This document shows positions 1 through 64,000 of a stretch of 64,000 nt of DNA, one piece after another. The stretch comes from Ostrea edulis (taxonomy: Eukaryota), in NCBI RefSeq assembly GCF_947568905.1, contig NC_079165.1, forward strand, positions 83,700,001 through 83,764,000. The letters are read 5' to 3'. The translations under genes were made by a program, and so were the position numbers. Positions within the stretch are counted from its first letter, which is position 1. Each line of letters begins with the position of its first letter. The notes beneath the pieces are model-generated. The model was given only the letters and a program-made list of their open reading frames with translations, searched no databases and was not told the origin of the DNA.

Positions 1-64
1 TTTAACAGACTTACCCCCCTTTTATTTCCTGTAATAGCTACACCTCTCACCAGATTAATCACTT
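1..64. other. Empty (uninserted) TTAA target site of the 9.3-kb element
   Basis: 1-54 matches the left flank of the element (about 12565-12625: CCCCCTTTTATTTCCTGTAATAGCTACA.CTCTCA..CAGA). It is followed by a single TTAA (55-58) and then directly by the right-flank sequence TCACTTGTATT seen at 21884. Confidence 0.85.
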
Positions 65-143
65 GTATTCGTTCAGAAGATGACATTGTTTAATGATTGA
101 CCAATGCAGTTTTTTTTTGTATTTAGATGCATTGTTTGTTGAA

Positions 144-600
144 AGGTGAAGATAACAAACAGTGATCAATTTCATAACTCCTATAAGCAATACAAAATAG
201 ATAGTCGGGCAAACACGGACCCCTGGACACACCAGAGGTAGGATAAGATGCCTAGGAGGCGTAAGCACCATCTGTTGACCGGTCACACTCACCGTGATTC
301 CTATCGTTAAAACGACCATAGAATTTGCGAAAAGCTGATTTTTTAACGAGACTGTACCATCAACTTGTTTGTCAGTAGCTTGCCTCGATTTAAAAACTGA
401 CCATACGCAGAACAAGCCCTTGTGTATCGAATCAGTTGAGAGATATAAACACCATATGCAGGTGATAATGGAATATTGCTACATATATATGGTAAGTTGA
501 CGATGGAGAAGCTAAAAGCATCCCGTTTGCATAAAGTTGAGTTGTTAGTTTGCCGTTAATATCTACTTTCAATAAGATATGTATCAATCTATCTTAGCTT
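144..600 (-). mobile_element. 5'-truncated copy of the same Penelope-like element (RT C-terminus plus 3' UTR)
   Basis: Starts GAAAGGTGAAGATAAC..., the reverse complement of the common 3' end; copies at ~21964 and ~44025. Confidence 0.75.
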
Positions 601-1095
601 TCTGCTTCGATAAATCAGCATGCACATTCGATAATTCAATACAATAGTGTCTTTCGGAAACGTACTTTATTACAAAATACAACAGTCATACAGACATGAG
701 TGATTTTTTTTCTAGTTTTCCTATATATTTGACTAAATATATCCAAATTGGATCCGACACTACTAGGTAACGTGTAATATCAGTTTGAAAAGCTACCCTA
801 TCCTTTTTAGCTGTCACAATGGATATAAGTTCTTTTACAAAGTCTTCTAAAAGAGGTGCAATATATCAATTGAAACGAATTTTTATACATTGAGGAATAC
901 ATCATCATTATATTATAATAACTGTACAAAAAGGAAAACATTTGAAAATGCCAAAATAAGAGTTTCAATCATTTGGTCAAAGTTTCGGGATGTGGATAAA
1001 TCTTCGTCGTTTCCAATTCTACAAAACAAAACGTCACAGATGATAACGACAAAACATGTTTAATAATCTATGTTTGACACTTTATCTGCGAAGCC

Positions 1096-1176
1096 ATCTT
1101 CGAAAGCCAAGTGTCCGATTCGCTTTCTCTCATCTCCCCTGAGAGTAAGCGAATCGGACACTTGGCTTGTGAAGAT
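1096..1176. other. Long near-perfect hairpin (22-bp perfect arm plus extensions)
   Basis: 1104-1125 is the exact reverse complement of 1147-1168; 1127-1132 pairs with 1140-1145; 7-nt loop. Copies at 22970-23046 and 45031-45106. Confidence 0.85.
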
Positions 1177-1579
1177 GCTATATCGCATGCACTACACATC
1201 TAACCAAATTTGAATCATTTCTTTTCATTCCTATCATTTTTGATTTACAAAAAACTATGGATGAAGATAACGTTTATAATGTAATCTCATCATACTTTTA
1301 TTTTGGACTCGGCATTCGTCTACTGATCACGATTCTCGTCCTTTGAAGTCATAGCCGCCATTTTTGTTTTGTTCGTGAAATGCTATGACTACAAATAGAC
1401 AGAGTAATTGGAATTTCATTTAAAGATGTCTCCTCCATGTATGTTCTGCAAGGCAATCTCAAATATATCGACCATTGCAAGACACTGATCGTGTATAATG
1501 AACCCAAGAGTTCGAATTGTCTTCTAGAAAACAGGAAGGATTTTCCTAGTCAGGGAATAGAATGAGCACAAAATAAAGA

Positions 1580-1850
1580 TAAAGTGATCATTCATAGGTG
1601 GGATCAGGTGCCTTGGAGGAGTAAATATCCCCTGTCGACCGGTTACACCCGCCGTCAGCCCTATATGTTTATCAGGTAAACGTAGTTATTCGTAACCAAA
1701 TCAGTGTGCCAAGAACAGCTGAACAATCGGTATGAAACACGTCCGACAGCATTTAACCCAATGATAGATTGTATTGAAACTAGATCGTTATAACGACCGT
1801 AGAATCTGCAAAATGCTGACTTTAAACGAGACTGCTGAAAATCCTGCAGC
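1580..1850 (-). mobile_element. Penelope-like 3' fragment
   Basis: Minus-strand translation LQDFQQSRLKSAFCRFYGRYNDLV followed by the shared UTR motif. Confidence 0.7.
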
Positions 1851-4800
1851 ACTTTTGGAGGAACTTTTTATTGCAGAGTATAAGTTGATTCGTAATCGAA
1901 TCATTGCACGAGAAGGAAGTGCATCCGCTGGATTACTGATATATAGGCTTATAGGAGTATGGGGAGTAGATTTATTGCAGTTATTTAAATTAAGCTAACC
2001 GAGACCATGGACGTTGGATGTTGTGATTATTGGGAATTCCACTTCAAATATCAAGTGTACTGTAGAATTTTAACCTGAACAATCGAAACATACAACTTCA
2101 TTTTTATGGAATAAGTGGGTGAATGATCAGAATGAAAAGGCGAAGAAAACGAACAGTGATCCATCTCATAACTCCTATAAAAATACAAAATTAACAGTAG
2201 GGCCATCATGGACCCTTGGATATACCAGAGGTGGAATCAGGTGCCTATGTGTAGTATACATCCTCTACCGACTGGTCACACCCACCGTGAGCCCTGTATC
2301 TTAAACAGGTAAACGGAGTAATAATTTGTCAAAATCAGTGCATATGTTTTGAAATACACATAATATTACTTTGATTTGAAGTTGTTTATGATACTAGTAG
2401 GCCAGGAATTAGTTTCAACAAAGTAAGACCATGCCGAAATAAGGTAACATAAGTTTTGAATTTCTTAATCAAAGCAACTCGGTTTTAGCGGGCAAATGAA
2501 AATAGAGTGAGCTGATGGATGTAGACGATAGGGAAAAGAAAATAACCCATAAAATATCCTTCAAAGTGACGAAATTTCTAATTTCAGAATTAAAAAAATG
2601 ATAGACACTGAATTTTCTTTCACTAAACTTACAGACTTTTTTGTGAACTGTCAGTCGACTGAATGTCACAAGTTCCTCCTGATATTAAACCATAGTTAAC
2701 ACCTATAGTCCTAAACCTAATTATCCAATGAAAAGGTGAGGATAACAGTGACCAACCTCATAATTCGTATGAAAAATACAAAATTAAGTGTAGTAGGGCA
2801 AACATGGACCAATGTGCACAAATCGGGAACATGTTCTAATGTATTGAACGTAGTGCATCGTGCTGGCTTTCTTTTCCACATAGTATTACATGAATGCATT
2901 ATGGCAGTAACGTGACACCCTATAAGAAAGCAAGAATAATTCTAAGTTTCAACCATCCGCTAAATGAAGTTAACGTCAGGGTTGCGAGTACAGGGATTTA
3001 ATTCAATGTCAAATACTGTGATTTAATTCATGATTTCTCTTTTATTTGATCATGATGTATCAATTGGAGTTATTTTAATGACTTGTAGGCAGAGAAGTGC
3101 TTTGACCAGCGAACTTTTATGAAATTATATATATTTTCTATTTTTCATGAATTTTGTAAGACTGCAGCAACAATAGGATTCTTTTTTGAAATTTCCTTCA
3201 GAACCTCTTGAAGGATTTTGATGGAAATTGATAGGGATTATGTACTAAATATTCAATATAAGCATTGTTCTTATTTAGTCCGAATACGTCAAAAGGTGGC
3301 GTCATTATTTTCAAAAGTAGGTTGCTGAATGTATTGTCATTCTGTGCTAATTATAGAAGCTGGCAATTTCAGTGGAAAGGAGTTCGGGTACATATAGGTT
3401 TGACTGCTTTAGTATAAAGTATTATCATAAGTCTATTTGTAGAATGTTTTAAATGTAGGTGTTTTAGATATGAATGGCAAATATAAAATATTGCCATGGC
3501 AACGATCAAAATTTTAAATTTTGTATTACAAGAAAATACTCTCAGGCATATTATCTATTTTGCAAAACCTTGTTTAAATACATTTGAATTAATATGAAAA
3601 TATAAAGAATCCTGAAAAACGAGTATCTTTATATGTTTTTTAAATTTCATTCGTTCTAAAAGTAAATAAATCGAGCAAACGACGCCTTTGAAAGAAATAA
3701 TATCAGAAATCAAGCTTAACATAGACGTAATTAACAAAAAAGAATCAGGCAAATTCTGACTGCTTTGAATGCTTGAAAGAGATGTTTCTCTGTCTCAGAA
3801 AAGTTCAATTTAAAGAACATTGTGCTCTTCGTCTTCAAACTGGAAACCCTAACCTCAAATAGATAACGTATGAATTTTTCACAGTTTGCGAATAACAGCT
3901 ACACATATATAGCTGCATTATATAAACAGGCTGAAATGATAAAGACGTAGACGGATTGTAATGTTATGAAAGTTGGCAAGAGCAACATCCCAGAAATAGA
4001 AAAAGATATATAGTCTTACTACAGTTCCGAACTTCGAAAATAAAAGAATTATGGATGAAGATAAGTTTTACATCACGAGTGTTGAAATACCAGACACGGA
4101 ATCCCGATTATGGAAAGTTACCGCTCCTGTCCAACACCCCCTTTTCGCAGTTAGCAAATTTATATATAATATATAGACTATCTATTTTGTATTGCTTGTA
4201 GGAGTTATGAGATTGAACACTGTTCGTTATCTTCACCTTTCACCATGATATATTGAACATGAATAATGTTTCTATACGGCAATAAAATCATTAGGATAAA
4301 TATTTATTTGTTCAATGAAGAAAAGATCATTAAAAAGAATAAAGACTTGAAATAATTTTTGCAGCCAAGATAAATAGCCATGTTTCATTAACACATAAAA
4401 ATAAACTTACGAAACAAAACTTCTCACCACGAACTAGCATCCGCCATCGATATTTCCGTTTGAACTCCTTTTTCTGAAGTAGATATGCAACCTGAAATTA
4501 ATCAAAGAAGTGAAACACCACGTAATATGTATTCGCAAATGTATTCTCCAGTGACATTTTAGTTTTCATTTCGAAAACCGATAGAAGCCAAGGACTCTGT
4601 ATAAAGTGCTTGTACTATTCTCTCATAACTAGGAATATCGGTTCTGTACGTTACCCAACGAAAAACCCATGACTTGAGAAGATGTGATTGTTTACGAAAT
4701 TATAATTCTGAGGGATAAGACACAAAATACATCAAGAATCTTGAGCACACTGGTTCCGAATTTTTGTCCAATGGCTTGAAAGAGATGTTTCTTTGTCTCA

Positions 4801-5009
4801 GAAAAGTTCAATTTGATGTACATTTCGTCTTCAAAGTCGGATGTTTCTCAATTAGATGTATACAGGGGATGATTACTCCTCCTAGGCACCTGATCCCACC
4901 TCTGGTGTGTCCAGGGGTCCGTTTTTGCCCAACTATCTATTTTGTATTGTTTGTAGGAGTTATGAGATTGATCACTGTTCGTTATCTTCACCTTTCATGA
5001 TAAAGATGA

Positions 5010-5978
5010 TGAAGTTCTTGGTTAGTAATAATTACATAGTCTTCGGTGATCAATTCTTCTAGAGGTCTGTCGGGGTACGCATGGGCGCAACTTGTGCTCC
5101 ATTATTATCTGACCAGTTTTTGTATTCTTGTGAGGTAAAATCTAATCAATAGCTTCTACATGAAAAAAATGTGCTCCTCTGGCCTTCATCTCGACATGTA
5201 AGTTACATCAAGGATGTTTTATTTATCAAAATACTCATTTTCATTCATATGTTGATTTGATATATCTCGGGAAACTGGAACTGAAAGACACTTCAGAGTC
5301 GATAATATTGACCCATATTTGGGTTTTTGATTGACCATAAATGTCAAAGTGAAACTAACAACACAACAGGGGATGCTTACTCCTCCTAGGCACCTGATCC
5401 CACCTCTAGTGTGTCCAGGGGTCCGTGTTTGCCCAACTATCTATTTTGTATTGCTTGTAGGAGTTATGAGATTGATCACTGTTCGTTATTTCACCTTGCA
5501 TTTATATCACAAACGAGATGACTCCAGCTTCTTCACCGTCATTCATGTAGTCATATTGCTTTATCACCTGAATATGGTGTTTATATCTCAAATGATTTAA
5601 TATGCAAGAGTGTGTTCTGCGTATGATCAATATTCAAATCAAGACAGACTACTGACAGATAAGCTGAGGTTACAAGAGTGTCGACAGTCTCGTTTAAAGT
5701 CAGCATTTAGTAATTTTTATGATTATCATGATGATTTTATTTTCAAATACAACATTTCGTTAAGCCGAATGCTATCTGAGGTGTTTTATACCAATCATTA
5801 GACCGTTCTTTACATGCTTACTCCGTTTGCCTGGTAAAGACATACAGCTCATGACGAGTTTGACCGGTCAATAGGGGATGATTATTCCTCCTAGGCACCT
5901 GATCCTGGCTCTGGTACGTCCAGCGCTCCTTTTTTCCTTACATGTATATTACGTTTTTATTCTTTATACTAGGATTAA
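5010..5978 (+). pseudogene. Degenerate 3' part of a non-LTR retroelement RT (Penelope-like) with its 3' UTR
   Basis: Broken frames read VFGDQF..SVGVRMGATCAPLL.DQFLY, SYIKDVLFI (RYIDD-like), YxKRDDSSF, SHIAxSPxYGVYIS and RLLTDKLRLQ..QSRLKSAF. A GxxMG motif plus a YxDD-like motif in this arrangement is Penelope-like RT; clade not determined. Copies at ~26840-27692 and ~48915-49756. Confidence 0.7.
5366..5500 (+). mobile_element. 135-bp Penelope-like 3' end present only in unit 1
   Basis: Absent at the equivalent sites 27190-27205 and 49261-49275 (AACAACACA|TTTATAT). Confidence 0.85.
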
Positions 5979-6414
5979 TCATCTTAACAAGCCCTTGACA
6001 TCAGTCGCTATATAAAAGTTGGGCCAATTAGACCATTACACAATCCACTATAAATAAAACATCCAATGAAATCATTGCATCTTGTTATGTACATGGATAC
6101 AAATGACGCGATCTCATAAGGCTGTATTGATAAACACGCGCAATTGTAATATTTACACCACTAAGAACGTTTATTGATAGTAGATCAAGTTTGGAAACCT
6201 TTCGGTTTAGGACAATATTAGCCATTACTGTAGGTATCAATACACGTGTTTTTATTTGAATCTCTCACTTCGCGTTGTTATAAATAGAACAACATTCTCA
6301 TTGGTTCCCACTATTTCGTGGAAACAATCAGAACGGACCCAAGTTTTTGATAGTCACTGATGTGAAGGGTTAGTGCGAGGTAACGAATCAATAACCCTTG
6401 ACTTGTGAAGATGA
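5979..6414. mobile_element. ~470-bp MITE with ~60-bp TIRs, copy 1 (left TIR internally deleted)
   Basis: TIR TCATCTTCACAAG.../...CTTGTGAAGATGA; flanking GGATTA duplicated; inserted into a Penelope-like 3' UTR. Confidence 0.75.
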
Positions 6415-6704
6415 GGATTACTGAGATTGATCAGTCTGTGCTATTTTGACTTGTTCATACTTGTACTTTATGATTTAAAGCTTGATGTTCTACCTAAACA
6501 TCGCATAACTGGCCTTAAACTGTTTTCCGATGTAATAATAAAAATCCGTGTATGACCGACAAGCAGTGTATTTGAAATGAATACTTACTTGTCTTCGCCG
6601 TGTCATCTGAAGGTGGAGACTGTGCAGAATACACTCTGAAATGTTGATTTAAACAATGTGTTAAAACGAAGCATTTAGTACATTCCATTTCGATACTCTG
6701 TATT

Positions 6705-7530
6705 TTTAATATGATACACAAAACGACATGATACAATTACGATGCTATGGGATTAACATACGGTACAATAGGATGAGCACATGGTACGTTATAATTAGCA
6801 CATGATACGATGGGATTAACACATGATACAATAGGAATAACACACGATACAATAGGACTGATATGATACGAAAAGATTAGCACACGGTACCATAGGATTA
6901 GCACACGATACGATGGGATTAACACACGGTACGATAGAATTAGCACATGATACGATGGGATTAACACATGATACAATAGGAATAACACGCGATACAATAG
7001 GACTAGCATATGATACGATAGAAGTAGCGCATAGTACGACAAGATTTACACACCATACGATAGGATTAGCACACAATGCGACAGAATTAACACACGATAC
7101 GATGGGATTAACACACGATACGATAGAATTAGCACATGGTACGATAAGATTAACACGATATGATAGGCTTAACACGCAATACGATAGGATTAACACACGA
7201 TACAAGAGGATTAACACACGATACGATATCATTAACATATGATACGATAGGATGTAAACACCGTACAATAGAATTAGTACACGATACAATAGGATTGCTA
7301 TGATACAAAAAGATTAGTGCACGGTACGATAGGATTAGCACAGGATATGATAGGATTAGCACAGGATATGATAGGATTAGCACAGGATATGATAGGATTA
7401 GCACACGGTATGATAGGATTAAGATGATATGACAGGATTAGCACACGGAACGATAGGAGTAGCACACGATACAATACCATTACACACGGTACGATAGGAT
7501 GATATGTACAACATACAATACGATAAGATT
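6705..7530. repeat. 21-bp minisatellite (consensus ~ACACGATACGATAGGATTAGC)
   Basis: Repeated 21-mers; produces spurious 7-aa-periodic ORFs. The array differs in length between units (~28455-29400 and ~50525-51595). Confidence 0.9.
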
Positions 7531-8129
7531 GCAAAGATTCGATAGGACCAAAAAATGCAAAAGTATAACACTGCGCCGCATACTTTTAGAGCCTCTTTAT
7601 ACACCGGGTAAAACACTCCAGAAAATAAGTGTAATATGTAAAACGTTGAGATGGTTTCATCTTTTGATGTTTGATAATGTTCATACTGAAACTGGAGTGA
7701 TTCTGGTCGCACTGTTAATAAACCTTGGGTGTTTTAGTGTCATTAACGCAAGTTGTATCATTGTTCAAATCCTGGGGTAGTGTTCTACCTTTAGGATTTT
7801 CTGTAAAGGTAAATTCGTGATTTATTTATAACAGCTGTGTAATGACGTCATACAGAAGCACATATTTGTCATGTTGTCATGATACAAAGTACTCTTATGT
7901 AAACACCTAGTATAGTTTTAAATAGTTAGTGTAGGGCAGATTCTAAAGATTGTTCAATTTACGTGCATAAATGTAGTATGGCCTACCCTAGCACACCTGC
8001 GAAGAGGGAAAATATTACTGTTCAGTGCTACTTTACTTGATTACTTTTATTCATTGTGCTTCTTTGTTATCCGACCTGTTTTTATATTCTGATGAAGCGG
8101 AATTTATTCAAAAACTTCTACGCGAGAAG

Positions 8130-8620
8130 AAAAAAATGTTTTCCTGTGGCCTTCAATTCCACATTTATACATGTATATATCGAGGATATTTCATCTATTA
8201 AGAAGAATAATTTTCGTTCATTGCTTTTAACATACCCGCGAAGAAAGAAAAAGAATTTTTGCTTCAATTAAAATAAGATACTGTGATTTTATTTTAAATT
8301 TTCTTAGTTTTACTCATCTATTTTTCACAATACATCCATGATTGTATTGTTGATTGATTGTATATTGTTTAACGTCCCTCTCGAGAATTCACTCATATGA
8401 ATACGCAACCATTGCCGGTAAATGGCTGCAAACTTTAGGCTTATGAGATATAATAGGGTTCACGGCGGTTGTGACCGGTCGACAAAGGATGCTTACTCCT
8501 CCTAGGCACCTGATCCCACCTCTGGTGTGCCCAGGGGTCCGTATTTGCCCAACTATCTATTTTGTATTGCATATGGGATTTTTTTAGATTGATCACTAGT
8601 CGCTATCTTCACCTTTCATA
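8130..8620 (+). mobile_element. Penelope-like RT remnant (VAFNSTF..YIEDISSI) and 3' UTR fragment
   Basis: ORF 8056-8271 contains the RYIDD-region remnant; UTR motif at 8455-8620. Confidence 0.6.
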
Positions 8621-10555
8621 CATAAGAATCGGTGCTCTTAGTTTATAAACTCAGCCTGGTGGTAATTGTTTATGCAAAAAGGATTTTAAAAATGAATGTT
8701 GCAAATAAACACAAAATTTATGCAAATACGCCTGATAAAGAGGAACTGTTTGGCCTGATTCTACCTGATTCTTAAGTGCGTGTGCAAAAGTCTCAACTTT
8801 CAAACAAATTTCAATATATAAAACATTACCGATTTTCACGACTCTGTTGAGATTTCATATGAGTTTCCGGGCGTTGTTTCCCCTCGGTTTTGGGGTCCTT
8901 GTTTCTCACAGAATGGGTCTTCATTCTAGAATAACTGGATTAAGAACACGAAAACAATTTTACAATATTGGATTTTTAATCAGTGATAGAAATATTGAAC
9001 TATTGTAATTTTACGTATTATCCTCTGGTGTGTCCAGGGGTCCGTGTTTGCTCAACTATCTATTTTGTATTGCTGATAGGAATTATGAGATTGATCACCT
9101 TGCATTCAAATATTCTTTTGGAAAAATTAATGAACTTTCCTTCCGGCTTGGAATCTATATTAATACCCATATTCAATGGAACAAAATCATACAAACTGGA
9201 AAGTATGCATACTTCTGAAACAGTATATTTACAAGTATACATTCCATATTTTGCAGTGGTCAGAATATTTTATACGCTAGAAGTTTATGTATAGGTTAGA
9301 TATAGGAACATAATTTCTTCCCATTTTTCAAAAGAATGGTTACTTTGGTGTATGAAACCACACGTAAAAAATCAATACATAGAGGATGTTTAAATGATCA
9401 ACACTTACCTATAGAGTATCAGCTGAATCCTATTTTGCGGAGTTTCAAGTGAAATATATATGTTCGCTGCTGCTAATTAATCATTATCTACAAATGTCAC
9501 TTCAATGACGTATTCATGCATATGCATATGCTCTTTCGCGAAGACCTTTCTGCAATCAATGAACTATAGGCCACTGCTTAGAATGTTGAGTAATAAAAGT
9601 GGAAAAAGTAGTCTCTTTAAGCTAGACTTCATGAAATTTTGAAACAATATGTATAGTAATTGATAAATCTTGTATGAAAGGTGAAGATAACGAACAGCGA
9701 TCAATCTCGTAACTCTTACAAGAAATACAAAATTAAGAGTTGGGTAAACACGGATCCCTGGGCAAACCAGAGGTGGGATCGGGGGCCTATAAGGAGTACA
9801 TCACCTGCTGACTTGTTACACCTATATCCTTGTTAATAATGAGGTGGATAAAAATGAATTGTTGTTTGTTATCTGCTTCTCATTCAAATTCATGCATTTT
9901 TGATAAGAAAGCAGAAGAGGTTCAATTATACAACGCTGTTAAAATAAACAAGAGTGTACACTGTATATTTCGTTCTCTATGATGAATGCTCGTCATTAAA
10001 TTTGCTTGTAGGAGTCGTGGTGGATTTTGACTTTGATAAGCAGGACACAATGGAACCTCGATGTTTATGTTCTAGGTGTGCCGCGTTCATGGTATGAGTG
10101 AAGTTCATCCGGAAAAACTGAAAACTGTTTACAGCACTATTAAAATGTGTACAATTCGATCACATAGCACCTGCTAACTTCCCCATTGATAGTATACAAC
10201 ATAAACATCCTGGGGAAGGTTTCTATAATAACAGTGTATATTGCTTATTCATTTGACCAATCCCCATGGATGTGCCTACACTTTTGGAGTGACCTCAATA
10301 CAACGCAACTTGGAGTTTGTGTTCGTTCCAAATCACACAAAATAAGCTCTTTGTCAATAAATGTTCCTTTGTTATCCTTATAATATATATCACAATGTGA
10401 CCGCTGTAGCGAGGGAAACATGAAATGTTCAAATTATATCATTATATAGATCGTCTATATACATCGTCCTAGGTGTGCCACATTCATGGCAAGGGTGAAG
10501 TACATCCGCATATAGTAGATAGATCATCCATGCCGTGAAGGCGTCACACCTAGGA

Positions 10556-10557
<2 letters not shown>

Positions 10558-10592
<35 letters not shown>

Positions 10593-10625
10593 CGAAGGAT
10601 ATAGAGGTGGGATATATATATATAT
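10558..10625. repeat. Two (AT)n microsatellite tracts
   Basis: Direct; copy at ~32486-32567; replaced by the N gap in unit 3. Confidence 0.9.
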
Positions 10626-10649
10626 AGGAGAAGCGAAAATAACAAAGAG

Positions 10650-10950
10650 TGATCAATCTCTTAACTCCCACAAAGAACAGACGTCTCCATATGAGTGAAA
10701 ATTCTCAATAGAAACGTTAAACAATATACAACCAACCAACTTACAAGGAATGCAAAAGGAAGAGTTGGGAAACACGGACCCCTGGATATACCAGAGATGG
10801 GATCAGGTGCCTAGGAGGAGTAAGCATCCTCTATCGACCAGTCAGACCCGCAATGGGCCTTAATACTTTATCGGGTAAACGCAGTATTCCCTAGTTAAAA
10901 TCAGTGTGTAAAGAACGGTCTAACAATTGGCATGAAACACGTCAGGTTGC
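10650..10950 (-). mobile_element. Penelope-like 3' UTR fragment
   Basis: GGACCCCTGG...GGGATCAGGTGCCTAGGAGGAGTAAGCATCC motif. Confidence 0.65.
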
Positions 10951-11299
10951 CCTACTCTTAATTTTGTATTCTTTATAGGTTATTGTTCACTATATGTTAG
11001 TAGATTGAGATATTTATGACTATATACTATAGGTGTTAATTATGTTTTGATGGCAATTATATCTGGATTTAGCACAGGTTGAAACTGTGATACAATCAAC
11101 TGAAAGTTCACTGAAGGTGTGGGGAGGTGTCTGATAGAATGGCATAATTTCTTCCCGTGTTCATCCATGGTACAGCAGAATTTACTTAACATTATTCTAA
11201 GCCAAGAAGGTTTGGAAATATCAAATTCTATCTGGTCAGTAAATAGGATGCATGGTGATTAATTGTTATGATGCTGAATCGCTATGATTAAAAGGCGCA

Positions 11300-11760
11300 G
11301 AAAACGTAGTGACCAATATCATAACTCCTATAAAGAATACAAAATAAGTGTGGGACCAACATGGAACCCAGGACATACCTGAGGTGGGATCAGGTGCCTA
11401 GAAAATGTAAGCATCCACCGTCGACCGTGCAATACTACTTTTTGAACCTCGTTTAAGAAACACGTCAGACAGCTCTAGAACCAATGACAATTTTCAATGG
11501 CAAACTAGACCGTTGCAACGACTATAGAATTCGCTAAATGTTGATTTTAAATGAAACTGTTTAAACTCCTGTACCATCAACTTCTTTGTCAGTTGGCTGC
11601 CTCGATTTAGAAACTGGTTATACTCAAAACACCCTCGTGTGTATCGAATGAGTCGAAGGACATAAAACCACATGTAGGTGATTATGGAATATTGCGACAT
11701 AAATATGGAAAGTTGATGTTAGAGAAATTTAACTCACCCCGATTGTCATATTGTTGAGTT
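11300..11760 (-). mobile_element. Penelope-like RT C-terminal/3' UTR fragment
   Basis: Minus-strand LIRYTRGCFEYNQFLNRGSQLTKKLMVQEFKQFHLKS is homologous to the other fragments. Confidence 0.7.
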
Positions 11761-13691
11761 CTTAGTATGCCATTAACATTTATGATCAATAAAAAATCTT
11801 AGAAACAAATCTGGAAGACTCTGCGGTGTCTTTTATTTCGAGTTCACTGGGATGTATGTTCTTCTATTTAATTATGAAATCAGTATTTGTAGGATATCAG
11901 TGGTTCATAATGTCACTGTACAATTGATTTTGAAGGCAGAAACTGGAGTGCGCTCACTCTAGGAAATGTTGAGTTTGCGAAAAAGACCACACGAGAAAGG
12001 GCGAAACCACCAGGATGAAGCCAAATATATGATTTATATAGGAAATGAATACTTTTCCGGGGTTGGAATATTCTTATTCATTGACCAATTTCATTGCATT
12101 GAAGGTGAAAATATCGAACATTGATCAATCTCATAACTCCTATATAAGGAATACAAAATAAAGATTTGGGCATCAGGTGTCTAGGAGGAGTAATGATCCC
12201 CCATCGGGTCCAACTCTCAATTTTGTATTCCTTATAGGATTTATGAAATTGAGATTTCATAAAATTGAGTACGTTATCTTCACATTTTCATATCACCAAA
12301 TCTTCTAGAAATGCTTTGGTACACCGGCACATAAAAGCAGACCAGACTTCAACTCTATTCTGGAGAAAAATTTAATCGAGTTTTCATAGGGAAAATCTCT
12401 AACTACTTGTTTCAAAATATTTCCATCAATGATTTAACATTTTAAAGGCCCTGAAAACACAGACAACTAATGCAAAAAAAATAATCTGGCATGACATCCT
12501 GTTGAGCGATGTATGAATAATTAGTAAAAATTCATGAAAGCAAGTATACTATATATAGTTTGTCTTTACCACAGTTATCCCCCTTTTATTTCCTGTAATA
12601 GCTACATCTCTCATAATTCACAAGATTAAAGCTGACATGAATTAATAAATACGTACACCTTTCTCATCTTATCCGCCATATTTCTCTCAGGTAGCCCAAT
12701 TTACTCTACCCGTGAGTGATTTTTCTAGGTGGATTCGACCAGTGCACATCTCCGATAGTAATATATAGGGAATGAGAAACAAATAAAATCACATTTTAAA
12801 ACATTATGCTTTGCTCAAAATTACAAAATATTTATTGTATACCAATGCAACATTCTGGAAGTTTTGATAAGTTAGACAAAAATGCAAAAAAAAAACAACC
12901 AAAAAAACAACAACAAAAAAAAAAAAACCCGGTTTTCTTGCATACTTGCAAGTGCATGCAAGTATTTGCTGTTTCTTATATAATAAATGCGGATAAATCA
13001 TTTGCCAATTACATACTGATAGAATGGAATACACAAAGAGCATAAAATATATTATTTATATCAATTCTTGCAAAATAAAGGTGCATGCCATATGCATAAT
13101 ATGTAATGCGTAAGGTATATTCGCAAAAAAAGCCCCACCAAAAACCCGTATCAAATACGGCCGTCTATTCAACAGGTATCGGAGATGTGCACTTACCGAA
13201 AATATTATATTCTCTTTATTCCGATAAATCCACGAAACAAAATGATAAACTCCATTTGTATCTCGTTAGAACTTTACAACACGTTGTCATTCCATTATAC
13301 AGACTGCGACACACTTCACCCGTGCTTCAATCAGGGGAGATGTCAGAGTCGAAATTTTTTCCTGTATTGAATGCTTGTCTGGTCGAGGTTTTGCAGTTTG
13401 AATATAGAAATGGGGAATCTAATATCTGGTTGGATATATTGCGTGCACAATTCAAAATTTATCGATGATCATATACAAACTTGGATATACAAATAAGGGA
13501 ACAATGATCAAAAATATATATCTGTGTGAAAATGCGCGTATTACATTTGCAATCAACAATAAACAGTTGAATACACAAAGACACATCTAAAAGGAAATGT
13601 ATAAACGAAAATATAGTTTTGTTTTCTCTTTTGCAACCACATGATGAAATTATTTACGGTCTCTGTATGCCCATATTCATTGATTGAACAG

Positions 13692-13708
13692 GAGAGAGAG
13701 AGAGAGAC

Positions 13709-13757
<49 letters not shown>

Positions 13758-13773
13758 AGAGAGATGGAGAGAG
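13692..13773. repeat. (GA)n microsatellite
   Basis: Direct; length varies among units (35676-35772, 57943-58020). Confidence 0.95.
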
Positions 13774-13798
13774 ACCGTCCTACTTCGATGTACAATAT

Positions 13799-14099
13799 CA
13801 GTGGCGGATTTAAGGGGGTGCAGCCGGCGCCCCCCCCCCTTAAAAATTTCAAATTTAAGGTAAATCGTGGTATCTTCTTTAGAAAAATGTACTCAACGAT
13901 AAAAGAAGCAATAATTTCTTCCACTCCCTGAGAAATAAATGACAAAATCTTTTGATTTCTTGAATTACTTTATTGGGAGAACTTAATTTTTTCTAAAAAT
14001 CCTTAAAATTAGCGTCATTTTATTATTTTCACCTCAAGGCGGTTCGCAGACCCCCTGCCTCATAAAGTGGCGCCCCCCGTAACCACAATTCCTGGATCC
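13799..14099 (+). mobile_element. ~300-bp MITE-like element starting CAGTGGCGGAT, 3' TIR truncated
   Basis: Begins CAGTGGCGGATTTAAGGGGG; ends AATTCCTGGATCC without the GCCACTG that would complete the inverted end. Copies start at ~35799 and ~58046. Confidence 0.45.
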
Positions 14100-14462
14100 T
14101 TGAAAATATTATCGCATATCCACGCTTGTCTTGGATATGCGCATTTATCTCCGTAACTGTATCCTCGTCAGTTTTTACTAAAAGGGAAAGGGGGGGGGGA
14201 GAGTTCTTATTTATTCCGGGAAATTTAATTCTGCAATAGTCTAATATATATTGACACGTACACGTCACGTCCTTTCTGGAACATTCTTCCAAACGGCGTG
14301 GTCATCAATTTGGTGCAGCATCAATTCTATCCATATCACTTTAAAATATGCCCAAGACCAAATCAAAAAGGGGGGCACCCAGATCCACGACGTCGGACCA
14401 GTCTCAGCATGCTCAGGCAGTACACACAGGGCAATGCTGACCCCAGCGTAGCACATGGCGGA

Positions 14463-14525
14463 GTCCAGCCACAGATACCTGTCGTCCAGCCACAGATACC
14501 TGTCGTCCAGCCTCAGATACCTGTC
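14463..14525 (+). repeat. 3 x 21-bp coding repeat (VQPQIPV) in the gag N-terminus
   Basis: GTCCAGCC(A/T)CAGATACCTGTC x3. Confidence 0.9.
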
Positions 14526-14690
14526 CTCCATCCCAAAAACCACTTTTAACCCCCACAGCGGGTGCAGCCTGGGGTAGAATTAACGCCAAGTACAGGTAAT
14601 GATATTTTGCACAATGAATTTAATCAGGGCCTACAACCGTTACCTACAATGATCAATTCAAACCAGGCCCCATTGGCATATCATGTTATT

Positions 14691-15703
14691 ATGGAGCGCC
14701 AAATTAACATAAACTCAAATAATTGAAGATATCTTCAATTATTTGAAGATATCATCAATTAAATTATTGCTCACTTTAATTGAATTAATGCGCGCATTAA
14801 ATCAATTATTGCTCTAATCAAATGAATTAATGCGCGCTTCAATTCTATTATTGCTCACATCAATTGAATTAATGCGCGCATCAATTGAATTAATGAGAGC
14901 AATAATTGATTTAATGCGCGCATTAATTCAATTATTGCTCTCTTCAATTCAATTGATGCGCGCATTAATTCAATTAATGAGAGCAATAATAGATTTGATG
15001 CGCGCATTAATTCAATTATTGCTCTCTTCAATGCATTTGATGAGAGCATCAATTTAGTAGAAATATTGCTCGCAATAATTAATTTAGAGCTCGGTTTAAA
15101 TAATTTGATGATCTCTTTAATTCAATTGAAGATATCTTTAAATCATTTACAATGCTTTTGTATAAGGAATTAATGCGCGCATCAATTCTTTTAAAGAGAG
15201 CAACAATTCAATTAAAGATATCATTAATTCAATTGTGGATATGTTGAATTGAAGATATCTTTAATTATATAGTTGCTCTCTCTAAAAGAATTATTGCTCT
15301 CTTCAAATGAATTAAAGATATCATTAATTCAATTGAAGAGAGCAATAATTGAATTAATGCGCGCATCAATTCAATTATTGCTCTCATCAATTGATTTAAT
15401 GCGCGCATTATATCAATTATTGCTCTCTTCAATTGAATTGTAGCGCGCATCAATTCAATTGTTGATATCATTAATTCATTTGAAGAGATCATTAATTCAA
15501 TTGAAGCGCGCATCAATTCAGTTGAAGAATTAATGCTATCATCAATTTAATTAATGCGCGCAGTAATTCAGAATTGAAGATATCATTAATTATTTGAAGA
15601 GATCTTTAATTCAATTGTTGCGCGCATCAAATGAATTAATGATATCTTCAAATAATTGAAGATATCTTCAATTATTTGAGTTTATGTTAATTTGGCGCTC
15701 CAT
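14691..15703. mobile_element. Foldback/MITE element (1013 bp) inserted in gag, copy 1
   Basis: At least 65-bp perfect TIR (ATGGAGCGCCAAATTAACATAAACTCAAATAATTGAAG...); interior of ~21-bp palindromic subrepeats (TTAATGCGCGCATTAA); duplicated flank ATGTTAT (14683-14689 and 15704-15710). Confidence 0.9.
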
Positions 15704-16143
15704 ATGTTATAACCACACTAAACATAAAATAGTCAACGGTGAATTTGTTAATTTAGCCACTTTGCTTGTACGTGACAGCAGTAATTCTCAGATAGCATCT
15801 ATTCTCTCAGTCAACAAATTTGGCCAAATTATTGCATATCCTAAGCAATCAAACAAAATCACTACTATTGAACGCTGGACAGATGCGTTCCTCATATTTA
15901 CTAGCATATATATTGCTGGTCATCCAGAAAAAACACAGCAATTATTAAAGTACGTCCACGACGTTAGACTGGGGGCAGAAAAGTCACAGGGTTGGCCTAA
16001 TTATGACGAGCAGTTTCGCTTGCGCATGGCAACTAATCCGTCTATGGACTGGGGCAGGGTTGATGCAGAGCTTTGGCTCATTTACATGACCCCTTCAAAC
16101 ACCCCATCCCCCCAGCCACCATCAAATCAGTATCTCAAGTGCT

Positions 16144-17974
16144 TTGATTATAATTACAAGGGGTCGTGCCACAAGATTCAGTGTAGATATTTACACCGTT
16201 GCCTTAAGTGTGGCGACAACCATCCGTCAAGTGATTGTGCTAAAACCCAGGCTAAGGCGGGCAAACCAGGGGGACCAAGCAACAATCAGCCCTTTTGGGC
16301 CAATAGCAACCAGTCACAATCCTTTAGCCCAAGCCAAACCAGACAGCAGTCTGGATATATGGGCCCTGGCAAATTCGCCAATAAATACTAGCATAGTTGT
16401 TAGTTATCTCCACACATACCCAGACACTACATCAGCTATTTCTTTTTTTAAAAATGGTCTAATTCGGGGGTTTAGATTGCAGTATTCGGGTCCTCGACTG
16501 CCAATGTTTTGTAGTAATCTTGTATCAGCCACTGAGCACACAGAGGTGTTGCAAGAAAAAATCCATAAAGAGGTGCTTGAAGGACGAATGGCTGGTCCTT
16601 TTGACCACCCCCCATTGCATAATTTACACGTTTCCCCAATAGGTGTCGTTCCGAAGGCAGATGGCGGTTGGCGCATGATCACACATCTTTCTTACCCACC
16701 GTCAAATAGTATAAACCACCATATCGACCCGGTTCACAGATCTGTTAAGTATACCCCATTTGATACTGTAGTCCAAACCATTAGTCTTTTGGGCAAGGGG
16801 ACGTTCATTGCAAAAGTTGATATCAAAAGTGCGTTCAGGTTAATTCGGGTTCATCCAGCTGATTTCGAACTCTTGGGCTTGCATATGAATGGCAGTTTTT
16901 ATATTGATAAGTGTTTACCTTTTGGTTGCGCTATTTCATGCAAAATTTTTGAAATGTTCTCATCATTTTTAGAGTGGTTGGTCATAGCTAAATCAGGGAT
17001 TGAAACGGTTCACCATTACTTGGATGATTTTATTTTTGCAGGCAGTGCGCATACAAGCCATTGTCATGTCCTTATGCATACATTTCAGTCTATGTGTGTC
17101 GAGATGGGAATACCTTTGAACCAGGATAAATCTGTTCAACCCACTACCTGTTTAATATTTCTCGGTCTGGAGATTGATACTATCAAAATGCAAATTAGAA
17201 TACCCCGAGAAAAGGTTGACGAAGTCATGAATCTCCTACTCTTCTGGGTCTCGAAAAATAAAATTAAGTTATCTACCCTTCAGAGCCTGGTGGGCAAGTT
17301 AAATTTTTTTTGGCAAAGCAATACTCGGTAGCAGGGCATTCAACCGTAGATTTTACAACGCCACGATTGGTCCCACTAAGCCATCGCATCATATCAGAAT
17401 CAATCACTCAATGCGTGAAGACATGAATACATGGATAAGTTTTTTGAGGGGATTCAATGGTGTAGTGTATTTCCCAGAGAGGGAGTGGGCCACCCACAAC
17501 ACTTTACAACTGTTCACGGACAGTGCAGGTGGATCTAGTTTAGGTTGCGGGTGTTATTTTCAGGGTCAGTGGACCTACCTTCAATGGCCACATGATTGGA
17601 CCATTACTTCAATCTTGAAAGACATCACATTTTTAGAACTTGTGCCCATTGTGCTAGCCATATCAGTATGGGGCAGTAGGTTGCAAAACAAAAAGATACT
17701 ATTTCATGTGGACAATATGGCCTTAGTACACATTCTTAACAAACAGTCATCTAAGTCACATCGGGTTATGTCGTTTGTTAGGCCACTTATCCTTCAAACA
17801 TTGCACTTCAATATTCAGTTCAAAGCCCAGCATATCCCTGGGAAAACAAATAAAATTGCTGATTCTATATCTCGCAAGCAGTGGGACTTGTTCAGGAACC
17901 TGGCACCTACAGCCGATCACAACCCTCAGCTAATCCCAGCTTCGTTCCAGAGGCTGCTTTGTCAAGTGAAATAA
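16144..17974 (+). pseudogene. pol: Reverse transcriptase / RNase H ORF, split by a +1 frameshift at a T8 run (~17304-17311)
   Basis: VSPIGVVPK, KVDIKSAFR, LPFG, HYLDDF (RT); LFTDSAG, DITFLELVPI, FHVDN, NKIADSISR (RNase H). Removing one T gives the continuous reading KLNFFGKAILGSRAFNRRF...MREDM. Confidence 0.92.
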
Positions 17975-18842
17975 GCCGCCTTTTACACTCATCCTTGTCA
18001 GCAAACACCAACCAAGCATATATGGTGGGTATTCAGGCATTCAACCATTTCCGTAGCATTCAGGGACTACCTAACACATGGCCACCACCGGATGCTCACA
18101 TCAATACATTTATTGCACATTTATCCATACACGGTTACAAGCAATCCACAGCTAAAGCATACATCTCTGCCATTAGTTTTTATTGCAAACTCCACTGGAA
18201 TGCGGATCCGACTAAGCATTTTATAGTGCAGAAATTGTTGCAGGGTATGAAGCGCACAAATTCAATATCGGATGCCCGTTTACCTATCACATTGGGCATT
18301 TTGGAACTAATCATAAATAAACTACAGGTGGTATGCTCTAGCATGTATGAGACCCTTCTTTTTAAAGCATCATTCTCACTAGCTTTTAATGCCTTGCTTA
18401 GGATAGGGGAATTTGCTTTGTCAAAGGGCAATTCTGTGGATCGGGTTTTACATACTGGGGACATTTCCCTGCACACTAACTATTTAACAATTCACATTAG
18501 ATATTCGAAAACTGACCAATTAGGTAGGGCACCACATTGACAGTACATAAGATGACCGGAACTACTTGTCCAATACAGGCCATGCACGATTATATGGAGG
18601 TTAGGGCACCGAAAGCGGGGCCATTATTTTGTCATTACTCTGGTCAGCCTCTTACTCGTTACCAGTTTACCTCAGTTCTGTCACGCTCGCTTAATTTAGC
18701 GGGGATAGACAGTAGGCACTTCAAATCCCACTCGTTTCGCATTGGTGCAGCAACTACACTCGCTCAACAAGGCATGTCAGCCGAAGTTATTCAAGCGGCA
18801 GGTCGATGGAGATCTGTTGCATATCAGTCATATATTCGCTAA
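17881..18842 (+). pseudogene. Tyrosine recombinase, split by a 1-nt deletion near 18526-18540
   Basis: Catalytic motifs LLRIGE, RYSKTDQ, SHSFRIGAAT, AGRWRS and YQSYIR are all present. Adding one G to AGGGC gives DQLGRGTTLTVHK, joining the 17881 and 18537 ORFs. Confidence 0.92.
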
Positions 18843-18857
18843 TCTCTTAACGTTCAT

Positions 18858-19487
18858 ATGCCTTGGGTATTTGCATGCCTAACATTCACCAAGTTCTTCA
18901 TAGGTCCAATTAAAGTGTGGATTGTTGGATCCTCCATTATTAAGAGGGCAGCAGTGGCTGCCAGATCCAGGACAGGGGGACCAAACCTTAACGTTCCAAA
19001 CACGACCATTTGGTGGCAAGGTTACGGGGGTATGAATTTATACGAGTTGGTGCCGAAACTTAAAATATTACAGCAGGTGCAAGATATTCCTGATCTTATC
19101 ATTGTTCATTGTGGGGCAAACAACCTTGGCCGTACCAACCTGTGGTCACTGGTCAGACTTCTTCAGTCTGCTATACTAGAAATAACCAAACGTTTTCCTA
19201 GTGTGAAATTAGTGTGGTCCTCACTGCTACCTAGATTTAGTTGGCGTTATTCTACACAGATACAGGCAATGGAAAACGCCAGAGCAAGAATTAACAGGGA
19301 GGGTATTAGGCTAATAGCTTCAAAGGGTGGGGCGTTCATCAAACACACACAATTTGAAGCTAAGCCCGTTCATCTGTATCATTCTGATGGTGTGCATCTG
19401 TCACAGCTCGGGAATGACTTATTTCTCAATAATCTACAAGGTACCCTTGAAACCTTCATTGGTGGCAGGGTTAATGCGTTTCCTTAG
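18858..19487 (+). CDS. SGNH/GDSL-type hydrolase (209 aa), intact
   Basis: Block I VWIVGSS, block II QGYGG, block III VHCGANN, block V DGVHLS. The true start may be spliced (acceptor at 18903). Confidence 0.85.
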   Translation: MPWVFACLTFTKFFIGPIKVWIVGSSIIKRAAVAARSRTGGPNLNVPNTTIWWQGYGGMNLYELVPKLKILQQVQDIPDLIIVHCGANNLGRTNLWSLVRLLQSAILEITKRFPSVKLVWSSLLPRFSWRYSTQIQAMENARARINREGIRLIASKGGAFIKHTQFEAKPVHLYHSDGVHLSQLGNDLFLNNLQGTLETFIGGRVNAFP

Positions 19488-20362
19488 ACCTGTTTCGATT
19501 TGCGGCAATCTGGTTAGCGGTGACCATTTGAATTGGCGTACTGCCGCCGTCACCACGGTTCTGGGCACTCCCTTTGTGGCGGTTGCAGTCCCACAAACGC
19601 TCCTGTTTCACGGGCGTGTGTGGCACGTGCAAGTGGCGTTTCGGCGCACCCCAACTCAAATGGAGGAGTGCACCCAATATTCTGCAGCTTCATGCCATGA
19701 ACTTGAAAATTTGCAGTATTGATTGATGATTGAATTGATGATTGAATGATGGAATTGTTGACATTGAATTGTCGGACTATTGATTGATTGATTTAATATC
19801 TTAATTCTTGTATTATTGATTGATTTATTGTATTTGCATTTGGTGACGTTGTGCACTTGCGTTTACCCAGTGCGCAATTCGCCCATCTGGGGCCGTCACA
19901 TTTGATTGATTGATTGATTGTTGAGGGGGCGGCTCTGTGGTAGCCCCCAACCATCACCGCGGCCAAGAGCGCCAAAACAAATAAATACCGTTCATTATTA
20001 TAGTGGTTGTACAGTGTTATTTTTGGACAGGAATCGGTGATAAAAAATATATATACTCATGCTCATCATTATACATACATGTAATCACCTTGTACCTTAT
20101 TGGAGAAGGCTTATATAGGCTGCAAGCCTGCTGCCTAATCCATTTATGCTTCATACATATTATTTGCATTACAAAATAACAAAAAAGAATATTGTTATTA
20201 AAGGTGGGGGAAAGACACTCTTGTCCCCTCCCCTTGATTCTATGTGTTTGATAACGACGCATAATATGATAAACTCGATTATTACATTTGCATTAGTACA
20301 ATTTGCATCGAGTTCAACGCAGAATGTAATAACGCAAAATGGCATAGATATATATAAGATCT

Positions 20363-20560
20363 ATTGAGCGCCAAATTAGCATAAAATGAAGTAATCGAAA
20401 ATAACATTATTAAAAGATATGCTTAATTTTTAATTATTGTGTGTTTTAAATGAATCAAACAAATCTGTATTATCAATTGATGAGAGCAATATTGAGTTAC
20501 TAGTACTGTTCTCTTTTAATGAATTAACGATATCATTTGTCTTAATAAGAGCGCGATTAT
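20363..20560. mobile_element. Degraded one-ended remnant of the same foldback family
   Basis: ATTGAGCGCCAAATTAGCATAAA resembles the TIR; TCAATTGATGAGAGCAATA resembles the subrepeat. Also present at ~42413-42610. Confidence 0.55.
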
Positions 20561-20568
20561 TACAAGGT

Positions 20569-20572
<4 letters not shown>

Positions 20573-20613
<41 letters not shown>
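20573..20613. repeat. (CT)n microsatellite
   Basis: Direct; copy at 42623-42672. Confidence 0.95.
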
Positions 20614-20616
<3 letters not shown>

Positions 20617-20815
20617 CCATACACTCGTACAGTGTTGTATATGCAAATTATATATGCATAAACAATTTCTGTACCTAAATGATTTCCTGATTTATAAATC
20701 TGCAATACTCTGACCAGTAAATCATATGGTATAAGGATTCATGCACAATACAGGGTAAATATTCTACTCTGATACTTCCCCTGATTGAAGATAGCTGATC
20801 GGCACGGGCTAAGTG

Positions 20816-21136
20816 CAAGGTGAAGATAACGAACAGTGATCAATCTCATAATTCCTACAAGCAATACAAAATAGATAGTTGGGCAAACACGGACCCCTGG
20901 ACACACCAGAGGTGGGATCAGGTGCCTAGGAGGAGTAAGCATCCCCTGTTGACCGGTCAAACCCGCCGTGAGCACCATATCCCGATCAGGTAAACGGAGT
21001 TAGCCGCAGTCAAATTCAGTGTGCCAAGAACGGCTTAACAATCAGTATGAAACACGTCAGACAGCATTTGACCCAATGCGAGGTTGTATTGACGAACTAG
21101 ATCGTTATAACGACCATAGAATTTGCGAAATGCTGA
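20816..21136 (-). mobile_element. 321-bp Penelope-like 3' fragment with 7-bp TSD, inside the right arm of the TTAA element
   Basis: CTAAGTG at 20809-20815 and 21137-21143; copy at 42878-43198. Confidence 0.85.
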
Positions 21137-24100
21137 CTAAGTGTGTCGCAGGCTGTACAATGGTATTTACTGTTGGAATGCAAATGGAGTTTATCGTTTT
21201 GTTTCATGGATTATGCAAATAACGGGAGTTTTACTACTACTTAGAGTATTTTCGACAAGTGTACACGTACATTTGCGGTCCTTTACAGATATTACGAGTA
21301 GACCCAGGTAAATAGTCGTCCGCATTCGATGCGTTTTCATGGCGAGCATACATGTCATGTTTATAAGTACAAAATTACTTATTTATTTGCCTTTTACTTG
21401 AAGTAATTGTGAATGGAATAGATTGTATACCCTTTGCTTATTCCATTGTATCAATAGATAATAGATGAAATATTTCTCCGCGTTTTTGTATAGTTTTGAC
21501 ATATTTACTGCAAATGTACCCACACTCACGTAAAGAAAAGGCATTCTATATATATTTATCCAAAGCTTTTAAAATGATTTACTATTGTACGATATGTTTA
21601 TTATAATTTTGAGCACTGCGTGGTGTTCCAAAACGTGATTTCATTTCTTCTTGATGTCCTGTAAATTAGTATCGGAAATGTACGTGTTACCTGTCGAAGC
21701 TATCCGTACAGGTAAATCGAAGACACTGATGTGAAGTGAAGCGTAGCAAAACTCGTCCCCTTATATACCATGCGAACCCTGATACATATAACAATAGAAT
21801 ATCCAACTAATATGGCGGATTAGCAGAGAAATATGTCGGACATATAAAATTATACTATATTTATTAATTCATGTCAGCTTTAATCACTTGTATTTGTTCA
21901 GAAGATGACATTGTTTAATGATTGACCAATGTAGTTTTTTGTATTTAGATGCATTGTTTGTTGAAAGGTGAAGATAACGAACAGTGATCAATCTCATAAC
22001 TCCTATAAACGATATAAAATAGATAGTCGGGCAAACACGGACCCCTGGACACACCAGAGGTAGGAAAAGGCGCCTACGAGGAGTAAGCATCCCCTGTTGA
22101 CTGGTCACACCCACCTTGATTCCTATCGTTATAACGACCATAGCATTTGCGAAAAGCTGATTTTTAACGAGACTGTTGAATCCCCTGTACCATCAACTTG
22201 TTTGTCAGTAGCTTGTCTCGATTTAAAAACTGACCATACGCAGAACAATCCCTTGCGCATCGAATCAGTTGAGAGATATAAACACCATATGCAGGTGATC
22301 ATGAATATTGCTACATAAATATGGTAAGTTGACGATGGAGAAGCTACAAGCATCCCGTTTGTTATAAAGTTGAGTTGTTAGTTTGCCGTTAATATCTACT
22401 TTCAATAAGATATGTATCAATGTATCTTAGCTTTCGGGTTTCGATAAATCAGCATGCACAGTCGACAATTCAATATTTAGTGTCTTTTGGAAATGTACTT
22501 TATTACAAAATCTAACATTCATACAGACATCAGCGATTTTTTTTCTCGCGTTTTCCTATATATTTGACTTTATATCCACAGAGTGGATCCGACACTACTA
22601 GGTAACGTGTAATATTGGTTTGAAAAACTACCATAATGCCCTATCCTTTTTAGCTGTCACAATGGTTACCGGTTCTTTTACAAAGTCTTCTAAATGAAGT
22701 GCAATATATCAATTGAAACGAGTTTTTATACATTGAGGAATACAACATCATTATATTATAATAACTGTACAAAAAGGAAAACATTTGAAAATGCGAAAAT
22801 AAGAGTTTCAATCATTTGGTCAAAGTTTCGGGATGTGGATAAATCTTCGTCGTTTCCAGTCCTACAAAACAAAACATCACAGATAATAACGACAAAACAA
22901 AACATCACAGATAATAACGACAAAAACATGTTTAATAATCTATGTTTGACACTTTATCTGCGAAGTCATCTTCGCAAGCCTAGTGTCTGATTCGCTTTCC
23001 CTCATCTCCCCTGAGAGTAAGCGAATCGGACACTTGGCTTGTGAAGTTCCTGCATAGCATGCACTGAACATCTAATAAAACTTGAATCATTCCTTTTTAT
23101 TCCTATCATTTTTGATTTACAAAAAACTATTGATGATACATAGCGTTTATAATGCAATTTCATCATACTTTTATTTTGGACTTGGCATTCGTCTACTGAT
23201 CACGATTCTCGTCCTTTGAAGTCCCAGGCGTCATTTCTGTTTTGTTCGTGAAATACTATGACTACAAATAGACAGAGTAATTGGAATTTCATATAAAGAT
23301 GTCTCCTCCATGTATGTTCTGCAAGGCAATCTCAAATATATCGTGTATAATGAACCCAAGAGTTCGAATTGTCTTCTAGAAAACAGGAAACATTTTCCTA
23401 GTCAGGGAATAGAATGAGCACAAAATAAAGATAAAGTGATCATTCATAGGTGGGATCAGGTGCCTAGGAGGAGGAAGTATCCCCTATCGACCAGTTACAC
23501 CCGCCGTAAGCCCTATATGTTTATCAGGTAAAAAGAGTTATTCGTAGCCAAATCAGTGTGCCAAGAACGGCCTTACAATCGGTATGAAACACGTCAGACA
23601 GCATTTAACTCAACGACCGTAGAATCTGCGAAATACTGACTTTAAACGAGACTGCTAAAAACCTTACAACATTTTCGGAGGAACGTTTTATTACAGAGTA
23701 TAAGTTGATTCGTAATCGAATCATTGCACGAGAAGGAAGTGTATCCTCTGGATTACTGATATATAGGCTTATAGGGGTATAGTAGATTTATTGCAGTTAT
23801 TTAAATTAAGCTAACCGAGACCATGGACGTTGGATGTTGTGATTATTGGGAATTCCACTTCAAATATCAAGTGTACTGTAGAATTTTAACCTGAACAATC
23901 GAAACATACAACTTCATTTTTATGGAATAAGTGGGTGAATGATCAGACTGAAAAGGGGAAGAAAACGAACAGTGATCCATCTCATAACTCCTATAAAAAT
24001 ACAAAATTAACAGTAGGGCCATCATGGACCCTTGGATATACCAGAGGTGGAATCAGGTGCCTATGTGTAGTATACATCCTCTACCGACTGGTCACACCCA

Positions 24101-27100
24101 CCGTGAGCCCTGTATCTTAAACAGGTAAACGGAGTAATAATTTGTCAAAATCAGTACATATGTTTTGAAATACACATAATATTACTTTGAAGTTGTTTAT
24201 GATACTAGTAGGCCAGGAATTAGTTTCAACAAGGTAAGACCATGCCGAAATAAGGTAACATAAGTTTTGAATTTCTTAATCAAAGCAACTCGGTTTCAGC
24301 TGGCAAATGAAAATGGAGTGAGCTGTTGGATGTAGACGATAGGGAAAAGAAAATAACCCATAAAATATCCTTCAAAGTGACGAAATTTCTAACTTCAGAA
24401 TTAAAAAATAATAGACACTGAATTTTCTTTCACTAAAATTCCAGACTTTTTTGTGAACTGTCAGTCGACTGAATGTCACAAGTTCATCCTGATATTAGAC
24501 CATAGTTAACACCTATAGTCCTAAACCTAATTATCCAATGAAAAGGTGAGGATAACAGTGACCAATCTCATAATTCGTATAAAAAATACAAAATTAAGTG
24601 TAGTAGGGCAAACATGGACCAATGTGCACAAATCGGGAACATGTTCTAATGTATTGAACGTAGTGCATCGTGCTTGCTTTCTTTTCCACATAGTATTACA
24701 AGAATGCATTACGTCAGTAACGTGACACCCTATAGGAAAGCAAGAATAATTCTTTGTTTCAACCATCCGCTAAATGAAGTTAACGTCAGGGTTGCAGGTA
24801 CAGGGATTTAATTCAATGTCAAATAGTGTGATTTAATTCATTCTTTCTCTTTTATTTGATCATGATGTATCAATTGGAGTTATTTTAATAACTTGTAGGC
24901 AGAGAAGTGCTTTGACCAACGAACTTTTATGAAATTATATATATTTTCTATTTTTCATGAATTTTGTAAGACTGCAGCAACAATAGGATTCTTTTTTGAA
25001 ATTTCCTTCAGAACCTCTTGAAGGATTTTGATGGAAATTGATAGGGATTATGTACTAAATACTCAATATAAGTATTGTTCTTATTTAGTCCGAATACGTC
25101 AAAAGGTGGCGTCATTATTTTCAAAAGTAGGTTACTGAATGTACTGTCATTTTGTGCTAATTATAGAAGCTGGCAATTTCAGTGGAAAGGAGTTCGGGTA
25201 CATATAGGTTTGACTGCTTTAGTATAAAGTATTATCATAAGTCTATTTGTAGAATGTTTTAAATGTAGGTGTTTTAGATATGAATGGCAAATATAAAATA
25301 TTGCCATGGCAACGATCAAAATTTTAAAATTTTGTATTACAAGAAAATACTCTCAGGTATATTATCTATTTTGCAAAACCTTGTTTAAATACCTTTCAAT
25401 TAATACGAAAATATAAAGAATCCTGAAAAACGAGTATCTTTATATGTTTTTTAAATTTCATTCGTTCTAAAAGTAAATAAATCGAGCAAACGACGCCTTT
25501 GAAAGAAATGATATCAGAAAGCAAGCTTAACATAGACGTAATTAACAAAAAAGAATCAGGAAACTTCTGACTGCTTTGAATGCTTGAAGGAGATGTTTCT
25601 CTGTCTCAGAAAAGTTCAATTTAATGAACATTGTGATTTTCGTCTTGAAACTGGAAACCCTAACCTCAAATAGATAACGTATGAAATTTTCGCAGTTTGC
25701 GAACAACAGCTACATATATATAGCTGCATTAATTATTTAAACAGGCTGACATGATAACGGCGTAGACGGATTGTAATGTTATGAAAGTTGGCATGAACAA
25801 CATCCCAGAAATAGAAAAATATATTTAGTCTTATTACAGTTCTGAACTTCGAAAATAAAAGAATCAGGATGAAGGTAAGTTTTACATCACGAGTGTTGAA
25901 ATACCAGACACGGAGTCCCGATTAGGGAAAGTTGCCGTTCCTGTCGAACACCCCCTTTTCGCAGTTAGCAAATTTTATATATACATGTTTATATATCTAT
26001 ATATAATATAGACTATCTATTTTGTATTGCTTGTAGGAGTTATGAGATTGAACACTGTTCGTTATCTTCACCTTTCACCATGATATATTGAACATGAATA
26101 ACGTTTCTATATGGCAATAAAATCAACAGGATAAATATTTATTTGTTCAAAGAAGAAAACATAATTAAAAAGAATAAAGACTTGAAATAATTTTTGCAGC
26201 CAAGATAAATAGACATGTTTCATTAACACATAAAAATAAACTTACGAAATAAAACTTCCCACCACGAACTAGCATCCGCCATCGATATTTCCGTTTGAAC
26301 TCCTTTTTCTGAGGTAGATATGCAACCTGAAATTAATCAAAGAAGTGAAACACCACGTGATATGTATTTGCAAAAGTATTCTCCAGTGACATTTTAGTTT
26401 TCATTTTGAAAACCATTAGAAGCCAAGGACTCTGTATAAAGTGCTTGTACTATTCTTTCATAACAAGGAATATCGGTTTCGTACCCTACCCAACGAAAAA
26501 CCCATGACTTTAGAAGATGTCATTATTTACGAAATTATAATTCTGAGGGATAAGACACAAAATACATCAAGAATCTTGCGCACACTGGTTCCGAATTTTT
26601 GTCCAATGGCTTGAAAGAGATGTTTCTTTGTCTCAGAAAAGTTCAATTTGATGTACATTTCGTCTTCAAAGTCGGATGTTTGTCAATTAGATGTATACAG
26701 GGGATGATTACTCCTCCTAGGCACCTGATCCCACCTCTGGTGTGTCCAGGGGTCCGTGTTTGCCCAACTATTTTGTATTGCTTGTACGAGTTATGAGATT
26801 GATCACTGTTCGTTATCTTCACCTTTCATGATAAAGATGATGAAGTTCTTGGTTAGTAATAATTACATAGTCTTCGGTGATCAGTTCTTCTAGAAGTCTG
26901 TTGGGGTACGCATGGGCGCAACTTGTGCTCCATTATTAGCTGACCAGTTTTTGTATTCGTGTGAGGTAAAATCTAATCAATAGCTTCTACATGAAAAAAA
27001 AAATATGCTGCTCTGGCCTTCATCTAGACATGTAAGTTGCATCAATGATGTTTTATTTATCAAAATACTCATTTTCATTCATATGTTGATTTGATATAGC

Positions 27101-27692
27101 TCGGGAAACTGGAACTGAAAGACACTTCAGAGTCGACAATATTAACCCATATTTGGGTTTTTGATTGAACATAGATGCCAAAGTGAAACTAACAACACAT
27201 TTATATGACAAACTAGATGACTCCAGCTTCTCCACCGTCATTTCCCCCACATTCATGTAGTCATATTGCTTCATCACCTGCATATGGTGTTTATATCTCA
27301 AATGATTTAATTTGCAAGAGTGTGTTCTGCGTATGATCAATATTCAATATTCAAATTAAGACAGGCTACTGACAGATAAGCTGAGATTACAAGAGTTTCG
27401 ACAGTCTCGTTTAAAGTCAGCATTTAGCAATTTTTATGATTATTATGACGATTTTATTTTCAAATACAACATTTCGTTAAGCCGAATGCTATCTGAGGTG
27501 TTTTATATCAATCATTAGACCGTTCTTTACATGCTTACTCCGTTTGCCTGGTAAAGACATACAGCTCATGACGAGTTTGACCAGTCAATAGGGAATGATT
27601 ATTCCTCCTAGGCACCTGATCCTGTCTCTGGTACGTCCAGCGCTCCTTTTTTCCTTACATGTATATTACGTTTTTATTCTTTATAGGATTAA

Positions 27693-28160
27693 TCATCTTC
27701 ACAAGTCAAGGGTTATTGATTCGTTACATCGCACTAACCCTTGACATCAGTCGCTATATAAAAGTTGGGCCAATTAGACCATTACACAATCCACTATAAA
27801 TAAAACATCCAATGAAATCATTGCATCTTGTTATGTACATGGATACAAATGACGCGATCTCATAAGGCTGTATTGATAAACACGCGCAATTGTAATATTT
27901 ACACCACTAAGAACGTTTATTGATAGTAGATCAAGTTTGGAAACCTTTCGGTTTAGGACAATATTAGCCATAACTGTAGGTATCAATACACGTGTTTTTA
28001 TTTGAATCTCTCACTTCGCGTTGTGATAAATAGAACCACATTCTCATTGGTTCCCACTATTTCGTGGAAACAATCAGAACGGACCCAACGTTTTGATAGT
28101 CACTGATGTCAAGGGTTAGTGCGAGGTAACGAATCAATAACCCTTGACTTGTGAAGATGA
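27693..28160. mobile_element. 468-bp MITE, copy 2 (both TIRs complete)
   Basis: 27693-27757 is the near-perfect reverse complement of 28097-28160; GGATTA on both flanks. Confidence 0.85.
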
Positions 28161-31100
28161 GGATTATTGAGATTGATCAGTCTGCGCTATTTTGACTTGT
28201 TCATACTTGTACTTTATGATTTAAAGCTTGATGTTCTACCTAAACATCGCATAACTGGCCTTAAAATGTTTTTCGATGTAATAATAAAAATCCGTGTATG
28301 ACCGACAAGCAGTGTATTTGAAATGAATACTTACTTGTCTTCGCCGTGTCATCTGAAGGTGGAGACTGTGCAGAATGCACTCTGAAATGTTGATTTAAAC
28401 AATGTGTTAAAACGAATCATTTAATACATTCCATTTCGATACTCTGCACTTTTAATATGATACACCAAACGACATGATACAATTACGATACGATGGGATT
28501 AACATACGGTACAATAGGATGAGCACATAGTACGTTATAATTAGCACATGATACGATGGGATTAACACATGATACAATAGGAATAACACACGATACAATA
28601 GGATCAGCATATGATACGATAGAAGTAGCACATAGTACGATAAGATTAACACACCATACGATAGGATTAGCACACAATGCGACAGAATTAATACACGATA
28701 CGATGGGATTAACACACGATACGATAGAATTAACACATGGTACGATAAGATTAATACACCATGCGATAGGATTAGCACACAATGCGATAGAATTAATACA
28801 CGATACGATGGGATTAACACACGATACGATAGAATTAGCACATGGTACGATAAGATTAACACAATATGATAGGCTTAACACGCAATACGATAGGATTAAC
28901 ACACGATACAAGAGGATTAACACACGATACGATATCATTAACATATGATACGATAGGATGTAAACACCGTACAATAGAATTAGTACACGATACAATAGGA
29001 TTGATATGATACAAAAAGATTAGTGCACGGTACCATAGGATTAGCACATGATATGATAGGATTAGCACATGATATGATAGGATTAGCACACGATATGATG
29101 GGATTAGCACACGGTACGATAGGATTAAGATGATATGACAGGATTAGCACACGGAACGATAGGAGTAGCACACGATACGATAGGATTAGCACACGATATG
29201 ATAGGATTAAAACGATACAATAGGATTAACATGATATAATAAGATTAGCAGACGATACGATAGGATTAGCACACGATACAATAGAATTAGCTCAAGATAC
29301 AATAGGATTTACACACGGTACGATAGGATTCGCACACGATACAATACCATTACACACGGTCCGATAGGATGATATGTACAACATACAATACGATAAGATT
29401 GCAAAGATTCGATAGGACCAAAAAAAAATGCAAAAGTATAACACTGCGCCGCATACTTTTAGAGCTTCTTTATACACCGGGTAAAACACTCCAGAAAATA
29501 AGTGTTATATGTAAAACGTTGAGATGGTTTCATCTTTTGATGTTTGATAATGTTCATACTGAAATTGGAGTGATTCAGGTCACACTTTTAATAATCCTTG
29601 GGTGTTTTAGTGTCATTAACGCAAGTTGTATCATTGTTCAAATCCTGGGGTAGTGTTCTACTTTTAGGATTTTCTGTAAAGGTAAATTCGTGATCTATTT
29701 ATAACAGCTGTGTAATGACGTCATACAGAAGCACATATTTGTCATGTTGTCATGATACAAAGTACTACTATGTAAACACCTAGTATAGTTTTAAAAAATT
29801 AGTGTAGGGCAGATTCTAAAGATTGTTCAATTTACGTGCATAAATGGAGTATGGCCTACCCTAGCACACCCGCGAAGAGGGAAAATATTACTGTTCAGTT
29901 CTACTTTACTTGATTACTTTTATTCATTGTGCTTCTTTGTTATCCGACCTGTTTTTATATTCTGATGAAGCGGAATTTATTCAAAAACTTTTACGCGGGA
30001 AGAAAAAAATCTCTTGCTGTGGCCTTCAATTCCACATTTATATATATCGACGATATTTCATCTATTAACAATAATAATTTTCGTTCATTGCTTTAACATA
30101 CCCGCGAAGAAAGAAAAAGAATTATTGCTTCAATAAAAATAAGATACTGTGATTCTATTTTAAATTTTTTGAGTTTTACTCATCTATTTTTCACAATACA
30201 TCCATGATTGTATTGTTGATTGATTGTATATTGTTTAACGTCCCTCTCGAGAATTCACTCATATGAAGACGCAACCATTGCCGGTAAATGGCTGCAAACT
30301 TTAGGCTTATGAGATATAATAGGGCTCACGGCGGTTGTGACCGGTCGACAAGGGATGCTTACTCCTCCTAGGCACCTGATCCCACCTCTGGTGTGTCCAG
30401 GGGTCCGTATTTGCCCAACTATCTATTTTGTATTGCATATGGGATTTTTTTTAGATTGATCACTAGTCGCTATCTTCACCTTTCATACATAAGAATCGGT
30501 GCTCTTAGTTTGTAAACTCAGCCTGGTGGTAATTGTTTATGCAAAAAGGATTTTAAAAATGAATGTTGCAAATAAACACAAAATTTATACAAATACGCCT
30601 GATGAAGAGGAATTGTTTGGCCTGATTCTATCTGATTCTTAAGTGCGTGTGCAAAAGTCTCAACTTTCAAACAAATTTCAATATATAAAACATTACCGAT
30701 TTTCACGACTCTGTTGAGATTTCATATGAGTTTCCGGGCGTTGTTTCCCCTCGGTTTTGGGGTCCTTGTTTCTCACAGAATGGGTCTTCATTCTAGAATA
30801 ACTGGATTAAGAACACGAAAACAATTTTACAATATTGGATTTTTAATCAGTGATAGAAATATTGAACTATTGTAATTTTACGTATTATCCTCTGGTGTGT
30901 CCAGGGGTCCGTGTTTCCTCAACTATCTATTTTGTATTGCTGATAGGAATTATGAGATTGATCACCTTGCATTCAAATATTCTTTTGGAAAAATTAATGA
31001 ACTTTCCTTCCGGCTTGGGATCTATATTAATACCCATATTCAATGGAACAAAATCATACAAACTGGAAAGTATGCATACTTCTGAAACAGTATATTTACA

Positions 31101-32522
31101 AGTATACATTCCATATTTTGCAGTGGTCAGAATATTTTATACGCTAGAAGTTTATGTATAGGTTAGATATAGGAACATAATTTCTTCCCATTTTTCAAGA
31201 GAATGGTTACTTTGGTGTATGAAACCACACGTAAAAAATCAATGCATAGAGCATGTTTAAATGATCAACACTTACCTATAGAGTATCAGCTGAATCCTAT
31301 TTTGCGGAGTTTCAAGTGAATTATATATGTTCGCTGCTGCTAATTAATCATTATCTACAAATGTCACTTCAATGACGTATTCATGCATATGCATATGCTC
31401 TTTCGCGAAGACCTTTCTGCAATCAATGAAGTATAGGCCACTGCTTAGAATGGTGAGTAATAAAAGTGGAAAAAGTAGTCTCTTTCTTAAGCTAGACTTC
31501 ATGAAATTTTGGAACAATATGTATAGTAATTGATAAATCTTGTATGAAAGGTGAAGATAACGAACAGCGATCAATCTCGTAACTCTTACAAGAAATACAA
31601 AATTAAGAGTTGGTTAAACACGGATCCCTGGGCAAACCAGAGGTGGGATCGGGGGCCTATAAGGAGTACATCACCTGCTGACTTGTTACACCTATATCCT
31701 TGTTAATAATGAGGTGGATAAAAATGAATTGTTGTTTGTTATCTGCTTCTCATTCAAATTCATGCATTTTTGATAAGAAAGCAGAAAAGGTTCAATTATA
31801 CAACGCTGTTAAAATAAACAAGAGTGTACACTGTATATTTCGTTCTCTATGATGAATGCTCGTCATTAAATTTGCTTGTAGGAGTCGTGGTGGATTTTGA
31901 CTTTGATAAGCAGGACACAATGGAACCTCGATGTTTATGTTCTAGGTGTGCCGCGTTCATGGTATGAGTGAAGTTCATCCGGAAAAACTGAAAACTGTTT
32001 ACAGCACTATTAAAATGTGTACAATTCGATCACATAGCACATGCCAACTTCCCCATTGATAGTATACAACATAAACATCCTGGGGAAGGTTTCTATAATA
32101 AGAGTGTATATTGCTTATTCATTGGACCAATCCCCATGGATACACTTACACTTTTGGGTTTACCTCAATACAACGCAACTTGGAGTTTGAATTCGTTCCA
32201 AATTGCACAAAATAGGCTCTTTGTCAATAAATGTTGCTTTGTTATCCTTATAATATATATCCCCGTGTGACCAGTGAGACCGCTGTAGCGAGGGAAACAT
32301 GAAATGTTCAAATTATAATCATATTCAGTAAGGTACTGTAAATAAGAAATATTTTTCTCTCTAATATCATTATATAGATCGTCTATATACATCGTCCTAG
32401 GTGTGCCACATTCATGGCATGGGTGAAGTACATCCGCATATAGTAGATAGATCATCCATGCCGTGAAGGCGGCACACCTAGGACTAATATATATATATAT
32501 ATATAGCGAAGGATATAGAGGT

Positions 32523-32571
<49 letters not shown>

Positions 32572-35500
32572 AGCGAAGATAACGAAGAGTGATCAATCTC
32601 TTAACTCCCACAAAGAACAGACGTCTCCATATGAGTGAAAATTCTCAATAGAAACGTTAAACAATATACAACCAACCAACTTACAAGGAATGCAAAAGGA
32701 AGAGTTTGTAAACACGGACCCCTGGATGTACCAGAGATGGGATCAGGTGCCTAGGAGGAGTAAGCATCCTCTATCGACCAGTCAGACCCGCAATGGGCCT
32801 TAATACTTTATCGGGTAAACGCAGTATTCCCTAGTTAAAATCAGTGTGTAAAGAACGGCCTAACAATTGGCATGAAACACGTCAGGTTGCCCTACTCTTA
32901 ATTTTGTATTCTTTATAGGTTATTGTTCACTATATGTCAGTAGATTGACATATTTATGACTATATACTATAGGTGTTAATTATGTTTTGATGGCAATTAT
33001 ATCTGGATTTAGCACAGGATGAAACTGTGATACAATCAACTGAAAGTTCACTGAAGGTGTGGGGAGGTGTCTGATAGAATGGCATAATTTCTTCCCGTGT
33101 TCATCCATGGTACAGCAGAATTTACTTAACATTATTCTAAGCCAAAAAGGTTTGGAAATATCAAATTCTATCTGGTCAGTAAATAGGATGCATGGTGATT
33201 AATTGTTATGATGCTGAATTGCTATGATTAAAAGGCGCAGAAAACGTAGTGACCAATATCATAACTCCTATAAAGAATACAAAATAAGTGTGGGACCAAC
33301 ATGGAACCCAGGACATACCTGAGGTGGGATCAGGTGCCTAGAAAATGTAAGCATCCACCGTCGACCGTGTAATACTACTTTTTGAACCTCGTTTAAGAAA
33401 CACGTCAGACAGCTCTAGAACCAATGACAATTTTCAATGGCAAACTAGACCGTTGCAACGACTATAGAATTCGCTAAATGTTGATTTTAAATGAAACTGT
33501 TTAAACTCCTGTACCATCAACTTCTTTGTCAGTTGGCTGCCTCGATTTAGAAACTGGTTATACTCAGAACACCCTCGTGTGTATCGAATGAGTCGAAGGA
33601 CATAAAACCACATGTAGGTGATTATGGAATATTGCGACATAAATATGGAAAGTTGATGTTAGAGAAATTTAACTCACCCCGATTGTCATATTGTTGAGTT
33701 CTTAGTATGCCATTAACATTTATGATCAATAAAAAATCTTAGAAACAAATCTGGAAGACTCTGCGGTGTCTTTTATTTCGAGTTCACTGGGATGTATGTT
33801 CTTCTATTTAATTATGAAATAAGTATTTGTAGGATATCAGTGGTTCATAATGTCACTGTACAATTGATTTTGAAGGCAGAAACTGGAGTGCGCTCACTCT
33901 AGGAAATGTTGAGTTTACGAAAAAGACCACACGAGAAAGGGCGAAACCACCAGGATGAAGCCAAATATATGATTTATATAGGAAATGAATACTTTTCCGG
34001 GGTTGGAATATTCTTATTCATTGACCAATTTCATTGCATTGAAGGTGAAAATATCGAACATTGATCAATCTCATAACTCCTATATAAGAAATACAAAATA
34101 AAGATTTGGGCATCAGGTGTCTAGGAGGAGTAATGATCCCCCATCGAGTCCAACTCTCAATTTTGTATTCCTTATAGGATTTATGAAATTGAGATTTCAT
34201 AAAATTGAGTACGTTATCTTCACATTTTCATATCACCAAATCTTCTAGAAATGCTTTGGTACACCGGCACATAAAAGCAGACCAGACTTCAACTCTATTC
34301 TGGAGAAAAATTTAATCGAGTTTTCATAGGGAAAATCTCTAACTACTTGTTTCAAAATATTTCCATCAATGATTTAACATTTTAAAGGCCCTGAAAACAC
34401 AGACAACTAATGCAAAAAAAAAATCTGACATGACATCCTGTTGAGCGATGTATGAATAATTAGTAAAAATTCATGAAAGCAAGTATACTACATGTAGTTT
34501 GTCTTTACCACAGTTATCCCCCTTTTATTTCCTGTAATAGCTACGTCTCTCATAATTCACAAGATTAAAGCTGACATGAATTAATAAATACGTACACCTT
34601 TCTCATCTTATCCGCCATATTTCTCTCAGGTAGCCCAATTTACTCTACCCGTATATACCCCAAATGTGATTCTCACACCTGAGTGATTTTTCTAGGTGGA
34701 TTCGACCAGTGCACATCTCCGATAGTAATATATAGGGAATGAGAAACAAATAAAATCACATTTTAAAACATTATGCTTTGCTCAAAATTACAAAATATTT
34801 ATTGTATACCAATGCAACATTCTGGAAGTTTTGATAAGTTAGACAAAAATGCAAAAAAAAAACAACCAAAAAAACAACAACAACCAAAAACCCCGGTTTT
34901 CTTGCATACTTGCAAGTGCATGCAAGTATTTGCTGTTTCTTATATAATAAATGCGGATAAATCATTTGCCAATTACATACTGATAGAATGGAATACACAA
35001 AGAGCATAAAATATATTATTTATATCAATTCTTGCAAAATAAAGGTGCATGCCATATGCATAATATGTAATGCGTAAGGTATATTCGCAAAAAAAAAAAC
35101 CCACCAAAAACCCGTATCAAATACGGCCGTCTATTCAACAGGTATCGGAGATGTGCACTTACCGAAAATATTATATTCTCTTTATTCCGATAAATCCACG
35201 AAACAAAATGATAAACTCCATTTGTATCTCGTTAGAACTTTACAACACGTTGTCATTCCATTATACAGACTGCGACACACTTCACCCGTGCCAAACAGGA
35301 TGTCTTCAATCAGGGGAGATGTCAGAGTCGAAATTTTTTCCTGTATTGAATGCTTGTCTGGTCGAGGTTTTGCAGTTTGAATATAGAAATGGGGAATCTA
35401 ATATCTGGTTGGATATATTGCGTGCACAATTCAAAATTTATCGATGATCATATACAAACTTGGATATACAAATAAGGGAACAATGATCAAAAATATATAT

Positions 35501-35673
35501 CTGTGTGAAAATGCGTGTATTACATTTGCAATCAACAATAAACAGTTGAATACACAAAGACACATCTAAAAGGAAATGTATAAACGAAAATATAGTTTTG
35601 TTTTCTCTTTTGGAACCACATGATAAAATTATTTACGGTACGGTCTCTGTATGCCCATATTCATTGATTGAAC

Positions 35674-35757
<84 letters not shown>

Positions 35758-36348
35758 AGAGAGATGGAGAGAGACCGTCCTACTTCGATGTACAATATCA
35801 GTGGCGGATTTAAGGAGGTGCAGCCGGCGCCCCCCCCCCCCCCCTAAAAATTTCAAATTTAAGGTAAATCGTGGTATCTTCTTTAGAAAAATGTACTCAA
35901 CGATAAAAGAAGCAATAATTTCTTCCACTCCCTGAGAAATAAATGACAAAATCTTTTGATTTCTTGAATTACTTTATTGGGAGAACTTAATTTTTTCTAA
36001 AAATCCTTAAAATTAGCGTCATTTTATTATTTTCACCTCAAGGCGGTTCGCAGACCCCCTGCCTCATAAAGTGGCGCCCCCCGTAACCACAATTCCTGGA
36101 TCCTTGAAAATATTATCGCATATCCACACTTGTCTTGGATATGCGCATTTATCTCCGTAACTGTATCCTCGTCAGTTTTTACTAAAAGGGAAAGGGGGGG
36201 GGGGTTCTTATTTATTCCGGGAAATTTAATTCTGCAATAGTCTAATATATATTGACACGTACACGTCACGTCCTTTCTGGAACATTCTTCCAAACGGCGT
36301 GGTCATCAATTTGGTGCAGCATCAATTCTATCCATATCACTTTAAAAT

Positions 36349-38458
36349 ATGCCCAAGACCAAATCAAAAAGGGGGGCACCCAGATCCACGACGTCGGACC
36401 AGTCTCAACATGCTCAGGCAGTACAGACAGGGCGTAATCGCAGGACACGGAGAAGCAATGCTGACCCCAGCGTAGCACATGGCGGAGTCCAGCCACAGAT
36501 ACCTGTCGTCCAGCCACAGATACCTGTCGTCCAGCCTCAGATACCTGTCCTCCATCCCAAAAACCACTTTTAACCCCCACAGCGGGTGCAGCCTGGGGTA
36601 GAATTAACGCCAAGTACAGGTAATGATATTTTGCACAATGAATTTAATCAGGGCCTACAACCGTTACCTACAATGATCAATTCAAACCAGGCCCCATTGG
36701 CATATCATGTTATTATGGAGCGCCAAATTAACATAAACTCAAATAATTGAAGATATCTTCAATTATTTGAAGATATCATCAATTAAATTATTGCTCACTT
36801 TAATTGAATTAATGCGCGCATTAAATCAATTATTGCTCTAATCAAATGAATTAATGCGCGCTTCAATTCTATTATTGCTCACATCAATTGAATTAATGCG
36901 CGCATCAATTGAATTAATGAGAGCAATAATTGATTTAATGCGCGCATTAATTCAATTATTGCTCTCTTCAATTCAATTGATGCGCGCATTAATTCAATTA
37001 ATGAGAGCAATAATAGATTTGATGCGCGCATTAATTCAATTATTGCTCTCTTCAATGCATTTGATGAGAGCATCAATTTAGTAGAAATATTGCTCGCAAT
37101 AATTAATTTAGAGCTCGGTTTAAATAATTTGATGATCTCTTTAATTCAATTGAAGATATCTTTAAATCATTTACAATGCTTTTGTATAAGGAATTAATGC
37201 GCGCATCAATTCTTTTAAAGAGAGCAACAATTCAATTAAAGATATCATTAATTCAATTGTGGATATGTTGAATTGAAGATATCTTTAATTATATAGTTGC
37301 TCTCTCTAAAAGAATTATTGCTCTCTTCAAATGAATTAAAGATATCATTAATTCAATTGAAGAGAGCAATAATTGAATTAATGCGCGCATTAAATCAATT
37401 ATTGCTCTCATCAAATGAATTAATGCGCGCATCAATTCAATTATTGCTCTCATCAATTGATTTAATGCGCGCATTATATCAATTATTGCTCTCTTCAATT
37501 GAATTGTAGCGCGCATCAATTCAATTGTTGATATCATTAATTCATTTGAAGAGATCATTAATTCGATTGAAGCGCGCATCAATTCAGTTGAAGAATTAAT
37601 GCTATCATCAATTTAATTAATGCGCGCAGTAATTCAGAATTGAAGATATCATTAATTATTTGAAGAGATCTTTAATTCAATTGTTGCGCGCATCAAATGA
37701 ATTAATGATATCTTCAAATAATTGAAGATATCTTCAATTATTTGAGTTTATGTTAATTTGGCGCTCCATATGTTATAACCACACTAAACATAAAATAGTC
37801 AACGGTGAATTTGTTAATTTAGCCACTTTGCTTGTACGTGACAGCAGTAATTCTCAGATAACATCTATTCTCTCAGTCAACAAATTTGGCCAAATTATTG
37901 CATATCCTAAGCAATCAAACAAAATCACTACTATTGAACGCTGGACAGATGCGTTCCTCAAATTTACTAGCATATATATTGCTGCTCATCCAGAAAAAAA
38001 CACAGCAATTATTAAAGTACGTCCACGACGTTAGACTGGGGGCAGAAAAGTCACAGGGTTGGCCTAATTATGACGAGCAGTTTCGCTTGCGCATGGCAAC
38101 TAATCCGTCTATGGACTGGGGCAGGGTTGATGCAGAGCTTTGGCTCATTTACATGACCCCTTCAAACACCCCATCCCCCCAGCCACCATCAAATCAGTAT
38201 CTCAAGTGCTTTGATTATAATTACAAGGGGTCGTGCCACAAGATTCAGTGTAGATATTTACACCGTTGCCTTAAGTGTGGCGACAACCATCCGTCAAGTG
38301 ATTGTGCTAAAACCCAGGCTAAGGCGGGCAAACCAGGGGGACCAAGCAACAATCAGCCCTTTTGGGCCAATAGCAACCAGTCACAATCCTTTAGCCCAAG
38401 CCAAACCAGACAGCAGTCTGGATATATGGGCCCTGGCAAATTCGCCAATAAATACTAG
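36349..38458 (+). pseudogene. gag: Gag-like ORF1, copy 2 (TAA at 36571, foldback insertion, extra A in an A-run near 37994-38000)
   Basis: ORF-track pieces 36349-36573, 37750-38034 and 37886-38458. Confidence 0.85.
36715..37769. mobile_element. Foldback element, copy 2 (1055 bp)
   Basis: Same TIR and flanks; +42 bp of subrepeats relative to copy 1. Confidence 0.9.
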
Positions 38459-40042
38459 CATAGTTGTTAGTTATCTCCACACATACCCAGACACTACATC
38501 AGCTATTTCTTTAAAAAAAAAATGGTCTAATTCGGGGGTTTAGATTGCAGTATTCGGGTCCTCGACTGCCAATGTTTTGTAGTAATCTTGTATCAGCCAC
38601 TGAGCACACAGAGGTGTTGCAAGAAAAAATCCATAAAGAGGTGCTTGAAGGGCGAATGGCTGGTCCTTTTGACCACCCCCCATTGCATGATTTACACGTT
38701 TCCCCAATAGGTGTCGTTCCGAAGGCAGATGGCGGTTGGCGCATGATCACACATCTTTCTTACCCACCGTCAAATAGTATAAACCACCATATCGACCCGG
38801 TTCACAGATCTGTTAAGTATACCTCATTTGATACTGTAGTCCAAACCATTAGTCTTCTGGGCAAGGGGACGTTCATTGCAAAAGTTGATATCAAAAGTGC
38901 GTTCAGGTTAATTCGGGTTCATCCAGCTGATTTCGAACTCTTGGGCTTGCATATGAATGGCAGTTTTTATATTGATGAGTGTTTACCTTTTGGTTGCGCT
39001 ATTTCATGCAAAAGTTTTGAAATGTTCTCATCATTTTTAGAGTGGTTGGTCATAGCTAAATCAGGGATTGAAACGGTTCACCATTACTTGGATGATTTTA
39101 TTTTTGCAGGCAGTGCGCATACAAGCCATTGTCATGTCCTTATGCATACATTTCAGTCTACGTGTGTCGAGATGGGAATACCTTTGAACCAGGATAAATC
39201 TGTTCAACCCACTACCTGTTTAATATTTCTCGGTCTGGAGATTGATACTATCAAAATGCAAATTAGAATACCCCGAGAAAAGGTTGACGAAGTCATGAAT
39301 CTCCTACTCTTCTGGGTCTCGAAAAATAAAATTAAGTTATCTACCCTTCAGAGCCTGGTGGGCAAGTTAAATTTTTTTTGGCAAAGCAATACTCGGTAGC
39401 AGGGCATTCAACCGTAGATTTTACAACGCCACGATTGGTCCCACTAAGCCATCGCATCATATCAGAATCAATCACTCAATGCGTGAAGACATGAATACAT
39501 GGATAAGTTTTTTGAGGGGATTCAATGGTGTAGTGTATTTCCCAGAGAGGGAGTGGGCCACCCACAACACTTTACAACTGTTCACGGACTGTGCAGGTGG
39601 ATCTAGTTTAGGTTGCGGGTGTTATTTTCAGGGTCAGTGGACCTACCTTCAATGGCCACATGATTGGACCATTACTTCAATCTTGAAAGACATCACATTT
39701 TTAGAACTTGTGCCCATTGTACTAGCCATATCAGTATGGGGCAGTAGGTTGCAAAACAAAAAGATACTATTTCATGTGGACAATATGGCCTTAGTACACA
39801 TTCTTAACAAACAGTCATCTAAGTCACATCGGGTTATGTCGTTTGTTAGGCCACTTATCCTTCAAACATTGCACTTCAATATTCAGTTCAAAGCCCAGCA
39901 TATCCCTGGGAAAACAAATAAAATTGCTGATTCTATATCTCGCAAGCAGTGGGACTTGTTCAGGAACCTGGCACCTACAGCCGATCACAACCCTCAGCTA
40001 ATCCCAGCTTCGTTCCAGAGGCTGCTTTGTCAAGTGAAATAA
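38211..40042 (+). pseudogene. pol: RT/RNase H, copy 2 (two frameshifts)
   Basis: Breaks at the T3A10 tract (~38510-38522) and at the T8 run (~39372-39379); YLDD retained. Confidence 0.9.
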
Positions 40043-40892
40043 GCCGCCTTTTACACTCATCCTTGTCAGCAAACACCAACCAAGCATATATGGTGGGTAT
40101 TCAGGCATTCAACCATTTCCGTAGCATTCAGGGACTACCTAACACATGGCCACCACCGGATGCTCACATCAATACATTTATTGCACATTTATCCATACAC
40201 GGTTACAAGCAATCCACAGCTAAAGCATACATTTCTGCCATTAGTTTTTATTGCAAACTCCACTGGAATGCGGATCCGACTAAGCATTTTATAGTGCAGA
40301 AATTGTTGCAGGGTATGAAGCGCACAAATTCAATATCGGATGCCCGTTTACCTATCACATTGGGCATTTTGGAACTAATCATAAATAAACTACAGGTGGT
40401 ATGCTCCAGCATGTATGAGACCCTTCTTTTTAAAGCATCATTCTCACTAGCTTTTAATGCCTTGCTTAGGATAGGGGAATTTGCTTTGTCAAAGGGCAAT
40501 TCTGTGGATCGGGTTTTACATACTGGGGACTATTTAACAATTCACATTAGATATTCGAAAACTGACCAATTAGGTAGGGCACCACATTGACAGTACATAA
40601 GATGACCGGAACTACTTGTCCAATACAGGCCATGCACGATTATATGGAGGTTAGGGCACCGAAAGCGGGGCCATTATTTTGTCATTACTCTGGTCAGCCT
40701 CTTACTCGTTACCAGTTTACCTCAGTTTTGTCACGCTCGCTTAATTTAGCGGGGATAGACAGTAGGCACTTCAAATCCCACTCGTTTCGCATTGGTGCAG
40801 CAACTACACTCGCTCAACAAGGCATGTCAGCCGAAGTTATTCAAGCGGCAGGTCGATGGAGATCTGTTGCATATCAGTCATATATTCGCTAA
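39949..40892 (+). pseudogene. Tyrosine recombinase, copy 2 (shared frameshift plus 18-bp in-frame deletion of ISLHTN)
   Basis: The first ORF piece is 213 aa versus 219 aa in the other copies; same catalytic motifs. Confidence 0.9.
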
Positions 40893-40907
40893 TCTCTTAA
40901 CGTTCAT

Positions 40908-41537
40908 ATGCCTTGGGTATTTGCATGCCTAACATTCACCAAGTTCTTCATAGGTCCAATTAAAGTGTGGATTGTTGGATCCTCCATTATTAAGAGGGCA
41001 GCAGTGGCTGCCAGATCCAGGACAGGGGGACCAAACCTTAACGTTCCAAACACGACCATTTGGTGGCAAGGTTACGGGGGTATGAATTTATACGAGTTGG
41101 TGCCGAAACTTAAAATATTACAGCAGGTGCAAGATATTCCTGATCTTATCATTGTTCATTGTGGGGCAAACAACCTTGGCCGTACCAACCTGTGGTCACT
41201 GGTCAGACTTCTTCAGTCTGCTATACTAGAAATAACCAAACGTTTTCCTAGTGTGAAATTAGTGTGGTCCTCACTGCTACCTAGATTTAGTTGGCGTTAT
41301 TCTACACAGATACAGGCAATGGAAAACGCCAGAGCAAGAATTAACAGGGAGGGTATTAGGCTAATAGCTTCAAAGGGTGGGGCGTTCATCAAACACACAC
41401 AATTTGAAGCTAAGCCCGTTCATCTGTATCATTCTGATGGTGTGCATCTGTCACAGCTCGGGAATGACTTATTTCTCAATAATCTACAAGGTACCCTTGA
41501 AACCTTCATTGGTGGCAGGGTTAATGCGTTTCCTTAG
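40908..41537 (+). CDS. SGNH hydrolase, copy 2, intact
   Basis: 209 aa, identical in translation to copy 1. Confidence 0.85.
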   Translation: MPWVFACLTFTKFFIGPIKVWIVGSSIIKRAAVAARSRTGGPNLNVPNTTIWWQGYGGMNLYELVPKLKILQQVQDIPDLIIVHCGANNLGRTNLWSLVRLLQSAILEITKRFPSVKLVWSSLLPRFSWRYSTQIQAMENARARINREGIRLIASKGGAFIKHTQFEAKPVHLYHSDGVHLSQLGNDLFLNNLQGTLETFIGGRVNAFP

Positions 41538-42618
41538 ACCTGTTTCGATTTGCGGCAATCTGGTTAGCGGTGACCATTTGAGTTGGCGTACTGCCGCCGT
41601 CACCACGGTTCTGGGCACTCCCTTTGTGGCGGTTGCAGTCCCACAAACGCTCCTGTTTCACGGGCGTGTGTGGCACGTGCAAGTGGCGTTTCGGCGCACC
41701 CCAACTCAAATGGAGGAGTGCACCCAATATTCTGCAGCTTCATGCCATGAACTTGAAAATTTGCAGTATTGATTGATGATTGAATTGCTGATTGAATGAT
41801 GGAATTGTTGACATTGAATTGTCGGACTATTGATTGATTGATTTAATATCTTAATTCTTGTATTATTGATTGATTTATTGTATTTGCATTTGGTGACGTT
41901 GTGCACTTGCGTTTACCCAGTGCGCAATTCGCCCATCTGGTGCCGTCACATTTCATTGATTGATTGATTGTTGAGGGGGCGGCTCTGTGGTAGCCCCCAA
42001 CCATCACCGCGGCCAAGAGCGCCAAAACAAATAAATACCGTTCATTATTATAGTGGTTGTACAGTGTTATTTTTGGACAGGAATCGGTGATAAAAAATAT
42101 ATATACTCATGCTCATCATTATACATACATGTAATCACCTTGTACCTTATTGGAGAAGGCTTATATAGGCTGCAAGCCTGCTGCCTAATCCATTTATGCT
42201 TCATACATATTATTTGCATTACAAAATAACAAAAAAGAATATTGTTATTAAAGGTGGGGGACAGACACTCTTGTCACCTCCCCTTGATTCTATGGGTTTG
42301 ATAACGACACATAATATGATAAACTCGATTATTACATTTGCATTAGTACAATTTGCATCGAGTTCAACGCAGAATGTAATAACGCAAAATGACATAGATA
42401 TATATAAGATCTATTGAGCGCCAAATTAGCATAAAATGAAGTAATTGAAAATAACATTATTAAAAGATATGTTTAATTTTTAATTATTGTGTGTTTTAAA
42501 TGAATCAAACAAATCTGTATTATCAATTGATGAGAGCAATATTGAGTTACTAGTACTGTTCTCTTTTAATGAATTAACGATATCATTTGTCTTAATAAGA
42601 GCGCGATTATTACAAGGT

Positions 42619-42675
<57 letters not shown>

Positions 42676-45600
42676 ATCCCATACACTCGTACAGTGTTGT
42701 ATATGCAAATTATATATGCATAAACAATTTATGTAGCTAAATGATTTCCTGATTTATAAATCTGCAATACTCTGACCAGTAAATCATATGGTATAAGGAT
42801 TCATGCACAATACAGGGTAAATATTCTACTCTGATACTTCCCCTGATTGAAGATAGCTGATCGGCACGGGCTAAGTGCAAGGTGAAGATAACGAACAGTG
42901 ATCAATCTCATAATTCCTACAAGCAATACAAAATAGATAGTTGGGCAAACACGGACCCCTGGACACACCAGAGGTGGGATCAGGTGCCTAGGAGGAGTAA
43001 GCATCCCCTGTTGACCGGTCAAACCCGCCGTGAGCACCATATCCCGATCAGGTAAACGGAGTTAGCCGCAGTCAAATTCAGTGTGCCAAGAACGGCTTAA
43101 CAATCAGTATGAAACACGTCAGACAGCATTTGACCCAATGCGAGGTTGTATTGACGAACTAGATCGTTATAACAACCATAGAATTTGCGAAATGCTGACT
43201 AAGTGTGTCGCAGGCTGTACAATGGTATTTACTGTTGGAATGCAAATGGAGTTTATCGTTTTGTTTCATGGATTATGCAAATAACGGGAGTTTTACTACT
43301 ACTTAGAGTATTTTCGACAAGTGTACACGTACATTTGCGGTCCTTTACAGATATTACGAGTAGACCCAGGTAAATAGTCGTCCGCATTCGATGCGTTTTC
43401 ATGGCGAGCATACATGTCATGTTTATAAGTACAAAATTACTTATTTATTTGCCTTTTACTTGAAGTAATTGTGAATGGAATAGATTGTATACCCTTTGCT
43501 TATTCCATTGTATCAATAGATAATAGATGAAATATTTCTCCGCGTTTTTGTATAGTTTTGACATATTTACTGCAAATGTACCGACACTCACGTAAAGAAA
43601 AGGCATTCTATATATATTTATCCAAAGCTTTTGAAATGATTTACTATTGTACGATATGTTTACTATAATTTTGAGCACTGCGCGGTGTTCCAAAACGTGA
43701 TTTCATTTCTTCTTGATGTCCTGTAAATTAGTATCGGAAATGTACGTGTTACCTGTCGAAGCTATCCGTACAGGTAAATCGAAGACACTGATGTGAAGTG
43801 AAGCGTAGCAAAACTCGTCCCCTTATATACCATGCGAACCCTGATACATATAACAATAGAATATCCAACTAATATGGCGGATTAGCAGAGAAATATGTCG
43901 GACATATAAAATTATACTATATTTATTAATTCATGTCAGCTTTAATCACATGTATTTGTTCAGAAGATGACATTGTTTAATGATTGACCAATGCAGTTTT
44001 TTGTATTTAGATGCATTGTTTGTTGAAAGGTGAAGATAACGAACAGTGATCAATCTCATAACTCCTATCAACGATATAAAATAGATAGTCGGGCAAACAC
44101 GGACCCCTGGACACACCAGAGGTAGGATAAGTCGCCTACGAGGAGTAAGCATCCCCTGTTGACCGGTCAAACCCACCTTGATTCCTATCGTTATAACGAC
44201 CATAGCATTTGCGAAAAGCTTATTTTTAACGAGACTGTTGAATCCCCTGTACCATCAACTTGTTTATCAGTAGCTTGTCTCGATTTAAAAACTGACCATA
44301 CGCAGAACAAGCCCTTGCGTATCGAATCAGTTGAGAGATATAAACACCATATGCAGGTGATCATGAATATTGCTACATACATATGGTAAGTTGACGATGG
44401 AGAAGCTACAAGCATACCGTTTGTCATAAAGTTGAGTTGTTAGTTTGCCGTTAATATCTACTTTCAATAAGATATGTATCAATGAATCTTAGCTTTCGGG
44501 TTTCGATAAATCAGCATGCACATTCGACAATTCAATATTTAGTGTCTTTCGGAAATGTACTTTATTACAAAATCTAACATTCATACAGACATCAGTGATT
44601 TTTTTCTCTCGTTTTCCTATATATTTGACTTTATATCCACAGAGTGGATCCGACACTACTAGGTAACGTGTAATATTGGTTTGAAAAACTACCATAATGC
44701 CCTATCCTTTTTAGCTGTCACAATGGTTACTGGTTCTTTTACAAAGTCTTCTAAATGAAGTGCAATATATCAATTGAAACGAGTTTTTATACACTGAGGA
44801 ATACAACATCATTATATTATAATAACTGTACAAAAAGGAAAACATTTGAAAATGCGAAAATAAGAGTTTCAATCATTTGGTCAGAGTTTCGGGATGTGGA
44901 TAAATCTTCGTCGTTTCCAATCCTACAAAACAAAACGTCACAGATAATAACGACGAAACAAAACATCACAAATAATAACGACAAAAATATGTTTAATAAT
45001 CTATGTTTGACACTTTATCTGCGAAGTCATCTTCGCAAGCCTAGTGTCTGATTCGCTTTCCCTCATCTCCCTTAGAGTAAGCGAATCGGACACTTGGCTT
45101 GTGAAGTTGCTGCATAGCATGCACTAAACATCTAATAAAACTTGAATCATTCCTTTTTATTCCTATCATTTTTGATTTACAAAAACCTATTGATGATACA
45201 TAGCGTTTATAATGCAATTTCATCATACTTTTATTTTGGACTTTGCATTCGTCTACTGATCACGATTCTCGTCCTTTGAAGTCCCAGCCGTCATTTCTGT
45301 TTTGTTCGTGAAATGCTATGACTACAAATAGACAGAGTAATTGGAATTTCATATAAAGATGTCTCCTGGATGTATGTTCTGCAAGGCAATCTCAAATATA
45401 TCGACTATTGCAAGACACTCATCGTGTATAATGAACACAAGAGTTCGAATTGTCTTCTAGAAAACAGGAAACATTTTCCTAGTCAGGGAATAGAATGAGC
45501 ACAAAATAAAGATAAAGTGATCATTCATAGGTGGGATCAGGTGCCTAGGAGGAGTAAGTATCCCCTATCGACCAGTTACACCCGCCGTAAGCCCTATATG

Positions 45601-48600
45601 TTTGTCAGGTAAAAAGAGTTATTCGTAGCCAAATCAGTGTGCCAAGAACGGCCTTACAATCGGTATGAAACACGTCAGACAGCATTTAACCCAACGACCG
45701 TAGAATCTGCGAAATACTGACTTTAAACGAGACTGCTAAAAACCTTGCAGCATTTTTGGAGGAACGTTTTATTACAGAGTATAAGTTGATTCGTAATCGA
45801 ATCATTGCACGAGAAGGAAGTGCATCCTCTGGATTACTGATATATAGGCTTATAGGAGTATAGTAGATTTATTGCAGTTATTTAAATTAAGCTAACCGAG
45901 ACCATGGATGTTGGATGTTGTGATTATTGGGAATTCCACTTCAAATATCAAGTGTACTGTAGAATTTTAACCTGAACAATCGAAACATACAACTTCATTT
46001 TTATGGAATAAGTGGGTGAATGATCAGACTGAAAAGGGGAAGAAAACGAACAGTGATCCATCTCATAACTCCTATAAAAATACAAAATTAACAGTAGGGC
46101 CATCATGGACCCTTGGATATACCAGAGGTGGAATCAGGTGCCTATGTGTAGTATACATCCTCTACCGACTGGTCACACCCACCGTGAGCCCTGTATCTTA
46201 AACAGGTAAACGGAGTAATAATTTGTCAAAATCAGTACATATGTTTTGAAATACACATAATATTACTTTGAAGTTGTTTATAATACTAGTAGGCCAGGAA
46301 TTAGTTTCAACAAGGTAAGACCATGCCGAAATAAGGTAACATAAGTTTTGAATTTCTTAATCAAAGCAACTCGGTTTCAGCTGGCAAATGAAAATGGAGT
46401 GAGCTGTTGGATGTAGACGATAGGGAAAAGAAAATAACCCATAAAATATCCTTCAAAGTGACGAAATTTCTAACTTCAGAATTAAAAAATAATAGACACT
46501 GAATTTTCTTTCACTAAAATTCCAGACTTTTTTGTGAACTGTCAGTCGACTGAATGTCACAAGTTCATCCTGATATTAGACCATAGTTAACACCTATAGT
46601 CCTAAACCTAATTATCCAATGAAAAGGTGAGGATAACAGTGACCAATCTCATAATTCGTATAAAAAATACAAAATTAAGTGTAGTAGGGCAAACATGGAC
46701 CAATGTGCACAAATCGGGAACATGTTCTAATGTATTGAACGTAGTGCATCGTGCTTGCTTTCTTTTCCACATAGTATTACAAGAATGCATTACGTCAGTA
46801 ACGTGACACCCTATAGGAAAGCAAGAATAATTCTTTGTTTCAACCATCCGCTAAATGAAGTTAACGTCAGGGTTGCAGGTACAGGGATTTAATTCAATGT
46901 CAAATAGTGTGATTTAATTCATTCTTTCTCTTTTATTTGATCATGATGTATCAATTGGAGTTATTTTAATAACTTGTAGGCAGAGAAGTGCTTTGACCAG
47001 CGAACTTTTATGAAATTATATATATTTTCTATTTTTCATGAATTTTGTAAGATTGCAGCAACAATAGGATTCTTTTTTGAAATTTCCTTCAGAACCTCTT
47101 GAAGGATTTTGATGGAAATTGATAGGGATTATGTACTAAATACTCAATATAAGTATTGTTCTTATTTAGTCCGAATACGTCAAAAGGTGGCGTCATTATT
47201 TTCAAAAGTAGGTTACTGAATGTACTGTCATTTTGTGCTAATTATAGAAGCTGGCAATTTCAGTGGAAAGGAGTTCGGGTACATATAGGTTTGACTGCTT
47301 TAGTATAAAGTATTATCATAAGTCTATTTGTAGAATGTTTTAAATGTAGGTGTTTTAGATATGAATGGCAAATATAAAATATTGCCATGGCAACGATCAA
47401 AATTTTAAAATTTTGTATTACAAGAAAATACTCTCAGGTATATTATCTATTTTGCAAAACCTTGTTTAAATACCTTTCAATTAATACGAAAATATAAAGA
47501 ATCCTGAAAAACGAGTATCTTTATATATTTTTTAAATTTCATTCGTTCTAAAAGTAAATAAATCGAGCAAACGACGCCTTTGAAAGAAATGATATCAGAA
47601 AGCAAGCTTAACATAGACGTAATTAACAAAAAAGAATCAGGAAAATTCTGACTGCTTTGAATGCTTGAAAGAGATGTTTCTCTGTCTCAGAAAAGTTCAA
47701 TTTAATGAACATTGTGATTTTCGTCTTGAAACTGGAAACCTTAACCTCAAATAGATAACGTATGAAATTTTCGCAGTTTGCGAATAACAGCTACATATAT
47801 ATAGCTGCATTAATTATTTAAACAGGTTGACATAGACGGATTGTAATGTTATGAAAGTTGGCATGAACAACATCCGGGAAATAGAAAAATATATTTAGTC
47901 TTATTACAGTTCTGAACTTCGAAAATAAAAGAATCAGGATGAAGGTAAGTTTTACATCACGAGTGTTGAAATACCAGACACGGAGTCCCGATTAGGGAAA
48001 GTTGCCGTTCCTGTCGAACACCCCTTTTTCGCAGTTAGCAAATTTTATATATACATGTTTATATATCTATATATAATATAGACTATCTATTTTGTATTGC
48101 TTGTTGGAGTTATGAGATTGAACACTGTTCGTTATCTTCACCTTTCACCATGATATATTGAACATGAATAATGTTTCTATATGGCAATAAAATCAACAGG
48201 ATAAATATTTATTTGTTCAAAGAAGAAAACATCATTAAAAAGAATAAAGACTTGAAATAATTTTTGCAGCCAAGATAAATAGACATGTTTCATTAACACA
48301 TAAAAATAAACTTACGATACAAAACTTTCCACCACGAACTAGCATCCGCCATCGATATTTCCGTTTGAACTCCTTTTTCTGAGGTAGATATGCAACCTGA
48401 AATTAATCAAAGAAGTGAAACACCACGTGATATGTATTTGCAAAAGTATTCTCCAGTGACATTTTAGTTTTCATTTTGAAAACCGATAGAAGCCAAGGAC
48501 TCTGTATAAAGTGCTTGTATTATTCTCTCATAACAAGGAATATCGGTTTCGTACGCTATCCAACGAAAAACCCATGCCTTTAGAAGATGTGATTATTTAC

Positions 48601-49756
48601 GAAATTATAATTCTTAGGGATAAGACACAAAATACATCAAAAATCTTGAGCACACTGGTTCCGAATTTTTGTCCAATGGCTTGAAAGAGATGTTTCTTTG
48701 TCTCAGAAAAGTTTAATTTCATGTACATTTCGTCTTCAAAGTCGGATGTTTGTCAATTAGATGTATACAGGGGATGATTACTCCTCCTAGGCACCTGATC
48801 CCACCTCTGGTGTGTCCAGGGGTCCGTGTGTGCCCAACTATCTATTTTGTATTGCTTGTAGGAGTTATGAGATTTATCACTGTTCGTTATCTTCACTTTT
48901 CACGATAAAGATGATGAAGTTCTTGGTTAGTAATAATTACATAGTCTTCGGTGATCAATTCTTCTAGAGGTCTGTCTGGATACTCATGGGTGCAACTTGT
49001 GCTCCATTATTAGCGGACCAGTTTTTGTATTCGTGTGAGGTAAAATCTAATCAATGGCTTCTACATGAAAAAAATGTGCTGCTCTGGCCTTCATCTAGAC
49101 ATGTAAGTTGCATCAAGGATGTTTTATTTATCAAAATACTCATTTTCATTCATATGTTGATTTGATATATCTCGGGAAACTGGAACTGAAAGACACTTCA
49201 GAGTCGATAATATTGACCCATATTTGGGTTTTTGATTGAACATAGATGTCAAAGTCAAACTAACAACACATTTATATGACAAACGAGATGACTCCAGCTT
49301 CTCCACCGTCATTTCCCCGACATTCATGTAGTCATATTGCTTTATCACCTGCATATGGTGTTTATATCTCAAATGATTTAATATGCAAGAGTGTGTTCTG
49401 AGTATGATCAATATTCAAATTAAGGCAGGCTACTGACAGATAAGCTGAGGTTACAAGAGTTTCGACAGTCTCGTTTAAAGTCAGCATTTAGCAATTTTTA
49501 TGATTATTATGACGATTTTATTTTCAAAAACAACATTTCGTTAAGCCGAATGCTATCTGAGGTGTTTTATATCAATCATTAGACCGTTCTTTACATGCTT
49601 ACTCCGTTTGCCTGGTAAAGACATACAGCTCATGACGAGTTTGACCAGTCAATAGGGAATGATTATTCCTCCTAGGCACCTGATCCTGTCTCTGGTACGT
49701 CCAGCGCTCCTTTTTTCCTTACATGTATATTACGTTTTTATTCTTTATAGGATTAA

Positions 49757-50230
49757 TCATCTTCACAAGTGAAGGGTTAATGATTCGTTACATCGCACTG
49801 ACCCTTGACATCAGTCGCTATATAGAAGTTGGGCCAATTAGACCATTACACAATCCACTATAAATAAAACATCCAATGAAATCATTGCATCTTGTTATGT
49901 ACATGGATACAAATGACGCGATCTCATACTGCTGTATTGTAATATTGTAACACGCGCAATTGTAATATTTACACCACTAAGAACGTTTATTGATAGTAGA
50001 TCAAGTTTGGAAACCTTTCGGTTTAGGACAATATTAGCTATAACTGTAGGTATCAATACACGTGTTTTTATTTGAATCTCTCACTTCGCGTTGTTATAAA
50101 TAAAACCGCATTCTCATTGGTTCCCACTATTTCGTGGAAACAATCAGAACGGACCCAACTTATTGATAGTGACTGATGTCAAGGGTTAGTACGAGGTAAC
50201 GAATCAATAACCCTTGACTTGTGAAGATGA
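49757..50230. mobile_element. 474-bp MITE, copy 3
   Basis: Same TIRs and flanks as copy 2. Confidence 0.8.
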
Positions 50231-53200
50231 GGATTACTGAGATTGATCAGTCTGTGCTATTTTGACTTGTTCATACTTGTACTTTATGATTTAAAGCTTG
50301 ATGTTATACCTAAACATCGCATAACTGGCCTTAAACTGTTTTCCGATGTAATAATAAAAATCCGTGTATGACCGACAAGCAGTGTATTTGAAATGAATAC
50401 TTACTTGTCTTCGCCGTGTCATCTGAAGGTGGAGACTGTGCAGAATGCACTCTGAAATGTTGATTTAAACAATGTGTTAAAACGTACCATTTAATACATT
50501 CCATTTCGATACTCTGTATTTTTAATATGATACACAAAACGACATGATACAATTACGATGCTATGGGATTAACATACGGTACAATAGGATGAGCACACGG
50601 TACGTTATAATTAGCACATGATACGATGGGATTAACACATGATACAATAGGAATAACACACGATACAATAGGACTGATATGATACGAAAAGATTAGCACA
50701 CGGTACCATAGGATTAGCACACGATACGATGGGATTAACACACGGTACGATAGAATTAGCACACGATACGATGGGATTAACACATGATACAATAGGAATA
50801 ACACGCGATACAGTAGGATTAGCATATGATACGATAGAAGTAGCACACAGTACGATAAGATTAACACACCATACGATAGGATTAGCACACAATGCGACAG
50901 AATTAATACACGATACGATGGGATTAACACACGATACGATAGAATTAACACATGGTACGATAAGATTAATACACCATACGATAGGATTAGCACACAATAC
51001 GATAGAATTAATACACGATACGATGGGATTAACACACGATACGATAGAATTAGCACATGGTACGATAAGATTAACACAATATGATAGGCTTAACACGCAA
51101 TACGATAGGATTAACACACGATACAAGAGGATTAACACACGATACGATATCATTAACATATGATACGATAGGATGTAAACACCGCACAATAGAATTAGTA
51201 CACGATACAATAGGATTGATATGATACAAAAAGATTAGTGCACGGTACCATAGGATTAGCACATGATATGATAGGATTAGCACAGGATATGATAGGATTA
51301 GCACACGGTACGATAGGATTAAGATGATATGACAGGATTAGCACACGGAACGATAGGAGTAGCACTCGATACGATAGGATTAGCACACGATATGATAGGA
51401 TTAAAACGATACAATAGGATTAACATGATATAATAAGATTAGCAGACGATACGATAGGATTAGCACACGATACAATAGAATTAGCTCAAGATACAATAGG
51501 ATTTACACACGGTACGATAGGATTCGCACACGATACAATACCATTACACACGGTACGATAGGATGATATGTACAACATACAATACGATAAGATTGCAAAG
51601 ATTCGATAGGACAAAAAAATGCAAAAGTATAACACTGCGCCGCATACTTTTAGAGCCTCTTTATACACCGGGTAAAACACTCCAGAAAATAAGTGTTATA
51701 TGTAAAACATTGAGATGGTTTCATCTTTTGATGTTTGATAATGTTCATACTGAAATTGGAGTGATTCAGGTCACACTTTTAATAATCCTTGGGTGTTTTA
51801 GTGTCATTAACGCAAGTTGTATCATTGTTCAAATCCTGGGGTAGTGTTCTACTTTTAGGATTTTCTGTAAAGGTAAATTCGTGATCTATTTATAACAGCT
51901 GTGTAATGACGTCATACAGAAGCACATATTTGTCATGTTGTCATGATACAAAGTACTACTATGTAAACACCTAGTATAGTTTTAAAAAATTAGTGTAGGG
52001 CAGATTCTAAAGATTGTTCAATTTACGTGCATAAATGGAGTATGGCCTACCCTAGCACACCCGCGAAGAGGGAAAATATTACTGTTCAGTGCTACTTTAC
52101 TTGATTACTTTTATTCATTGTGCTTCTTTGTTATCCGACCTGTTTTTATATTCTGATGAAGCGGAATTTATTCAAAAACTTTTACGCGGGAAGATAAAAA
52201 TCTCTTGCTGTGGCCTTCAATTCCACATTTATATATATCGACGATATTTCATCTATTAACAATAATAATTTTCGTTCATTGCTTTAACATACCCGCGAAG
52301 AAAGAAAAAGAATTATTGCTTCAATAAAAATAAGATACTGTGATTCTATTTTAAATTTTTTGAGTTTTACTCATCTATTTTTCACAATACATCCATGATT
52401 GTATTGTTGATTGATTGTATATTGTTTAACGTCCCTCTCGAGAATTCACTCATATGAAGACACAACCATTGCCGGTAAATGGCTGCAAACTTTAGGCTTA
52501 TGAGATATGATAGGGCTCACGGGGGTTGTGACCGGTCGACAAGGGATGCTTTCTCCTCCTAGGCACCTGATCCCACCTCTGGTGTGTCCAGGGGTCCGTA
52601 TTTGCCCAACTATCTATTTTGTATTGCATATGGGATTTTTTTTTAGATTGATCACTAGTCGCTATCTTCACCTTTCATACATACGAATCGGTGCTCTTAG
52701 TTTGTAAACTCAGCCTTGTGGTAATTGTTTATGCAAAAAGGATTTTAAAAATGAATGTTGCAAATAAACACAAAATTTATAGAAATACGCCTGATAAAGA
52801 GGGACTGTTTGGCCTGATTCTACCTGATTCTTAAGTGCGTGTGCAAAAGTCTCAACTTTCAAACAAATTTCAATATATAAAACATTACCGATTTTCACGA
52901 CTCTGTTGAGATTTCATATGAGTTTCCGGGCGTTGTTTCTCCTCAGTTTTGGGGTCCTTGTTTCTCACAGAATGGGTATTCATTCTAGAATAACTGGATT
53001 AAGAACACGAAAACAATTTTACAATATTGGATTTTTAATCAGTGATAGAAATATTGAACTATTGTAATTTTACGTATTATTCCAATATGTTTTTCGAATG
53101 AGAATCGGATGCTTACTCCTCCTAGGTACCTGATCCCACCTCTGGTGTGTCCAGGGGTCCGTGTTTGCCCAACTATCTATTTTGTATTGCTGATAGGAAT

Positions 53201-54690
53201 TATGAGATTAATCACCTTGCATTCAAATATTCTTTTGGAAAAATTAATGAACTTTCCTTCCGGCTTGGGATCTATATTAATACCCATATTCAATGGAACA
53301 AAATCATACAAACTGGAAAGTATGCATACTTCTGAAACAGTATATTTACAACTGTACATTCCATATTTTGCAGTGGTCAGAACATTTTATACGCTAGAAG
53401 TTTATGTATAGGTTAGATATAGGAACATCATTTCTTCCCATTTTTCAAGAGAATGGTTACTTTGGTGTATGAAATCACACGTAAAAAATCAATGCATAGA
53501 GCATGTTTAAATGATCAACACTTACCTATAGAGTATCAACTGAATCCTATTTTGCGGAGTTTCAAGTGAAATATATATGTTCGCTGCTGCTAATTAATCA
53601 TTATCTACAAATGTCACTTCAATGACGTATTCATGCATATGCATATGCTCTTTCGCGAAGACCTTTCTGCAATCAATGAACTATAGGCCACTGCTTAGAA
53701 TGGTGGAAAAATAGTCTCTTTCTTAAGCTAGACTTCATGAAATTTTGGAACAATTTGTATAGTAATTGATAAATCTTGTATGAAAGGTGAAGATAACGAA
53801 CAGCGATCAATTTCATAACTCTTACAAGAAATACAAAATTAAGAGTTGGGTAAACACGGATCCCTGTGCAAACTAGAGGTGGGATCGGGTGCCTATAAGG
53901 AGTAAACATCACCTGCTGACTTGTTACACCTATATCCTTGTTAATAATGAGGTGGATAAAAATGAATTGTTGTTTGTTATCTGCTTCTCATTCAAATTCA
54001 TGCATTTTTGATAAGAAAGCAGAAGAGGTTCAATTATACAACGATATTAAAATAAAGAAGAATGTATGTTTCGTTCTCTATGATGAATGCTCGTCATTAA
54101 ATTTGCTTGTAGGAGTCGTGGTGGATTTTGACTTTGATAAGCAAGACACAATGGAACCTCGATGTTTATGTCCTAGATGTGCCGCGTTCATGGTATGAGT
54201 GAAGTTCATTCGCATAAACTGAAAACTGTTTACAGCACTATTAAAATGTGTACAATTCGATCACATAGCACATGCCAACTTCCCCATTGATAGTATACAA
54301 CATAAACATCCTGGGGAAGGTTTCTATAATAAGAGTGTATATTGCTTATTCATTGGACCAATCCCCATGGATACACTTACACTTTTGGGTTTACCTCAAT
54401 ACAACGCAACTTGGAGTTTGAATTCGTTCCAAATTGCACAAAATAGGCTCTTTGTCAATAAATGTTGCTTTGTTATCCTTATAATATATATCCCAGTGTG
54501 ACCAGTGAGACCGCTGTAGCGAGGGAAACATGAAATGTTCAAATTATAATCATATTCAGTAAGGTACTGTAAATAAGAAATATTTTTCTCTCTAATATCA
54601 TTATATAGATCGTCTATATACATCCTCCTAGGTGTGCCACATTCATGGCATGGGTGAAGTACATCCGCATATAGTAGATAGATCATCCAT

Positions 54691-54840
54691 NNNNNNNNNN
54701 NNNNNNNNNNNNNNNNNNNNNNNNNNNNNNNNNNNNNNNNNNNNNNNNNNNNNNNNNNNNNNNNNNNNNNNNNNNNNNNNNNNNNNNNNNNNNNNNNNNN
54801 NNNNNNNNNNNNNNNNNNNNNNNNNNNNNNNNNNNNNNNN
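54691..54840. other. Assembly gap (150 N)
   Basis: N run at the position of the (AT)n tracts in the other units. Confidence 1.
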
Positions 54841-57800
54841 GAGAAGAGTGATCAATCTCTTAACTCCCACAAAGAACAGACGTCTCCATATGAGAGAAAA
54901 TTCTCAATATGAACGTTAAACAATATACAACCAACCAACTTACAAGGAATACAAAAGGAAGAGTTGGGAAACACGGATCTTTGGATGTACCAGAGATGGG
55001 ATCAGGTGCCTAGGAGGAGTAAGCAGTCTCTGTCAACCAGTCAGACCCGCAATGGGCCTTAATACTTTATCGGGTAAACGCAGTATTCCCTAGTTAAAAT
55101 CAGTGTGGAAAGAACGGCCTAACAATTGACATGAAACACGTCAGGTTGCCCTACTCTTAAATTTGTATTCTTTATAGGTTATTTTTCGCTGTATGTCAGT
55201 AGATTAACATATTTATGACTATATACTATAGGTGTTAATTATGTTTTGATGGCAATTATATCTGGATTTAGCACAGGATGAAACTGTGATACAGTCTTCT
55301 GAAAGTTCACTGAAGGTGTGGGGAGGTGTCTGATAGAATGGCATAATTTCATCCCGTGTTCATCCATAGTACAGCAGAATTTACTTAACATTATTCTAAG
55401 CCAAAAAAGTTTGGAAATATCAAATTCTATCTTGTCAGTAAATAGGATGCATAGTGATTCATTGTTATGATGATGAATCGTTATGATTAAAAGGCGCAGA
55501 AAACGTAGTGACCAATATCATAACTCCTATAAAGAATACAAAATAAGTGTGGGACCAACATGGAACCCAGGACATACCTGAGGTGGGATCAGGTGCCTAG
55601 GAAATGTAAGCATCCACCGTCGACCGTGTAATACTACTTTTTGAACCTCGTTTAAGAAACACTTCAGACAGCTCTAGAACCAATGACAATTTTCAATGGC
55701 AAACTAGACCGTTGTAACGACTATAGAATTCGCTAAATGTTGATTTTAAATGAAACTGTTTAAACTCCTGTACCATCAACTTCTTTGTCAGTTGGCTGCC
55801 TCGATTTAGAAACTGGTTATACGCAGAACACGATCGTGTGTATCGAAACAGTCGAAGGACATAAAAACCATATGTAGGTGATTATGGAATATTGTGACAT
55901 AAATATGGGAAGTTGATGATAGAGAAATTTAACTCACCCCGATTGTCATATTGTTGAGTTCTTAGTATGCCATTAACATTTATGATCAATAAAAAAAATC
56001 TTAGAAACAAATCTGGAAGACTCTGCGGTGTCTTTTATTTCGAGTTCACTGGGATGTATGTTCTTCTATTTAATTATGAAATAAGTATTTGTAGGATATC
56101 AGTGGTTCATAATGTCACTGTACAATTGATTTTGAAGGCAGAAACTGGAGTGCGCTCACTCTAGGAAATGTTGAGTTTGCGAAAAAGACCACACGAGAAA
56201 GGGCGAAACCACCAGGATGAAGCCAAATATATGATTTATATAGGAAATGAATACTTTTCCAGGGTTGGAATATTCTTATTCATTGACCAATTTCATTGCA
56301 TTGAAGGTGAAAATATCGAACATTGATCAATCTCATAACTCCTATATAAGGAATACAAAATAAAGATTTGGGCATCAGGTGTCTAGGAGGAGTAATGATC
56401 CCCCATCGGGTCCAACTCTCAATTTTGTATTCCTTATAGGATTTATGAAATTGAGATTTCATAAAATTGAGTACGTTATCTTCACATTTTCATATCACCA
56501 AATCTTCTAGAAATGCTTTGGTACACCGGCACATAAAAGCAGACCAGACTTCAACTCTATTCTGGAGAAAAATTTAATCGAGTTTTCATAGGGAAAATCT
56601 CTAACTACTTGTTTCAAAATATTTCCATCAATGATTTAACATTTTAAAGGCCCTGAAAACACAGACAACTAATGCAAAAAAAAAATCTGACATGACATCC
56701 TGTTGAGCGATGTATGAATAATTAGTAAAAATTCATGAAAGCAAGTATACTACATGTAGTTTGTCTTTACCACAGTTATCCCCCTTTTATTTCCTGTAAT
56801 AGCTACATCTCTCATAATTCACAAGATTAAAGCTGACATGAATTAATAAATACGTACACCTTTCTCATCTTATCCGCCATATTTCTCTCAGGTAGCCCAA
56901 TTTACTCTACCCGTATATACCCCAAATGTGATTCTCACACCTGAGTGATTTTTCTAGGTGGATTCGACCAGTGCACATCTCCGATAGTAATATATAGGGA
57001 ATGAGAAACAAATAAAATCACATTTTAAAACATTATGCTTTGCTCAAAATTACAAAATATTTATTGTATACCAATGCAACATTCTGGAAGTTTTGATAAG
57101 TTAGACAAAAATGTAAAAAAAAAAAAAAAAAAAAAACAAAAAAAAAAACAAACCAAAAACCCCGGTTTTCTTGCATACTTGCAAGTGCATGCAAGTATTT
57201 GCTGTTTCTTATATAATAAATGCGGATAAATCATTTGCCAATTACATACTGATAGAATGGAATACACAAAGAGCATAAACTATATTATTTATATCAATTC
57301 TTGCAAAATAAAGGTGCATGCCATATGCATAATATGTAATGCGTAAGGTATATTCGCAAAAAAAAACCCCACCAAAAACCCGTATCAAATACGGCTGTCT
57401 ATTCAACAGGTATCGGAGATGTGCACTTACCGAAAATATTATATTCTCTTTATTCCGATAAATCCACGAAACAAAATGATAAACTCCATTTGTATCTCGT
57501 TAGAACTTTACAACACGTTGTCATTCCATTATACAGACTGCGACACACTTCACCCGTGCCAAACAGGGTGTCTTCAATCAGGGGAGATGTCAGAGTCGAA
57601 ATTTTTTCCTGTATTGAATGCTTGTCTGGTCGAGGTTTTGCAGTTTGAATATAGAAATGGGGAATCTAATATCTGGTTGGATATATTGCGTGCACAATTC
57701 AAAATTTATCGATGATCATATACAAACTTGGATATACAAATGAGGGAACAATGATCAAAAATATATATCTGTGTGAAAATGCGTGTATTACATTTGCAAT

Positions 57801-57941
57801 CAACAATAAACAGTTGAATACACAAAGACACATCTAAAAGGAAATGTATAAACGAAAATATAGTTTTGTTTTCTCTTTTGGAACCACATGATAAAATTAT
57901 TTACGGTACGGTCTCTGTATGCCCATATTCATTGATTGAAC

Positions 57942-57995
<54 letters not shown>

Positions 57996-58598
57996 AGAGA
58001 AAAGAGAGAGATGGAGAGAGACCGTCCTACTTCGATGTACAATATCAGTGGCGGATTTAAGGGGGTGCAGCCGGCGCCCCTCCCCCCCCCCCTAAAAATT
58101 TCAAATTTAAGGTAAATCGTGGTATCTTCTTTAGAAAAATGTACTCAACGATAAAAGAAGCAATAATTTCTTCCACTCCTTGAGAAATAAATGACAAAAT
58201 CTTTTGATTTCTTGAATTACTTTATTGGGAGAACTTAATTTTTTCTAAAAATCCTTAAAATTAGCGTCATTTTATTATTTTCACCTCAAGGCGGTTCGCA
58301 GACCCCCTGCCTCATAAAGTGGCGCCCCCCGTAACCACAATTCCTGGATCCTTGAAAATATTATCGCATATCCACGCTTGTCTTGGATATGCGCATTTAT
58401 CTCCGTAACTGTATCCTCGTCAGTTTTTACTAAAAGGGAAAGGGGGGGGGGGGTTTCTTATTTATTCCGGGAAATTTAATTCTGCAATAGTCTAATATAT
58501 ATTGACACGTACACGTCACGTCCTTTCTGGAACATTCTTCCAAACGCCGTGGTCATCAATTTGGTGCAGCATCAATTCTATCCATATCACTTTAAAAT

Positions 58599-60623
58599 AT
58601 GCCCAAGACCAAATCAAAAAGGGGGGCACCCAGATCCACGACGTCGGACCAGTCTCAGCATGCTCAGGCAGTACAGACAGGGCGTAATCGCAGGACACGG
58701 AGGAGCAATGCTGACCCCAGCGTAGCACATGGCGGAGTCCAGCCACAGATACCTGTCGTCCAGCCTCAGATACCTGTCGTCCAGCCTCAGATACCTGTCC
58801 TCCATCCCAAAAACCACTTTTAATCCCCACAGCGGGTGCAGCCTGGGGTAGAATTAACGCCAAGTACAGGTAATGATATTTTGCACAATGAATTTAATCA
58901 GGGCCTACAACCGTTACCTACAATGATCAATTCAAACCAGGCCCCATTGGCATATCATGTTATTATGGAGCGCCAAATTAACATAAACTCAAATAATTGA
59001 AGATATCTTCAATTATTTGAAGATATCATCAATTAAATTATTGCTCTCTTTAATTGAATTAATGCGCGTATTAAATCAATTATTGCTCTAATCAAATGAA
59101 TTAATGCGCGCTTCAATTCTATTATTGCTCACATCAATTGAATTAATGCTCGCATCAATTGAATTAATGAGAGCAATAATTGATTTAATGCGCGCATTAA
59201 TTCAATTATTGCTCTCTTCAATGCATTTGATGAGAGCATCAATTTAGTAGAAATATTGCTCGCAATAATTAATTTAGAGCTCGGTTTAAATAATTTGATG
59301 ATCTCTTTAATTCAATTGAAGATATCTTTAAATCATTTACAATGCTTTTGTATAAGGAATTAATGCGCACATCAATTCTTTTAAAGAGAGCAACAATTCA
59401 ATTAAAGAGATCATTAATTCAATTGTGGATATGTTGAATTGAAGATATCTTTAATTATATAGTTGCTCTCTCTAAAAGAATTATTGCTCTCTTCAAATGA
59501 ATTAAAGATATCATTAATTCAATTGAAGAGAGCAATAATTGAATTAATGCGCGCATTAAATCAATTATTGCTCTCATCAAATGAATTAATGCGCGCATCA
59601 ATTCAATTATTGCTCTCATCAATTGATTTAATGCGCGCATTATATCAATTATTGCTCTCTTCAATTGAATTGTAGCACGCATCAATTCAATTGTTGATAT
59701 CATTAATTCATTTGAAGAGATCATTAATTCAATTGAAGCGCGCATCAATTCAGTTGAAGAATTAATGCTATCATCAATTTAATTAATGCGCGCAGTAATT
59801 CAGAATTGAAGATATCATTAATTATTTGAAGAGATCTTTAATTCAATTGTTGCGTGCATCAAATGAATTAATGATATCTTCAAATAATTGAAGATATCTT
59901 CAATTATTTGAGTTTATGTTAATTTGGCGCTCCATATGTTATAACCACACTAAACATAAAATAGTCAACGGTGAATTTGTTAATTTAGCCACGTTGCTTG
60001 TACGTGACAGCAGTAATTCTCAGATAGCATCTATTCTCTCAGTCAACAAATTTGGCCAAATTATTGCATATCCTAAGCAATCAAACAAAATCACTACTAT
60101 TGAACGCTGGACAGATGCGTTCCTCATATTTACTAGCATATATATTGCTGCTCATCCAGAAAAAACACAGCAATTATTAAAGTACGTCCACGACGTTAGA
60201 CTGGGGGCAGAAAAGTCACAGGGTTGGCCTAATTATGACGAGCAGTTTCGCTTGCGCATGGCAACTAATCCGTCTATGGACTGGGGCAGGGTTGATGCAG
60301 AGCTTTGGCTCATTTACATGACCCCTTCAAACACCCCATCCCCCCAACCACCATCAAATCAGTATCTCAAGTGCTTTGATTATAATTACAAGGGGTCGTG
60401 CCACAAGATTCAGTGTAGATATTTACACCGTTGCCTTAAGTGTGGCGACAACCATCCGTCAAGTGATTGTGCTAAAACCCAGGCTAAGGCGGGCAAACCA
60501 GGGGGACCAAGCAACAATCAGCCCTTTTGGGCCAATAGCAACCAGTCACAATCCTTTAGCCCAAGCCAAACCAGACAGCAATCTGGATATATGGGCCCTG
60601 GCAAATTCGCCAATAAATACTAG
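58599..60623 (+). pseudogene. gag: Gag-like ORF1, copy 3 (TAA at 58821, foldback insertion)
   Basis: ORF pieces 58599-58823 and 59916-60623. Confidence 0.85.
58965..59935. mobile_element. Foldback element, copy 3 (971 bp)
   Basis: Same TIR and flanks; net -42 bp relative to copy 1. Confidence 0.9.
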
Positions 60624-62205
60624 CATAGTTGTTAGTTATCTCCACACATACCCAGACACTACATCAGCTATTTCTTTTTAAAAAATGGTCTAATTCGGGG
60701 GTTTAGATTGCAGTATTCGGGTCCTCGACTGCCAATGTTTTGTAGTAATCTTGTATCAGCCACTGAGCACACAGAGGTGTTGCAAGAAAAAATCCATAAA
60801 GAGGTGCTTGAAGGACGAATGGCTGGTCCTTTTGACCACCCCCCATTGCATAATTTACACGTTTCCCCAATAGGTGTCGTTCCGAAGGCAGATGGCGGTT
60901 GGCGCATGATCACACATCTTTCTTACCCACCGTCAAATAGTATAAACCACCATATCGACCCGGTTCACAGATCTGTTAAGTATACCTCATTTGATACTGT
61001 AGTCCAAACCATTAGTCTTCTGGGCAAGGGGACGTTCATTGCAAAAGTTGATATCAAAAGTGCGTTCAGGTTAATTCGGGTTCATCCAGCTGATTTCGAA
61101 CTCTTGGGCTTGCATATGAATGGCAGTTTTTATATTGATAAGTGTTTACCTTTTGGTTGCGCTATTTCATGCAAAATTTTTGAAATGTTCTCATCATTTT
61201 TAGAGTGGTTGGTCATAGCTAAATCAGGGATTGAAACGGTTCACCATTACTTGGATGATTTTATTTTTGCAGGCAGTGCGCATACAAGCCATTGTCATGT
61301 CCTTATGCATACATTTCAGTCTATGTGTGTCGAGATGGGAATACCTTTGAACCAGGATAAATCTGTTCAACCCACTACCTGTTTAATATTTCTCGGTCTG
61401 GAGATTGATACTATCAAAATGCAAATTAGAATACCCCGAGAAAAGGTTGACGAAGTCATGAATCTCCTACTCTTCTGGGTCTCGAAAAATAAAATTAAGT
61501 TATCTACCCTTCAGAGCCTGGTGGGCAAGTTAAATTTTTTTTGGCAAAGCAATACTCGGTAGCAGGGCATTCAACCGTAGATTTTACAACGCCACGATTG
61601 GTCCCACTAAGCCATCGCATCATATCAGAATCAATCACTCAATGCGTGAAGACATGAATACATGGATAAGTTTTTTGAGGGGATTCAATGGTGTAGTGTA
61701 TTTCCCAGAGAGGGAGTGGGCCACCCACAACACTTTACAACTGTTCACGGACAGTGCAGGTGGATCTAGTTTAGGTTGCGGGTGTTATTTTCAGGGTCAG
61801 TGGACCTACCTTCAATGGCCACATGATTGGACCATTACTTCAATCTTGAAAGACATCACATTTTTAGAACTTGTGCCCATTGTGCTAGCCATATCAGTAT
61901 GGGGCAGTAGGTTGCAAAACAAAAAGATACTATTTCATGTGGACAATATGGCCTTAGTACACATTCTTAACAAACAGTCATCTAAGTCACATCGGGTTAT
62001 GTCGTTTGTTAGGCCACTTATCCTTCAAACATTGCACTTCAATATTCAGTTCAAAGCCCAGCATATCCCTGGGAAAACAAATAAAATTGCTGATTCTATA
62101 TCTCGCAAGCAGTGGGACTTGTTCAGGAACCTAGCACCTACAGCCGATCACAACCCTCAGCTAATCCCAGCTTCGTTCCAGAGGCTGCTTTGTCAAGTGA
62201 AATAA
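60376..62205 (+). pseudogene. pol: RT/RNase H, copy 3 (two frameshifts)
   Basis: Breaks at the T5A6 tract (~60675-60685) and at the T8 run (~61535-61542). Confidence 0.9.
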
Positions 62206-63073
62206 GCCGCCTTTTACACTCATCCTTGTCAGCAAACACCAACCAAGCATATATGGTGGGTATTCAGGCATTCAACCATTTCCGTAGCATTCAGGGACTA
62301 CCTAACACAAGCCCACCACTGGATGCTCACATCAATACATTTATTGCACATTTATCCATACACGGTTACAAGCAATCCACAGCTAAAGCATACATCTCTG
62401 CCATTAGTTTTTATTGCAAACTCCACTGGAATGCGGATCCGACTAAGCATTTTATAGTGCAGAAATTGTTGCAGGGTATGAAGCGCACAAATTCAATATC
62501 GGATGCCCGTTTACCTATCACATTGGGCATTTTGGAACTAATCATAAATAAACTACAGGTGGTATGCTCTAGCATGTATGAGACCCTTCTTTTTAAAGCA
62601 TCATTCTCACTAGCTTTTAATGCCTTGCTTAGGATAGGGGAATTTGCTTTGTCAAAGGGCAATTCTGTGGATCGGGTTTTACATACTGGGGACATTTCCC
62701 TGCACACTAACTATTTAACAATTCACATTAGATATTCGAAAACTGACCAATTAGGTAGGGCACCACATTGACAGTACATAAGATGACCGGAACTACTTGT
62801 CCAATACAGGCCATGCACGATTATATGGAGGTTAGGGCACCGAAAGCGGGGCCATTATTTTGTCATTACTCTGGTCAGCCTCTTACTCGTTACCAGTTTA
62901 CCTCAGTTTTGTCACGCTCGCTTAATTTAGCGGGGATAGACAGTAGGCACTTCAAATCCCACTCGTTTCGCATTGGTGCAGCAACTACACTCGCTCAACA
63001 AGGCATGTCAGCCGAAGTTATTCAAGCGGCAGGTCGATGGAGATCTGTTGCATATCAGTCATATATTCGCTAA
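62112..63073 (+). pseudogene. Tyrosine recombinase, copy 3 (shared frameshift)
   Basis: ORFs 62112-62771 and 62768-63073. Confidence 0.9.
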
Positions 63074-63088
63074 TCTCTTAACGTTCAT

Positions 63089-63718
63089 ATGCCTTGGGTA
63101 TTTGCATGCCTAACATTCACCAAGTTCTTCATAGGTCCAATTAAAGTGTGGATTGTTGGATCCTCCATTATTAAGAGGGCAGCAGTGGCTGCCAGATCCA
63201 GGACAGGGGGACCAAACCTTAACGTTCCAAACACGACCATTTGGTGGCAAGGTTACGGGGGTATGAATTTATACGAGTTGGTGCCGAAACTTAAAATATT
63301 ACAGCAGGTGCAAGATATTCCTGATCTTATCATTGTTCATTGTGGGGCAAACAACCTTGGCCGTACCAACCTGTGGTCACTGGTCAGACTTCTTCAGTCT
63401 GCTATACTAGAAATAACCAAACGTTTTCCTAGTGTGAAATTAGTGTGGTCTTCACTGCTACCTAGATTTAGTTGGCATTATTCTACACAGATACAGGCAA
63501 TGGAAAACGCCAGAGCAAGAATTAACAGGGAGGGTATTAGGCTAATAGCTTCAAAGGGTGGGGCGTTCATCAAACACACACAATTTGAAGCTAAGCCCGT
63601 TCATCTGTATCATTCTGATGGTGTGCATCTGTCACAGCTCGGGAATGACTTATTTCTCAATAATCTACAAGGTACCCTTGAAACCTTCATTGGTGGCAGG
63701 GTTAATGCGTTTCCTTAG
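63089..63718 (+). CDS. SGNH hydrolase, copy 3, intact (one R>H change)
   Basis: 209 aa; SWRYS becomes SWHYS; catalytic blocks unchanged. Confidence 0.85.
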   Translation: MPWVFACLTFTKFFIGPIKVWIVGSSIIKRAAVAARSRTGGPNLNVPNTTIWWQGYGGMNLYELVPKLKILQQVQDIPDLIIVHCGANNLGRTNLWSLVRLLQSAILEITKRFPSVKLVWSSLLPRFSWHYSTQIQAMENARARINREGIRLIASKGGAFIKHTQFEAKPVHLYHSDGVHLSQLGNDLFLNNLQGTLETFIGGRVNAFP

Positions 63719-64000
63719 ACCTGTTTCGATTTGCGGCAATCTGGTTAGCGGTGACCATTTGAGTTGGCGTACTGCCGCCGTCACCACGGTTCTGGGCACT
63801 CCCTTTGTGGCGGTTGCAGTCCCACAAACGCTTCTGTTTCACGGGCGTGTGTGGCACGTGCAAGTGGCGTTTCGGCGCACCCCAACTCAAATGGAGGAGT
63901 GCACCCAATATTCTGCAGCTTCATGCCATGAACTTGAAAATTTGCAGTATTGATTAATGATTGAATTGCTGATTGAATGATGGAATTGTTGACATTGAAT

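Follow-up and report, generated by a model that had tools for sequence, protein, structure and literature searches.

Macrosatellites are long tandem arrays whose copy number varies among individuals. Among the large tandem repeats already described, the ‘composite’ arrays of the human T2T assembly (10.1101/2021.07.12.451456) and the NAHR tandem duplications of Acropora (PMC12314368) come closest to the locus reported here. The 64,000-nucleotide stretch of the Ostrea edulis genome that we analyzed (the window) holds an array whose multi-kilobase unit combines at least three repeat types: a Kolobok-type element, a Ngaro-like element, a MITE, Naiad pieces, and a minisatellite. Relative to the human arrays as presented in that source, it comes from a bivalve, has three copies in the window, and includes an empty and a filled transposon site that date the latest amplification. 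As in the Acropora regions described, likewise from a polymorphic marine invertebrate, transposon copies have risen by tandem duplication and not by transposition; in contrast to those regions, where gene families are expanding, no such family was detected in this array. The locus is a tandem segmental duplication and, with three copies visible, a putative composite macrosatellite; it is an ordinary but clear representative of a type of large tandem repeat described before, and it reveals neither a new element class nor a new gene. A literature search whose coverage omitted most subscription journals returned no description of the array. What is new is the presence of homogeneous inserts beside a patchwork base, with the closest pair of copies switching along the unit. 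The insert (~0.5% divergence) serves as an internal clock for reading exchange in the base (up to 7%), such that unequal exchange can be told apart from rolling-circle copying in a single window. Loci of this type lie behind structural variation and assembly trouble in bivalves, and dead transposons that gain copies without moving inflate apparent peaks of recent activity.

Self-BLAST of the window bears out the claim of the first-pass annotation that at least three copies of about 22 kb lie head-to-tail: two units are complete (21,825 and 22,062 bp) and the third is truncated by the window end, the starts being at 55, 21880, and 43942. An unbroken alignment of 25,951 columns (5499-30888 versus 27198-53080; 95.5%) spans a unit junction, 32584-41819 and 10645-19769 match the third copy at 96%, and 55-5365 matches both other copies at 92.6-92.8%. 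Each unit consists of a base of about 12.6 kb and an insert of 9.25-9.37 kb, with about 64% of the unit recognizably repetitive as judged within the window only. The bases, all on the plus strand, lie at 55..12625, 21880..34564, and 43942..56826, with periods of 12,571, 12,685, and 12,885 bp; the first is non-coding and rich in transposon relics, and its left 8.7 kb diverges further than the corresponding part of the other two. At the window start (1..58, plus strand), the end of a base unit with a single TTAA at 55-58 passes directly into the start of the next base and constitutes an empty insertion site: 15-49 is 97% identical to 12579-12613, and 1-58 can be aligned, allowing a 7-bp gap, to the DNA flanking the filled site. 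Hence, of the two-tier structure proposed earlier, the split into base and insert with its empty TTAA stands, whereas an insert-free 12.6-kb unit is visible as these 58 bp only, from which we infer an array of such units; the same 58 bp could be a recombined empty allele instead.

Kolobok elements, which are frequent in bivalves, are defined by a TTAA duplication and 5'-RR..YY-3' ends (PMC9587614). The insert resembles them, as characterized there, in both respects and in its inverted repeats. Comparison of empty and filled sites places a TTAA target-site duplication on both sides of both complete inserts, at 12630..21879 (9,250 bp; TTAA at 12626-12629 and 21880-21883) and 34569..43941 (9,373 bp; here too the retroelement and the MITE are nested inside); the third (56831..64000) is truncated by the window end. 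The termini are 22-bp perfect inverted repeats (AG..CT), and copy 1 shows degenerate inverted arms (~12630-13774 and ~20573-21879) whose inner ends are (GA)n/(CT)n. The arms are ~75% identical (697/932 aligned columns), scoring 406 against 104 for the best of 20 shuffles. Identity with KolobokP, as that paper presents it (PMC9587614), was rejected: the terminal arms are inverted, the long terminal direct repeats are missing, and the end motif is absent from the four supplementary files of the same paper. The insert also differs in its lack of a transposase or His-Me nuclease: the frames scanned in the window yielded neither a DDD/E transposase nor a nuclease gene, as expected if it is non-autonomous.

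Within insert copy 1, at approximately 14250..20030 on the plus strand, lies a tyrosine-recombinase retrotransposon. The Ngaro group is recognized by RT/RNase H, tyrosine recombinase, and SGNH domains in that order, with no methyltransferase (PMC9210276). Our element has a comparable order: a gag-like frame (to 16391; recognized by eye, with no Pfam match), RT (16090-17331; RVT_1, 2e-15), RNase H (17303-17974; RNase H families at E 0.007-0.02 only), recombinase (17863-18540 and 18528-18842; Phage_int_SAM_1, 6e-5, and Phage_integrase, 3e-13), and SGNH hydrolase (18843-19487; Lipase_GDSL_2, 1e-7), with no methyltransferase domain detected. Unlike the Ngaro-like elements described in that source, this copy is truncated and frameshifted. 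A search for the split direct repeats of Ngaro (A1..B1-A2-B2) was negative, and candidate terminal repeats in copy 1 amounted only to 14-17-bp microsatellite-like matches; because the split repeats are missing, we term the element Ngaro-like and truncated. The same lesions, one MITE and two frameshifts, disrupt it in all three copies, confirming the earlier reading that it was already broken when copied. An assembly error is an unlikely source of the RT/RNase H frameshift, since a 99% relative deposited separately (P0001) shares it; in a 97% relative (P0004) the frame is read through. The MITE sits in the gag-like region of copy 1 (14692..15702, with a TA target duplication) and at 36716-37768 and 58966-59934 in copies 2 and 3, and has ~42-bp perfect inverted ends and palindromic 21-bp repeats internally. 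MiRNA-like Rfam matches were rejected, as all 26, each weak and below the cut-offs, sit in this palindromic MITE. The right arm of the insert further holds a Naiad (Penelope-like) 3'-end insertion (20816..21136) with a 7-bp duplication at 20809 and 21137.

Insert and base record different histories. The three inserts are 0.45, 0.49, and 0.56% apart (5,724 columns), evenly along their length, with a star-like distribution of private changes (11, 15, and 17). The bases are 3.21, 3.87, and 1.94% apart (10,914 columns), and for copies 2 and 3 the contrast between insert and base is strong (p=4e-14). Tract by tract, divergence in the base ranges over 0.2-7%, and which two copies are closest changes along the unit: private changes of copy 1 and copy 3 stand at 71:12 in 2000-4499 and at 10:42 in 10441-12000 (p=8e-15). 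The labels of the odd copy are clustered in the base (214 changes versus 277 expected; 0/10,000 permutations as low), with no clustering in the insert (p=0.10). Likewise, differences are over-dispersed in the base, with a variance/mean of 3.8-6.2 (p<1e-7), and not in the insert, with 0.8-1.6 (p>=0.1). At the right edge of the insert, divergence increases from 16/2,110 differences in its right part to 39/1,811 immediately outside (p=3e-4). A two-state segmentation of the divergence used chosen rates of 0.5% and 4%. CpG decay accounts for only four of the 43 insert SNPs, and 6/10 short insert indels fall within homopolymers, where sequencing errors may explain them.

The even inserts, the patchwork base, and the switching closest pair together favor homologous unequal exchange and conversion, and speak against rolling-circle reinsertion alone or purely false concatenation. 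We consider it probable that homologous unequal exchange expanded a genuine tandem segmental duplication of this bivalve genome. A 9.25-kb non-autonomous Kolobok-type element sits at a TTAA that is unoccupied where the window begins; it already contained the dead Ngaro-like retrotransposon, the MITE, and the Naiad fragment before amplification; and insert plus 12.6 kb of surrounding DNA was copied into at least three head-to-tail units, recently, given that the inserts are ~0.5% apart. The units probably arose by misaligned recombination between repeated base DNA, through unequal crossing-over or break-induced repair. Thereafter the base may have kept swapping tracts with more diverged, probably insert-free versions, the donors of which could be older 12.6-kb paralogs, empty alleles, or both, while the insert would stay homogeneous because it lacks a diverged exchange partner. 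As the substrate we favor a 12.6-kb segment that had been duplicated earlier, although one empty paralog would be enough. A search for the original duplication breakpoint was negative. The array has no evident function, and neutral turnover is the simplest reading.

That amplification occurred by means other than transposition, as previously suggested, is supported: the retroelement is already broken in every copy and the unit lacks element ends, which argues against transposition. Of the two routes named at that time, unequal crossing-over fits, whereas circle or rolling-circle reinsertion is not supported as the sole mechanism, since it predicts even divergence along the unit and the base is over-dispersed. 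Helitron rolling-circle arrays have been described, with Helitron-linked complex loci in oysters (PMC12628747), and the star-like phylogeny of the inserts agrees with copies made at nearly the same time; but a 22-kb circle amplified by rolling-circle copying, or Helitron-type tandemization, is highly improbable as the only process, as it cannot give switching sister pairs or an over-dispersed base, and no Rep/helicase match was found in the frames scanned. A rolling-circle first step followed by conversion is possible.

The same class of mechanism could also have operated without an older tier, with the insert landing in a single-copy locus and the array born as 22-kb units; the empty head and the divergent tracts would then stem from crossovers or conversions with empty alleles in a very polymorphic population. 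This is possible, if on the whole rather unlikely. A single empty site is seen, the young insert suggests that empty alleles plausibly still segregate, and most divergent tracts, at 2-4%, are close to the non-coding SNP density of about 1 per 40 bp quoted for oysters (PMC6058216), such that they could all be allelic. However, the first 2 kb of copy 1 differ from both other copies by 6.7-6.9% with many indels, and divergence reaches 8.9% at 10171-10395, both of which are deep for alleles, and a divergence of ~3% between all three copies at 4500-6699 would call for several donors.

A further alternative is that a dead Kolobok-ended 9-kb composite spread in a homing-like manner through a pre-existing gene-free 12.6-kb array: gap repair of double-strand breaks, which may have followed transposase cuts at its ends, would have copied it with little flank from unit to unit at vacant TTAA sites. 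Empty units would thereby have been turned into filled ones, rewriting the array period from 12.6 to 22 kb. In its favor, the homogeneous zone comprises the insert, ~0.9 kb on its left (from 11720), and almost nothing on its right, a first difference appearing 9 bp past the edge. Nevertheless, a conversion tract copied from an empty donor would in any case have to end at the border of the insert, and low-divergence tracts far from the insert (copies 2 and 3 at 0.23% in 2013-3752 and 0.6% in 6528-8404; copies 1 and 2 at 0.74% in 8765-10170) are as expected for, and more simply explained as, remnants of whole-unit duplication. With the frames scanned in the window also yielding no transposase or nuclease gene, we find such spread doubtful.

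Haplotype switching during assembly can yield a patchwork, bivalves are highly heterozygous, and copy 3 contains a run of 150 Ns (54691..54840) where copies 1 and 2 have (AT)n. That haplotypes or contigs were wrongly joined is nonetheless quite improbable: two alleles of one copy cannot account for three distinct insert versions, the two unit junctions are homologous and contain no gap, and the N run lies away from them. A tract private to copy 3 flanks this run on both sides (37/2,021 on the left and 41/1,059 on the right, versus 1/889 beyond), the insert changes are transition-rich (31:12), and the minisatellite lengths differ by whole units. The copy number in the assembly could still be wrong.

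About 62% of the base is non-repetitive as judged within the window only, and transposons hitch-hiking on tandem gene expansions are described in corals (PMC12314368), so the base might analogously hold small exons of a host gene, whether from a tandem gene family or from exons duplicated internally. We regard this as unlikely. Among 150 stop-to-stop frames (141 of 157 listed base frames and nine from the insert), none reached the Pfam cut-off (five matches at E 0.013-0.036), and in another 14 and 18 frames the retroelement alone scored. Splice-site scans that used uncalibrated weights and had no positive control found two strict and nine relaxed open AG..GT candidates but no chain. The base frames showed no clear synonymous excess, the two best-looking having one synonymous to eight nonsynonymous changes and one of them being frameshifted in two copies. 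Homolog searches were blank for 11043-11258(-) and 11497-11718(-), which is weak evidence, and gave two weak multi-stretch matches (29% and 39%) for 2472-2684(-). A tandem RNA or histone gene array was likewise rejected: the unit yielded no Rfam match at the gathering score, hence no rRNA, 5S, or snRNA gene, no tRNA, and no histone Pfam match. The original statement that the array contains no recognizable host gene therefore held in every test run, but these tests are weak for short exons and tiny ones may remain.

The base is also dense in Naiad relics. Naiad 3' ends, 5'-truncated, are very abundant in bivalves (PMC8557442); the pieces here are similarly 5'-truncated 3' ends and differ from the elements described there in being only short relics at high density (19 matches in 12.6 kb). 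The assignment comes from a 19-base exact match to the consensus 3' end in the supplement of PMC8557442, one of three motifs matching, once, with the surrounding letters alike by eye only. No GIY-YIG or RT frame gave a Pfam or homolog match, the pieces being short and degenerate. One young 3'-end fragment (5364..5498, minus strand), 97.8% identical to the 20817-21135 piece, occurs in copy 1 only as a 135-bp indel. Finally, a 21-bp minisatellite in the base has 36.7, 42.7, and 48.7 copies at 6739..7530, 28485-29370, and 50555-51564, respectively.

At least three head-to-tail copies of a ~22-kb unit, as proposed in the first-pass annotation, are borne out by self-comparison, with unit starts at 55, 21880 and 43942 and the third copy cut by the window end. 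A single alignment of 25,951 columns (95.5%) crosses one of the unit junctions. Over the initial 5.3 kb of copy 1, similarity to the other copies is just 92.6-92.8%. The base, i.e., the DNA around the insert (55-12625 in copy 1), has periods of 12,571, 12,685 and 12,885 bp; hence, the arithmetic of a 12.6-kb base plus a 9.3-kb insertion is correct, but its insert-free tier is seen over 58 bases only. Within the window, recognisable repeats occupy ~38% of the base, a share that rises to ~64% for the unit as a whole. The array is real unless the contigs are chimeric: two alleles of one copy falsely concatenated cannot give three distinct inserts, and both junctions are homologous and free of gaps. 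The one run of 150 Ns lies away from the junctions, within copy 3 at a site taken up in copies 1 and 2 by an (AT)n stretch, and is spanned by a copy-3-private tract (37/2,021 and 41/1,059 on its sides versus 1/889 beyond). On the other side, the copy number could be wrong, as could some homopolymer indels (6/10 in the insert). Adjoining the (AT)n stretch is a small inverted-repeat element (10463-10591), with a related motif at 10069-10111.

Positions 1-58 align with the insert's left flank and then, past one TTAA (55-58), with the sequence 3' of the insert elsewhere (15-49 match 12579-12613); thus, the window begins at an empty site. At the filled sites, TTAA flanks each side of a 9,250- or 9,373-bp element (12630-21879 in copy 1), whose 22-bp perfect inverted ends start with AG and finish with CT. 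These features match the Kolobok signature of TTAA duplication and RR..YY ends as stated in PMC9587614. The insert arms are inverted (697 of 932 aligned columns identical; score 406 versus 104 for the best of 20 shuffles). As the long repeats of KolobokP are described there as direct, the insert is not a KolobokP element; its end motif was not found in the four supplementary files of that paper. It may be a single old long-armed element or a composite of two related elements. Both Kolobok and Ngaro types are known from bivalves (PMC10294476).

Nested in the insert is a retrotransposon with a reverse transcriptase (RT), a weak RNase H, a tyrosine recombinase over two frames and an SGNH hydrolase. 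Among the best 120 of the 473 relatives of the RT frame, all those with species names are from bivalves (Pinctada, Pecten, Saccostrea, Mya, Mercenaria and Mytilus); judging by the dispersed repeat, the host is tentatively an oyster. The domain layout is shared with Ngaro-like elements as outlined in PMC9210276; a search for split direct repeats found none, and we therefore name it Ngaro-like and truncated. The earlier claim that it was already broken when copied is upheld: relative to named bivalve homologs, all three copies switch frame at one RT/RNase H point and one recombinase point. The RT/RNase H break also occurs in P0001, a separately deposited relative (99%), while another, P0004 (97%), reads through; hence, on these sequences, the break is probably genuine and older than the amplification. 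All three copies carry a MITE of 1 kb (14692-15702 in copy 1), bordered by a TA duplication, within a region that is gag-like by eye; the MITE interior differs in length from copy to copy (42 and 84 bp). This palindromic interior is a possible source of small RNAs. Its 21-bp palindromic repeat resembles miRNA hairpins and accounts for all 26 weak Rfam matches. A diverged MITE-related fragment (20364-20560) lies between the retroelement and (CT)n, and a short element at 13799-14100, apparently truncated at its right end, starts with what we take to resemble a hAT-type MITE end.

The absence of a recognisable host gene also held, within tests insensitive to short or lineage-specific exons: none of 150 frames exceeded the Pfam cut-off, no RNA gene was found in the unit, base frames showed no clear synonymous excess, and three homolog searches of them were blank or uninformative. 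Given this insensitivity and nine relaxed splice candidates, a slim chance is left for a hidden gene. An exon-like segment at 6589-6635 on the minus strand has good AG and GT ends, is too short for homolog search, and yielded no partner exons.

Computed without columns near gaps and without six mini- or microsatellite stretches, the distances between copies are 0.45, 0.49 and 0.56% in the insert (5,724 columns; 11/15/17 private changes) and 3.21, 3.87 and 1.94% in the base (10,914 columns). Differences are even in the insert (variance/mean 0.8-1.6) and clumped in the base (3.8-6.2; p<1e-7). The odd one out is copy 1 at 2000-4499 (71 private changes versus 12 in copy 3) and copy 3 at 10441-12000 (42 versus 10 in copy 1; switch p=8e-15), a pattern produced only by exchange between versions (recombination or conversion) or by a switch of haplotypes in the assembly. 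Rolling-circle copying as the sole mechanism is thereby excluded, leaving unequal exchange, which fits the patchwork, as the part of the annotated mechanism that stands; rolling-circle copying could have been a first step. A short copy-1-private tract at 10171-10440 (8.9% divergent), beside 9- and 49-bp gaps within a ~0.7% region, looks like conversion from a distant version.

In the history we favour, a 9.25-kb-class element would have inserted first, insert and base would then have been amplified together, recently, through unequal exchange, and patchwork exchange would continue in the base, with older 12.6-kb paralogs or empty alleles as possible donors. The homogeneous zone comprises the insert and ~0.9 kb leftward and stops at the insert's right edge (16/2,110 versus 39/1,811 differences; p=3e-4), as expected if donors lacked the insert. 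Tracts of 0.2-0.7% divergence also occur far from the insert and look like remnants of whole-unit duplication. That the insert instead invaded an already existing array in a homing-like manner is improbable. A one-tier history, which shares the exchange mechanism so that confidences overlap, keeps a lesser but appreciable likelihood, since SNPs occur roughly every 40 bp in the non-coding DNA of oysters (PMC6058216), enough to cover the 2-4% tracts; the 6.7-6.9% by which the first 2 kb of copy 1 differ from the other copies is deep for alleles.

Among the papers listed by our literature search, none was on this array. Its structure agrees with composite repeat arrays as described in 10.1101/2021.07.12.451456, which are ascribed to unequal crossing-over, and parallels transposon-carrying tandem duplications in corals (PMC12314368); nested, shuffled repeat loci are known in oysters (PMC12628747). 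A repeat with a motif that fits the 3' end of a consensus of Naiad, a Penelope-like element (one match in the supplement of PMC8557442), is matched 19 times in the base; one piece is confined to copy 1, and another lies in the right arm of the insert with a 7-bp duplication. Any pair of like orientation could be the seed of the first duplication. The matches, in both orientations, are very dense in the 12.6 kb of 59-12625, versus one in the 9.25-kb insert. At a Naiad fragment, 58 bp kept in copy 3 (53081-53138) are absent from copies 1 and 2, a shared deletion in a tract where these two are closest.

What the first reader, a model, noticed from the sequence alone, without database searches (positions are those of the whole stretch)
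1..64. Empty TTAA site at the window start shows the 9.3-kb block is a true insertion
Seen: bases 1-54 resemble the flank preceding the element (about 12565-12625, with a few substitutions and a 7-bp gap). After one TTAA they run straight into the sequence that follows the element at 21884. Inference: an upstream, more diverged paralogous unit lacks the insertion (never inserted or precisely excised), so filled and empty alleles sit side by side in one array.
Basis: partly seen in the sequence, partly recalled or inferred. Interest (0 to 1): 0.75.

Follow-up and report, generated by a model that had tools for sequence, protein, structure and literature searches.

The report
Empty TTAA site beside filled copies
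In an oyster genome, a 12-kb segment is repeated four times in a row; three copies carry the same 9.3-kb nest of jumping genes at one TTAA and the oldest copy shows that TTAA intact, which proves a real but ordinary transposon insertion.

Summary
Window 1-54 plus a single TTAA (55-58) plus 59 onward is collinear with the two flanks of the 9.25-kb block (12630-21879) at about 94% identity, with six substitutions and one 7-bp indel in the first 58 bases.

The window lies in a tandem array of four units, running from about 1.9 kb upstream of the window to about 14 kb beyond its end. The first unit is empty. The next three carry the same block between TTAA duplications.

The block is a nest. Its host is a transposase-less TIR element of a roughly 640-copy family, with a TTAA duplication and AG...CT ends. 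That is the Kolobok signature, not the piggyBac one. Inside it sit an Ngaro-like tyrosine-recombinase retrotransposon, a 1-kb palindromic repeat and a SINE-like insert.

The empty unit is the outgroup: K2P about 0.04 to the filled units, against 0.013-0.029 among the filled units and 0.006-0.008 among the block copies. The most likely order is duplication, insertion and nesting, then two further duplications.

Exact excision is not excluded. No full unit lies upstream. Short-read contigs did not bridge the junction. This is an ordinary filled-site/empty-site case. The scan had already noted the block and its Ngaro-like insert on this window.

The parts
1..54 (+). Last 54 bases of the left flank of the empty target site. 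The homology continues upstream of the window to about -1921.
   Evidence: matches 12565-12625 with 6 substitutions and a 7-bp indel. The upstream 1.2 kb is 94.3% identical to 11391-12613.
55..58 (.). Single, unduplicated TTAA: the empty target site
59..10442 (+). Rest of the empty (first) array unit. It is homologous to the sequence that follows each filled block (21884-32322, 43946-54553, and 67225 onward beyond the window).
   Evidence: K2P 0.038-0.041 to the three filled units; 6-8% mismatch in the first 2 kb after the site
12626..12629 (.). Left TTAA target-site duplication of filled copy A
12630..21879 (+). 9,250-bp composite insertion (filled copy A)
12630..12651 (+). Left 22-nt perfect TIR AGCTGACATGAATTAATAAATA (5'-AG end). 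Imperfect inverted similarity extends to about 60 bp.
21858..21879 (-). Right 22-nt perfect TIR (ends ...CT-3')
21880..21883 (.). Right TTAA target-site duplication of filled copy A
12630..14099 (+). Left arm of the host non-autonomous TTAA/TIR element
   Evidence: 86-97% identity to other family copies (L012-L023); 4.8% from a small-sample family consensus.
14100..20043 (+). Nested Ngaro-like tyrosine-recombinase retrotransposon (gag-like ORF, RT, RNase H-like, YR, GDSL/SGNH hydrolase), interrupted at 14688-15704
   Evidence: RVT_1 2e-15, Phage_integrase 3e-13, Phage_int_SAM_1 6e-5, Lipase_GDSL_2 1e-7; other genomic copies at 92-98% identity join query 361-948 directly to 1965-6304.
14690..15704 (.). 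About 1,015-bp palindromic repeat with TIRs of at least 50 bp and a 6-bp TGTTAT duplication, nested inside the retrotransposon
   Evidence: about 20 listed separate genomic copies at 95-98%, each matching itself in reverse at about 70%
20044..21879 (+). Right arm of the host element
   Evidence: 20160-20815 and 21137-21883 match the family copies
20816..21136 (+). SINE-like dispersed repeat inserted in the right arm, flanked by a CTAAGTG duplication
34565..43945 (+). Filled copy B with both TTAA duplications (element 34569-43941)
   Evidence: 99.4% identical to copy A
56827..64000 (+). Filled copy C with its left TTAA. It runs off the window; the element ends at window coordinate 67220, followed by TTAA at 67221-67224.
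   Evidence: 99.2-99.3% identical to A and B, with one extra insertion of about 1.1 kb at about 64061-65187
10636..10945 (.). Unit boundary zone of the array. Homology at the left edge starts here and homology at the right edge ends here. It overlaps a SINE-like repeat (10742-10945).

Best explanation
A segment of about 12.3 kb with no recognisable gene, in an oyster chromosome, was first duplicated in tandem. The unit boundaries overlap a SINE-like repeat, so unequal recombination between two such repeats may have caused the duplication. A non-autonomous cut-and-paste transposon with a TTAA target and AG...CT ends then inserted into one of the two copies at the TTAA about 2 kb from the unit start, duplicating that TTAA. 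These ends and target match the Kolobok signature. The element also carries a SINE-like repeat, an Ngaro-like tyrosine-recombinase retrotransposon and, inside that, a 1-kb palindromic repeat. The filled 22-kb unit was then duplicated twice more. The result is one empty unit followed by three filled units. Window 1-58 is the never-occupied target site of the oldest unit. Shown here: the collinearity, the single versus duplicated TTAA, the family's mobility, the nesting, and the greater divergence of the empty unit. Inferred: the order of events and the recombination mechanism.
For: Empty site exact and collinear at about 94% identity. TTAA plus 22-nt TIR present at all three filled copies. Four other copies have TTAA on both sides and unrelated flanks. 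The TTAA+TIR pattern occurs 645 times forward and 641 reverse in the genome, against 0 for the control pattern. Array structure. K2P between empty and filled units is 0.038-0.041 over 10 kb and about 0.08 over the 1.9 kb before the site; filled units differ by 0.013-0.029 and element copies by 0.006-0.008. The empty unit is 4-10% diverged right up to both sides of the site, so it is an old lineage and not a recent derivative of a filled unit. All nested elements are shared by the three filled copies. The sequence from the empty unit through two filled units has no N gap. For KolobokP elements, reported excisions also remove 1-5 flanking bp on one side (PMC9587614), which makes a seamless empty site less likely to be an excision product.
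Against: The host copy lies about 4.8% from a small-sample family consensus. That is no younger than the per-lineage divergence since the first duplication (2-4%), so insertion before the first duplication followed by exact loss cannot be ruled out by dating. Divergence among the units is mosaic, which points to gene conversion or haplotype mixing and weakens any molecular-clock ordering. Short-read contigs of four runs do not bridge the junction, so the junction rests on the assembly alone. A 150-N gap sits at the boundary between filled units 2 and 3 (54691-54840).
Confidence: 0.72

Rival explanations
1. The element inserted before the first duplication, so all units were once filled. The first unit later lost it exactly, either by transposase-mediated excision or by deletion between the two TTAA duplications, restoring a single TTAA.
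For: The site is exact, as expected of a seamless excision. The host copy's distance from the family consensus (4.8%) is not smaller than the per-lineage divergence of the units (2-4%). The family is abundant, and some members are only 0.4-2% from the consensus, so it was active recently.
Against: The termini are of Kolobok type, not piggyBac type. The only excision data found for Kolobok relatives show loss of 1-5 flanking bases (PMC9587614), and no such loss is seen here. It needs one extra event. The element is 9.3 kb with a heavily nested interior, which makes it a poor excision substrate (inference). The subfamily structure of the family makes 4.8% an upper bound on the copy's age.
Confidence: 0.18
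2. Assembly artefact. The empty junction, or part of the array, comes from collapsed or falsely duplicated haplotypes, so 'empty' and 'filled' are alleles or a mis-join rather than neighbouring paralogues.
For: Oyster genomes are highly heterozygous (own knowledge). Divergence among the filled units is mosaic. A 150-N gap lies exactly at a unit boundary. Short-read contigs did not bridge the junction.
Against: The empty unit and two filled units are contiguous without any N. Both flanks of the empty site are 4-10% different from every filled unit, so it cannot be a collapse of a filled unit. A mis-join landing exactly on one TTAA with intact neighbouring bases is very unlikely. Even if the units were allelic, the conclusion 'true insertion' would stand.
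Confidence: 0.06
3. The three filled units acquired the block by gene conversion from one filled unit, not by duplication of an already filled unit.
For: The element copies are more alike (0.6-0.8%) than parts of their flanks (up to 4.6% in 1-kb bins), and which pair is closest changes along the unit.
Against: Converting a 9.3-kb heterology is uncommon (own knowledge). The flank immediately left of the site (11699-12696) is as similar as the element itself (0.7-0.8%). This rival changes only the route to three filled copies, not the status of the empty site.
Confidence: 0.04

Closest known systems
Kolobok superfamily DNA transposons (non-autonomous derivatives), described from oysters and other bivalves (PMC9587614)
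   Same: [quoted passage not shown] Termini 5'-RR...YY-3' (here AG...CT). Short perfect TIR. Abundant transposase-less copies. The host lineage (oysters) is rich in Kolobok elements.
   Different: No transposase is present in any of the 17 copies inspected, so the defining protein could not be tested. The arms are weakly similar in inverted orientation, not the long terminal direct repeats of the KolobokP lineage. No autonomous partner with these TIRs was found.
piggyBac superfamily elements
   Same: TTAA target duplicated on insertion. An exact empty site is what piggyBac excision would leave. The genome holds 119 PF13843 matches, several with intact ORFs.
   Different: Three intact piggyBac families of this genome end TTAA|CCCTT... 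or TTAA|CTCAT... (YY...RR), whereas this family ends AG...CT. None of the 12 best piggyBac loci carries this TIR within 1.5 kb. No DDE_Tnp_1_7 is present in the element.
Ngaro-like tyrosine-recombinase retrotransposons with an SGNH hydrolase ORF (Goodwin and Poulter 2004, as described in PMC9210276)
   Same: The nested element encodes a gag-like ORF, RT, an RNase H-like region, a tyrosine recombinase and a GDSL/SGNH hydrolase in that order. Other genomic copies show an A...B-A-B arrangement of terminal repeats.
   Different: The copy in this block stops after the first B repeat, with no A2-B2. It is split by a 1-kb palindromic repeat, and its ORFs are fragmented into several frames.
Filled-site/empty-site comparison between segmental-duplication paralogues, the standard test for a transposon insertion
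   Same: The logic and outcome are the same: a paralogous site carries one copy of the target that is duplicated at the filled site.
   Different: Here the filled unit was itself amplified to three tandem copies, so the insertion travelled with a 22-kb segmental duplication.

Membership tests
Kolobok superfamily (DNA transposon) | [quoted passage not shown] | tested here: met
   TTAA lies on both sides of 3 array copies and 4 unrelated copies. The empty site has a single TTAA. The TTAA+TIR pattern occurs 1,286 times in the genome and the control pattern 0 times.
Kolobok superfamily (DNA transposon) | Termini 5'-RR ... YY-3' (PMC9587614) | tested here: met
   Element begins AG and ends CT in all copies read
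Kolobok superfamily (DNA transposon) | Kolobok-clade DDD/E transposase encoded by the element or by an autonomous partner with the same TIRs | tested here: inconclusive
   No long ORF in 16 other copies of 1.4-7.3 kb. Pfam finds nothing belonging to the family itself; the one hit is a nested Tc1-type HTH. No autonomous partner was identified, and no Kolobok protein query was available.
KolobokP lineage | Long terminal direct repeats, each with its own short TIRs | tested here: not met
   Self-comparison of 5 copies shows only inverted, weakly similar arms (67-75% in patches) and a terminal inverted repeat of about 60 bp. No direct terminal repeats were found.
piggyBac superfamily | TTAA target-site duplication | tested here: met
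piggyBac superfamily | piggyBac-type termini (CC.../...GG after the TTAA), as in this genome's own intact piggyBac families | tested here: not met
   This family has AG...CT. Three intact resident piggyBac families have CCCTT.../CTCAT.... PMC9587614 states that the termini distinguish Kolobok from piggyBac.
piggyBac superfamily | DDE_Tnp_1_7 transposase in the element or in a partner with the same TIRs | tested here: not met
   No such domain in the element. The 12 best PF13843 loci lack the TIR.
Ngaro-like YR retrotransposon (nested element) | RT/RNase H plus tyrosine recombinase, without a methyltransferase domain | tested here: met
   RVT_1, weak RVT_3, Phage_int_SAM_1 and Phage_integrase hits. 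No methyltransferase hit among the 7 ORFs scanned.
Ngaro-like YR retrotransposon (nested element) | Split direct repeats A1 ... B1-A2-B2 | tested here: inconclusive
   Absent from this copy, which ends after B1. At three other genomic loci (C3:86.99 Mb, C1:64.41 Mb, C1:65.10 Mb) query 367-608 recurs after 5897-6304 and is followed by a second 5897-6304.

The most novel reading that the evidence does not exclude
The empty site might be the product of a seamless excision of a 9.3-kb, heavily nested Kolobok-type element. That would be evidence that a Kolobok transposase can excise exactly as piggyBac does. Separately, the divergence peak next to the site (6-10% within 2 kb, falling to 1-2% at 9-10 kb) may show that the large heterology locally blocks gene conversion between array units.
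Probability: 0.15. Interest if true: 0.4.

Novelty: new member of a known kind. Interest (0 to 1): 0.2.

Why it matters
The result gives a clean, internally controlled proof that the 9.3-kb block is an insertion. It fixes the exact ends and the 4-bp target of an abundant oyster transposon family, and it orders the local events: duplication, insertion and nesting, then amplification. It also corrects the likely superfamily from piggyBac-like to Kolobok-like. Beyond annotation and dating of this array, it opens no new question. Filled-site/empty-site pairs between paralogues are a routine finding in repeat-rich genomes.

Tried and rejected
1. Read support. One run search and one lay of Logan contigs from four studies were made. 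The contigs are short unitigs that stop before the junction (the nearest end 13 bp upstream) or are swamped by a high-copy repeat from about 85 bp downstream.

2. Autonomous partner. I inspected 16 family copies of 1.4-7.3 kb for ORFs and scanned six ORFs from them (plus one of the window copy's left arm) against Pfam. The only hit was a nested Tc1-type HTH. I also searched PF13843 across the genome and looked for the TIR near the 12 best loci, and found none.

3. Dating insertion against duplication through distance to a family consensus. This was inconclusive because of subfamily structure and mosaic unit divergence.

4. Gene or RNA content of the base unit. There is no ORF of 90 aa or more outside repeats, no Rfam family, and only a 21-bp minisatellite at 6739-7500.

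5. Idea rejected: three independent insertions at the same TTAA. The three copies share every nested element and are 99.2-99.4% identical.

6. Idea rejected: a TA (Tc1/mariner-type) duplication with one more base in the element. The T before and the A after the TA are conserved in all five independent sites read, so TTAA is the target.

Full report
**Observation.** Window 1-58 reads ...CACCTCTCACCAGA-TTAA and continues as TCACTTGTATTCG.... The left flank of the block ends ...CATCTCTCATAATTCACAAGA-TTAA at 12629. The right flank begins with TTAA at 21880-21883 and continues TCACTTGTATTTG.... A MAFFT alignment of window -95..208 against the joined flanks of the three filled copies has 304 columns. 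Identities are 93.5-94.9%, there is one 7-bp indel ending 11 bp before the TTAA, and the bases next to the TTAA are intact.

**Where the window sits.** The window is G000:C2:83,700,001-83,764,000 of an 895-Mb, 52-contig genome.

**Array structure.**
- Self-comparison of the window with 30 kb fetched on either side shows a tandem array with a period of about 22 kb.
- TTAA plus the left TIR occurs at 12626, 34565 and 56827. The right TIR plus TTAA occurs at 21880, 43942 and 67221.
- Upstream of the window, only -1172..49 matches the unit (11391-12613, 94.3%). A weaker collinear match reaches about -1921, which corresponds to unit coordinate 10636.
- Downstream, the last unit continues to about 78405 (unit coordinate about 10849), after a private SINE-like insertion at 77757-78063.
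- Phased at about 10.6-10.85 kb, the array therefore has four units: one empty (-1921..10442) and three filled.
The empty unit straddles the window start.
- The boundary zone overlaps a SINE-like repeat (10742-10945). This fits unequal recombination between two such repeats as the origin of the first duplication, which is an inference.

**Is the block mobile DNA?**
- Its ends are a perfect 22-nt inverted repeat, AGCTGACATGAATTAATAAATA. Imperfect inverted similarity extends to about 60 bp.
- Each terminal 470-480 bp has more than 1,000 first-look candidates in the genome.
- The pattern TTAA+TIR, with at most one mismatch, occurs 645 times forward and 641 times reverse, against 0 for the reversed control.
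- Four other copies fetched with flanks all show TTAA on both sides and unrelated flanks.
- Sizes in the sample range from 1.4 to 7.3 kb, most often 4.1-4.4 kb.
- None of the 16 other copies examined has a long ORF. The Pfam scans found only a Tc1-type HTH in one 5.6-kb copy, evidently another nested element. The family is non-autonomous.

**Superfamily.**
- PMC9587614 states that Kolobok makes TTAA duplications and, unlike piggyBac, has termini 5'-RR...YY-3'. This family has AG...CT.
- The genome has 119 matches to the piggyBac transposase family PF13843.
- Three intact resident piggyBac families end TTAA|CCCTT... or TTAA|CTCAT....
- None of the 12 best loci carries the present TIR.
- The family therefore meets the two DNA-level Kolobok criteria and fails the piggyBac terminus criterion. 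The protein criterion cannot be tested.
- It lacks the long terminal direct repeats of KolobokP.

**Composition of the 9.25-kb block.**
- Family copies match only 12626-14099, 20160-20815 and 21137-21883.
- The interior encodes RT (RVT_1, 2e-15), a weak RNase H-like hit, a tyrosine recombinase (Phage_int_SAM_1 6e-5; Phage_integrase 3e-13) and a GDSL/SGNH hydrolase (1e-7).
- That gene set is the one described for Ngaro-like elements with an SGNH ORF (PMC9210276).
- Other genomic copies are 92-98% identical. They join query 361-948 directly to 1965-6304, so the retrotransposon is 14100-14687 plus 15705-20043.
- The piece in between (14690-15704) is a separate palindromic repeat. It has about 20 listed separate genomic copies at 95-98%, TIRs of at least 50 bp and a TGTTAT duplication.
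- Three other loci show the Ngaro split-repeat order B-A-B at the 3' end. The copy here stops after the first B.
- A SINE-like repeat with a CTAAGTG duplication sits at 20816-21136.
- All of these are shared by the three filled copies, which are 99.2-99.4% identical. Copy C has one further private insertion of about 1.1 kb beyond the window.

**Order of events.**
- After the site (10 kb), the empty unit differs from the filled units by K2P 0.038-0.041, and the filled units differ from one another by 0.013-0.019.
- Before the site (1.9 kb), the values are 0.081-0.088 and 0.013-0.029.
- The element copies differ by 0.006-0.008.
- In 500-bp bins, the empty unit is 4-10% different from every filled unit right up to both sides of the site, falling to 1-2% at 9-10 kb. 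The empty unit is thus an old lineage and cannot be a collapsed or recently converted filled unit.
- The simplest history is duplication, insertion with nesting, then two more duplications of the filled unit.

**Limits.**
- Divergence among the filled units is mosaic. One-kilobase bins range from 0.1% to 4.6%, and the closest pair changes along the unit. This suggests gene conversion or haplotype mixing, so clock arguments are weak.
- The host copy is 4.8% from a small-sample consensus on both arms. The family has young (0.4-2%) and older (4-8%) members. This cannot exclude insertion before the first duplication followed by exact loss.
- Against that rival, reported KolobokP excisions also remove 1-5 flanking bp, and no such loss is seen here.
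- Short-read contigs of four runs from four studies did not bridge the junction.
- A 150-N gap lies at the boundary between the second and third filled units. The empty unit and two filled units are contiguous without N.

**Verdict.** The finding is correct and well reasoned, but it describes an ordinary situation: a filled-site/empty-site pair between tandem paralogues. What this follow-up adds:
- the true array phase;
- the composite nature of the block;
- the Kolobok-type rather than piggyBac-type signature;
- the lean towards 'never inserted'.

The base unit shows no gene, Rfam family or other feature of note.

Noticed in passing
window 14100-20043; other copies at G000:C3:86994670-87002327, C1:64413620-64418609, C1:65103846-65105715: The Ngaro-like retrotransposon family is young (copies 97-98% alike). 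Some genomic copies carry the full split direct repeats (A...B-A-B), while the window's copy and several others end after the first B. This pattern would be expected from B1/B2 recombination.
   Followed up: partly
window 14690-15704 (also 36714-37770 and 58964-59936): A roughly 1,015-bp palindromic repeat with TIRs of at least 50 bp, internal 21/42/84-bp tandem repeats and a 6-bp TGTTAT duplication. About 20 separate genomic copies at 95-98% identity are listed. Its superfamily was not determined.
   Followed up: partly
window -1921..10442 compared with the filled units: Divergence between the empty and filled units peaks next to the insertion site (6-10% within about 2 kb) and falls to 1-2% about 9-10 kb away. 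The three filled units show a mosaic of near-identical and 2-4.6% diverged 1-kb blocks. Both patterns suggest gene conversion that is blocked near the 9.3-kb heterology, or haplotype mixing in the assembly.
   Followed up: partly
window 54691-54840: A run of 150 N lies exactly at the boundary between the second and third filled units, so the copy number of the array beyond this point rests on scaffolding.
   Followed up: no
beyond the window, window coordinates about 64061-65187 (locus L004): Filled copy C alone has a further insertion of about 1.1 kb inside the block, so it is younger than the last unit duplication.
   Followed up: no
window 6739-7500 (and 28485-29390, 50555-51588): A 21-bp minisatellite of about 37 copies in each unit. 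Its length varies between units.
   Followed up: no
G000:C6:73543183-73547283, C9:58223988-58228088, C5:62058825-62062925, C1:55168608-55172645, C10:8573279-8577358 (L025-L032): Several piggyBac families with uninterrupted 567-624-aa transposase frames, copies 98-99.8% alike and TTAA|CCCTT or TTAA|CTCAT ends. These look like recently active elements in this oyster.
   Followed up: partly
window 140-297, 2136-2290, 8453-8629, 10742-10945, 20814-21138 and many genomic sites: A SINE-like dispersed repeat with thousands of first-look candidates genome-wide. Copies lie at both edges of the array.
   Followed up: partly

What the first reader, a model, noticed from the sequence alone, without database searches (positions are those of the whole stretch)
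12626..21883. 9.3-kb TTAA/AG...CT DNA transposon carrying a whole YR retrotransposon (three-level nest)
Seen: perfect 22-bp TIRs, TTAA on both sides, and an empty site at 55-58. Inside lies a Ngaro-like gag-RT/RH-YR-SGNH element, itself interrupted by a foldback element. Established: a TTAA TSD with 5'-RR termini characterises Kolobok. Inference: a large non-autonomous Kolobok-like vehicle with intact ends could move retroelement and hydrolase cargo in trans. This is the best candidate for an undescribed system in the window.
Basis: partly seen in the sequence, partly recalled or inferred. Interest (0 to 1): 0.85.

Follow-up and report, generated by a model that had tools for sequence, protein, structure and literature searches.

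The report
Nested transposons in a tandem duplication
A 9.3-kb cut-and-paste DNA transposon shell in a bivalve genome has a broken Ngaro retrotransposon and two smaller repeats inserted in it, and its three copies arose when a 22-kb block was duplicated; this is ordinary transposon nesting, not a new cargo-moving system.

Summary
There are perfect 22-bp terminal inverted repeats (AG...CT), TTAA on both sides, and a paralogous empty site with one TTAA at 55-58. Inside lie ORF1, RT, RNase H, a tyrosine recombinase (YR) and an SGNH hydrolase, in that order, plus a 1-kb foldback element.

- **One insertion, not three.** The five TIR hits in the window are the ends of three copies. These copies are units of a ~22-kb tandem duplication, so they record a single insertion event.
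- **The shell.** It is a ~2.3-kb non-autonomous element with ~1.1-kb diverged inverted arms and no transposase.
- **The Ngaro is not whole.** ORF1, RT/RH and YR are all broken, and it lacks the split direct repeats that its relatives carry.
- **The foldback is a true insertion.** A public contig shows its empty site. A fourth nested element, SINE-like, sits in the right arm.
- **Superfamily.** Kolobok fits (TTAA, 5'-AG) but is unproven. One insertion at a palindromic TTAA cannot separate a TA, TWA or TTAA duplication, and no partner transposase or dispersed copy could be found.
- **Movement with cargo.** Nothing shows the composite ever transposed as a unit.

Verdict: ordinary nested transposons in a repeat-rich bivalve region; low interest.

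The parts
55..58 (.). Unoccupied paralogous target site with a single TTAA, at the junction of two A units of the array
   Evidence: Alignments of both flanks. Positions 55-1056 match 21880-22899 and 43942-44960 at ~91%.
12626..12629 (.). Left TTAA, read as a target-site duplication copy
12630..12651 (+). Left 22-bp terminal inverted repeat, starting 5'-AG
   Evidence: exact match, none expected by chance.
12630..13774 (+). Left arm of the DNA-transposon shell, ending in a (GA)n tract at 13692-13774. No protein-family match.
   Evidence: Collinear inverted homology to the right arm. Local alignment score 62 against 14.8 +/- 1.5 in 200 shuffles, ~72% identity over ~750 nt. Pfam blank.
13775..14347 (+). 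Probable 5' non-coding part of the Ngaro element; its exact 5' end is not determined
   Evidence: Relatives L003 and L005 start 505-560 bp upstream of ORF1. The ORF1 ATG is at 14348.
14348..14689 (+). N-terminal part of Ngaro ORF1; the frame is broken. Contains a 21-bp x 3.2 tandem repeat at 14463-14530.
   Evidence: L001 shows that ORF1 runs continuously through this region in another copy.
14690..15703 (.). Foldback element built of 21/42/84-bp repeats, inserted in ORF1. It is flanked by ATGTTAT at 14683-14689 and 15704-15710.
   Evidence: Folds as one hairpin, -328 kcal/mol. Contig L001 lacks it.
15711..16391 (+). C-terminal part of ORF1 (Cys/His-rich, gag-like by position)
   Evidence: 47% identical to ORF1 of relative L003. 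Saccostrea homologues at 57%. No Pfam family.
16456..17310 (+). Reverse transcriptase domain
   Evidence: RVT_1, E 2e-15. 65% identical to L003 RT residues 5-289.
17306..17971 (+). RNase H part of pol, in a different frame from RT (frame break near 17304-17310)
18109..18839 (+). Tyrosine recombinase, split by a frame change near 18525-18528
   Evidence: Phage_int_SAM_1 and Phage_integrase. tblastn in two frames.
18858..19487 (+). SGNH/GDSL hydrolase ORF, the only intact ORF. The GSS, G, GxN and DGxH blocks are conserved.
   Evidence: Lipase_GDSL_2. Alignment with bivalve homologues.
19488..20361 (+). Ngaro 3' non-coding part. Homology to a related family reaches 20044; the end lies between 20044 and about 20361. 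No B1-A2-B2 repeats.
   Evidence: L007 aligns to 17969-20044. No direct repeats above chance.
20362..20572 (.). Fragment related to the foldback element (one terminus plus 21-bp repeats); origin unresolved
   Evidence: (D11).
20573..21879 (-). Right arm of the shell, beginning (from inside) with (CT)n at 20573-20613, which mirrors the left arm's (GA)n
20816..21136 (.). SINE-like dispersed repeat inserted in the right arm, flanked by CTAAGTG at 20809-20815 and 21137-21143. It is absent from the left arm.
   Evidence: 56 fragments of this family in the window. A 74% match in Saccostrea cucullata locus L005.
21858..21879 (-). Right 22-bp terminal inverted repeat, ending CT-3'
21880..21883 (.). 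Right TTAA
34569..43941 (+). Second copy of the whole composite, in tandem-duplicated unit 2
   Evidence: 99.0-99.9% substitution identity to copy 1, with the same nested elements and the same frame breaks.
56831..64000 (+). Third copy, cut by the end of the window

Best explanation
This is a stack of ordinary transposon insertions that was later copied by tandem duplication. A non-autonomous cut-and-paste DNA transposon inserted once at a TTAA in a SINE-rich, tandemly repeated non-coding unit (A, 12.6 kb). That transposon is about 2.3 kb without its passengers, has ~1.1-kb diverged inverted arms and perfect 22-bp AG...CT termini, and probably belongs to Kolobok. A Ngaro-type tyrosine-recombinase retrotransposon (ORF1, RT/RH, YR, SGNH hydrolase) landed in its centre next to a (GA)n tract. 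A 1-kb foldback element then hit Ngaro ORF1 (7-bp duplication ATGTTAT), and a 321-bp SINE-like element hit the right arm (7-bp duplication CTAAGTG). The whole A+B block (~22 kb) was afterwards duplicated in tandem at least twice, giving the three copies in the window. Shown: the ends, the empty site, the arm homology, the domain order, both nested insertions, and the duplication. Inferred: the superfamily, the order in which the shell and the Ngaro arrived, and how the Ngaro lost its terminal repeats (truncation, or recombination between its B repeats). The composite is now inert on its own: it has no transposase and broken ORF1, pol and YR. Only the SGNH ORF is open.
For: TIRs, TTAA and the empty site. 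Tandem array: the self-comparison gives units starting at 55, 21880 and 43942. Substitution identity between units rises smoothly from 93% to 99.8% with no step at the element's ends, and the three B copies are 99.0-99.9% identical. All copies share the same nested elements and the same frame breaks. Arm homology is far above shuffles and is interrupted only by the SINE-like insert. Ngaro identity: Pfam domains; only ~140 bp between RH and YR, which leaves no room for a methyltransferase domain; relatives L003 and L005 have the classical A1...B1-A2-B2 split direct repeats and no inverted repeats; this architecture, including the SGNH ORF, is published (PMC9210276). The foldback's empty site is in contig L001. 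L001 and L002 carry different lesions from each other, so the Ngaro family has several copies. Published TE surveys report both Kolobok and Ngaro in bivalve genomes (PMC10294476, PMC9587614).
Against: Only one independent insertion of the shell is available, so its family, its true duplication length and its copy number are untested. The Ngaro ends are bracketed, not pinned: 5' between 13775 and 14348, 3' between 20044 and 20361. YR elements make no target duplication, so the Ngaro's status as an insertion rests on the arm symmetry and on its relatives' autonomy. The foldback-like fragment at 20362-20572 is not explained. B copies are slightly more alike than most of A, which needs gene conversion or a recent unequal crossover to explain.
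Confidence: 0.8

Rival explanations
1. The shell arrived at this TTAA already carrying the Ngaro, and perhaps the other passengers. In that case a 8-9-kb composite was mobilised in trans by a TTAA-specific transposase.
For: The TIRs and TTAA are intact in all visible ends. Full-length Kolobok elements of 7-14 kb with intact TTAA are reported in Xenopus (PMC6004289, read), so size alone does not forbid it. Nothing in the window fixes the order of the shell's and the Ngaro's arrival.
Against: No second locus is known. All three copies share more than 10 kb of homologous flanks. The TIR was not found in public metagenome contigs. Nesting after arrival explains the data equally well and needs no unusual event.
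Confidence: 0.15
2. The shell belongs to a superfamily other than Kolobok. TTAA is a palindrome that extends the inverted repeat, so the true duplication could be TA (Tc1/mariner-pogo type), TAA/TTA (PIF/Harbinger type) or TTAA (piggyBac or another TTAA-specific group).
For: Removing the element plus TA, TWA or TTAA gives the same empty-site string, as seen directly. There is no transposase in the element or the window.
Against: The 5'-AG...CT-3' termini fit Kolobok's RR...YY rule and not piggyBac's. All full-length Xenopus Kolobok elements start with AG, and one subfamily's TIR (AGCGATTCTGACATGG) shares AGC and TGACATG with this one (PMC6004289; a resemblance, not a test). Within molluscs, Kolobok is found almost only in bivalves, where it is widespread (PMC10294476, PMC9587614).
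Confidence: 0.3
3. The inverted arms are the inverted terminal repeats of the YR retroelement itself (DIRS1-like), and TTAA is the recombinase's crossover core, present on both sides after integration.
For: DIRS1-like elements have inverted terminal repeats. Site-specific recombination would leave the core on both sides. This copy has no split direct repeats.
Against: The arms are only ~72% identical, whereas repeats regenerated at each retrotransposition should be near-identical. No internal complementary region exists: the terminal 22-mer has no internal match even with 3 mismatches. There is no methyltransferase domain. Relatives at 65% protein identity have split direct repeats and no inverted repeats. 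Homology to a related Ngaro family is detectable only as far as 20044, well short of the right arm.
Confidence: 0.03
4. The A-B-A-B array is a giant KolobokP-like multimer, with B playing the TIR-bounded terminal direct repeat and A the internal region, and the A-A junction at 55 left by excision of B.
For: KolobokP multimers (LTDR-INT)n-LTDR and INT-INT junctions are described in bivalves (PMC9587614). The layout is formally similar.
Against: KolobokP repeats are ~450 or ~660 bp and its internal region of a few kb encodes a transposase and a His-Me nuclease. Here B is 9.3 kb, and A is 12.6 kb of SINE fragments and a minisatellite with no protein-family match. The TIR is absent from the published KolobokP consensus termini.
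Confidence: 0.02

Closest known systems
Non-autonomous Kolobok DNA transposons (e.g. Xenopus T2-MITE / XKol families; bivalve Kolobok)
   Same: TTAA on both sides, termini 5'-AG...CT-3' (RR...YY), no transposase of its own, and a host group (bivalves) rich in Kolobok. The TIR shares AGC and TGACATG with the XKol-A1 TIR.
   Different: No partner transposase or other copy is known. The arms are unusually long (~1.1 kb) and diverged. The duplication length is not established from one palindromic site.
Ngaro-like YR retrotransposons with an SGNH hydrolase ORF (e.g. DIRS-53_XT of Xenopus; Ngaro families of oysters and mussels)
   Same: The order ORF1, RT/RH, YR, SGNH; no methyltransferase domain; relatives with A1...B1-A2-B2 split direct repeats.
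   Different: This copy has no split direct repeats, has frame breaks in ORF1, RT/RH and YR, and carries a foldback insertion.
KolobokP multimers in bivalves
   Same: TIR-bounded units recur in direct orientation in a tandem array, with one junction lacking the unit.
   Different: Sizes differ ten-fold, and the 'internal' unit here encodes no transposase or His-Me nuclease. The array is explained by plain segmental duplication.
Foldback / MITE-like elements
   Same: The 1-kb insert is an almost perfect hairpin of short tandem repeats, with terminal inverted repeats and a short target duplication.
   Different: Its family and superfamily are not identified. A 7-bp (possibly 8-bp) duplication does not assign it.

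Membership tests
Kolobok superfamily | TTAA at both ends and a single TTAA at the empty site | tested here: met
   the definition is from PMC9587614.
Kolobok superfamily | The duplication is 4 bp (TTAA), not TA or TWA | tested here: inconclusive
   There is only one independent insertion. TTAA is palindromic and continues the inverted repeat, so all three readings give the same empty site.
Kolobok superfamily | Termini 5'-RR ... YY-3' | tested here: met
   AG...CT at all five visible ends; the rule is from PMC9587614 and PMC6004289.
Kolobok superfamily | A DDD/E transposase with the C/DxxH signature, in the element or in an autonomous partner sharing its TIRs | not testable with these tools
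   No transposase in the element or the window. The host genome cannot be searched here. Metagenome scans gave only chance hits.
piggyBac superfamily | TTAA duplication together with piggyBac-type termini (CCC...GGG from my own knowledge; PMC9587614 says only that Kolobok's RR...YY termini set it apart from piggyBac) | tested here: not met
   The termini are AG...CT.
Ngaro-like YR retrotransposons | RT/RH followed by a tyrosine recombinase, with no methyltransferase domain between them | tested here: met
   RH ends at 17971 and YR starts at 18109.
Ngaro-like YR retrotransposons | Split direct repeats A1 ... B1-A2-B2 | tested here: not met
   None in this copy; scores are at shuffle level. They are present in relatives L003 and L005, so the family has them and this copy has lost them.
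Ngaro-like YR retrotransposons | An optional SGNH hydrolase ORF after YR | tested here: met
   described in PMC9210276.
DIRS1-like YR retrotransposons | Near-identical inverted terminal repeats plus an internal complementary region, and a methyltransferase domain | tested here: not met
   Arms ~72% identical. No internal copy of the termini. No room for a methyltransferase domain.
KolobokP | ~450- or ~660-bp terminal direct repeats with their own short TIRs, around an internal region encoding a transposase and a His-Me nuclease | tested here: not met
   Unit sizes are 9.3 and 12.6 kb. No protein-family hit in A. The TIR is not at any published consensus terminus.

The most novel reading that the evidence does not exclude
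The intact-ended shell is still recognised by a TTAA-specific (Kolobok) transposase elsewhere in this genome and has moved, or can move, as a 9-kb unit. That would carry a YR retroelement and its intact SGNH hydrolase ORF to new sites, making a DNA transposon the vehicle of a retrotransposon.
Probability: 0.08. Interest if true: 0.45.

Novelty: new member of a known kind. Interest (0 to 1): 0.2.

Why it matters
Its value is mainly for annotation. It documents an apparently undescribed non-autonomous TTAA/AG...CT DNA transposon family in a bivalve and a clean four-element nest that gives a relative order of events. It also shows that apparent multi-copy evidence can come from a 22-kb tandem duplication rather than from transposition. 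If dispersed composite copies were found, it would be a modest example of a DNA transposon ferrying a retroelement. That is of interest to transposon biologists but is not a new kind of system.

Tried and rejected
- **TIR in public metagenome contigs.** The 22-mer gave 0 hits. TTAA plus the first 14 bases gave 26 hits, all chance: identity beyond the seed is random and none matches the element by BLAST.
- **Same-species contigs reaching the Ngaro or shell ends.** The RT query found two short Logan contigs, L001 and L002, which are internal only. The ORF1 and SGNH queries found only relatives at 82% protein identity or less. Exact-protein look-ups of a left-arm ORF and a flank ORF found nothing.
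- **TIR in published KolobokP consensus sequences.** Only internal chance matches to 8-10-mers.
- **Split direct repeats, or any direct or inverted repeat, between the Ngaro 5' and 3' regions.** All at shuffle level. The short repeats D14 and D15 are chance.
- **Transposase remnants.** Pfam on ORFs of the arms and of unit A gave nothing. Only ORFs of 75 aa or more were scanned, so decayed remnants could be missed.
- **Rfam and tRNA scans.** Nothing found, so the SINE-like repeat has no recognisable tRNA head.
- **Hypotheses considered and rejected.** DIRS-like ITR, KolobokP multimer, and two solo elements bracketing ordinary DNA. The empty site rules out the last.


Full report
**Observation.** The 22-base sequence AGCTGACATGAATTAATAAATA lies at 12630-12651 on the + strand and at 21858-21879 on the - strand, without a mismatch. 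None is expected by chance in shuffled sequence. TTAA abuts both ends. The first 58 bases of the window align with the element's left flank, and bases 55-130 align with its right flank, sharing one TTAA at 55-58. So the 9,250-bp stretch is absent from a paralogous site, as expected for a cut-and-paste insertion. The inverted repeat is perfect for 22 bases only.

**Context.** The same 22-mer also occurs at 34569 (+), 43920 (-) and 56831 (+). A self-comparison shows that the window is a tandem array of a ~22-kb unit. Each unit is a 12.6-kb non-coding segment A followed by the 9.3-kb element B, with units beginning at 55, 21880 and 43942.
- Substitution-only identity between units climbs smoothly from 93% at the start of unit 1 to 99-99.8%, with no step at B's borders.
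- The B copies are 99.0-99.9% alike.
- All three carry the same nested inserts and the same frame breaks.

The three elements therefore record one insertion followed by segmental duplication. The empty site lies at the oldest-looking A-A junction. A itself consists of about 17 fragments of one SINE-like repeat per unit and a 21-bp minisatellite. It has no protein-family match.

**The shell.** Outside the coding core, the two sides of B are inverted copies of each other. Collinear matches run from 12630-12687/21879-21825 through 12977-13316/21492-21139 to 13325-13369/20790-20746. A (GA)n tract at 13692-13774 mirrors a (CT)n tract at 20573-20613. With the perfect TIRs, the microsatellites and the SINE-like insert removed, the local alignment score is 62 against 14.8 +/- 1.5 in 200 dinucleotide shuffles. 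Identity is about 72% over about 750 aligned bases. The shell is thus a foldback-like, non-autonomous DNA transposon of about 2.3 kb with ~1.1-kb diverged arms and conserved tips. It encodes nothing recognisable, and its arms occur nowhere else in the window.

**The retroelement.** Pfam finds RVT_1, a weak RNase H match, the integrase SAM-like domain, the Phage_integrase catalytic domain and a GDSL/SGNH hydrolase, in that order on the + strand.
- Homologues are bivalve proteins from Saccostrea, Pecten, Mytilus, Magallana and Ostrea, at 40-66% identity. The host is a bivalve mollusc, not human.
- Two relatives fetched with their flanks, L003 and L005 (Saccostrea cucullata), show the textbook Ngaro layout A1 ... 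B1-A2-B2 at 97-100% repeat identity, with no inverted repeats.
- Only ~140 bp separate RNase H from the recombinase, so there is no methyltransferase domain.
- An SGNH ORF after YR is a described Ngaro feature (PMC9210276).

This is a Ngaro-type element, but not a whole one. Against the intact proteins of L003, all three window copies change frame near 17304-17310 (between RT and RH) and near 18525-18528 (inside YR). ORF1 is broken upstream of, and by, the foldback. No split direct repeats exist: every comparison of the 5' and 3' regions scores at shuffle level. Only the SGNH ORF is open, with its Ser, Gly, Asn and His blocks conserved. The 5' end lies between 13775 and the ORF1 ATG at 14348; relatives start 505-560 bp upstream of ORF1. 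The 3' end lies between 20044, where homology to a 78%-identical family (L007) fades, and about 20361. Without the foldback and its duplicated target copy, the Ngaro is at most about 5.6 kb.

**Further nesting.** The foldback at 14690-15703 is built of 21/42/84-bp repeats, folds into a single hairpin (-328 kcal/mol), and is flanked by ATGTTAT on both sides. A Logan contig, L001, is ~99% identical and runs straight across the site without it. That proves the insertion.
- L001 shares the RT/RH frame break with the window copies.
- L002 does not, but is broken elsewhere. So this Ngaro family has several copies with separate histories.

A 321-bp SINE-like repeat at 20816-21136 is flanked by CTAAGTG and interrupts the right arm where the left arm is continuous. 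A foldback-like fragment at 20362-20572 remains unexplained.

**Superfamily.** Kolobok is defined by TTAA duplications and 5'-RR...YY-3' termini, in contrast to piggyBac (PMC9587614). All full-length Xenopus Kolobok elements begin with AG, and one TIR (AGCGATTCTGACATGG) resembles this one (PMC6004289). Within molluscs, Kolobok is found almost only in bivalves (PMC10294476). The element meets both end criteria. Two caveats remain.
- TTAA is a palindrome that simply continues the inverted repeat. Removing the element with TA, TWA or TTAA gives the same empty site, so one insertion cannot fix the duplication length.
- No transposase or second locus is available.

I rate Kolobok the most likely superfamily, at about 0.55-0.6, not established.

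**Did the composite move?** Nothing shows it. Within the window the TIR occurs only in the array. Scans of public metagenome contigs gave no hit for the 22-mer and only chance hits for TTAA plus 14 bases. Exact-protein look-ups for arm and flank ORFs found nothing. The host genome itself cannot be searched with these tools. Whether the Ngaro entered the shell before or after the shell reached this site is open. Nesting in place is the simpler reading.

**Rivals.**
- A DIRS-like reading, in which the arms are the retroelement's own inverted repeats and TTAA is a recombination core, fails on four counts: 72% arm identity, no internal complementary region, no methyltransferase domain, and relatives with split direct repeats.
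- A KolobokP-multimer reading fails on sizes and on the absence of a transposase or nuclease in A, and the TIR is not in the published consensus set.
- Two solo elements bracketing ordinary DNA is excluded by the empty site.

**Verdict.** It is nonetheless the ordinary outcome of transposons landing in transposons in a repeat-rich bivalve region, multiplied by tandem duplication. The shell is probably a new family of a known superfamily.

**Housekeeping.**
- The N run at 54691-54840 was left as it is.
- No contig looked human.
Broken frames were only located, by searching the pieces separately.

Noticed in passing
window 55-64000: The whole window is a tandem array of a ~22-kb unit (12.6-kb non-coding A plus 9.3-kb B), at least 2.9 units long. 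Identity between units rises from 93% at the start of unit 1 to more than 99% further on, suggesting an older array edge plus recent unequal crossover or gene conversion.
   Followed up: yes
window 6739-7500, 28485-29370, 50555-51588: A 21-bp minisatellite (consensus ACGATACGATAGGATTAGCAC) with about 37-43 copies at ~75% match, once per A unit. The largest ORFs in A lie inside it and are artefacts of the repeat.
   Followed up: partly
window 140-338, 1593-1821, 4862-4994, 5364-5504, 21962-22160 and about 50 more places: A SINE-like dispersed repeat of ~320 bp occurs as about 17 fragments per A unit on both strands. It has 73-81% matches in Saccostrea cucullata (L005 17775-18311) and in ENA contig L003 (9353-9457). 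It has no tRNA-like head and no Rfam match.
   Followed up: partly
window 20362-20572: A fragment carrying one terminus (TATTGAGCGCCAAATTAGC) and 21-bp repeats of the foldback family sits between the Ngaro 3' end and the (CT)n of the right arm. It is unclear whether it is a second, truncated foldback insertion or part of the original shell.
   Followed up: partly
window 14463-14530: Three tandem 21-bp units lie inside the N-terminal part of Ngaro ORF1. They encode a repeated heptapeptide (VQPQIPV in the frame that continues into ORF1).
   Followed up: no
window 47-54 versus 12612-12625: The empty site differs from the three filled sites by a 7-bp indel a few bases upstream of the TTAA. This is probably ordinary divergence of the older paralogue, but an excision footprint cannot be excluded.
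   Followed up: no
window 12713 versus 34652-34680 and 56914-56942: The left arm of copy 1 lacks a ~28-bp stretch present in copies 2 and 3, just inside the TIR.
   Followed up: no
L001 (Logan SRR25445057), L002 (Logan ERR13868507): Two public read-set assemblies hold ~99%-identical Ngaro copies with lesions that differ from each other and, in part, from the window's copies. L001 has no foldback. L002 reads through the RT/RH junction in one frame but is broken near the position matching window 16608. The family is therefore multi-copy and was recently active.
   Followed up: partly
L004 7123-8206 and 13442-13831 (Pecten maximus): The Pecten relative is bracketed by arrays of a 41-bp tandem repeat on both sides of its ORFs, so its terminal direct repeats appear to be built of minisatellite units.
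   Followed up: no
window 54691-54840: A run of 150 N (assembly gap or mask) inside A of unit 3; left untouched.
   Followed up: no

What the first reader, a model, noticed from the sequence alone, without database searches (positions are those of the whole stretch)
12630..21879. Element ends are ~1.1-kb diverged inverted arms, like a composite transposon
Seen: beyond the 22-bp TIR, the left arm (12630-~13775) matches the reverse complement of the right arm (~20570-21879) in ordered blocks. Examples: CTCCCCTGATTGAAGA (rc of ~13325-13340) vs 20777-20791; CAAATGGAGTTTATC (rc of 13247-13261) vs 21181-21195; the translated remnants NADKSFANYILIEWNTQRA vs NAEKYFIYYLLIQWNKQRV; and (GA)n at 13692 mirrored by (CT)n at 20573. 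The arms are clearly diverged while the tips are identical. Inference: either ancient very long TIRs with selection only on the tips, or two related ~1-kb elements in inverted orientation that mobilised the ~7 kb between them.
Basis: partly seen in the sequence, partly recalled or inferred. Interest (0 to 1): 0.7.

Follow-up and report, generated by a model that had tools for sequence, protein, structure and literature searches.

The report
Foldback-type transposon carrying a nested retrotransposon
The roughly 1-kb inverted arms are real, but they are best read as the long, diverged terminal repeats of one non-coding cut-and-paste DNA transposon in a bivalve-like genome, and the "7 kb between them" is a broken tyrosine-recombinase retrotransposon that landed inside it, so this is ordinary nested junk DNA and not a composite transposon.

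Summary
Observation confirmed. Left arm 12630-13775 and the reverse complement of right arm 20573-21879 align collinearly: score 417 against 83±10 for shuffles, 78% identity in aligned columns, many indels. The 22-bp tips are identical, occur only at the outer ends, and abut TTAA.

Interpretation partly supported. Neither arm has an inner terminal repeat, so two complete elements are not supported.

TTAA flanks with AG...CT termini fit the published Kolobok signature and not piggyBac. No transposase is present. Best reading: a non-autonomous, foldback-like element with long diverged arms constrained only near the tips.

The interior, 13776-20572, is a defective Ngaro-like retrotransposon: gag-like ORF, RT, RNase H, tyrosine recombinase, GDSL hydrolase. 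It is itself interrupted by a 1015-bp palindromic module.

The whole arrangement sits in a ~22-kb unit repeated about 2.9 times in tandem.

Superfamily assignment and order of events are therefore inferred from one locus.

Low interest: a new member of known kinds.

The parts
12626..12629 (.). TTAA flank on the left (putative target-site duplication)
   Evidence: Read directly. The same flank is present in unit copies 2 and 3.
12630..12651 (+). Left 22-bp terminal inverted repeat. It begins with AG.
   Evidence: Exact match to the reverse complement of 21858-21879. There are only five occurrences in the window, all at outer tips, against 0 expected by chance.
12630..13775 (+). Left arm: 1062 bp of unique sequence plus (GA)42 at 13692-13774
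   Evidence: Collinear homology to the reverse complement of the right arm. Microsatellite found by TRF. No Pfam hit for its ORFs.
13776..14347 (+). 572 bp between (GA)n and the ORF1 start. Either the 5' region of the retrotransposon, the middle domain of the outer element, or part of each. Unresolved.
   Evidence: Unique in the window. No Pfam hit. No direct repeat shared with the 3' region.
14348..14689 (+). N-terminal part of the retrotransposon's gag-like ORF1. It is broken by a frame change near 14430 and an in-frame stop at 14547-14549.
   Evidence: The MPKTK start matches the N-terminus of oyster relatives. The homology of P0121-P0130 runs up to 14687.
14690..15704 (.). 1015-bp palindromic module made of 21-bp tandem repeats, inserted into ORF1. 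It is flanked by direct TGTTAT at 14684-14689 and 15705-15710.
   Evidence: Inverted repeats I9 and I16. TRF arrays. Flanking 6-bp repeat in all three copies. ORF1 homology stops at 14687 and resumes at 15711.
15711..16391 (+). Conserved C-terminal part of the gag-like ORF1, with a Cys/His knuckle
   Evidence: 50-58% identity to Saccostrea and other relatives.
16144..17331 (+). Reverse transcriptase ORF
   Evidence: Pfam RVT_1, E 2e-15. 1225 relatives, with the named ones from Mytilus, Pecten and Saccostrea.
17411..17974 (+). RNase H part. In relatives it lies in the same ORF as the RT; here it is in a different frame, so there is a break between 17331 and 17411.
   Evidence: 44% identity to residues 405-578 of the L013 RT-RH ORF. 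The RT piece matches residues 55-370 of that same ORF. Weak Pfam RVT_3 hit.
17881..18842 (+). Tyrosine recombinase, split into two frames near 18530-18555
   Evidence: Pfam Phage_int_SAM_1 and Phage_integrase. The two pieces match residues 12-224 and 236-330 of the single L013 recombinase ORF.
18858..19487 (+). GDSL/SGNH-type hydrolase ORF
   Evidence: Pfam Lipase_GDSL_2, E 1.2e-7, 32.8 bits against a cut-off of 32.9. The same ORF follows the recombinase in relatives L013 and L003.
19488..20572 (+). 3' non-coding region. It includes a diverged partial copy of the module terminus at 20362-20560.
   Evidence: 20362-20458 matches 14690-14788 at 73%. 20362-20428 matches the reverse complement of 15634-15704 at 77%.
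20573..21879 (-). Right arm: (CT)20 at 20573-20613, then 20614-21879. About 979 bp without its insert.
20816..21136 (+). 321-bp interspersed repeat inserted into the right arm. It is flanked by CTAAGTG at 20809-20815 and 21137-21143.
   Evidence: Many copies in both orientations across the unit. Alignment with other copies. Flanks read. The left arm is uninterrupted at the matching site.
21858..21879 (-). Right 22-bp terminal inverted repeat. It ends with CT.
21880..21883 (.). TTAA flank on the right
   Evidence: Read directly.
34569..43941 (+). Second copy of the whole element, in the next 22-kb unit
56831..64000 (+). Third copy, cut off by the end of the window

Best explanation
The outer structure (12630-21879) is one non-autonomous, foldback-like cut-and-paste DNA transposon. 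It has exact 22-bp terminal inverted repeats and arms of about 1 kb that are homologous but about 22% diverged. It encodes no transposase.

Its ends carry the published Kolobok signature: a TTAA target with termini 5'-AG...CT-3'. It would therefore be moved in trans by a Kolobok-type DDE transposase that recognises the tips and perhaps the better-conserved first ~60-80 bases. The rest of each arm drifts freely.

After, or less likely before, its last move its central part received a Ngaro-like tyrosine-recombinase retrotransposon. That retrotransposon is now defective. It was in turn hit by a 1-kb palindromic 21-bp-repeat module. Separately, the right arm received a 321-bp interspersed repeat. 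Finally the surrounding ~22-kb segment was amplified in tandem.

Shown directly: arm homology, exact tips, TTAA flanks, AG/CT termini, absence of inner terminal repeats, the identity and breaks of the inner retrotransposon, both nested insertions with their flanking duplications, and the tandem copies.

Inferred: the superfamily, mobilisation in trans, the order of events, and that the arms arose by elongation or duplication of a terminal repeat.
For: - Arms are homologous and collinear, far above shuffles and above the wrong orientations.
- The tips are exact and found only at the outer ends. TTAA lies on both sides.
- Published criteria: Kolobok makes TTAA duplications and has 5'-RR...YY-3' termini, unlike piggyBac (PMC9587614). 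All full-length Xenopus Kolobok copies have TTAA plus AG termini, and one family's repeat contains the same CTGACATG core (PMC6004289). Among molluscs, Kolobok is found almost exclusively in bivalves (PMC10294476).
- No ORF in the arms or the 5' segment hits Pfam.
- The interior has gag-like, RT, RNase H, recombinase and GDSL ORFs in the Ngaro order. Relatives L013 and L003 have the same architecture.
- Relatives at 39-44% RT identity (L013, L015, L022) carry direct repeats, not inverted ones, spaced 5.56-5.77 kb. That matches the 5776 bp left here once the module is removed.
- The foldback form is known to arise in different superfamilies by loss of the transposase and elongation of the terminal repeats (PMC4079207).
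Against: - Only one locus is available; the three tandem copies are not independent.
- No second family member, solo arm or empty site was found in metagenome, viral or prokaryote-genome contigs, or in the 84 fetched loci.
- Because TTAA is a palindrome, the flanks only extend the inverted repeat, and no duplication event was observed.
- The retrotransposon, with the module nested in it, fills all the space between the two mirrored microsatellites. Either it inserted in a short middle domain or the arms belong to it.
- This copy shows no split direct repeats of its own, so its true ends are not defined.
- No recurrent subterminal motifs were found.
- A short direct repeat at an insertion can also be the crossover core of a tyrosine recombinase, so TTAA alone does not prove a DDE transposase.
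Confidence: 0.6

Rival explanations
1. The arms are the retrotransposon's own very long inverted terminal repeats. That would make the whole 9.25 kb one tyrosine-recombinase element of a new DIRS-like layout, with TTAA as the recombination core.
For: The coding unit and its untranslated regions occupy the entire space between the arms. This copy has no split direct repeats of its own. Distant relatives L071 and L073 (32% RT identity) have imperfect 80-nt inverted repeats, 80% complementary, 5.8 kb apart. Tyrosine-recombinase integration also leaves a short direct repeat.
Against: There is no internal complementary region: the tips have no interior match above shuffle level. There is no room for a methyltransferase domain, because the RNase H ORF overlaps the recombinase ORF. 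The closer relatives with the same ORF set have direct repeats and total lengths of about 5.7-5.9 kb. Exact 22-bp tips with AG...CT next to TTAA are the published Kolobok signature.
Confidence: 0.12
2. It is a composite. Two related ~1-kb non-autonomous elements inserted in inverted orientation now move together using their outer ends, carrying the retrotransposon as cargo.
For: The arms are diverged as two subfamily members would be, while the outer tips are identical. Composite-like Kolobok elements, though with direct repeats, are known and common in bivalves (PMC9587614).
Against: No inner terminal repeats or inner TTAA junctions exist: the best match near the inner ends is 13/22. Both arms end in the same mirrored microsatellite. 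No solo arm was found anywhere that could be searched.
Confidence: 0.08
3. It is a non-mobile inverted segmental duplication of host DNA around the retrotransposon, for example from palindrome-forming repair. The tip identity would then be chance or local gene conversion.
For: The locus lies in a rearrangement-prone ~22-kb tandem array rich in repeats.
Against: The homology stops exactly at a perfect 22-bp inverted repeat bounded by TTAA. The best-conserved part is the extreme end, which neutral decay does not predict.
Confidence: 0.05

Closest known systems
Non-autonomous Kolobok-superfamily transposons, such as the Xenopus T2-MITE/XKol families
   Same: TTAA at both flanks, termini AG...CT, short exact terminal inverted repeats, no transposase, and a host group (bivalves) in which Kolobok is common.
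   Different: Described T2-type MITEs are short. Here the arms are about 1 kb and mutually homologous. No autonomous partner or other family member was available to confirm the assignment.
Foldback-like transposons (FB, Galileo, Tetris)
   Same: Long inverted arms make up almost the whole element, with little or no middle domain and no coding capacity. This form can arise in different superfamilies by loss of the transposase and elongation of the terminal repeats.
   Different: Classical foldback arms are built from tandem subrepeats and are usually very similar to each other. Here the only internal repeat is a (GA)n tract, and the arms are about 22% diverged with many indels.
KolobokP composite-like elements of bivalves
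   Same: Kolobok-type ends, long terminal repeats of several hundred bp, and a tendency to occur in tandem multimers.
   Different: KolobokP repeats are direct and each has its own short terminal inverted repeats. The interior encodes a transposase and a His-Me nuclease. None of that is found here.
Ngaro-like tyrosine-recombinase retrotransposons (the inner element)
   Same: The ORF order is gag-like, RT/RNase H, tyrosine recombinase, then an SGNH/GDSL hydrolase. There is no methyltransferase domain.
   Different: This copy has no detectable split direct repeats. It carries at least four reading-frame breaks and a 1-kb insertion in ORF1.
piggyBac
   Same: TTAA flanks.
   Different: The termini are AG...CT, the feature that the literature uses to separate Kolobok from piggyBac. 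There is no transposase.

Membership tests
Kolobok superfamily (non-autonomous member) | TTAA target-site duplication | tested here: met
   TTAA lies at 12626-12629 and 21880-21883. The duplication itself is not proven, because no empty site was available.
Kolobok superfamily (non-autonomous member) | Termini 5'-RR...YY-3' | tested here: met
   The element begins with AG and ends with CT. The criterion comes from PMC9587614 and PMC6004289.
Kolobok superfamily (non-autonomous member) | Sequence relation of the ends to an autonomous element encoding a Kolobok DDE transposase | not testable with these tools
   No transposase lies in the element or elsewhere in the 22-kb unit.
piggyBac | Termini unlike RR...YY. 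From my own knowledge they are typically CC...GG next to the TTAA. | tested here: not met
   The termini here are AG...CT. The distinction is stated in PMC9587614.
Composite transposon (two complete elements flanking cargo) | Each arm is a complete element with terminal repeats at both of its ends | tested here: not met
   The best interior match to the 22-bp tip is 16/22, equal to the shuffle level, and 13/22 near the inner ends.
Composite transposon (two complete elements flanking cargo) | Solo arms occur elsewhere as independent insertions | not testable with these tools
   None is present in the window or in the searchable collections. Those collections do not hold the source genome.
Foldback-like transposons (structural class) | Long inverted arms forming most of a non-coding element | tested here: met
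   The arms are 1146 bp and about 979 bp. With the nested elements removed, at most a few hundred bp remain between them.
Ngaro-like retrotransposon (inner element) | RT/RNase H plus tyrosine recombinase, without a methyltransferase domain | tested here: met
   Pfam RVT_1, Phage_int_SAM_1 and Phage_integrase. The RNase H ORF overlaps the start of the recombinase ORF, which leaves no room for another domain.
Ngaro-like retrotransposon (inner element) | SGNH/GDSL hydrolase ORF after the recombinase | tested here: inconclusive
   Lipase_GDSL_2 at E 1.2e-7, but 32.8 bits against a curated cut-off of 32.9. The equivalent ORF is present in L013 and L003, also below the cut-off.
Ngaro-like retrotransposon (inner element) | Split direct repeats (A1 ... 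B1 A2 B2) | tested here: not met
   No direct repeat is shared between 13776-14430 and 19440-20575. The one apparent pair (14690 and 20362) belongs to the inserted palindromic module. Relatives L013, L015 and L022 do have such repeats.
DIRS1-like retrotransposon (arms read as its inverted terminal repeats) | An internal complementary region matching the outer ends of the terminal repeats | tested here: not met
   There is no interior match to the tips above chance. The criterion comes from PMC9210276.

The most novel reading that the evidence does not exclude
The retrotransposon and the inverted arms may form one functional unit. One version is a tyrosine-recombinase retrotransposon with kilobase-long inverted terminal repeats that integrates at TTAA. 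The other is a retrotransposon that integrates at the symmetry centre of a long DNA palindrome, where an extruded cruciform resembles the four-way junction that tyrosine recombinases act on. A related observation is that the 1-kb palindromic module inside ORF1 is flanked by a 6-bp repeat and shares its terminus with the retrotransposon's own 3' region. It could therefore be a recombinase-mobilised derivative of that element.
Probability: 0.1. Interest if true: 0.6.

Novelty: new member of a known kind. Interest (0 to 1): 0.25.

Why it matters
As it stands this is an annotation result. A 9.25-kb block that looked like a eukaryotic composite transposon resolves into four nested mobile elements of known kinds.

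It has two practical uses:
- It is a clean example of a long-armed, TTAA-targeting element whose arms have drifted while the tips stayed exact. That bears on how much of a long terminal repeat a transposase actually needs.
- It is a caution for automated repeat annotation in bivalve genomes, where nested foldback structures and retrotransposons can mimic composite elements.

If other copies showed the retrotransposon always sitting between such arms, it would become a new architecture for tyrosine-recombinase elements.

Tried and rejected
- Ribosomal DNA or another structured RNA as the GC-richer 7 kb: no Rfam match at gathering score anywhere in the window.
- My first reading of 14690-15704 and 20362-20560 as the retrotransposon's split direct repeats A1/A2. 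The 5672-nt spacing resembled the relatives'. I dropped this once the 14690-15704 block proved to be an insertion, with TGTTAT on both sides and ORF1 homology continuing across it.
- The 914 bp at 13776-14689 as a middle domain only. Its right part is the broken N-terminus of ORF1. The status of 13776-14347 stays open.
- Searches for other family members. The 22-mer and a TTAA+16-mer gave 0 hits in metagenome, viral and prokaryote-genome contigs and in the fetched loci. Arm ORFs are absent from the protein collection and have no relatives by word search. A literature text search for the tip returned only unrelated primers.
- Recurrent subterminal motifs as candidate transposase-binding sites: none found at k=7-9.
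- A microsatellite target preference for the retrotransposon: relatives show no consistent (GA)n or (CT)n next to them.
- Two retroposons lying tail to tail with (GA)n tails: no flanking duplications around the single arms (read).
The contigs of the 97-99% identical RT fragments P0001 and P0004 and of the Saccostrea relatives could not be examined.
- The large representative-protein search and structure prediction were not used, because nothing in the question depended on them.
- Broken ORFs were searched piece by piece and never joined.

Full report
**Context**

The window is eukaryotic, about 35% G+C, and has no structured RNA at Rfam gathering score. It consists of a unit of about 22 kb repeated head to tail about 2.9 times. 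Matching points are spaced 21.8-22.3 kb apart, and over the element and its near flanks the copies are 98.4-99.5% identical, excluding length changes in simple repeats.

The element under study therefore occurs three times: 12630-21879, 34569-43941, and from 56831 to the window end. These are duplicates of one insertion, not independent copies.

The encoded proteins have their closest named relatives in bivalves (Saccostrea, Pecten, Mytilus). The source is probably a bivalve. It is not human. One run of N (54691-54840) was left untouched.

**Check of the observation**

The left arm and the reverse complement of the right arm share ordered blocks with E-values down to 1e-11.

- A global alignment of 12630-13691 with the reverse complement of the right arm, insert removed, scores 417.
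- Shuffles give 83±10, and the two wrong orientations give 78 and 98.
- There are 572 matches and 159 mismatches, with many indels.
- Homology runs from the tips to about 13500 on the left and to 20614 on the right.
- A left-only stretch of about 190 bp follows, then the mirrored (GA)42 and (CT)20.

It has many copies in both orientations across the unit. It is flanked by a 7-bp direct repeat at 20809-20815 and 21137-21143, and the left arm is uninterrupted at the matching site. So it is a later insertion.

The 22-bp tip is exact and is found only at the outer ends. At 78% identity, a perfect 22-base run at a fixed position has probability of about 0.004. The next ~30 aligned bases are also better conserved than the rest, despite a 19-bp indel. 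The ends have therefore been under constraint that the arms have not.

**What the arms are**

Neither arm has an inner copy of the terminal repeat. The best interior match is 16 of 22, the same as in shuffles, and only 13 of 22 near the inner ends. Two complete elements in inverted orientation are therefore not supported.

The element is bounded by TTAA on both sides, and its termini are AG...CT. The literature separates the two TTAA-targeting superfamilies by exactly this:

- Kolobok has 5'-RR...YY-3' termini and piggyBac does not (PMC9587614).
- All full-length Xenopus Kolobok copies have TTAA plus AG termini, and one family's terminal repeat shares the CTGACATG core seen here (PMC6004289). 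That similarity is short and is only a lead.
- Among molluscs, Kolobok is found almost exclusively in bivalves (PMC10294476).

No transposase is encoded in the element or anywhere else in the 22-kb unit. With the nested elements removed, the arms (1146 bp and about 979 bp) make up nearly the whole element. That is the foldback form, which is thought to arise in different superfamilies by loss of the transposase and elongation of the terminal repeats (PMC4079207).

From memory, some Sola families also favour 4-bp AT-rich targets. I could not verify this in the papers I opened, so it remains a caveat.

**What lies between the arms**

The ORFs give reverse transcriptase (Pfam RVT_1), an RNase H-like part, a tyrosine recombinase (Phage_int_SAM_1 and Phage_integrase), and a GDSL-type hydrolase just below the Pfam cut-off at 32.8 against 32.9 bits. 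Upstream is a gag-like ORF with a Cys/His knuckle.

This order, with no room for a methyltransferase domain, is the published Ngaro-like layout (PMC9210276). It is shared by relatives recovered from metagenome contigs: L013 and L003 have a single RT-RNase H ORF, a single recombinase ORF of 331-348 residues, and a GDSL ORF.

Against those relatives, the copy in the window is broken in several places:

- between RT and RNase H (17331-17411);
- inside the recombinase (near 18530-18555);
- in ORF1, by a frame change near 14430 and an in-frame stop at 14547-14549.

I searched the pieces separately and did not join them.

**A correction made during the work**

I first took the 1015-bp palindromic block of 21-bp repeats at 14690-15704, together with a related 200 bp at 20362-20560, as the retrotransposon's split direct repeats. 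Their spacing (5672 nt) resembled that of the direct repeats in L013, L015 and L022 (5558-5773 nt).

This reading was wrong. The block is flanked by the same 6 bp on both sides in all three copies. In eight of ten ORF1 relatives, homology runs up to 14687 and resumes at or just after 15711, with about one residue missing at the junction. The block is therefore a further insertion inside ORF1, and the retrotransposon continues to the left. Its ORF1 start, matching the relatives' N-terminus, is at 14348.

Without the block and one copy of its flank, the interval between the two microsatellites is 5776 bp. That is the size of the relatives' units.

This copy has no detectable split direct repeats of its own. 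Its exact ends are therefore unknown, and the status of 13776-14347 and of 20362-20572 is open: retrotransposon ends, or middle domain of the outer element.

**Relation between the arms and the retrotransposon**

The simplest reading is nesting: the retrotransposon landed in the short middle part of a foldback-like DNA transposon.

Because the retrotransposon, with the module nested in it, occupies the whole space between the arms, I took seriously the rival that the arms are its own inverted terminal repeats. Against that rival:

- there is no internal complementary region;
- the closer relatives with the same ORF set have direct repeats, not inverted ones, and are about 5.7-5.9 kb long;
- the Kolobok-type ends argue the other way.

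In its favour, distant relatives (32% RT identity) do have imperfect 80-nt inverted repeats 5.8 kb apart, and tyrosine-recombinase integration can also leave a short flanking repeat. I give this rival about 0.12.

**What could not be done**

- Exact searches with the tip found nothing in metagenome, viral or prokaryote-genome contigs or in the 84 fetched loci.
- Arm ORFs are not in the protein collection and have no relatives by word search.

These blanks say little, because the collections do not hold the source genome.

**Verdict**

The 'ancient long terminal repeats with constraint on the tips' alternative is supported. The 'composite transposon that mobilised 7 kb' alternative is not.

The block is a stack of known kinds of mobile element:

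- a Kolobok-type foldback-like non-autonomous transposon;
- a defective Ngaro-like retrotransposon;
- a palindromic repeat module;
- a short interspersed repeat.

All of these sit inside a ~22-kb tandem array. This is a new member of known kinds and of low interest, unless other copies show the arms and the retrotransposon always travelling together.

Noticed in passing
window 1-64000: The whole window is a ~22-kb unit repeated in tandem about 2.9 times. Over the element and its near flanks the copies are 98.4-99.5% identical, and they differ mainly in the lengths of micro- and minisatellites. The ends of the array lie outside the window. Whether it is a real macrosatellite or an assembly expansion was not tested.
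   Followed up: partly
window 14690-15704 (also 36714-37770 and 58964-59936): A 1015-bp near-palindromic module built of 21-bp tandem repeats, with ~120-nt inverted ends and a 6-bp flanking repeat (TGTTAT), is inserted in ORF1 of the retrotransposon. A diverged partial copy of its terminus lies in the retrotransposon's 3' region at 20362-20560. It may derive from the retrotransposon's own terminal sequence.
   Followed up: partly
window 20816-21136, and for example 140-297, 1593-1821, 4862-4997, 5364-5504, 8460-8618, 21962-22119: A ~320-bp interspersed repeat family has a dozen or more full or partial copies per 22-kb unit, in both orientations. The copy in the right arm has a 7-bp flanking duplication. 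The family was not identified.
   Followed up: partly
window 6739-7500 (and the matching positions in the other units): A 21-bp minisatellite of about 37 copies, with a unit unrelated to the 21-bp repeats inside the element. Its copy number differs between the tandem units.
   Followed up: no
window 13810-13843: Two TTAA sites enclose 26 bp that start with a G run and end with a C run. This might be a relic or footprint of another TTAA-targeting element, or chance low-complexity sequence.
   Followed up: no
loci L081, L082, L084; protein P0150: Relatives of this animal retrotransposon sit in contigs deposited as bacterial MAGs (Sedimenticola, Nitrospirales, Candidatus Thiodiazotropha). This most likely reflects host or eukaryote DNA binned into those MAGs.
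   Followed up: no
L071 6454-12427; L073 3120-9082: Distant relatives (32% RT identity) are bounded by imperfect 80-nt inverted repeats about 5.8 kb apart, which is a DIRS1-like layout. Relatives L013, L015 and L022 (39-44% RT identity) have direct repeats spaced 5.56-5.77 kb.
   Followed up: partly
window 54691-54840: A run of 150 N in the third unit.
   Followed up: no

Follow-up and report, generated by a model that had tools for sequence, protein, structure and literature searches.

An SGNH hydrolase of Ngaro-like retrotransposons is probably made from an RNA spliced from the gag arm, which likely serves Pol and the recombinase too

How is a hydrolase frame that lies behind gag, reverse transcriptase and recombinase frames translated? 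This question is raised by a 64,000-nt stretch of Ostrea edulis DNA (GCF_947568905.1, NC_079165.1:83,700,001-83,764,000, forward strand; hereafter the window, within which all positions are counted) whose repeated element is, judged by ORF content and order, domains and repeats, an SGNH-bearing Ngaro-like retrotransposon. A gag-like ORF without a Pfam match, ending in a Cys/His knuckle, is followed by RT/RNase H and tyrosine recombinase (YR) ORFs (PF00078, a weak PF13456, PF02899 and PF00589), and the hydrolase ORF (PF13472/PF00657) is placed after YR. The RT/RNase H frames have no Met ahead of their conserved start. Pfam scans that covered the frames in the window and the intact Pol of locus L100 detected no methyltransferase domain. 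The split direct repeats A1...B1-A2-B2 are complete in family copy L038; the window copies keep A1 and B1 only.

14106 to 14347, plus strand: A1 terminal repeat of copy 1, matching the L038 A repeat at 96%
14348 to 14595, plus strand: gag N-terminal arm, the predicted shared leader exon, with its frame open in L031-L033, L036 and L039
14593 to 14601, plus strand: putative phase-1 5' splice donor CAG/GTAATG, assigned by score, conservation and homologous position
14690 to 15704, no strand assigned: foldback insertion that carries terminal inverted repeats, has a 6-nt target duplication and was observed in no copy outside the window
16090 to 17974, plus strand: RT/RNase H frames (PF00078, E 2e-15; PF13456 weak), one frameshift near 17303
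17863 to 18842, plus strand: tyrosine recombinase (PF02899, PF00589), one frameshift near 18530
18879 to 18903, plus strand: branch point CTAAC and phase-1 3' acceptor TAG for SGNH, conserved across families and used in L193 and L194
18904 to 19487, plus strand: SGNH hydrolase exon (PF13472, E 1e-7), with the G-S-S, G-Y-G-G, G-A-N-N and D-G-V-H blocks intact
19636 to 20043, plus strand: B1 terminal repeat, with no A2-B2 after it in the window copies
36617 to 40953, plus strand: donor-to-acceptor segment of duplicate copy 2, same motifs as copy 1
58867 to 63134, plus strand: donor-to-acceptor segment of duplicate copy 3, same motifs as copy 1

The original prediction was that phase-matched splice sites fuse the Gag N-terminus to the hydrolase across an intron of about 4.3 kb. 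The sites are indeed as described: the cut in CAG/GTAATG falls after 14595, CTAAC occupies 18879-18883, and the TAG ends at 18903. Both are phase 1, as the donor follows the first base of a gag-frame Gly codon and the G of the acceptor opens a codon of the SGNH frame (18843-19487). The segments in the three copies measure 4308, 4334 and 4265 nt. A pyrimidine stretch precedes 18903 as claimed, but it is only modest. In the sequences of the window and of its sister families, the features of a spliceosomal GT-AG intron (donor, branch point, T-rich tract, YAG and a conserved phase) are in place. The same motifs are present at 36619/40953 and 58869/63134, but they are not independent: the three copies stem from one tandem duplication of ~22 kb (96-98% identity, flanks included), so we counted them once and rejected them as replication. 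The window motifs alone do not rise above chance; the comparison with sister families does.

The foldback insertion and the RT and YR frameshifts do lie inside the putative intron. Since the insertion, the YR frameshift and a TAA in the gag arm are absent from the other family copies compared, we consider the removal of the insertion and frameshifts by splicing incidental; the homopolymer lengthening behind the RT frameshift also occurs in 1/5 other family copies. The TAA (14547-14549) lies upstream of the donor, a block that had been recognized from the start, and copy 1 alone carries a further 23-nt deletion in the leader, where translation ends after 30 codons. None of the three window copies can make a Gag-leader-SGNH protein, and all are dead for it.

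In a first set of families, 18/18 had a phase-1 YAG at a distance of 18-30 nt upstream of the G-S-S Gly, a range picked after inspecting those same families. Within this range, a YAG in phase 0 occurred in no family and in phase 2 in two, and slid control windows averaged 1.2-2.6 families, with maxima of 6 upstream and 11 inside SGNH. Families held out from the choice of range had the phase-1 YAG in 11/14 and then 2/3 cases (13/17), for a total of 31/35, counts that come from sister families sharing ancestry and are not independent trials. A T stands at -5/-6 of the acceptor in 15/18 families, and a branch-like YTRAY precedes it in 16/30 versus 3.6 expected. The catalytic S, G, N and H blocks are all present in the translation, and the sole PDB match of the exon is 4C1B, the ZfL2-1 ORF1p esterase (E 0.0046; blocks III and V align).

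The hydrolase might instead start at its own ATG (18859), on an internal-start RNA or by reinitiation, or be reached by readthrough of the YR stop, the splice motifs being incidental. Such an ATG is in frame in 13/22 copies of the window family, and in the young subfamily that includes the window copies YR is in frame with SGNH across one TAA; in two other families, too, the YR and SGNH frames are the same and one stop separates them. However, a usable in-frame ATG was found in only 5/32 families, so that an ATG-initiated N-terminus is not conserved, and stops and frame changes precede the acceptor in most families and in 9/22 window-family copies. Universal readthrough was rejected because the YR and SGNH frames differ between families. 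With the exact intron-less copies described below, we regard this route as highly improbable; at most, the young subfamily might use it on the side. The sister families thus support a spliced Gag-leader-SGNH mRNA, by acceptor and phase (31/35), by the scarcity of ATGs and by the intron-less loci L193 and L194.

Besides the sites and their conservation, copies lacking exactly a GT..AG segment were observed directly in four sister families. Compared with L213, L193 lacks 3191 nt from the gag-arm donor to the SGNH acceptor, and L194 lacks 3345 nt between the same sites when compared with L210. Both retain the A1 and B1 ends, and in both the gag leader and SGNH share one frame. L205 (versus L240) is missing a GT..AG segment that begins at the homologous donor and ends where Pol starts; in L243 (versus L207), the missing GT..AG segment also begins at the homologous donor and ends where YR starts. 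The Pol and YR splices are represented by one genomic copy each, L243/L207 being degraded. The survey covered 186 of about 1000 SGNH candidates in the assembly, and L193 and L194 were drawn from 16 loci selected for unusual open-frame length; 11 of the 186 loci lack YR, and two are exact splices.

These copies could also be DNA deletions or reverse-transcriptase template switches at microhomologies. Internal deletions are common (69 distinct length differences in the 186 loci, 62 of them not GT..AG), and all four junctions share 1-3 nt. Nevertheless, two families break exactly at the conserved SGNH acceptor, four break at the homologous donor, all in phase 1, and GT..AG-compatible differences number 7/69 versus 1.0 expected. 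In addition, other deletions that bring the 5' end next to SGNH (L118, L125, L208) miss the sites. We therefore hold this origin to be extremely improbable and read the four loci as copies of spliced RNA.

The nine other loci without YR were considered as spliced copies and rejected: L118, L125, L208 and L217 have deletions off the sites, and L120, L203, L270, L302 and L309 have insertions, truncations or no relative. No intron-less copy of the window family was present among the 5' matches scored (27/27) or the SGNH matches scored (40/44), none was found for the L101 family, and none was among the matches listed for the L054, L092, L108 and L095 families. A third round of 36 loci yielded no additional SGNH-spliced copy. 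Contigs of runs X11, X12, X10 and X7 on L031, and of X11, X12, X1 and X3 on L101, had no joint at the predicted sites; being of uncertain kind and patchy cover, they are non-informative.

The homologues of the acceptors used in L205 and L243 can be located in the window.

16184 to 16186, plus strand: candidate Pol acceptor TAG in phase 1 relative to the Pol frame; L205 uses the homologous site
17879 to 17881, plus strand: candidate recombinase acceptor CAG in phase 1 relative to the YR frame; L243 uses the homologous site

The Pol candidate sits at the C-R-Y codons of the gag zinc knuckle and scores highest among the YAGs in the window family's open Pol frame. Its place is not fixed between families: the best YAG is phase 1 in 13/21, and 11/21 have an upstream Met for Pol. 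The Arg codon of the knuckle is AGR in 9/12 cases versus 92/170 elsewhere. The recombinase candidate sits at the S-R-x-Q motif of RNase H, where the AG is kept in 24/26 families (CAG in 23, AAG in one), set against a background of CAG in 113/284 Gln codons elsewhere in Pol. The remaining two families have CAA, and both gain an ATG at that codon. Trained on SGNH sites, an acceptor matrix gave poor scores to YR sites, including the one used in L243, and was therefore not used as evidence for them. Because of the L205 and L243 junctions and the AG/ATG pattern at the YR site, one gag leader with three alternative acceptors is likely, and we think it fairly probable that this scheme is the normal route. 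The single Gag-SGNH splice originally proposed is supported, but it was an under-call, as the homologous donor also feeds Pol and recombinase acceptors.

Since neither a spliced copy nor an RNA junction was found for the window family, its donor is assigned by homology, and we are reasonably confident that the family uses it. The site occupies the same place relative to the gag core as the donors used in L193, L194, L205 and L243, and it is intact in 12/12 family copies where it was located (in 10/22 copies it was not located). It is the best-scoring GT before the insertion (8.0 versus 3.6, scored on copy 2). Across 13 families, the best phase-1 donor of the gag arm scores 7.27 on average versus 4.14 +/- 0.96 in 500 synonymous shuffles, none of which reaches it; donor phase alone is not significant (phase 1 in 10/13 families, matched by 90/500 shuffles). 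The donor really used in L193 scores 3.0 and falls outside its family's top three, so the score is unreliable for picking donors.

That weak donor in L193 leaves some room for acceptor 18903 being real and joined to a different donor, in the 5' UTR, at another gag site or at an upstream GTAAGT, giving another product. A GTAAGT does lie 38 nt before the acceptor in the older copies L041-L043, L046 and L047, and one family has a GT..AG segment removed from its 5' leader (L296 and L315 versus L300). However, an animal intron of 38 nt would be very short, the gag-arm phase-1 donor was used in all four intron-less copies, and the window site, the one GT with a score > 4 ahead of the gag core, resembles the donor of L145/L243, which shares its S-T-G-N context. 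A different donor thus seems improbable.

The best explanation as a whole, in which we have considerable confidence, is that SGNH is expressed from a spliced Gag-arm RNA and that the same donor likely serves two further acceptors. The gag N-terminal arm, cut at the phase-1 donor 14595, would be joined to the phase-1 acceptor 18903 for the hydrolase message and to two further phase-1 acceptors for the Pol and recombinase messages, and RNA left unspliced would act both as the genome and as the message for Gag. Every enzyme would then bear the same basic, probably disordered leader of 70-95 residues. The arm is basic, of low complexity and rich in Pro, Gln, Ser and Thr without a hydrophobic stretch; the maximum 15-residue hydropathy stays below 0.9 in the seven leaders tested, and by this measure no signal peptide or transmembrane segment was seen in them. 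The leader may bind RNA or target the enzyme to the particle, and the esterase, by analogy with that of LINE ZfL2-1, may bind membrane lipids or act on them; both functions are proposed tentatively. On balance we favor the wider reading that these Ngaro elements express RT/RNase H, recombinase and SGNH esterase through one Gag-arm exon and three acceptors, the tag providing RNA or particle loading and the spliced messages being mobilized in trans.

Retroviral env is likewise a 3' ORF that is expressed through a subgenomic splice; the SGNH exon is env-like in its mode of expression and is not an env, as it encodes a hydrolase domain behind a leader without a membrane segment. Foamy virus Pol is translated from its own spliced mRNA and not by frameshifting, a likeness to the proposed Pol route. 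To our knowledge, it begins at a start of its own without a Gag leader, and no recombinase or hydrolase acceptors accompany it, unlike in the proposed scheme. Spliced ORF3/env messages are described for LTR retrotransposons, among them the rotifer Vesta elements with their GDSL ORF3 (PMC5408684). What they share with the window element is a subgenomic splice that gives access to a 3' ORF, and an SGNH domain as 3' cargo. In contrast, the element described here belongs to a different order of retroelement (YR, not integrase), its 70-95 residue Gag leader is without signal or membrane segment, and Pol and the integrating enzyme are apparently spliced too.

The hydrolase-bearing Ngaro elements DIRS-53_XT and DIRS-54_XT of Xenopus share with the window element the order gag-like, RT/RH, YR and SGNH, split direct repeats and the lack of a methyltransferase (bioRxiv 10.1101/2021.08.05.455354). 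The part of that account available to us treats the hydrolase ORF as an overlapping extra whose function is unproven and does not mention splicing, whereas splice sites and intron-less copies here suggest how SGNH and, likely, Pol and YR are expressed. More generally, the accessible portions of the literature found on the group call the hydrolase's function unknown and do not describe splicing, and no earlier report of such splicing was found in the literature searched.

If the scheme is true, the overlapping ATG-less ORFs of this Ngaro group are translated without frameshifting. One donor and three acceptors would give exact protein N-termini and targets for RT-PCR, and ORF-finder annotations of such elements would have wrong starts. 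The predicted product resembles ORF1p of LINE ZfL2-1 in having a basic, arginine-rich peptide before the SGNH domain (PMC3905857; PDB 4C1B, as far as those sources were available), with the difference that ZfL2-1 encodes it in one ORF with a coiled coil, while here the architecture would arise by splicing. A recombinase retrotransposon would thereby arrive, via splicing, at the combination of basic peptide and esterase that some LINE ORF1 proteins have.

Splicing of an N-terminal Gag leader onto the SGNH hydrolase is supported for this clade of Ngaro-like elements and is likely for the window's own family. Each search of the host genome (G000) gave about 1000 SGNH candidates, 150 of which were scored each time, and 186 SGNH-centred loci were examined. 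Two of them, L193 and L194, came from 16 loci chosen for unusual open-frame length and lack the gag core, the reverse transcriptase (RT) and the tyrosine recombinase (YR). Compared with its full-length sister L213 (99.6–100% identity), L193 is missing one GT..AG-ended segment of 3191 nt, and L194 is missing one of 3345 nt, also GT..AG-ended, relative to its full-length sister L210 (97%). The missing segments start at a phase-1 donor, which lies 70 codons (L193) or 81 codons (L194) past the gag Met, and end at the conserved SGNH acceptor. In both copies, leader and hydrolase share one frame, the A1 and B1 ends (element repeats) are retained, and later frameshifts are found within SGNH. The structure put forward in the original prediction, a Gag leader joined to SGNH, is matched in sister families. 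We infer that L193 and L194 arose from spliced RNAs that the element's own enzymes copied and inserted into the genome. No intron-less copy of the window's own family was found among the matches scored.

Since the families share ancestry, acceptor counts (153 loci in 35 families set at 80% nucleotide identity, with 33 loci lacking a recognisable G-S-S anchor left out) are to be read as conservation and not as independent trials. In the first set of families (34–65% protein identity to the window), a phase-1 YAG lies 18–30 nt before the Gly of G-S-S in 18/18, compared with none for phase 0 and two for phase 2; sliding the same interval gave a mean of 1.2–2.6 families, with a maximum of 6 upstream and 11 inside SGNH. 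This interval was picked after the data had been seen, and the later sets are therefore the fair test: the phase-1 YAG was found at 18–30 nt in 11/14 and 2/3 new families. Two of the four misses have it at 17 nt, one is a single copy that lost the AG, and in the last an intron-less copy and two length variants of the same family dilute the signal. Positions -5 and -6 are T in 15/18 families, and a YTRAY motif at -35 to -16 was observed in 16/30, against 3.6 expected. Residues upstream of the acceptor are not conserved, and stops are frequent there. Sister families conserve the acceptor and its phase, and an in-frame ATG ahead of the first strand exists in only 5/32 families; the window's family is among these five, yet the ATG is missing in 9/22 of its copies. 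Older copies of this family (L041-L043, L046 and L047) carry a perfect GTAAGT 38 nt before the SGNH acceptor, which is absent from the young subfamily, where an in-frame ATG was gained nearby.

The predicted donor, CTAAC and acceptor are all present in the window, and both splice sites are in phase 1. Features, by position, are as follows.

6740-7520, 28485-29390 and 50555-51590: minisatellite array inside the ~22-kb unit
14106-20043: A1-to-B1 copy of the element
14465-14535: 21-nt tandem repeat in the gag leader
14547-14549: TAA stop
14595: putative donor CAG|GTAATG (cut after this position)
14690-15704, ~36714-37770 and ~58964-59936: AT-rich foldback element
16186: phase-1 YAG at the place homologous to the proposed Pol acceptor
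17881: phase-1 YAG at the place homologous to the proposed YR acceptor
18879-18883: CTAAC
18903: end of the TAG of the SGNH acceptor
36619/40953 and 58869/63134: recurrences of donor/acceptor

The recurrences are real but provide no replication, because the window consists of a ~22-kb unit duplicated in tandem (at least three copies, 96–98% identical over element and flanks). RT and YR are frameshifted in the window copies, which also bear the foldback insertion and the TAA; copy 1 alone has an extra 23-nt deletion in the leader. Downstream of the TAA, no Met occurs before the donor, and in the SGNH exon the catalytic serine precedes the first Met; the window copies therefore cannot make the protein, and all three are dead for the fusion product. 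In other copies of the family, the gag frame is open and the insertion is absent. The foldback element, which has terminal inverted repeats, contains palindromes and is flanked by a 6-nt target duplication, entered gag before the ~22-kb unit was duplicated, and its length varies among copies. The 21-nt repeat differs in copy number among family members, which shifts leader length in frame.

The donor of the window's family is a candidate recognised from sequence features. No other GT before the gag core scores above 4; the site is intact in 12/12 family copies where it was located (10/22 were not located) and resembles the donor of L145, from the family of L243, with the same S-T-G-N context. 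It stands 37 codons ahead of the core motif; the best phase-1 sites of other families range from 23 to 69. The best phase-1 score in the gag arm of 13 families, 7.27, is above all 500 synonymous shuffles (4.14 ± 0.96), on a matrix that gives only 3.0 to the donor actually used in L193. Donor phase alone does not exceed the shuffles, 90/500 of which reach the observed level.

An all-against-all comparison of the 186 loci for length differences >300 nt gave 69 distinct differences, 7 of them GT..AG-compatible (1.0 expected). Two of the seven seem to reflect an insertion in the reference copy, and L193 and L194 account for two more. A fifth is a segment of the 5' leader (L296 and L315 vs L300), and the last two, in L205 and L243, begin at the gag-arm donor. 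The leader segment (411 nt, L300:4156-4567, ends G|GTGAGT and AG), missing just ahead of an ATG, is likely a further intron in that family. In L205 (G000:C1:39609345-39617288), compared with L240, the AG to which the donor is joined lies at the zinc knuckle of gag, and the leader reads in frame into the beginning of Pol. In L243 (G000:C3:49114037-49122040), compared with L207, the donor is joined to the CAG within the S-R-x-Q motif of RNase H, the position at which the YR frame starts; L243 and L207 are both degraded, and the frame is not cleanly traceable. The YR site is CAG in 23/26 families and AAG in one, vs 113 CAG among 284 Gln codons elsewhere in Pol, and the frame is open from there for ~320 codons in most families. 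The two families with CAA, and hence no AG, have ATG as the first YR codon instead. YR may also be begun at a GTG start, beside splicing. The case for a spliced Pol is weaker than that for a spliced YR: the best YAG is in phase 1 in 13/21 families, an upstream Met exists in 11/21, and the knuckle Arg codon is AGR in 9/12 vs 92/170 elsewhere, a mild excess only.

Most likely, RNA that stays unspliced would act both as the genome and as the message for Gag, and one leader would be joined to Pol, YR or SGNH through alternative acceptors. Seven leaders have 70–94 residues, with 9–12 Lys/Arg in the first 35; none of the seven contains a hydrophobic stretch, which means that they are not signal peptides. 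In the PDB, the hydrolase matches a single entry, the ZfL2-1 ORF1p esterase (4C1B, E 0.0046), which, according to passages of PMC3905857, binds anionic lipids and sits after an arginine-rich motif thought to be RNA-binding. The leader may tag each enzyme for binding to RNA or to the particle, and the esterase, by analogy with that of ZfL2-1, may have a membrane-related role.

Pfam scans recovered RT, RNase H-like, YR and SGNH domains, in that order, and no methyltransferase; split direct repeats A1...B1-A2-B2 are present in family copy L038. This layout is that of hydrolase-bearing Ngaro elements as outlined in bioRxiv 10.1101/2021.08.05.455354. The relevant portions of that preprint and of PMC7192593, PMC5408684, PMC3905857, PMC6681497, PMC8547959 and PMC5633606 speak of ORFs that overlap and of a hydrolase whose function is unknown, and none mentions natural splicing of these elements; literature searches returned no report of such splicing for DIRS-order elements. 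For LTR elements, a section of PMC5408684 calls spliced ORF3 messages typical, some elements having a GDSL ORF3.

Many copies span A1 to B1 and lack A2-B2 (the window element, L031-L037, L193 and L194). Contigs of uncertain kind from sequencing runs X12, X10 and X7 connect the B1 end to the A start, which fits B1-A2 or a circle. Several families contain deletion derivatives without RT that keep the gag arm, YR end and SGNH (L200, L202, L229, L247, L296, L300 and L315), and some of these derivatives are present at several loci, which suggests mobilisation in trans. The L100/L101 family (e.g., G000:C2:32675236) is a young sister family with 13 copies that are 100% identical across the SGNH region.
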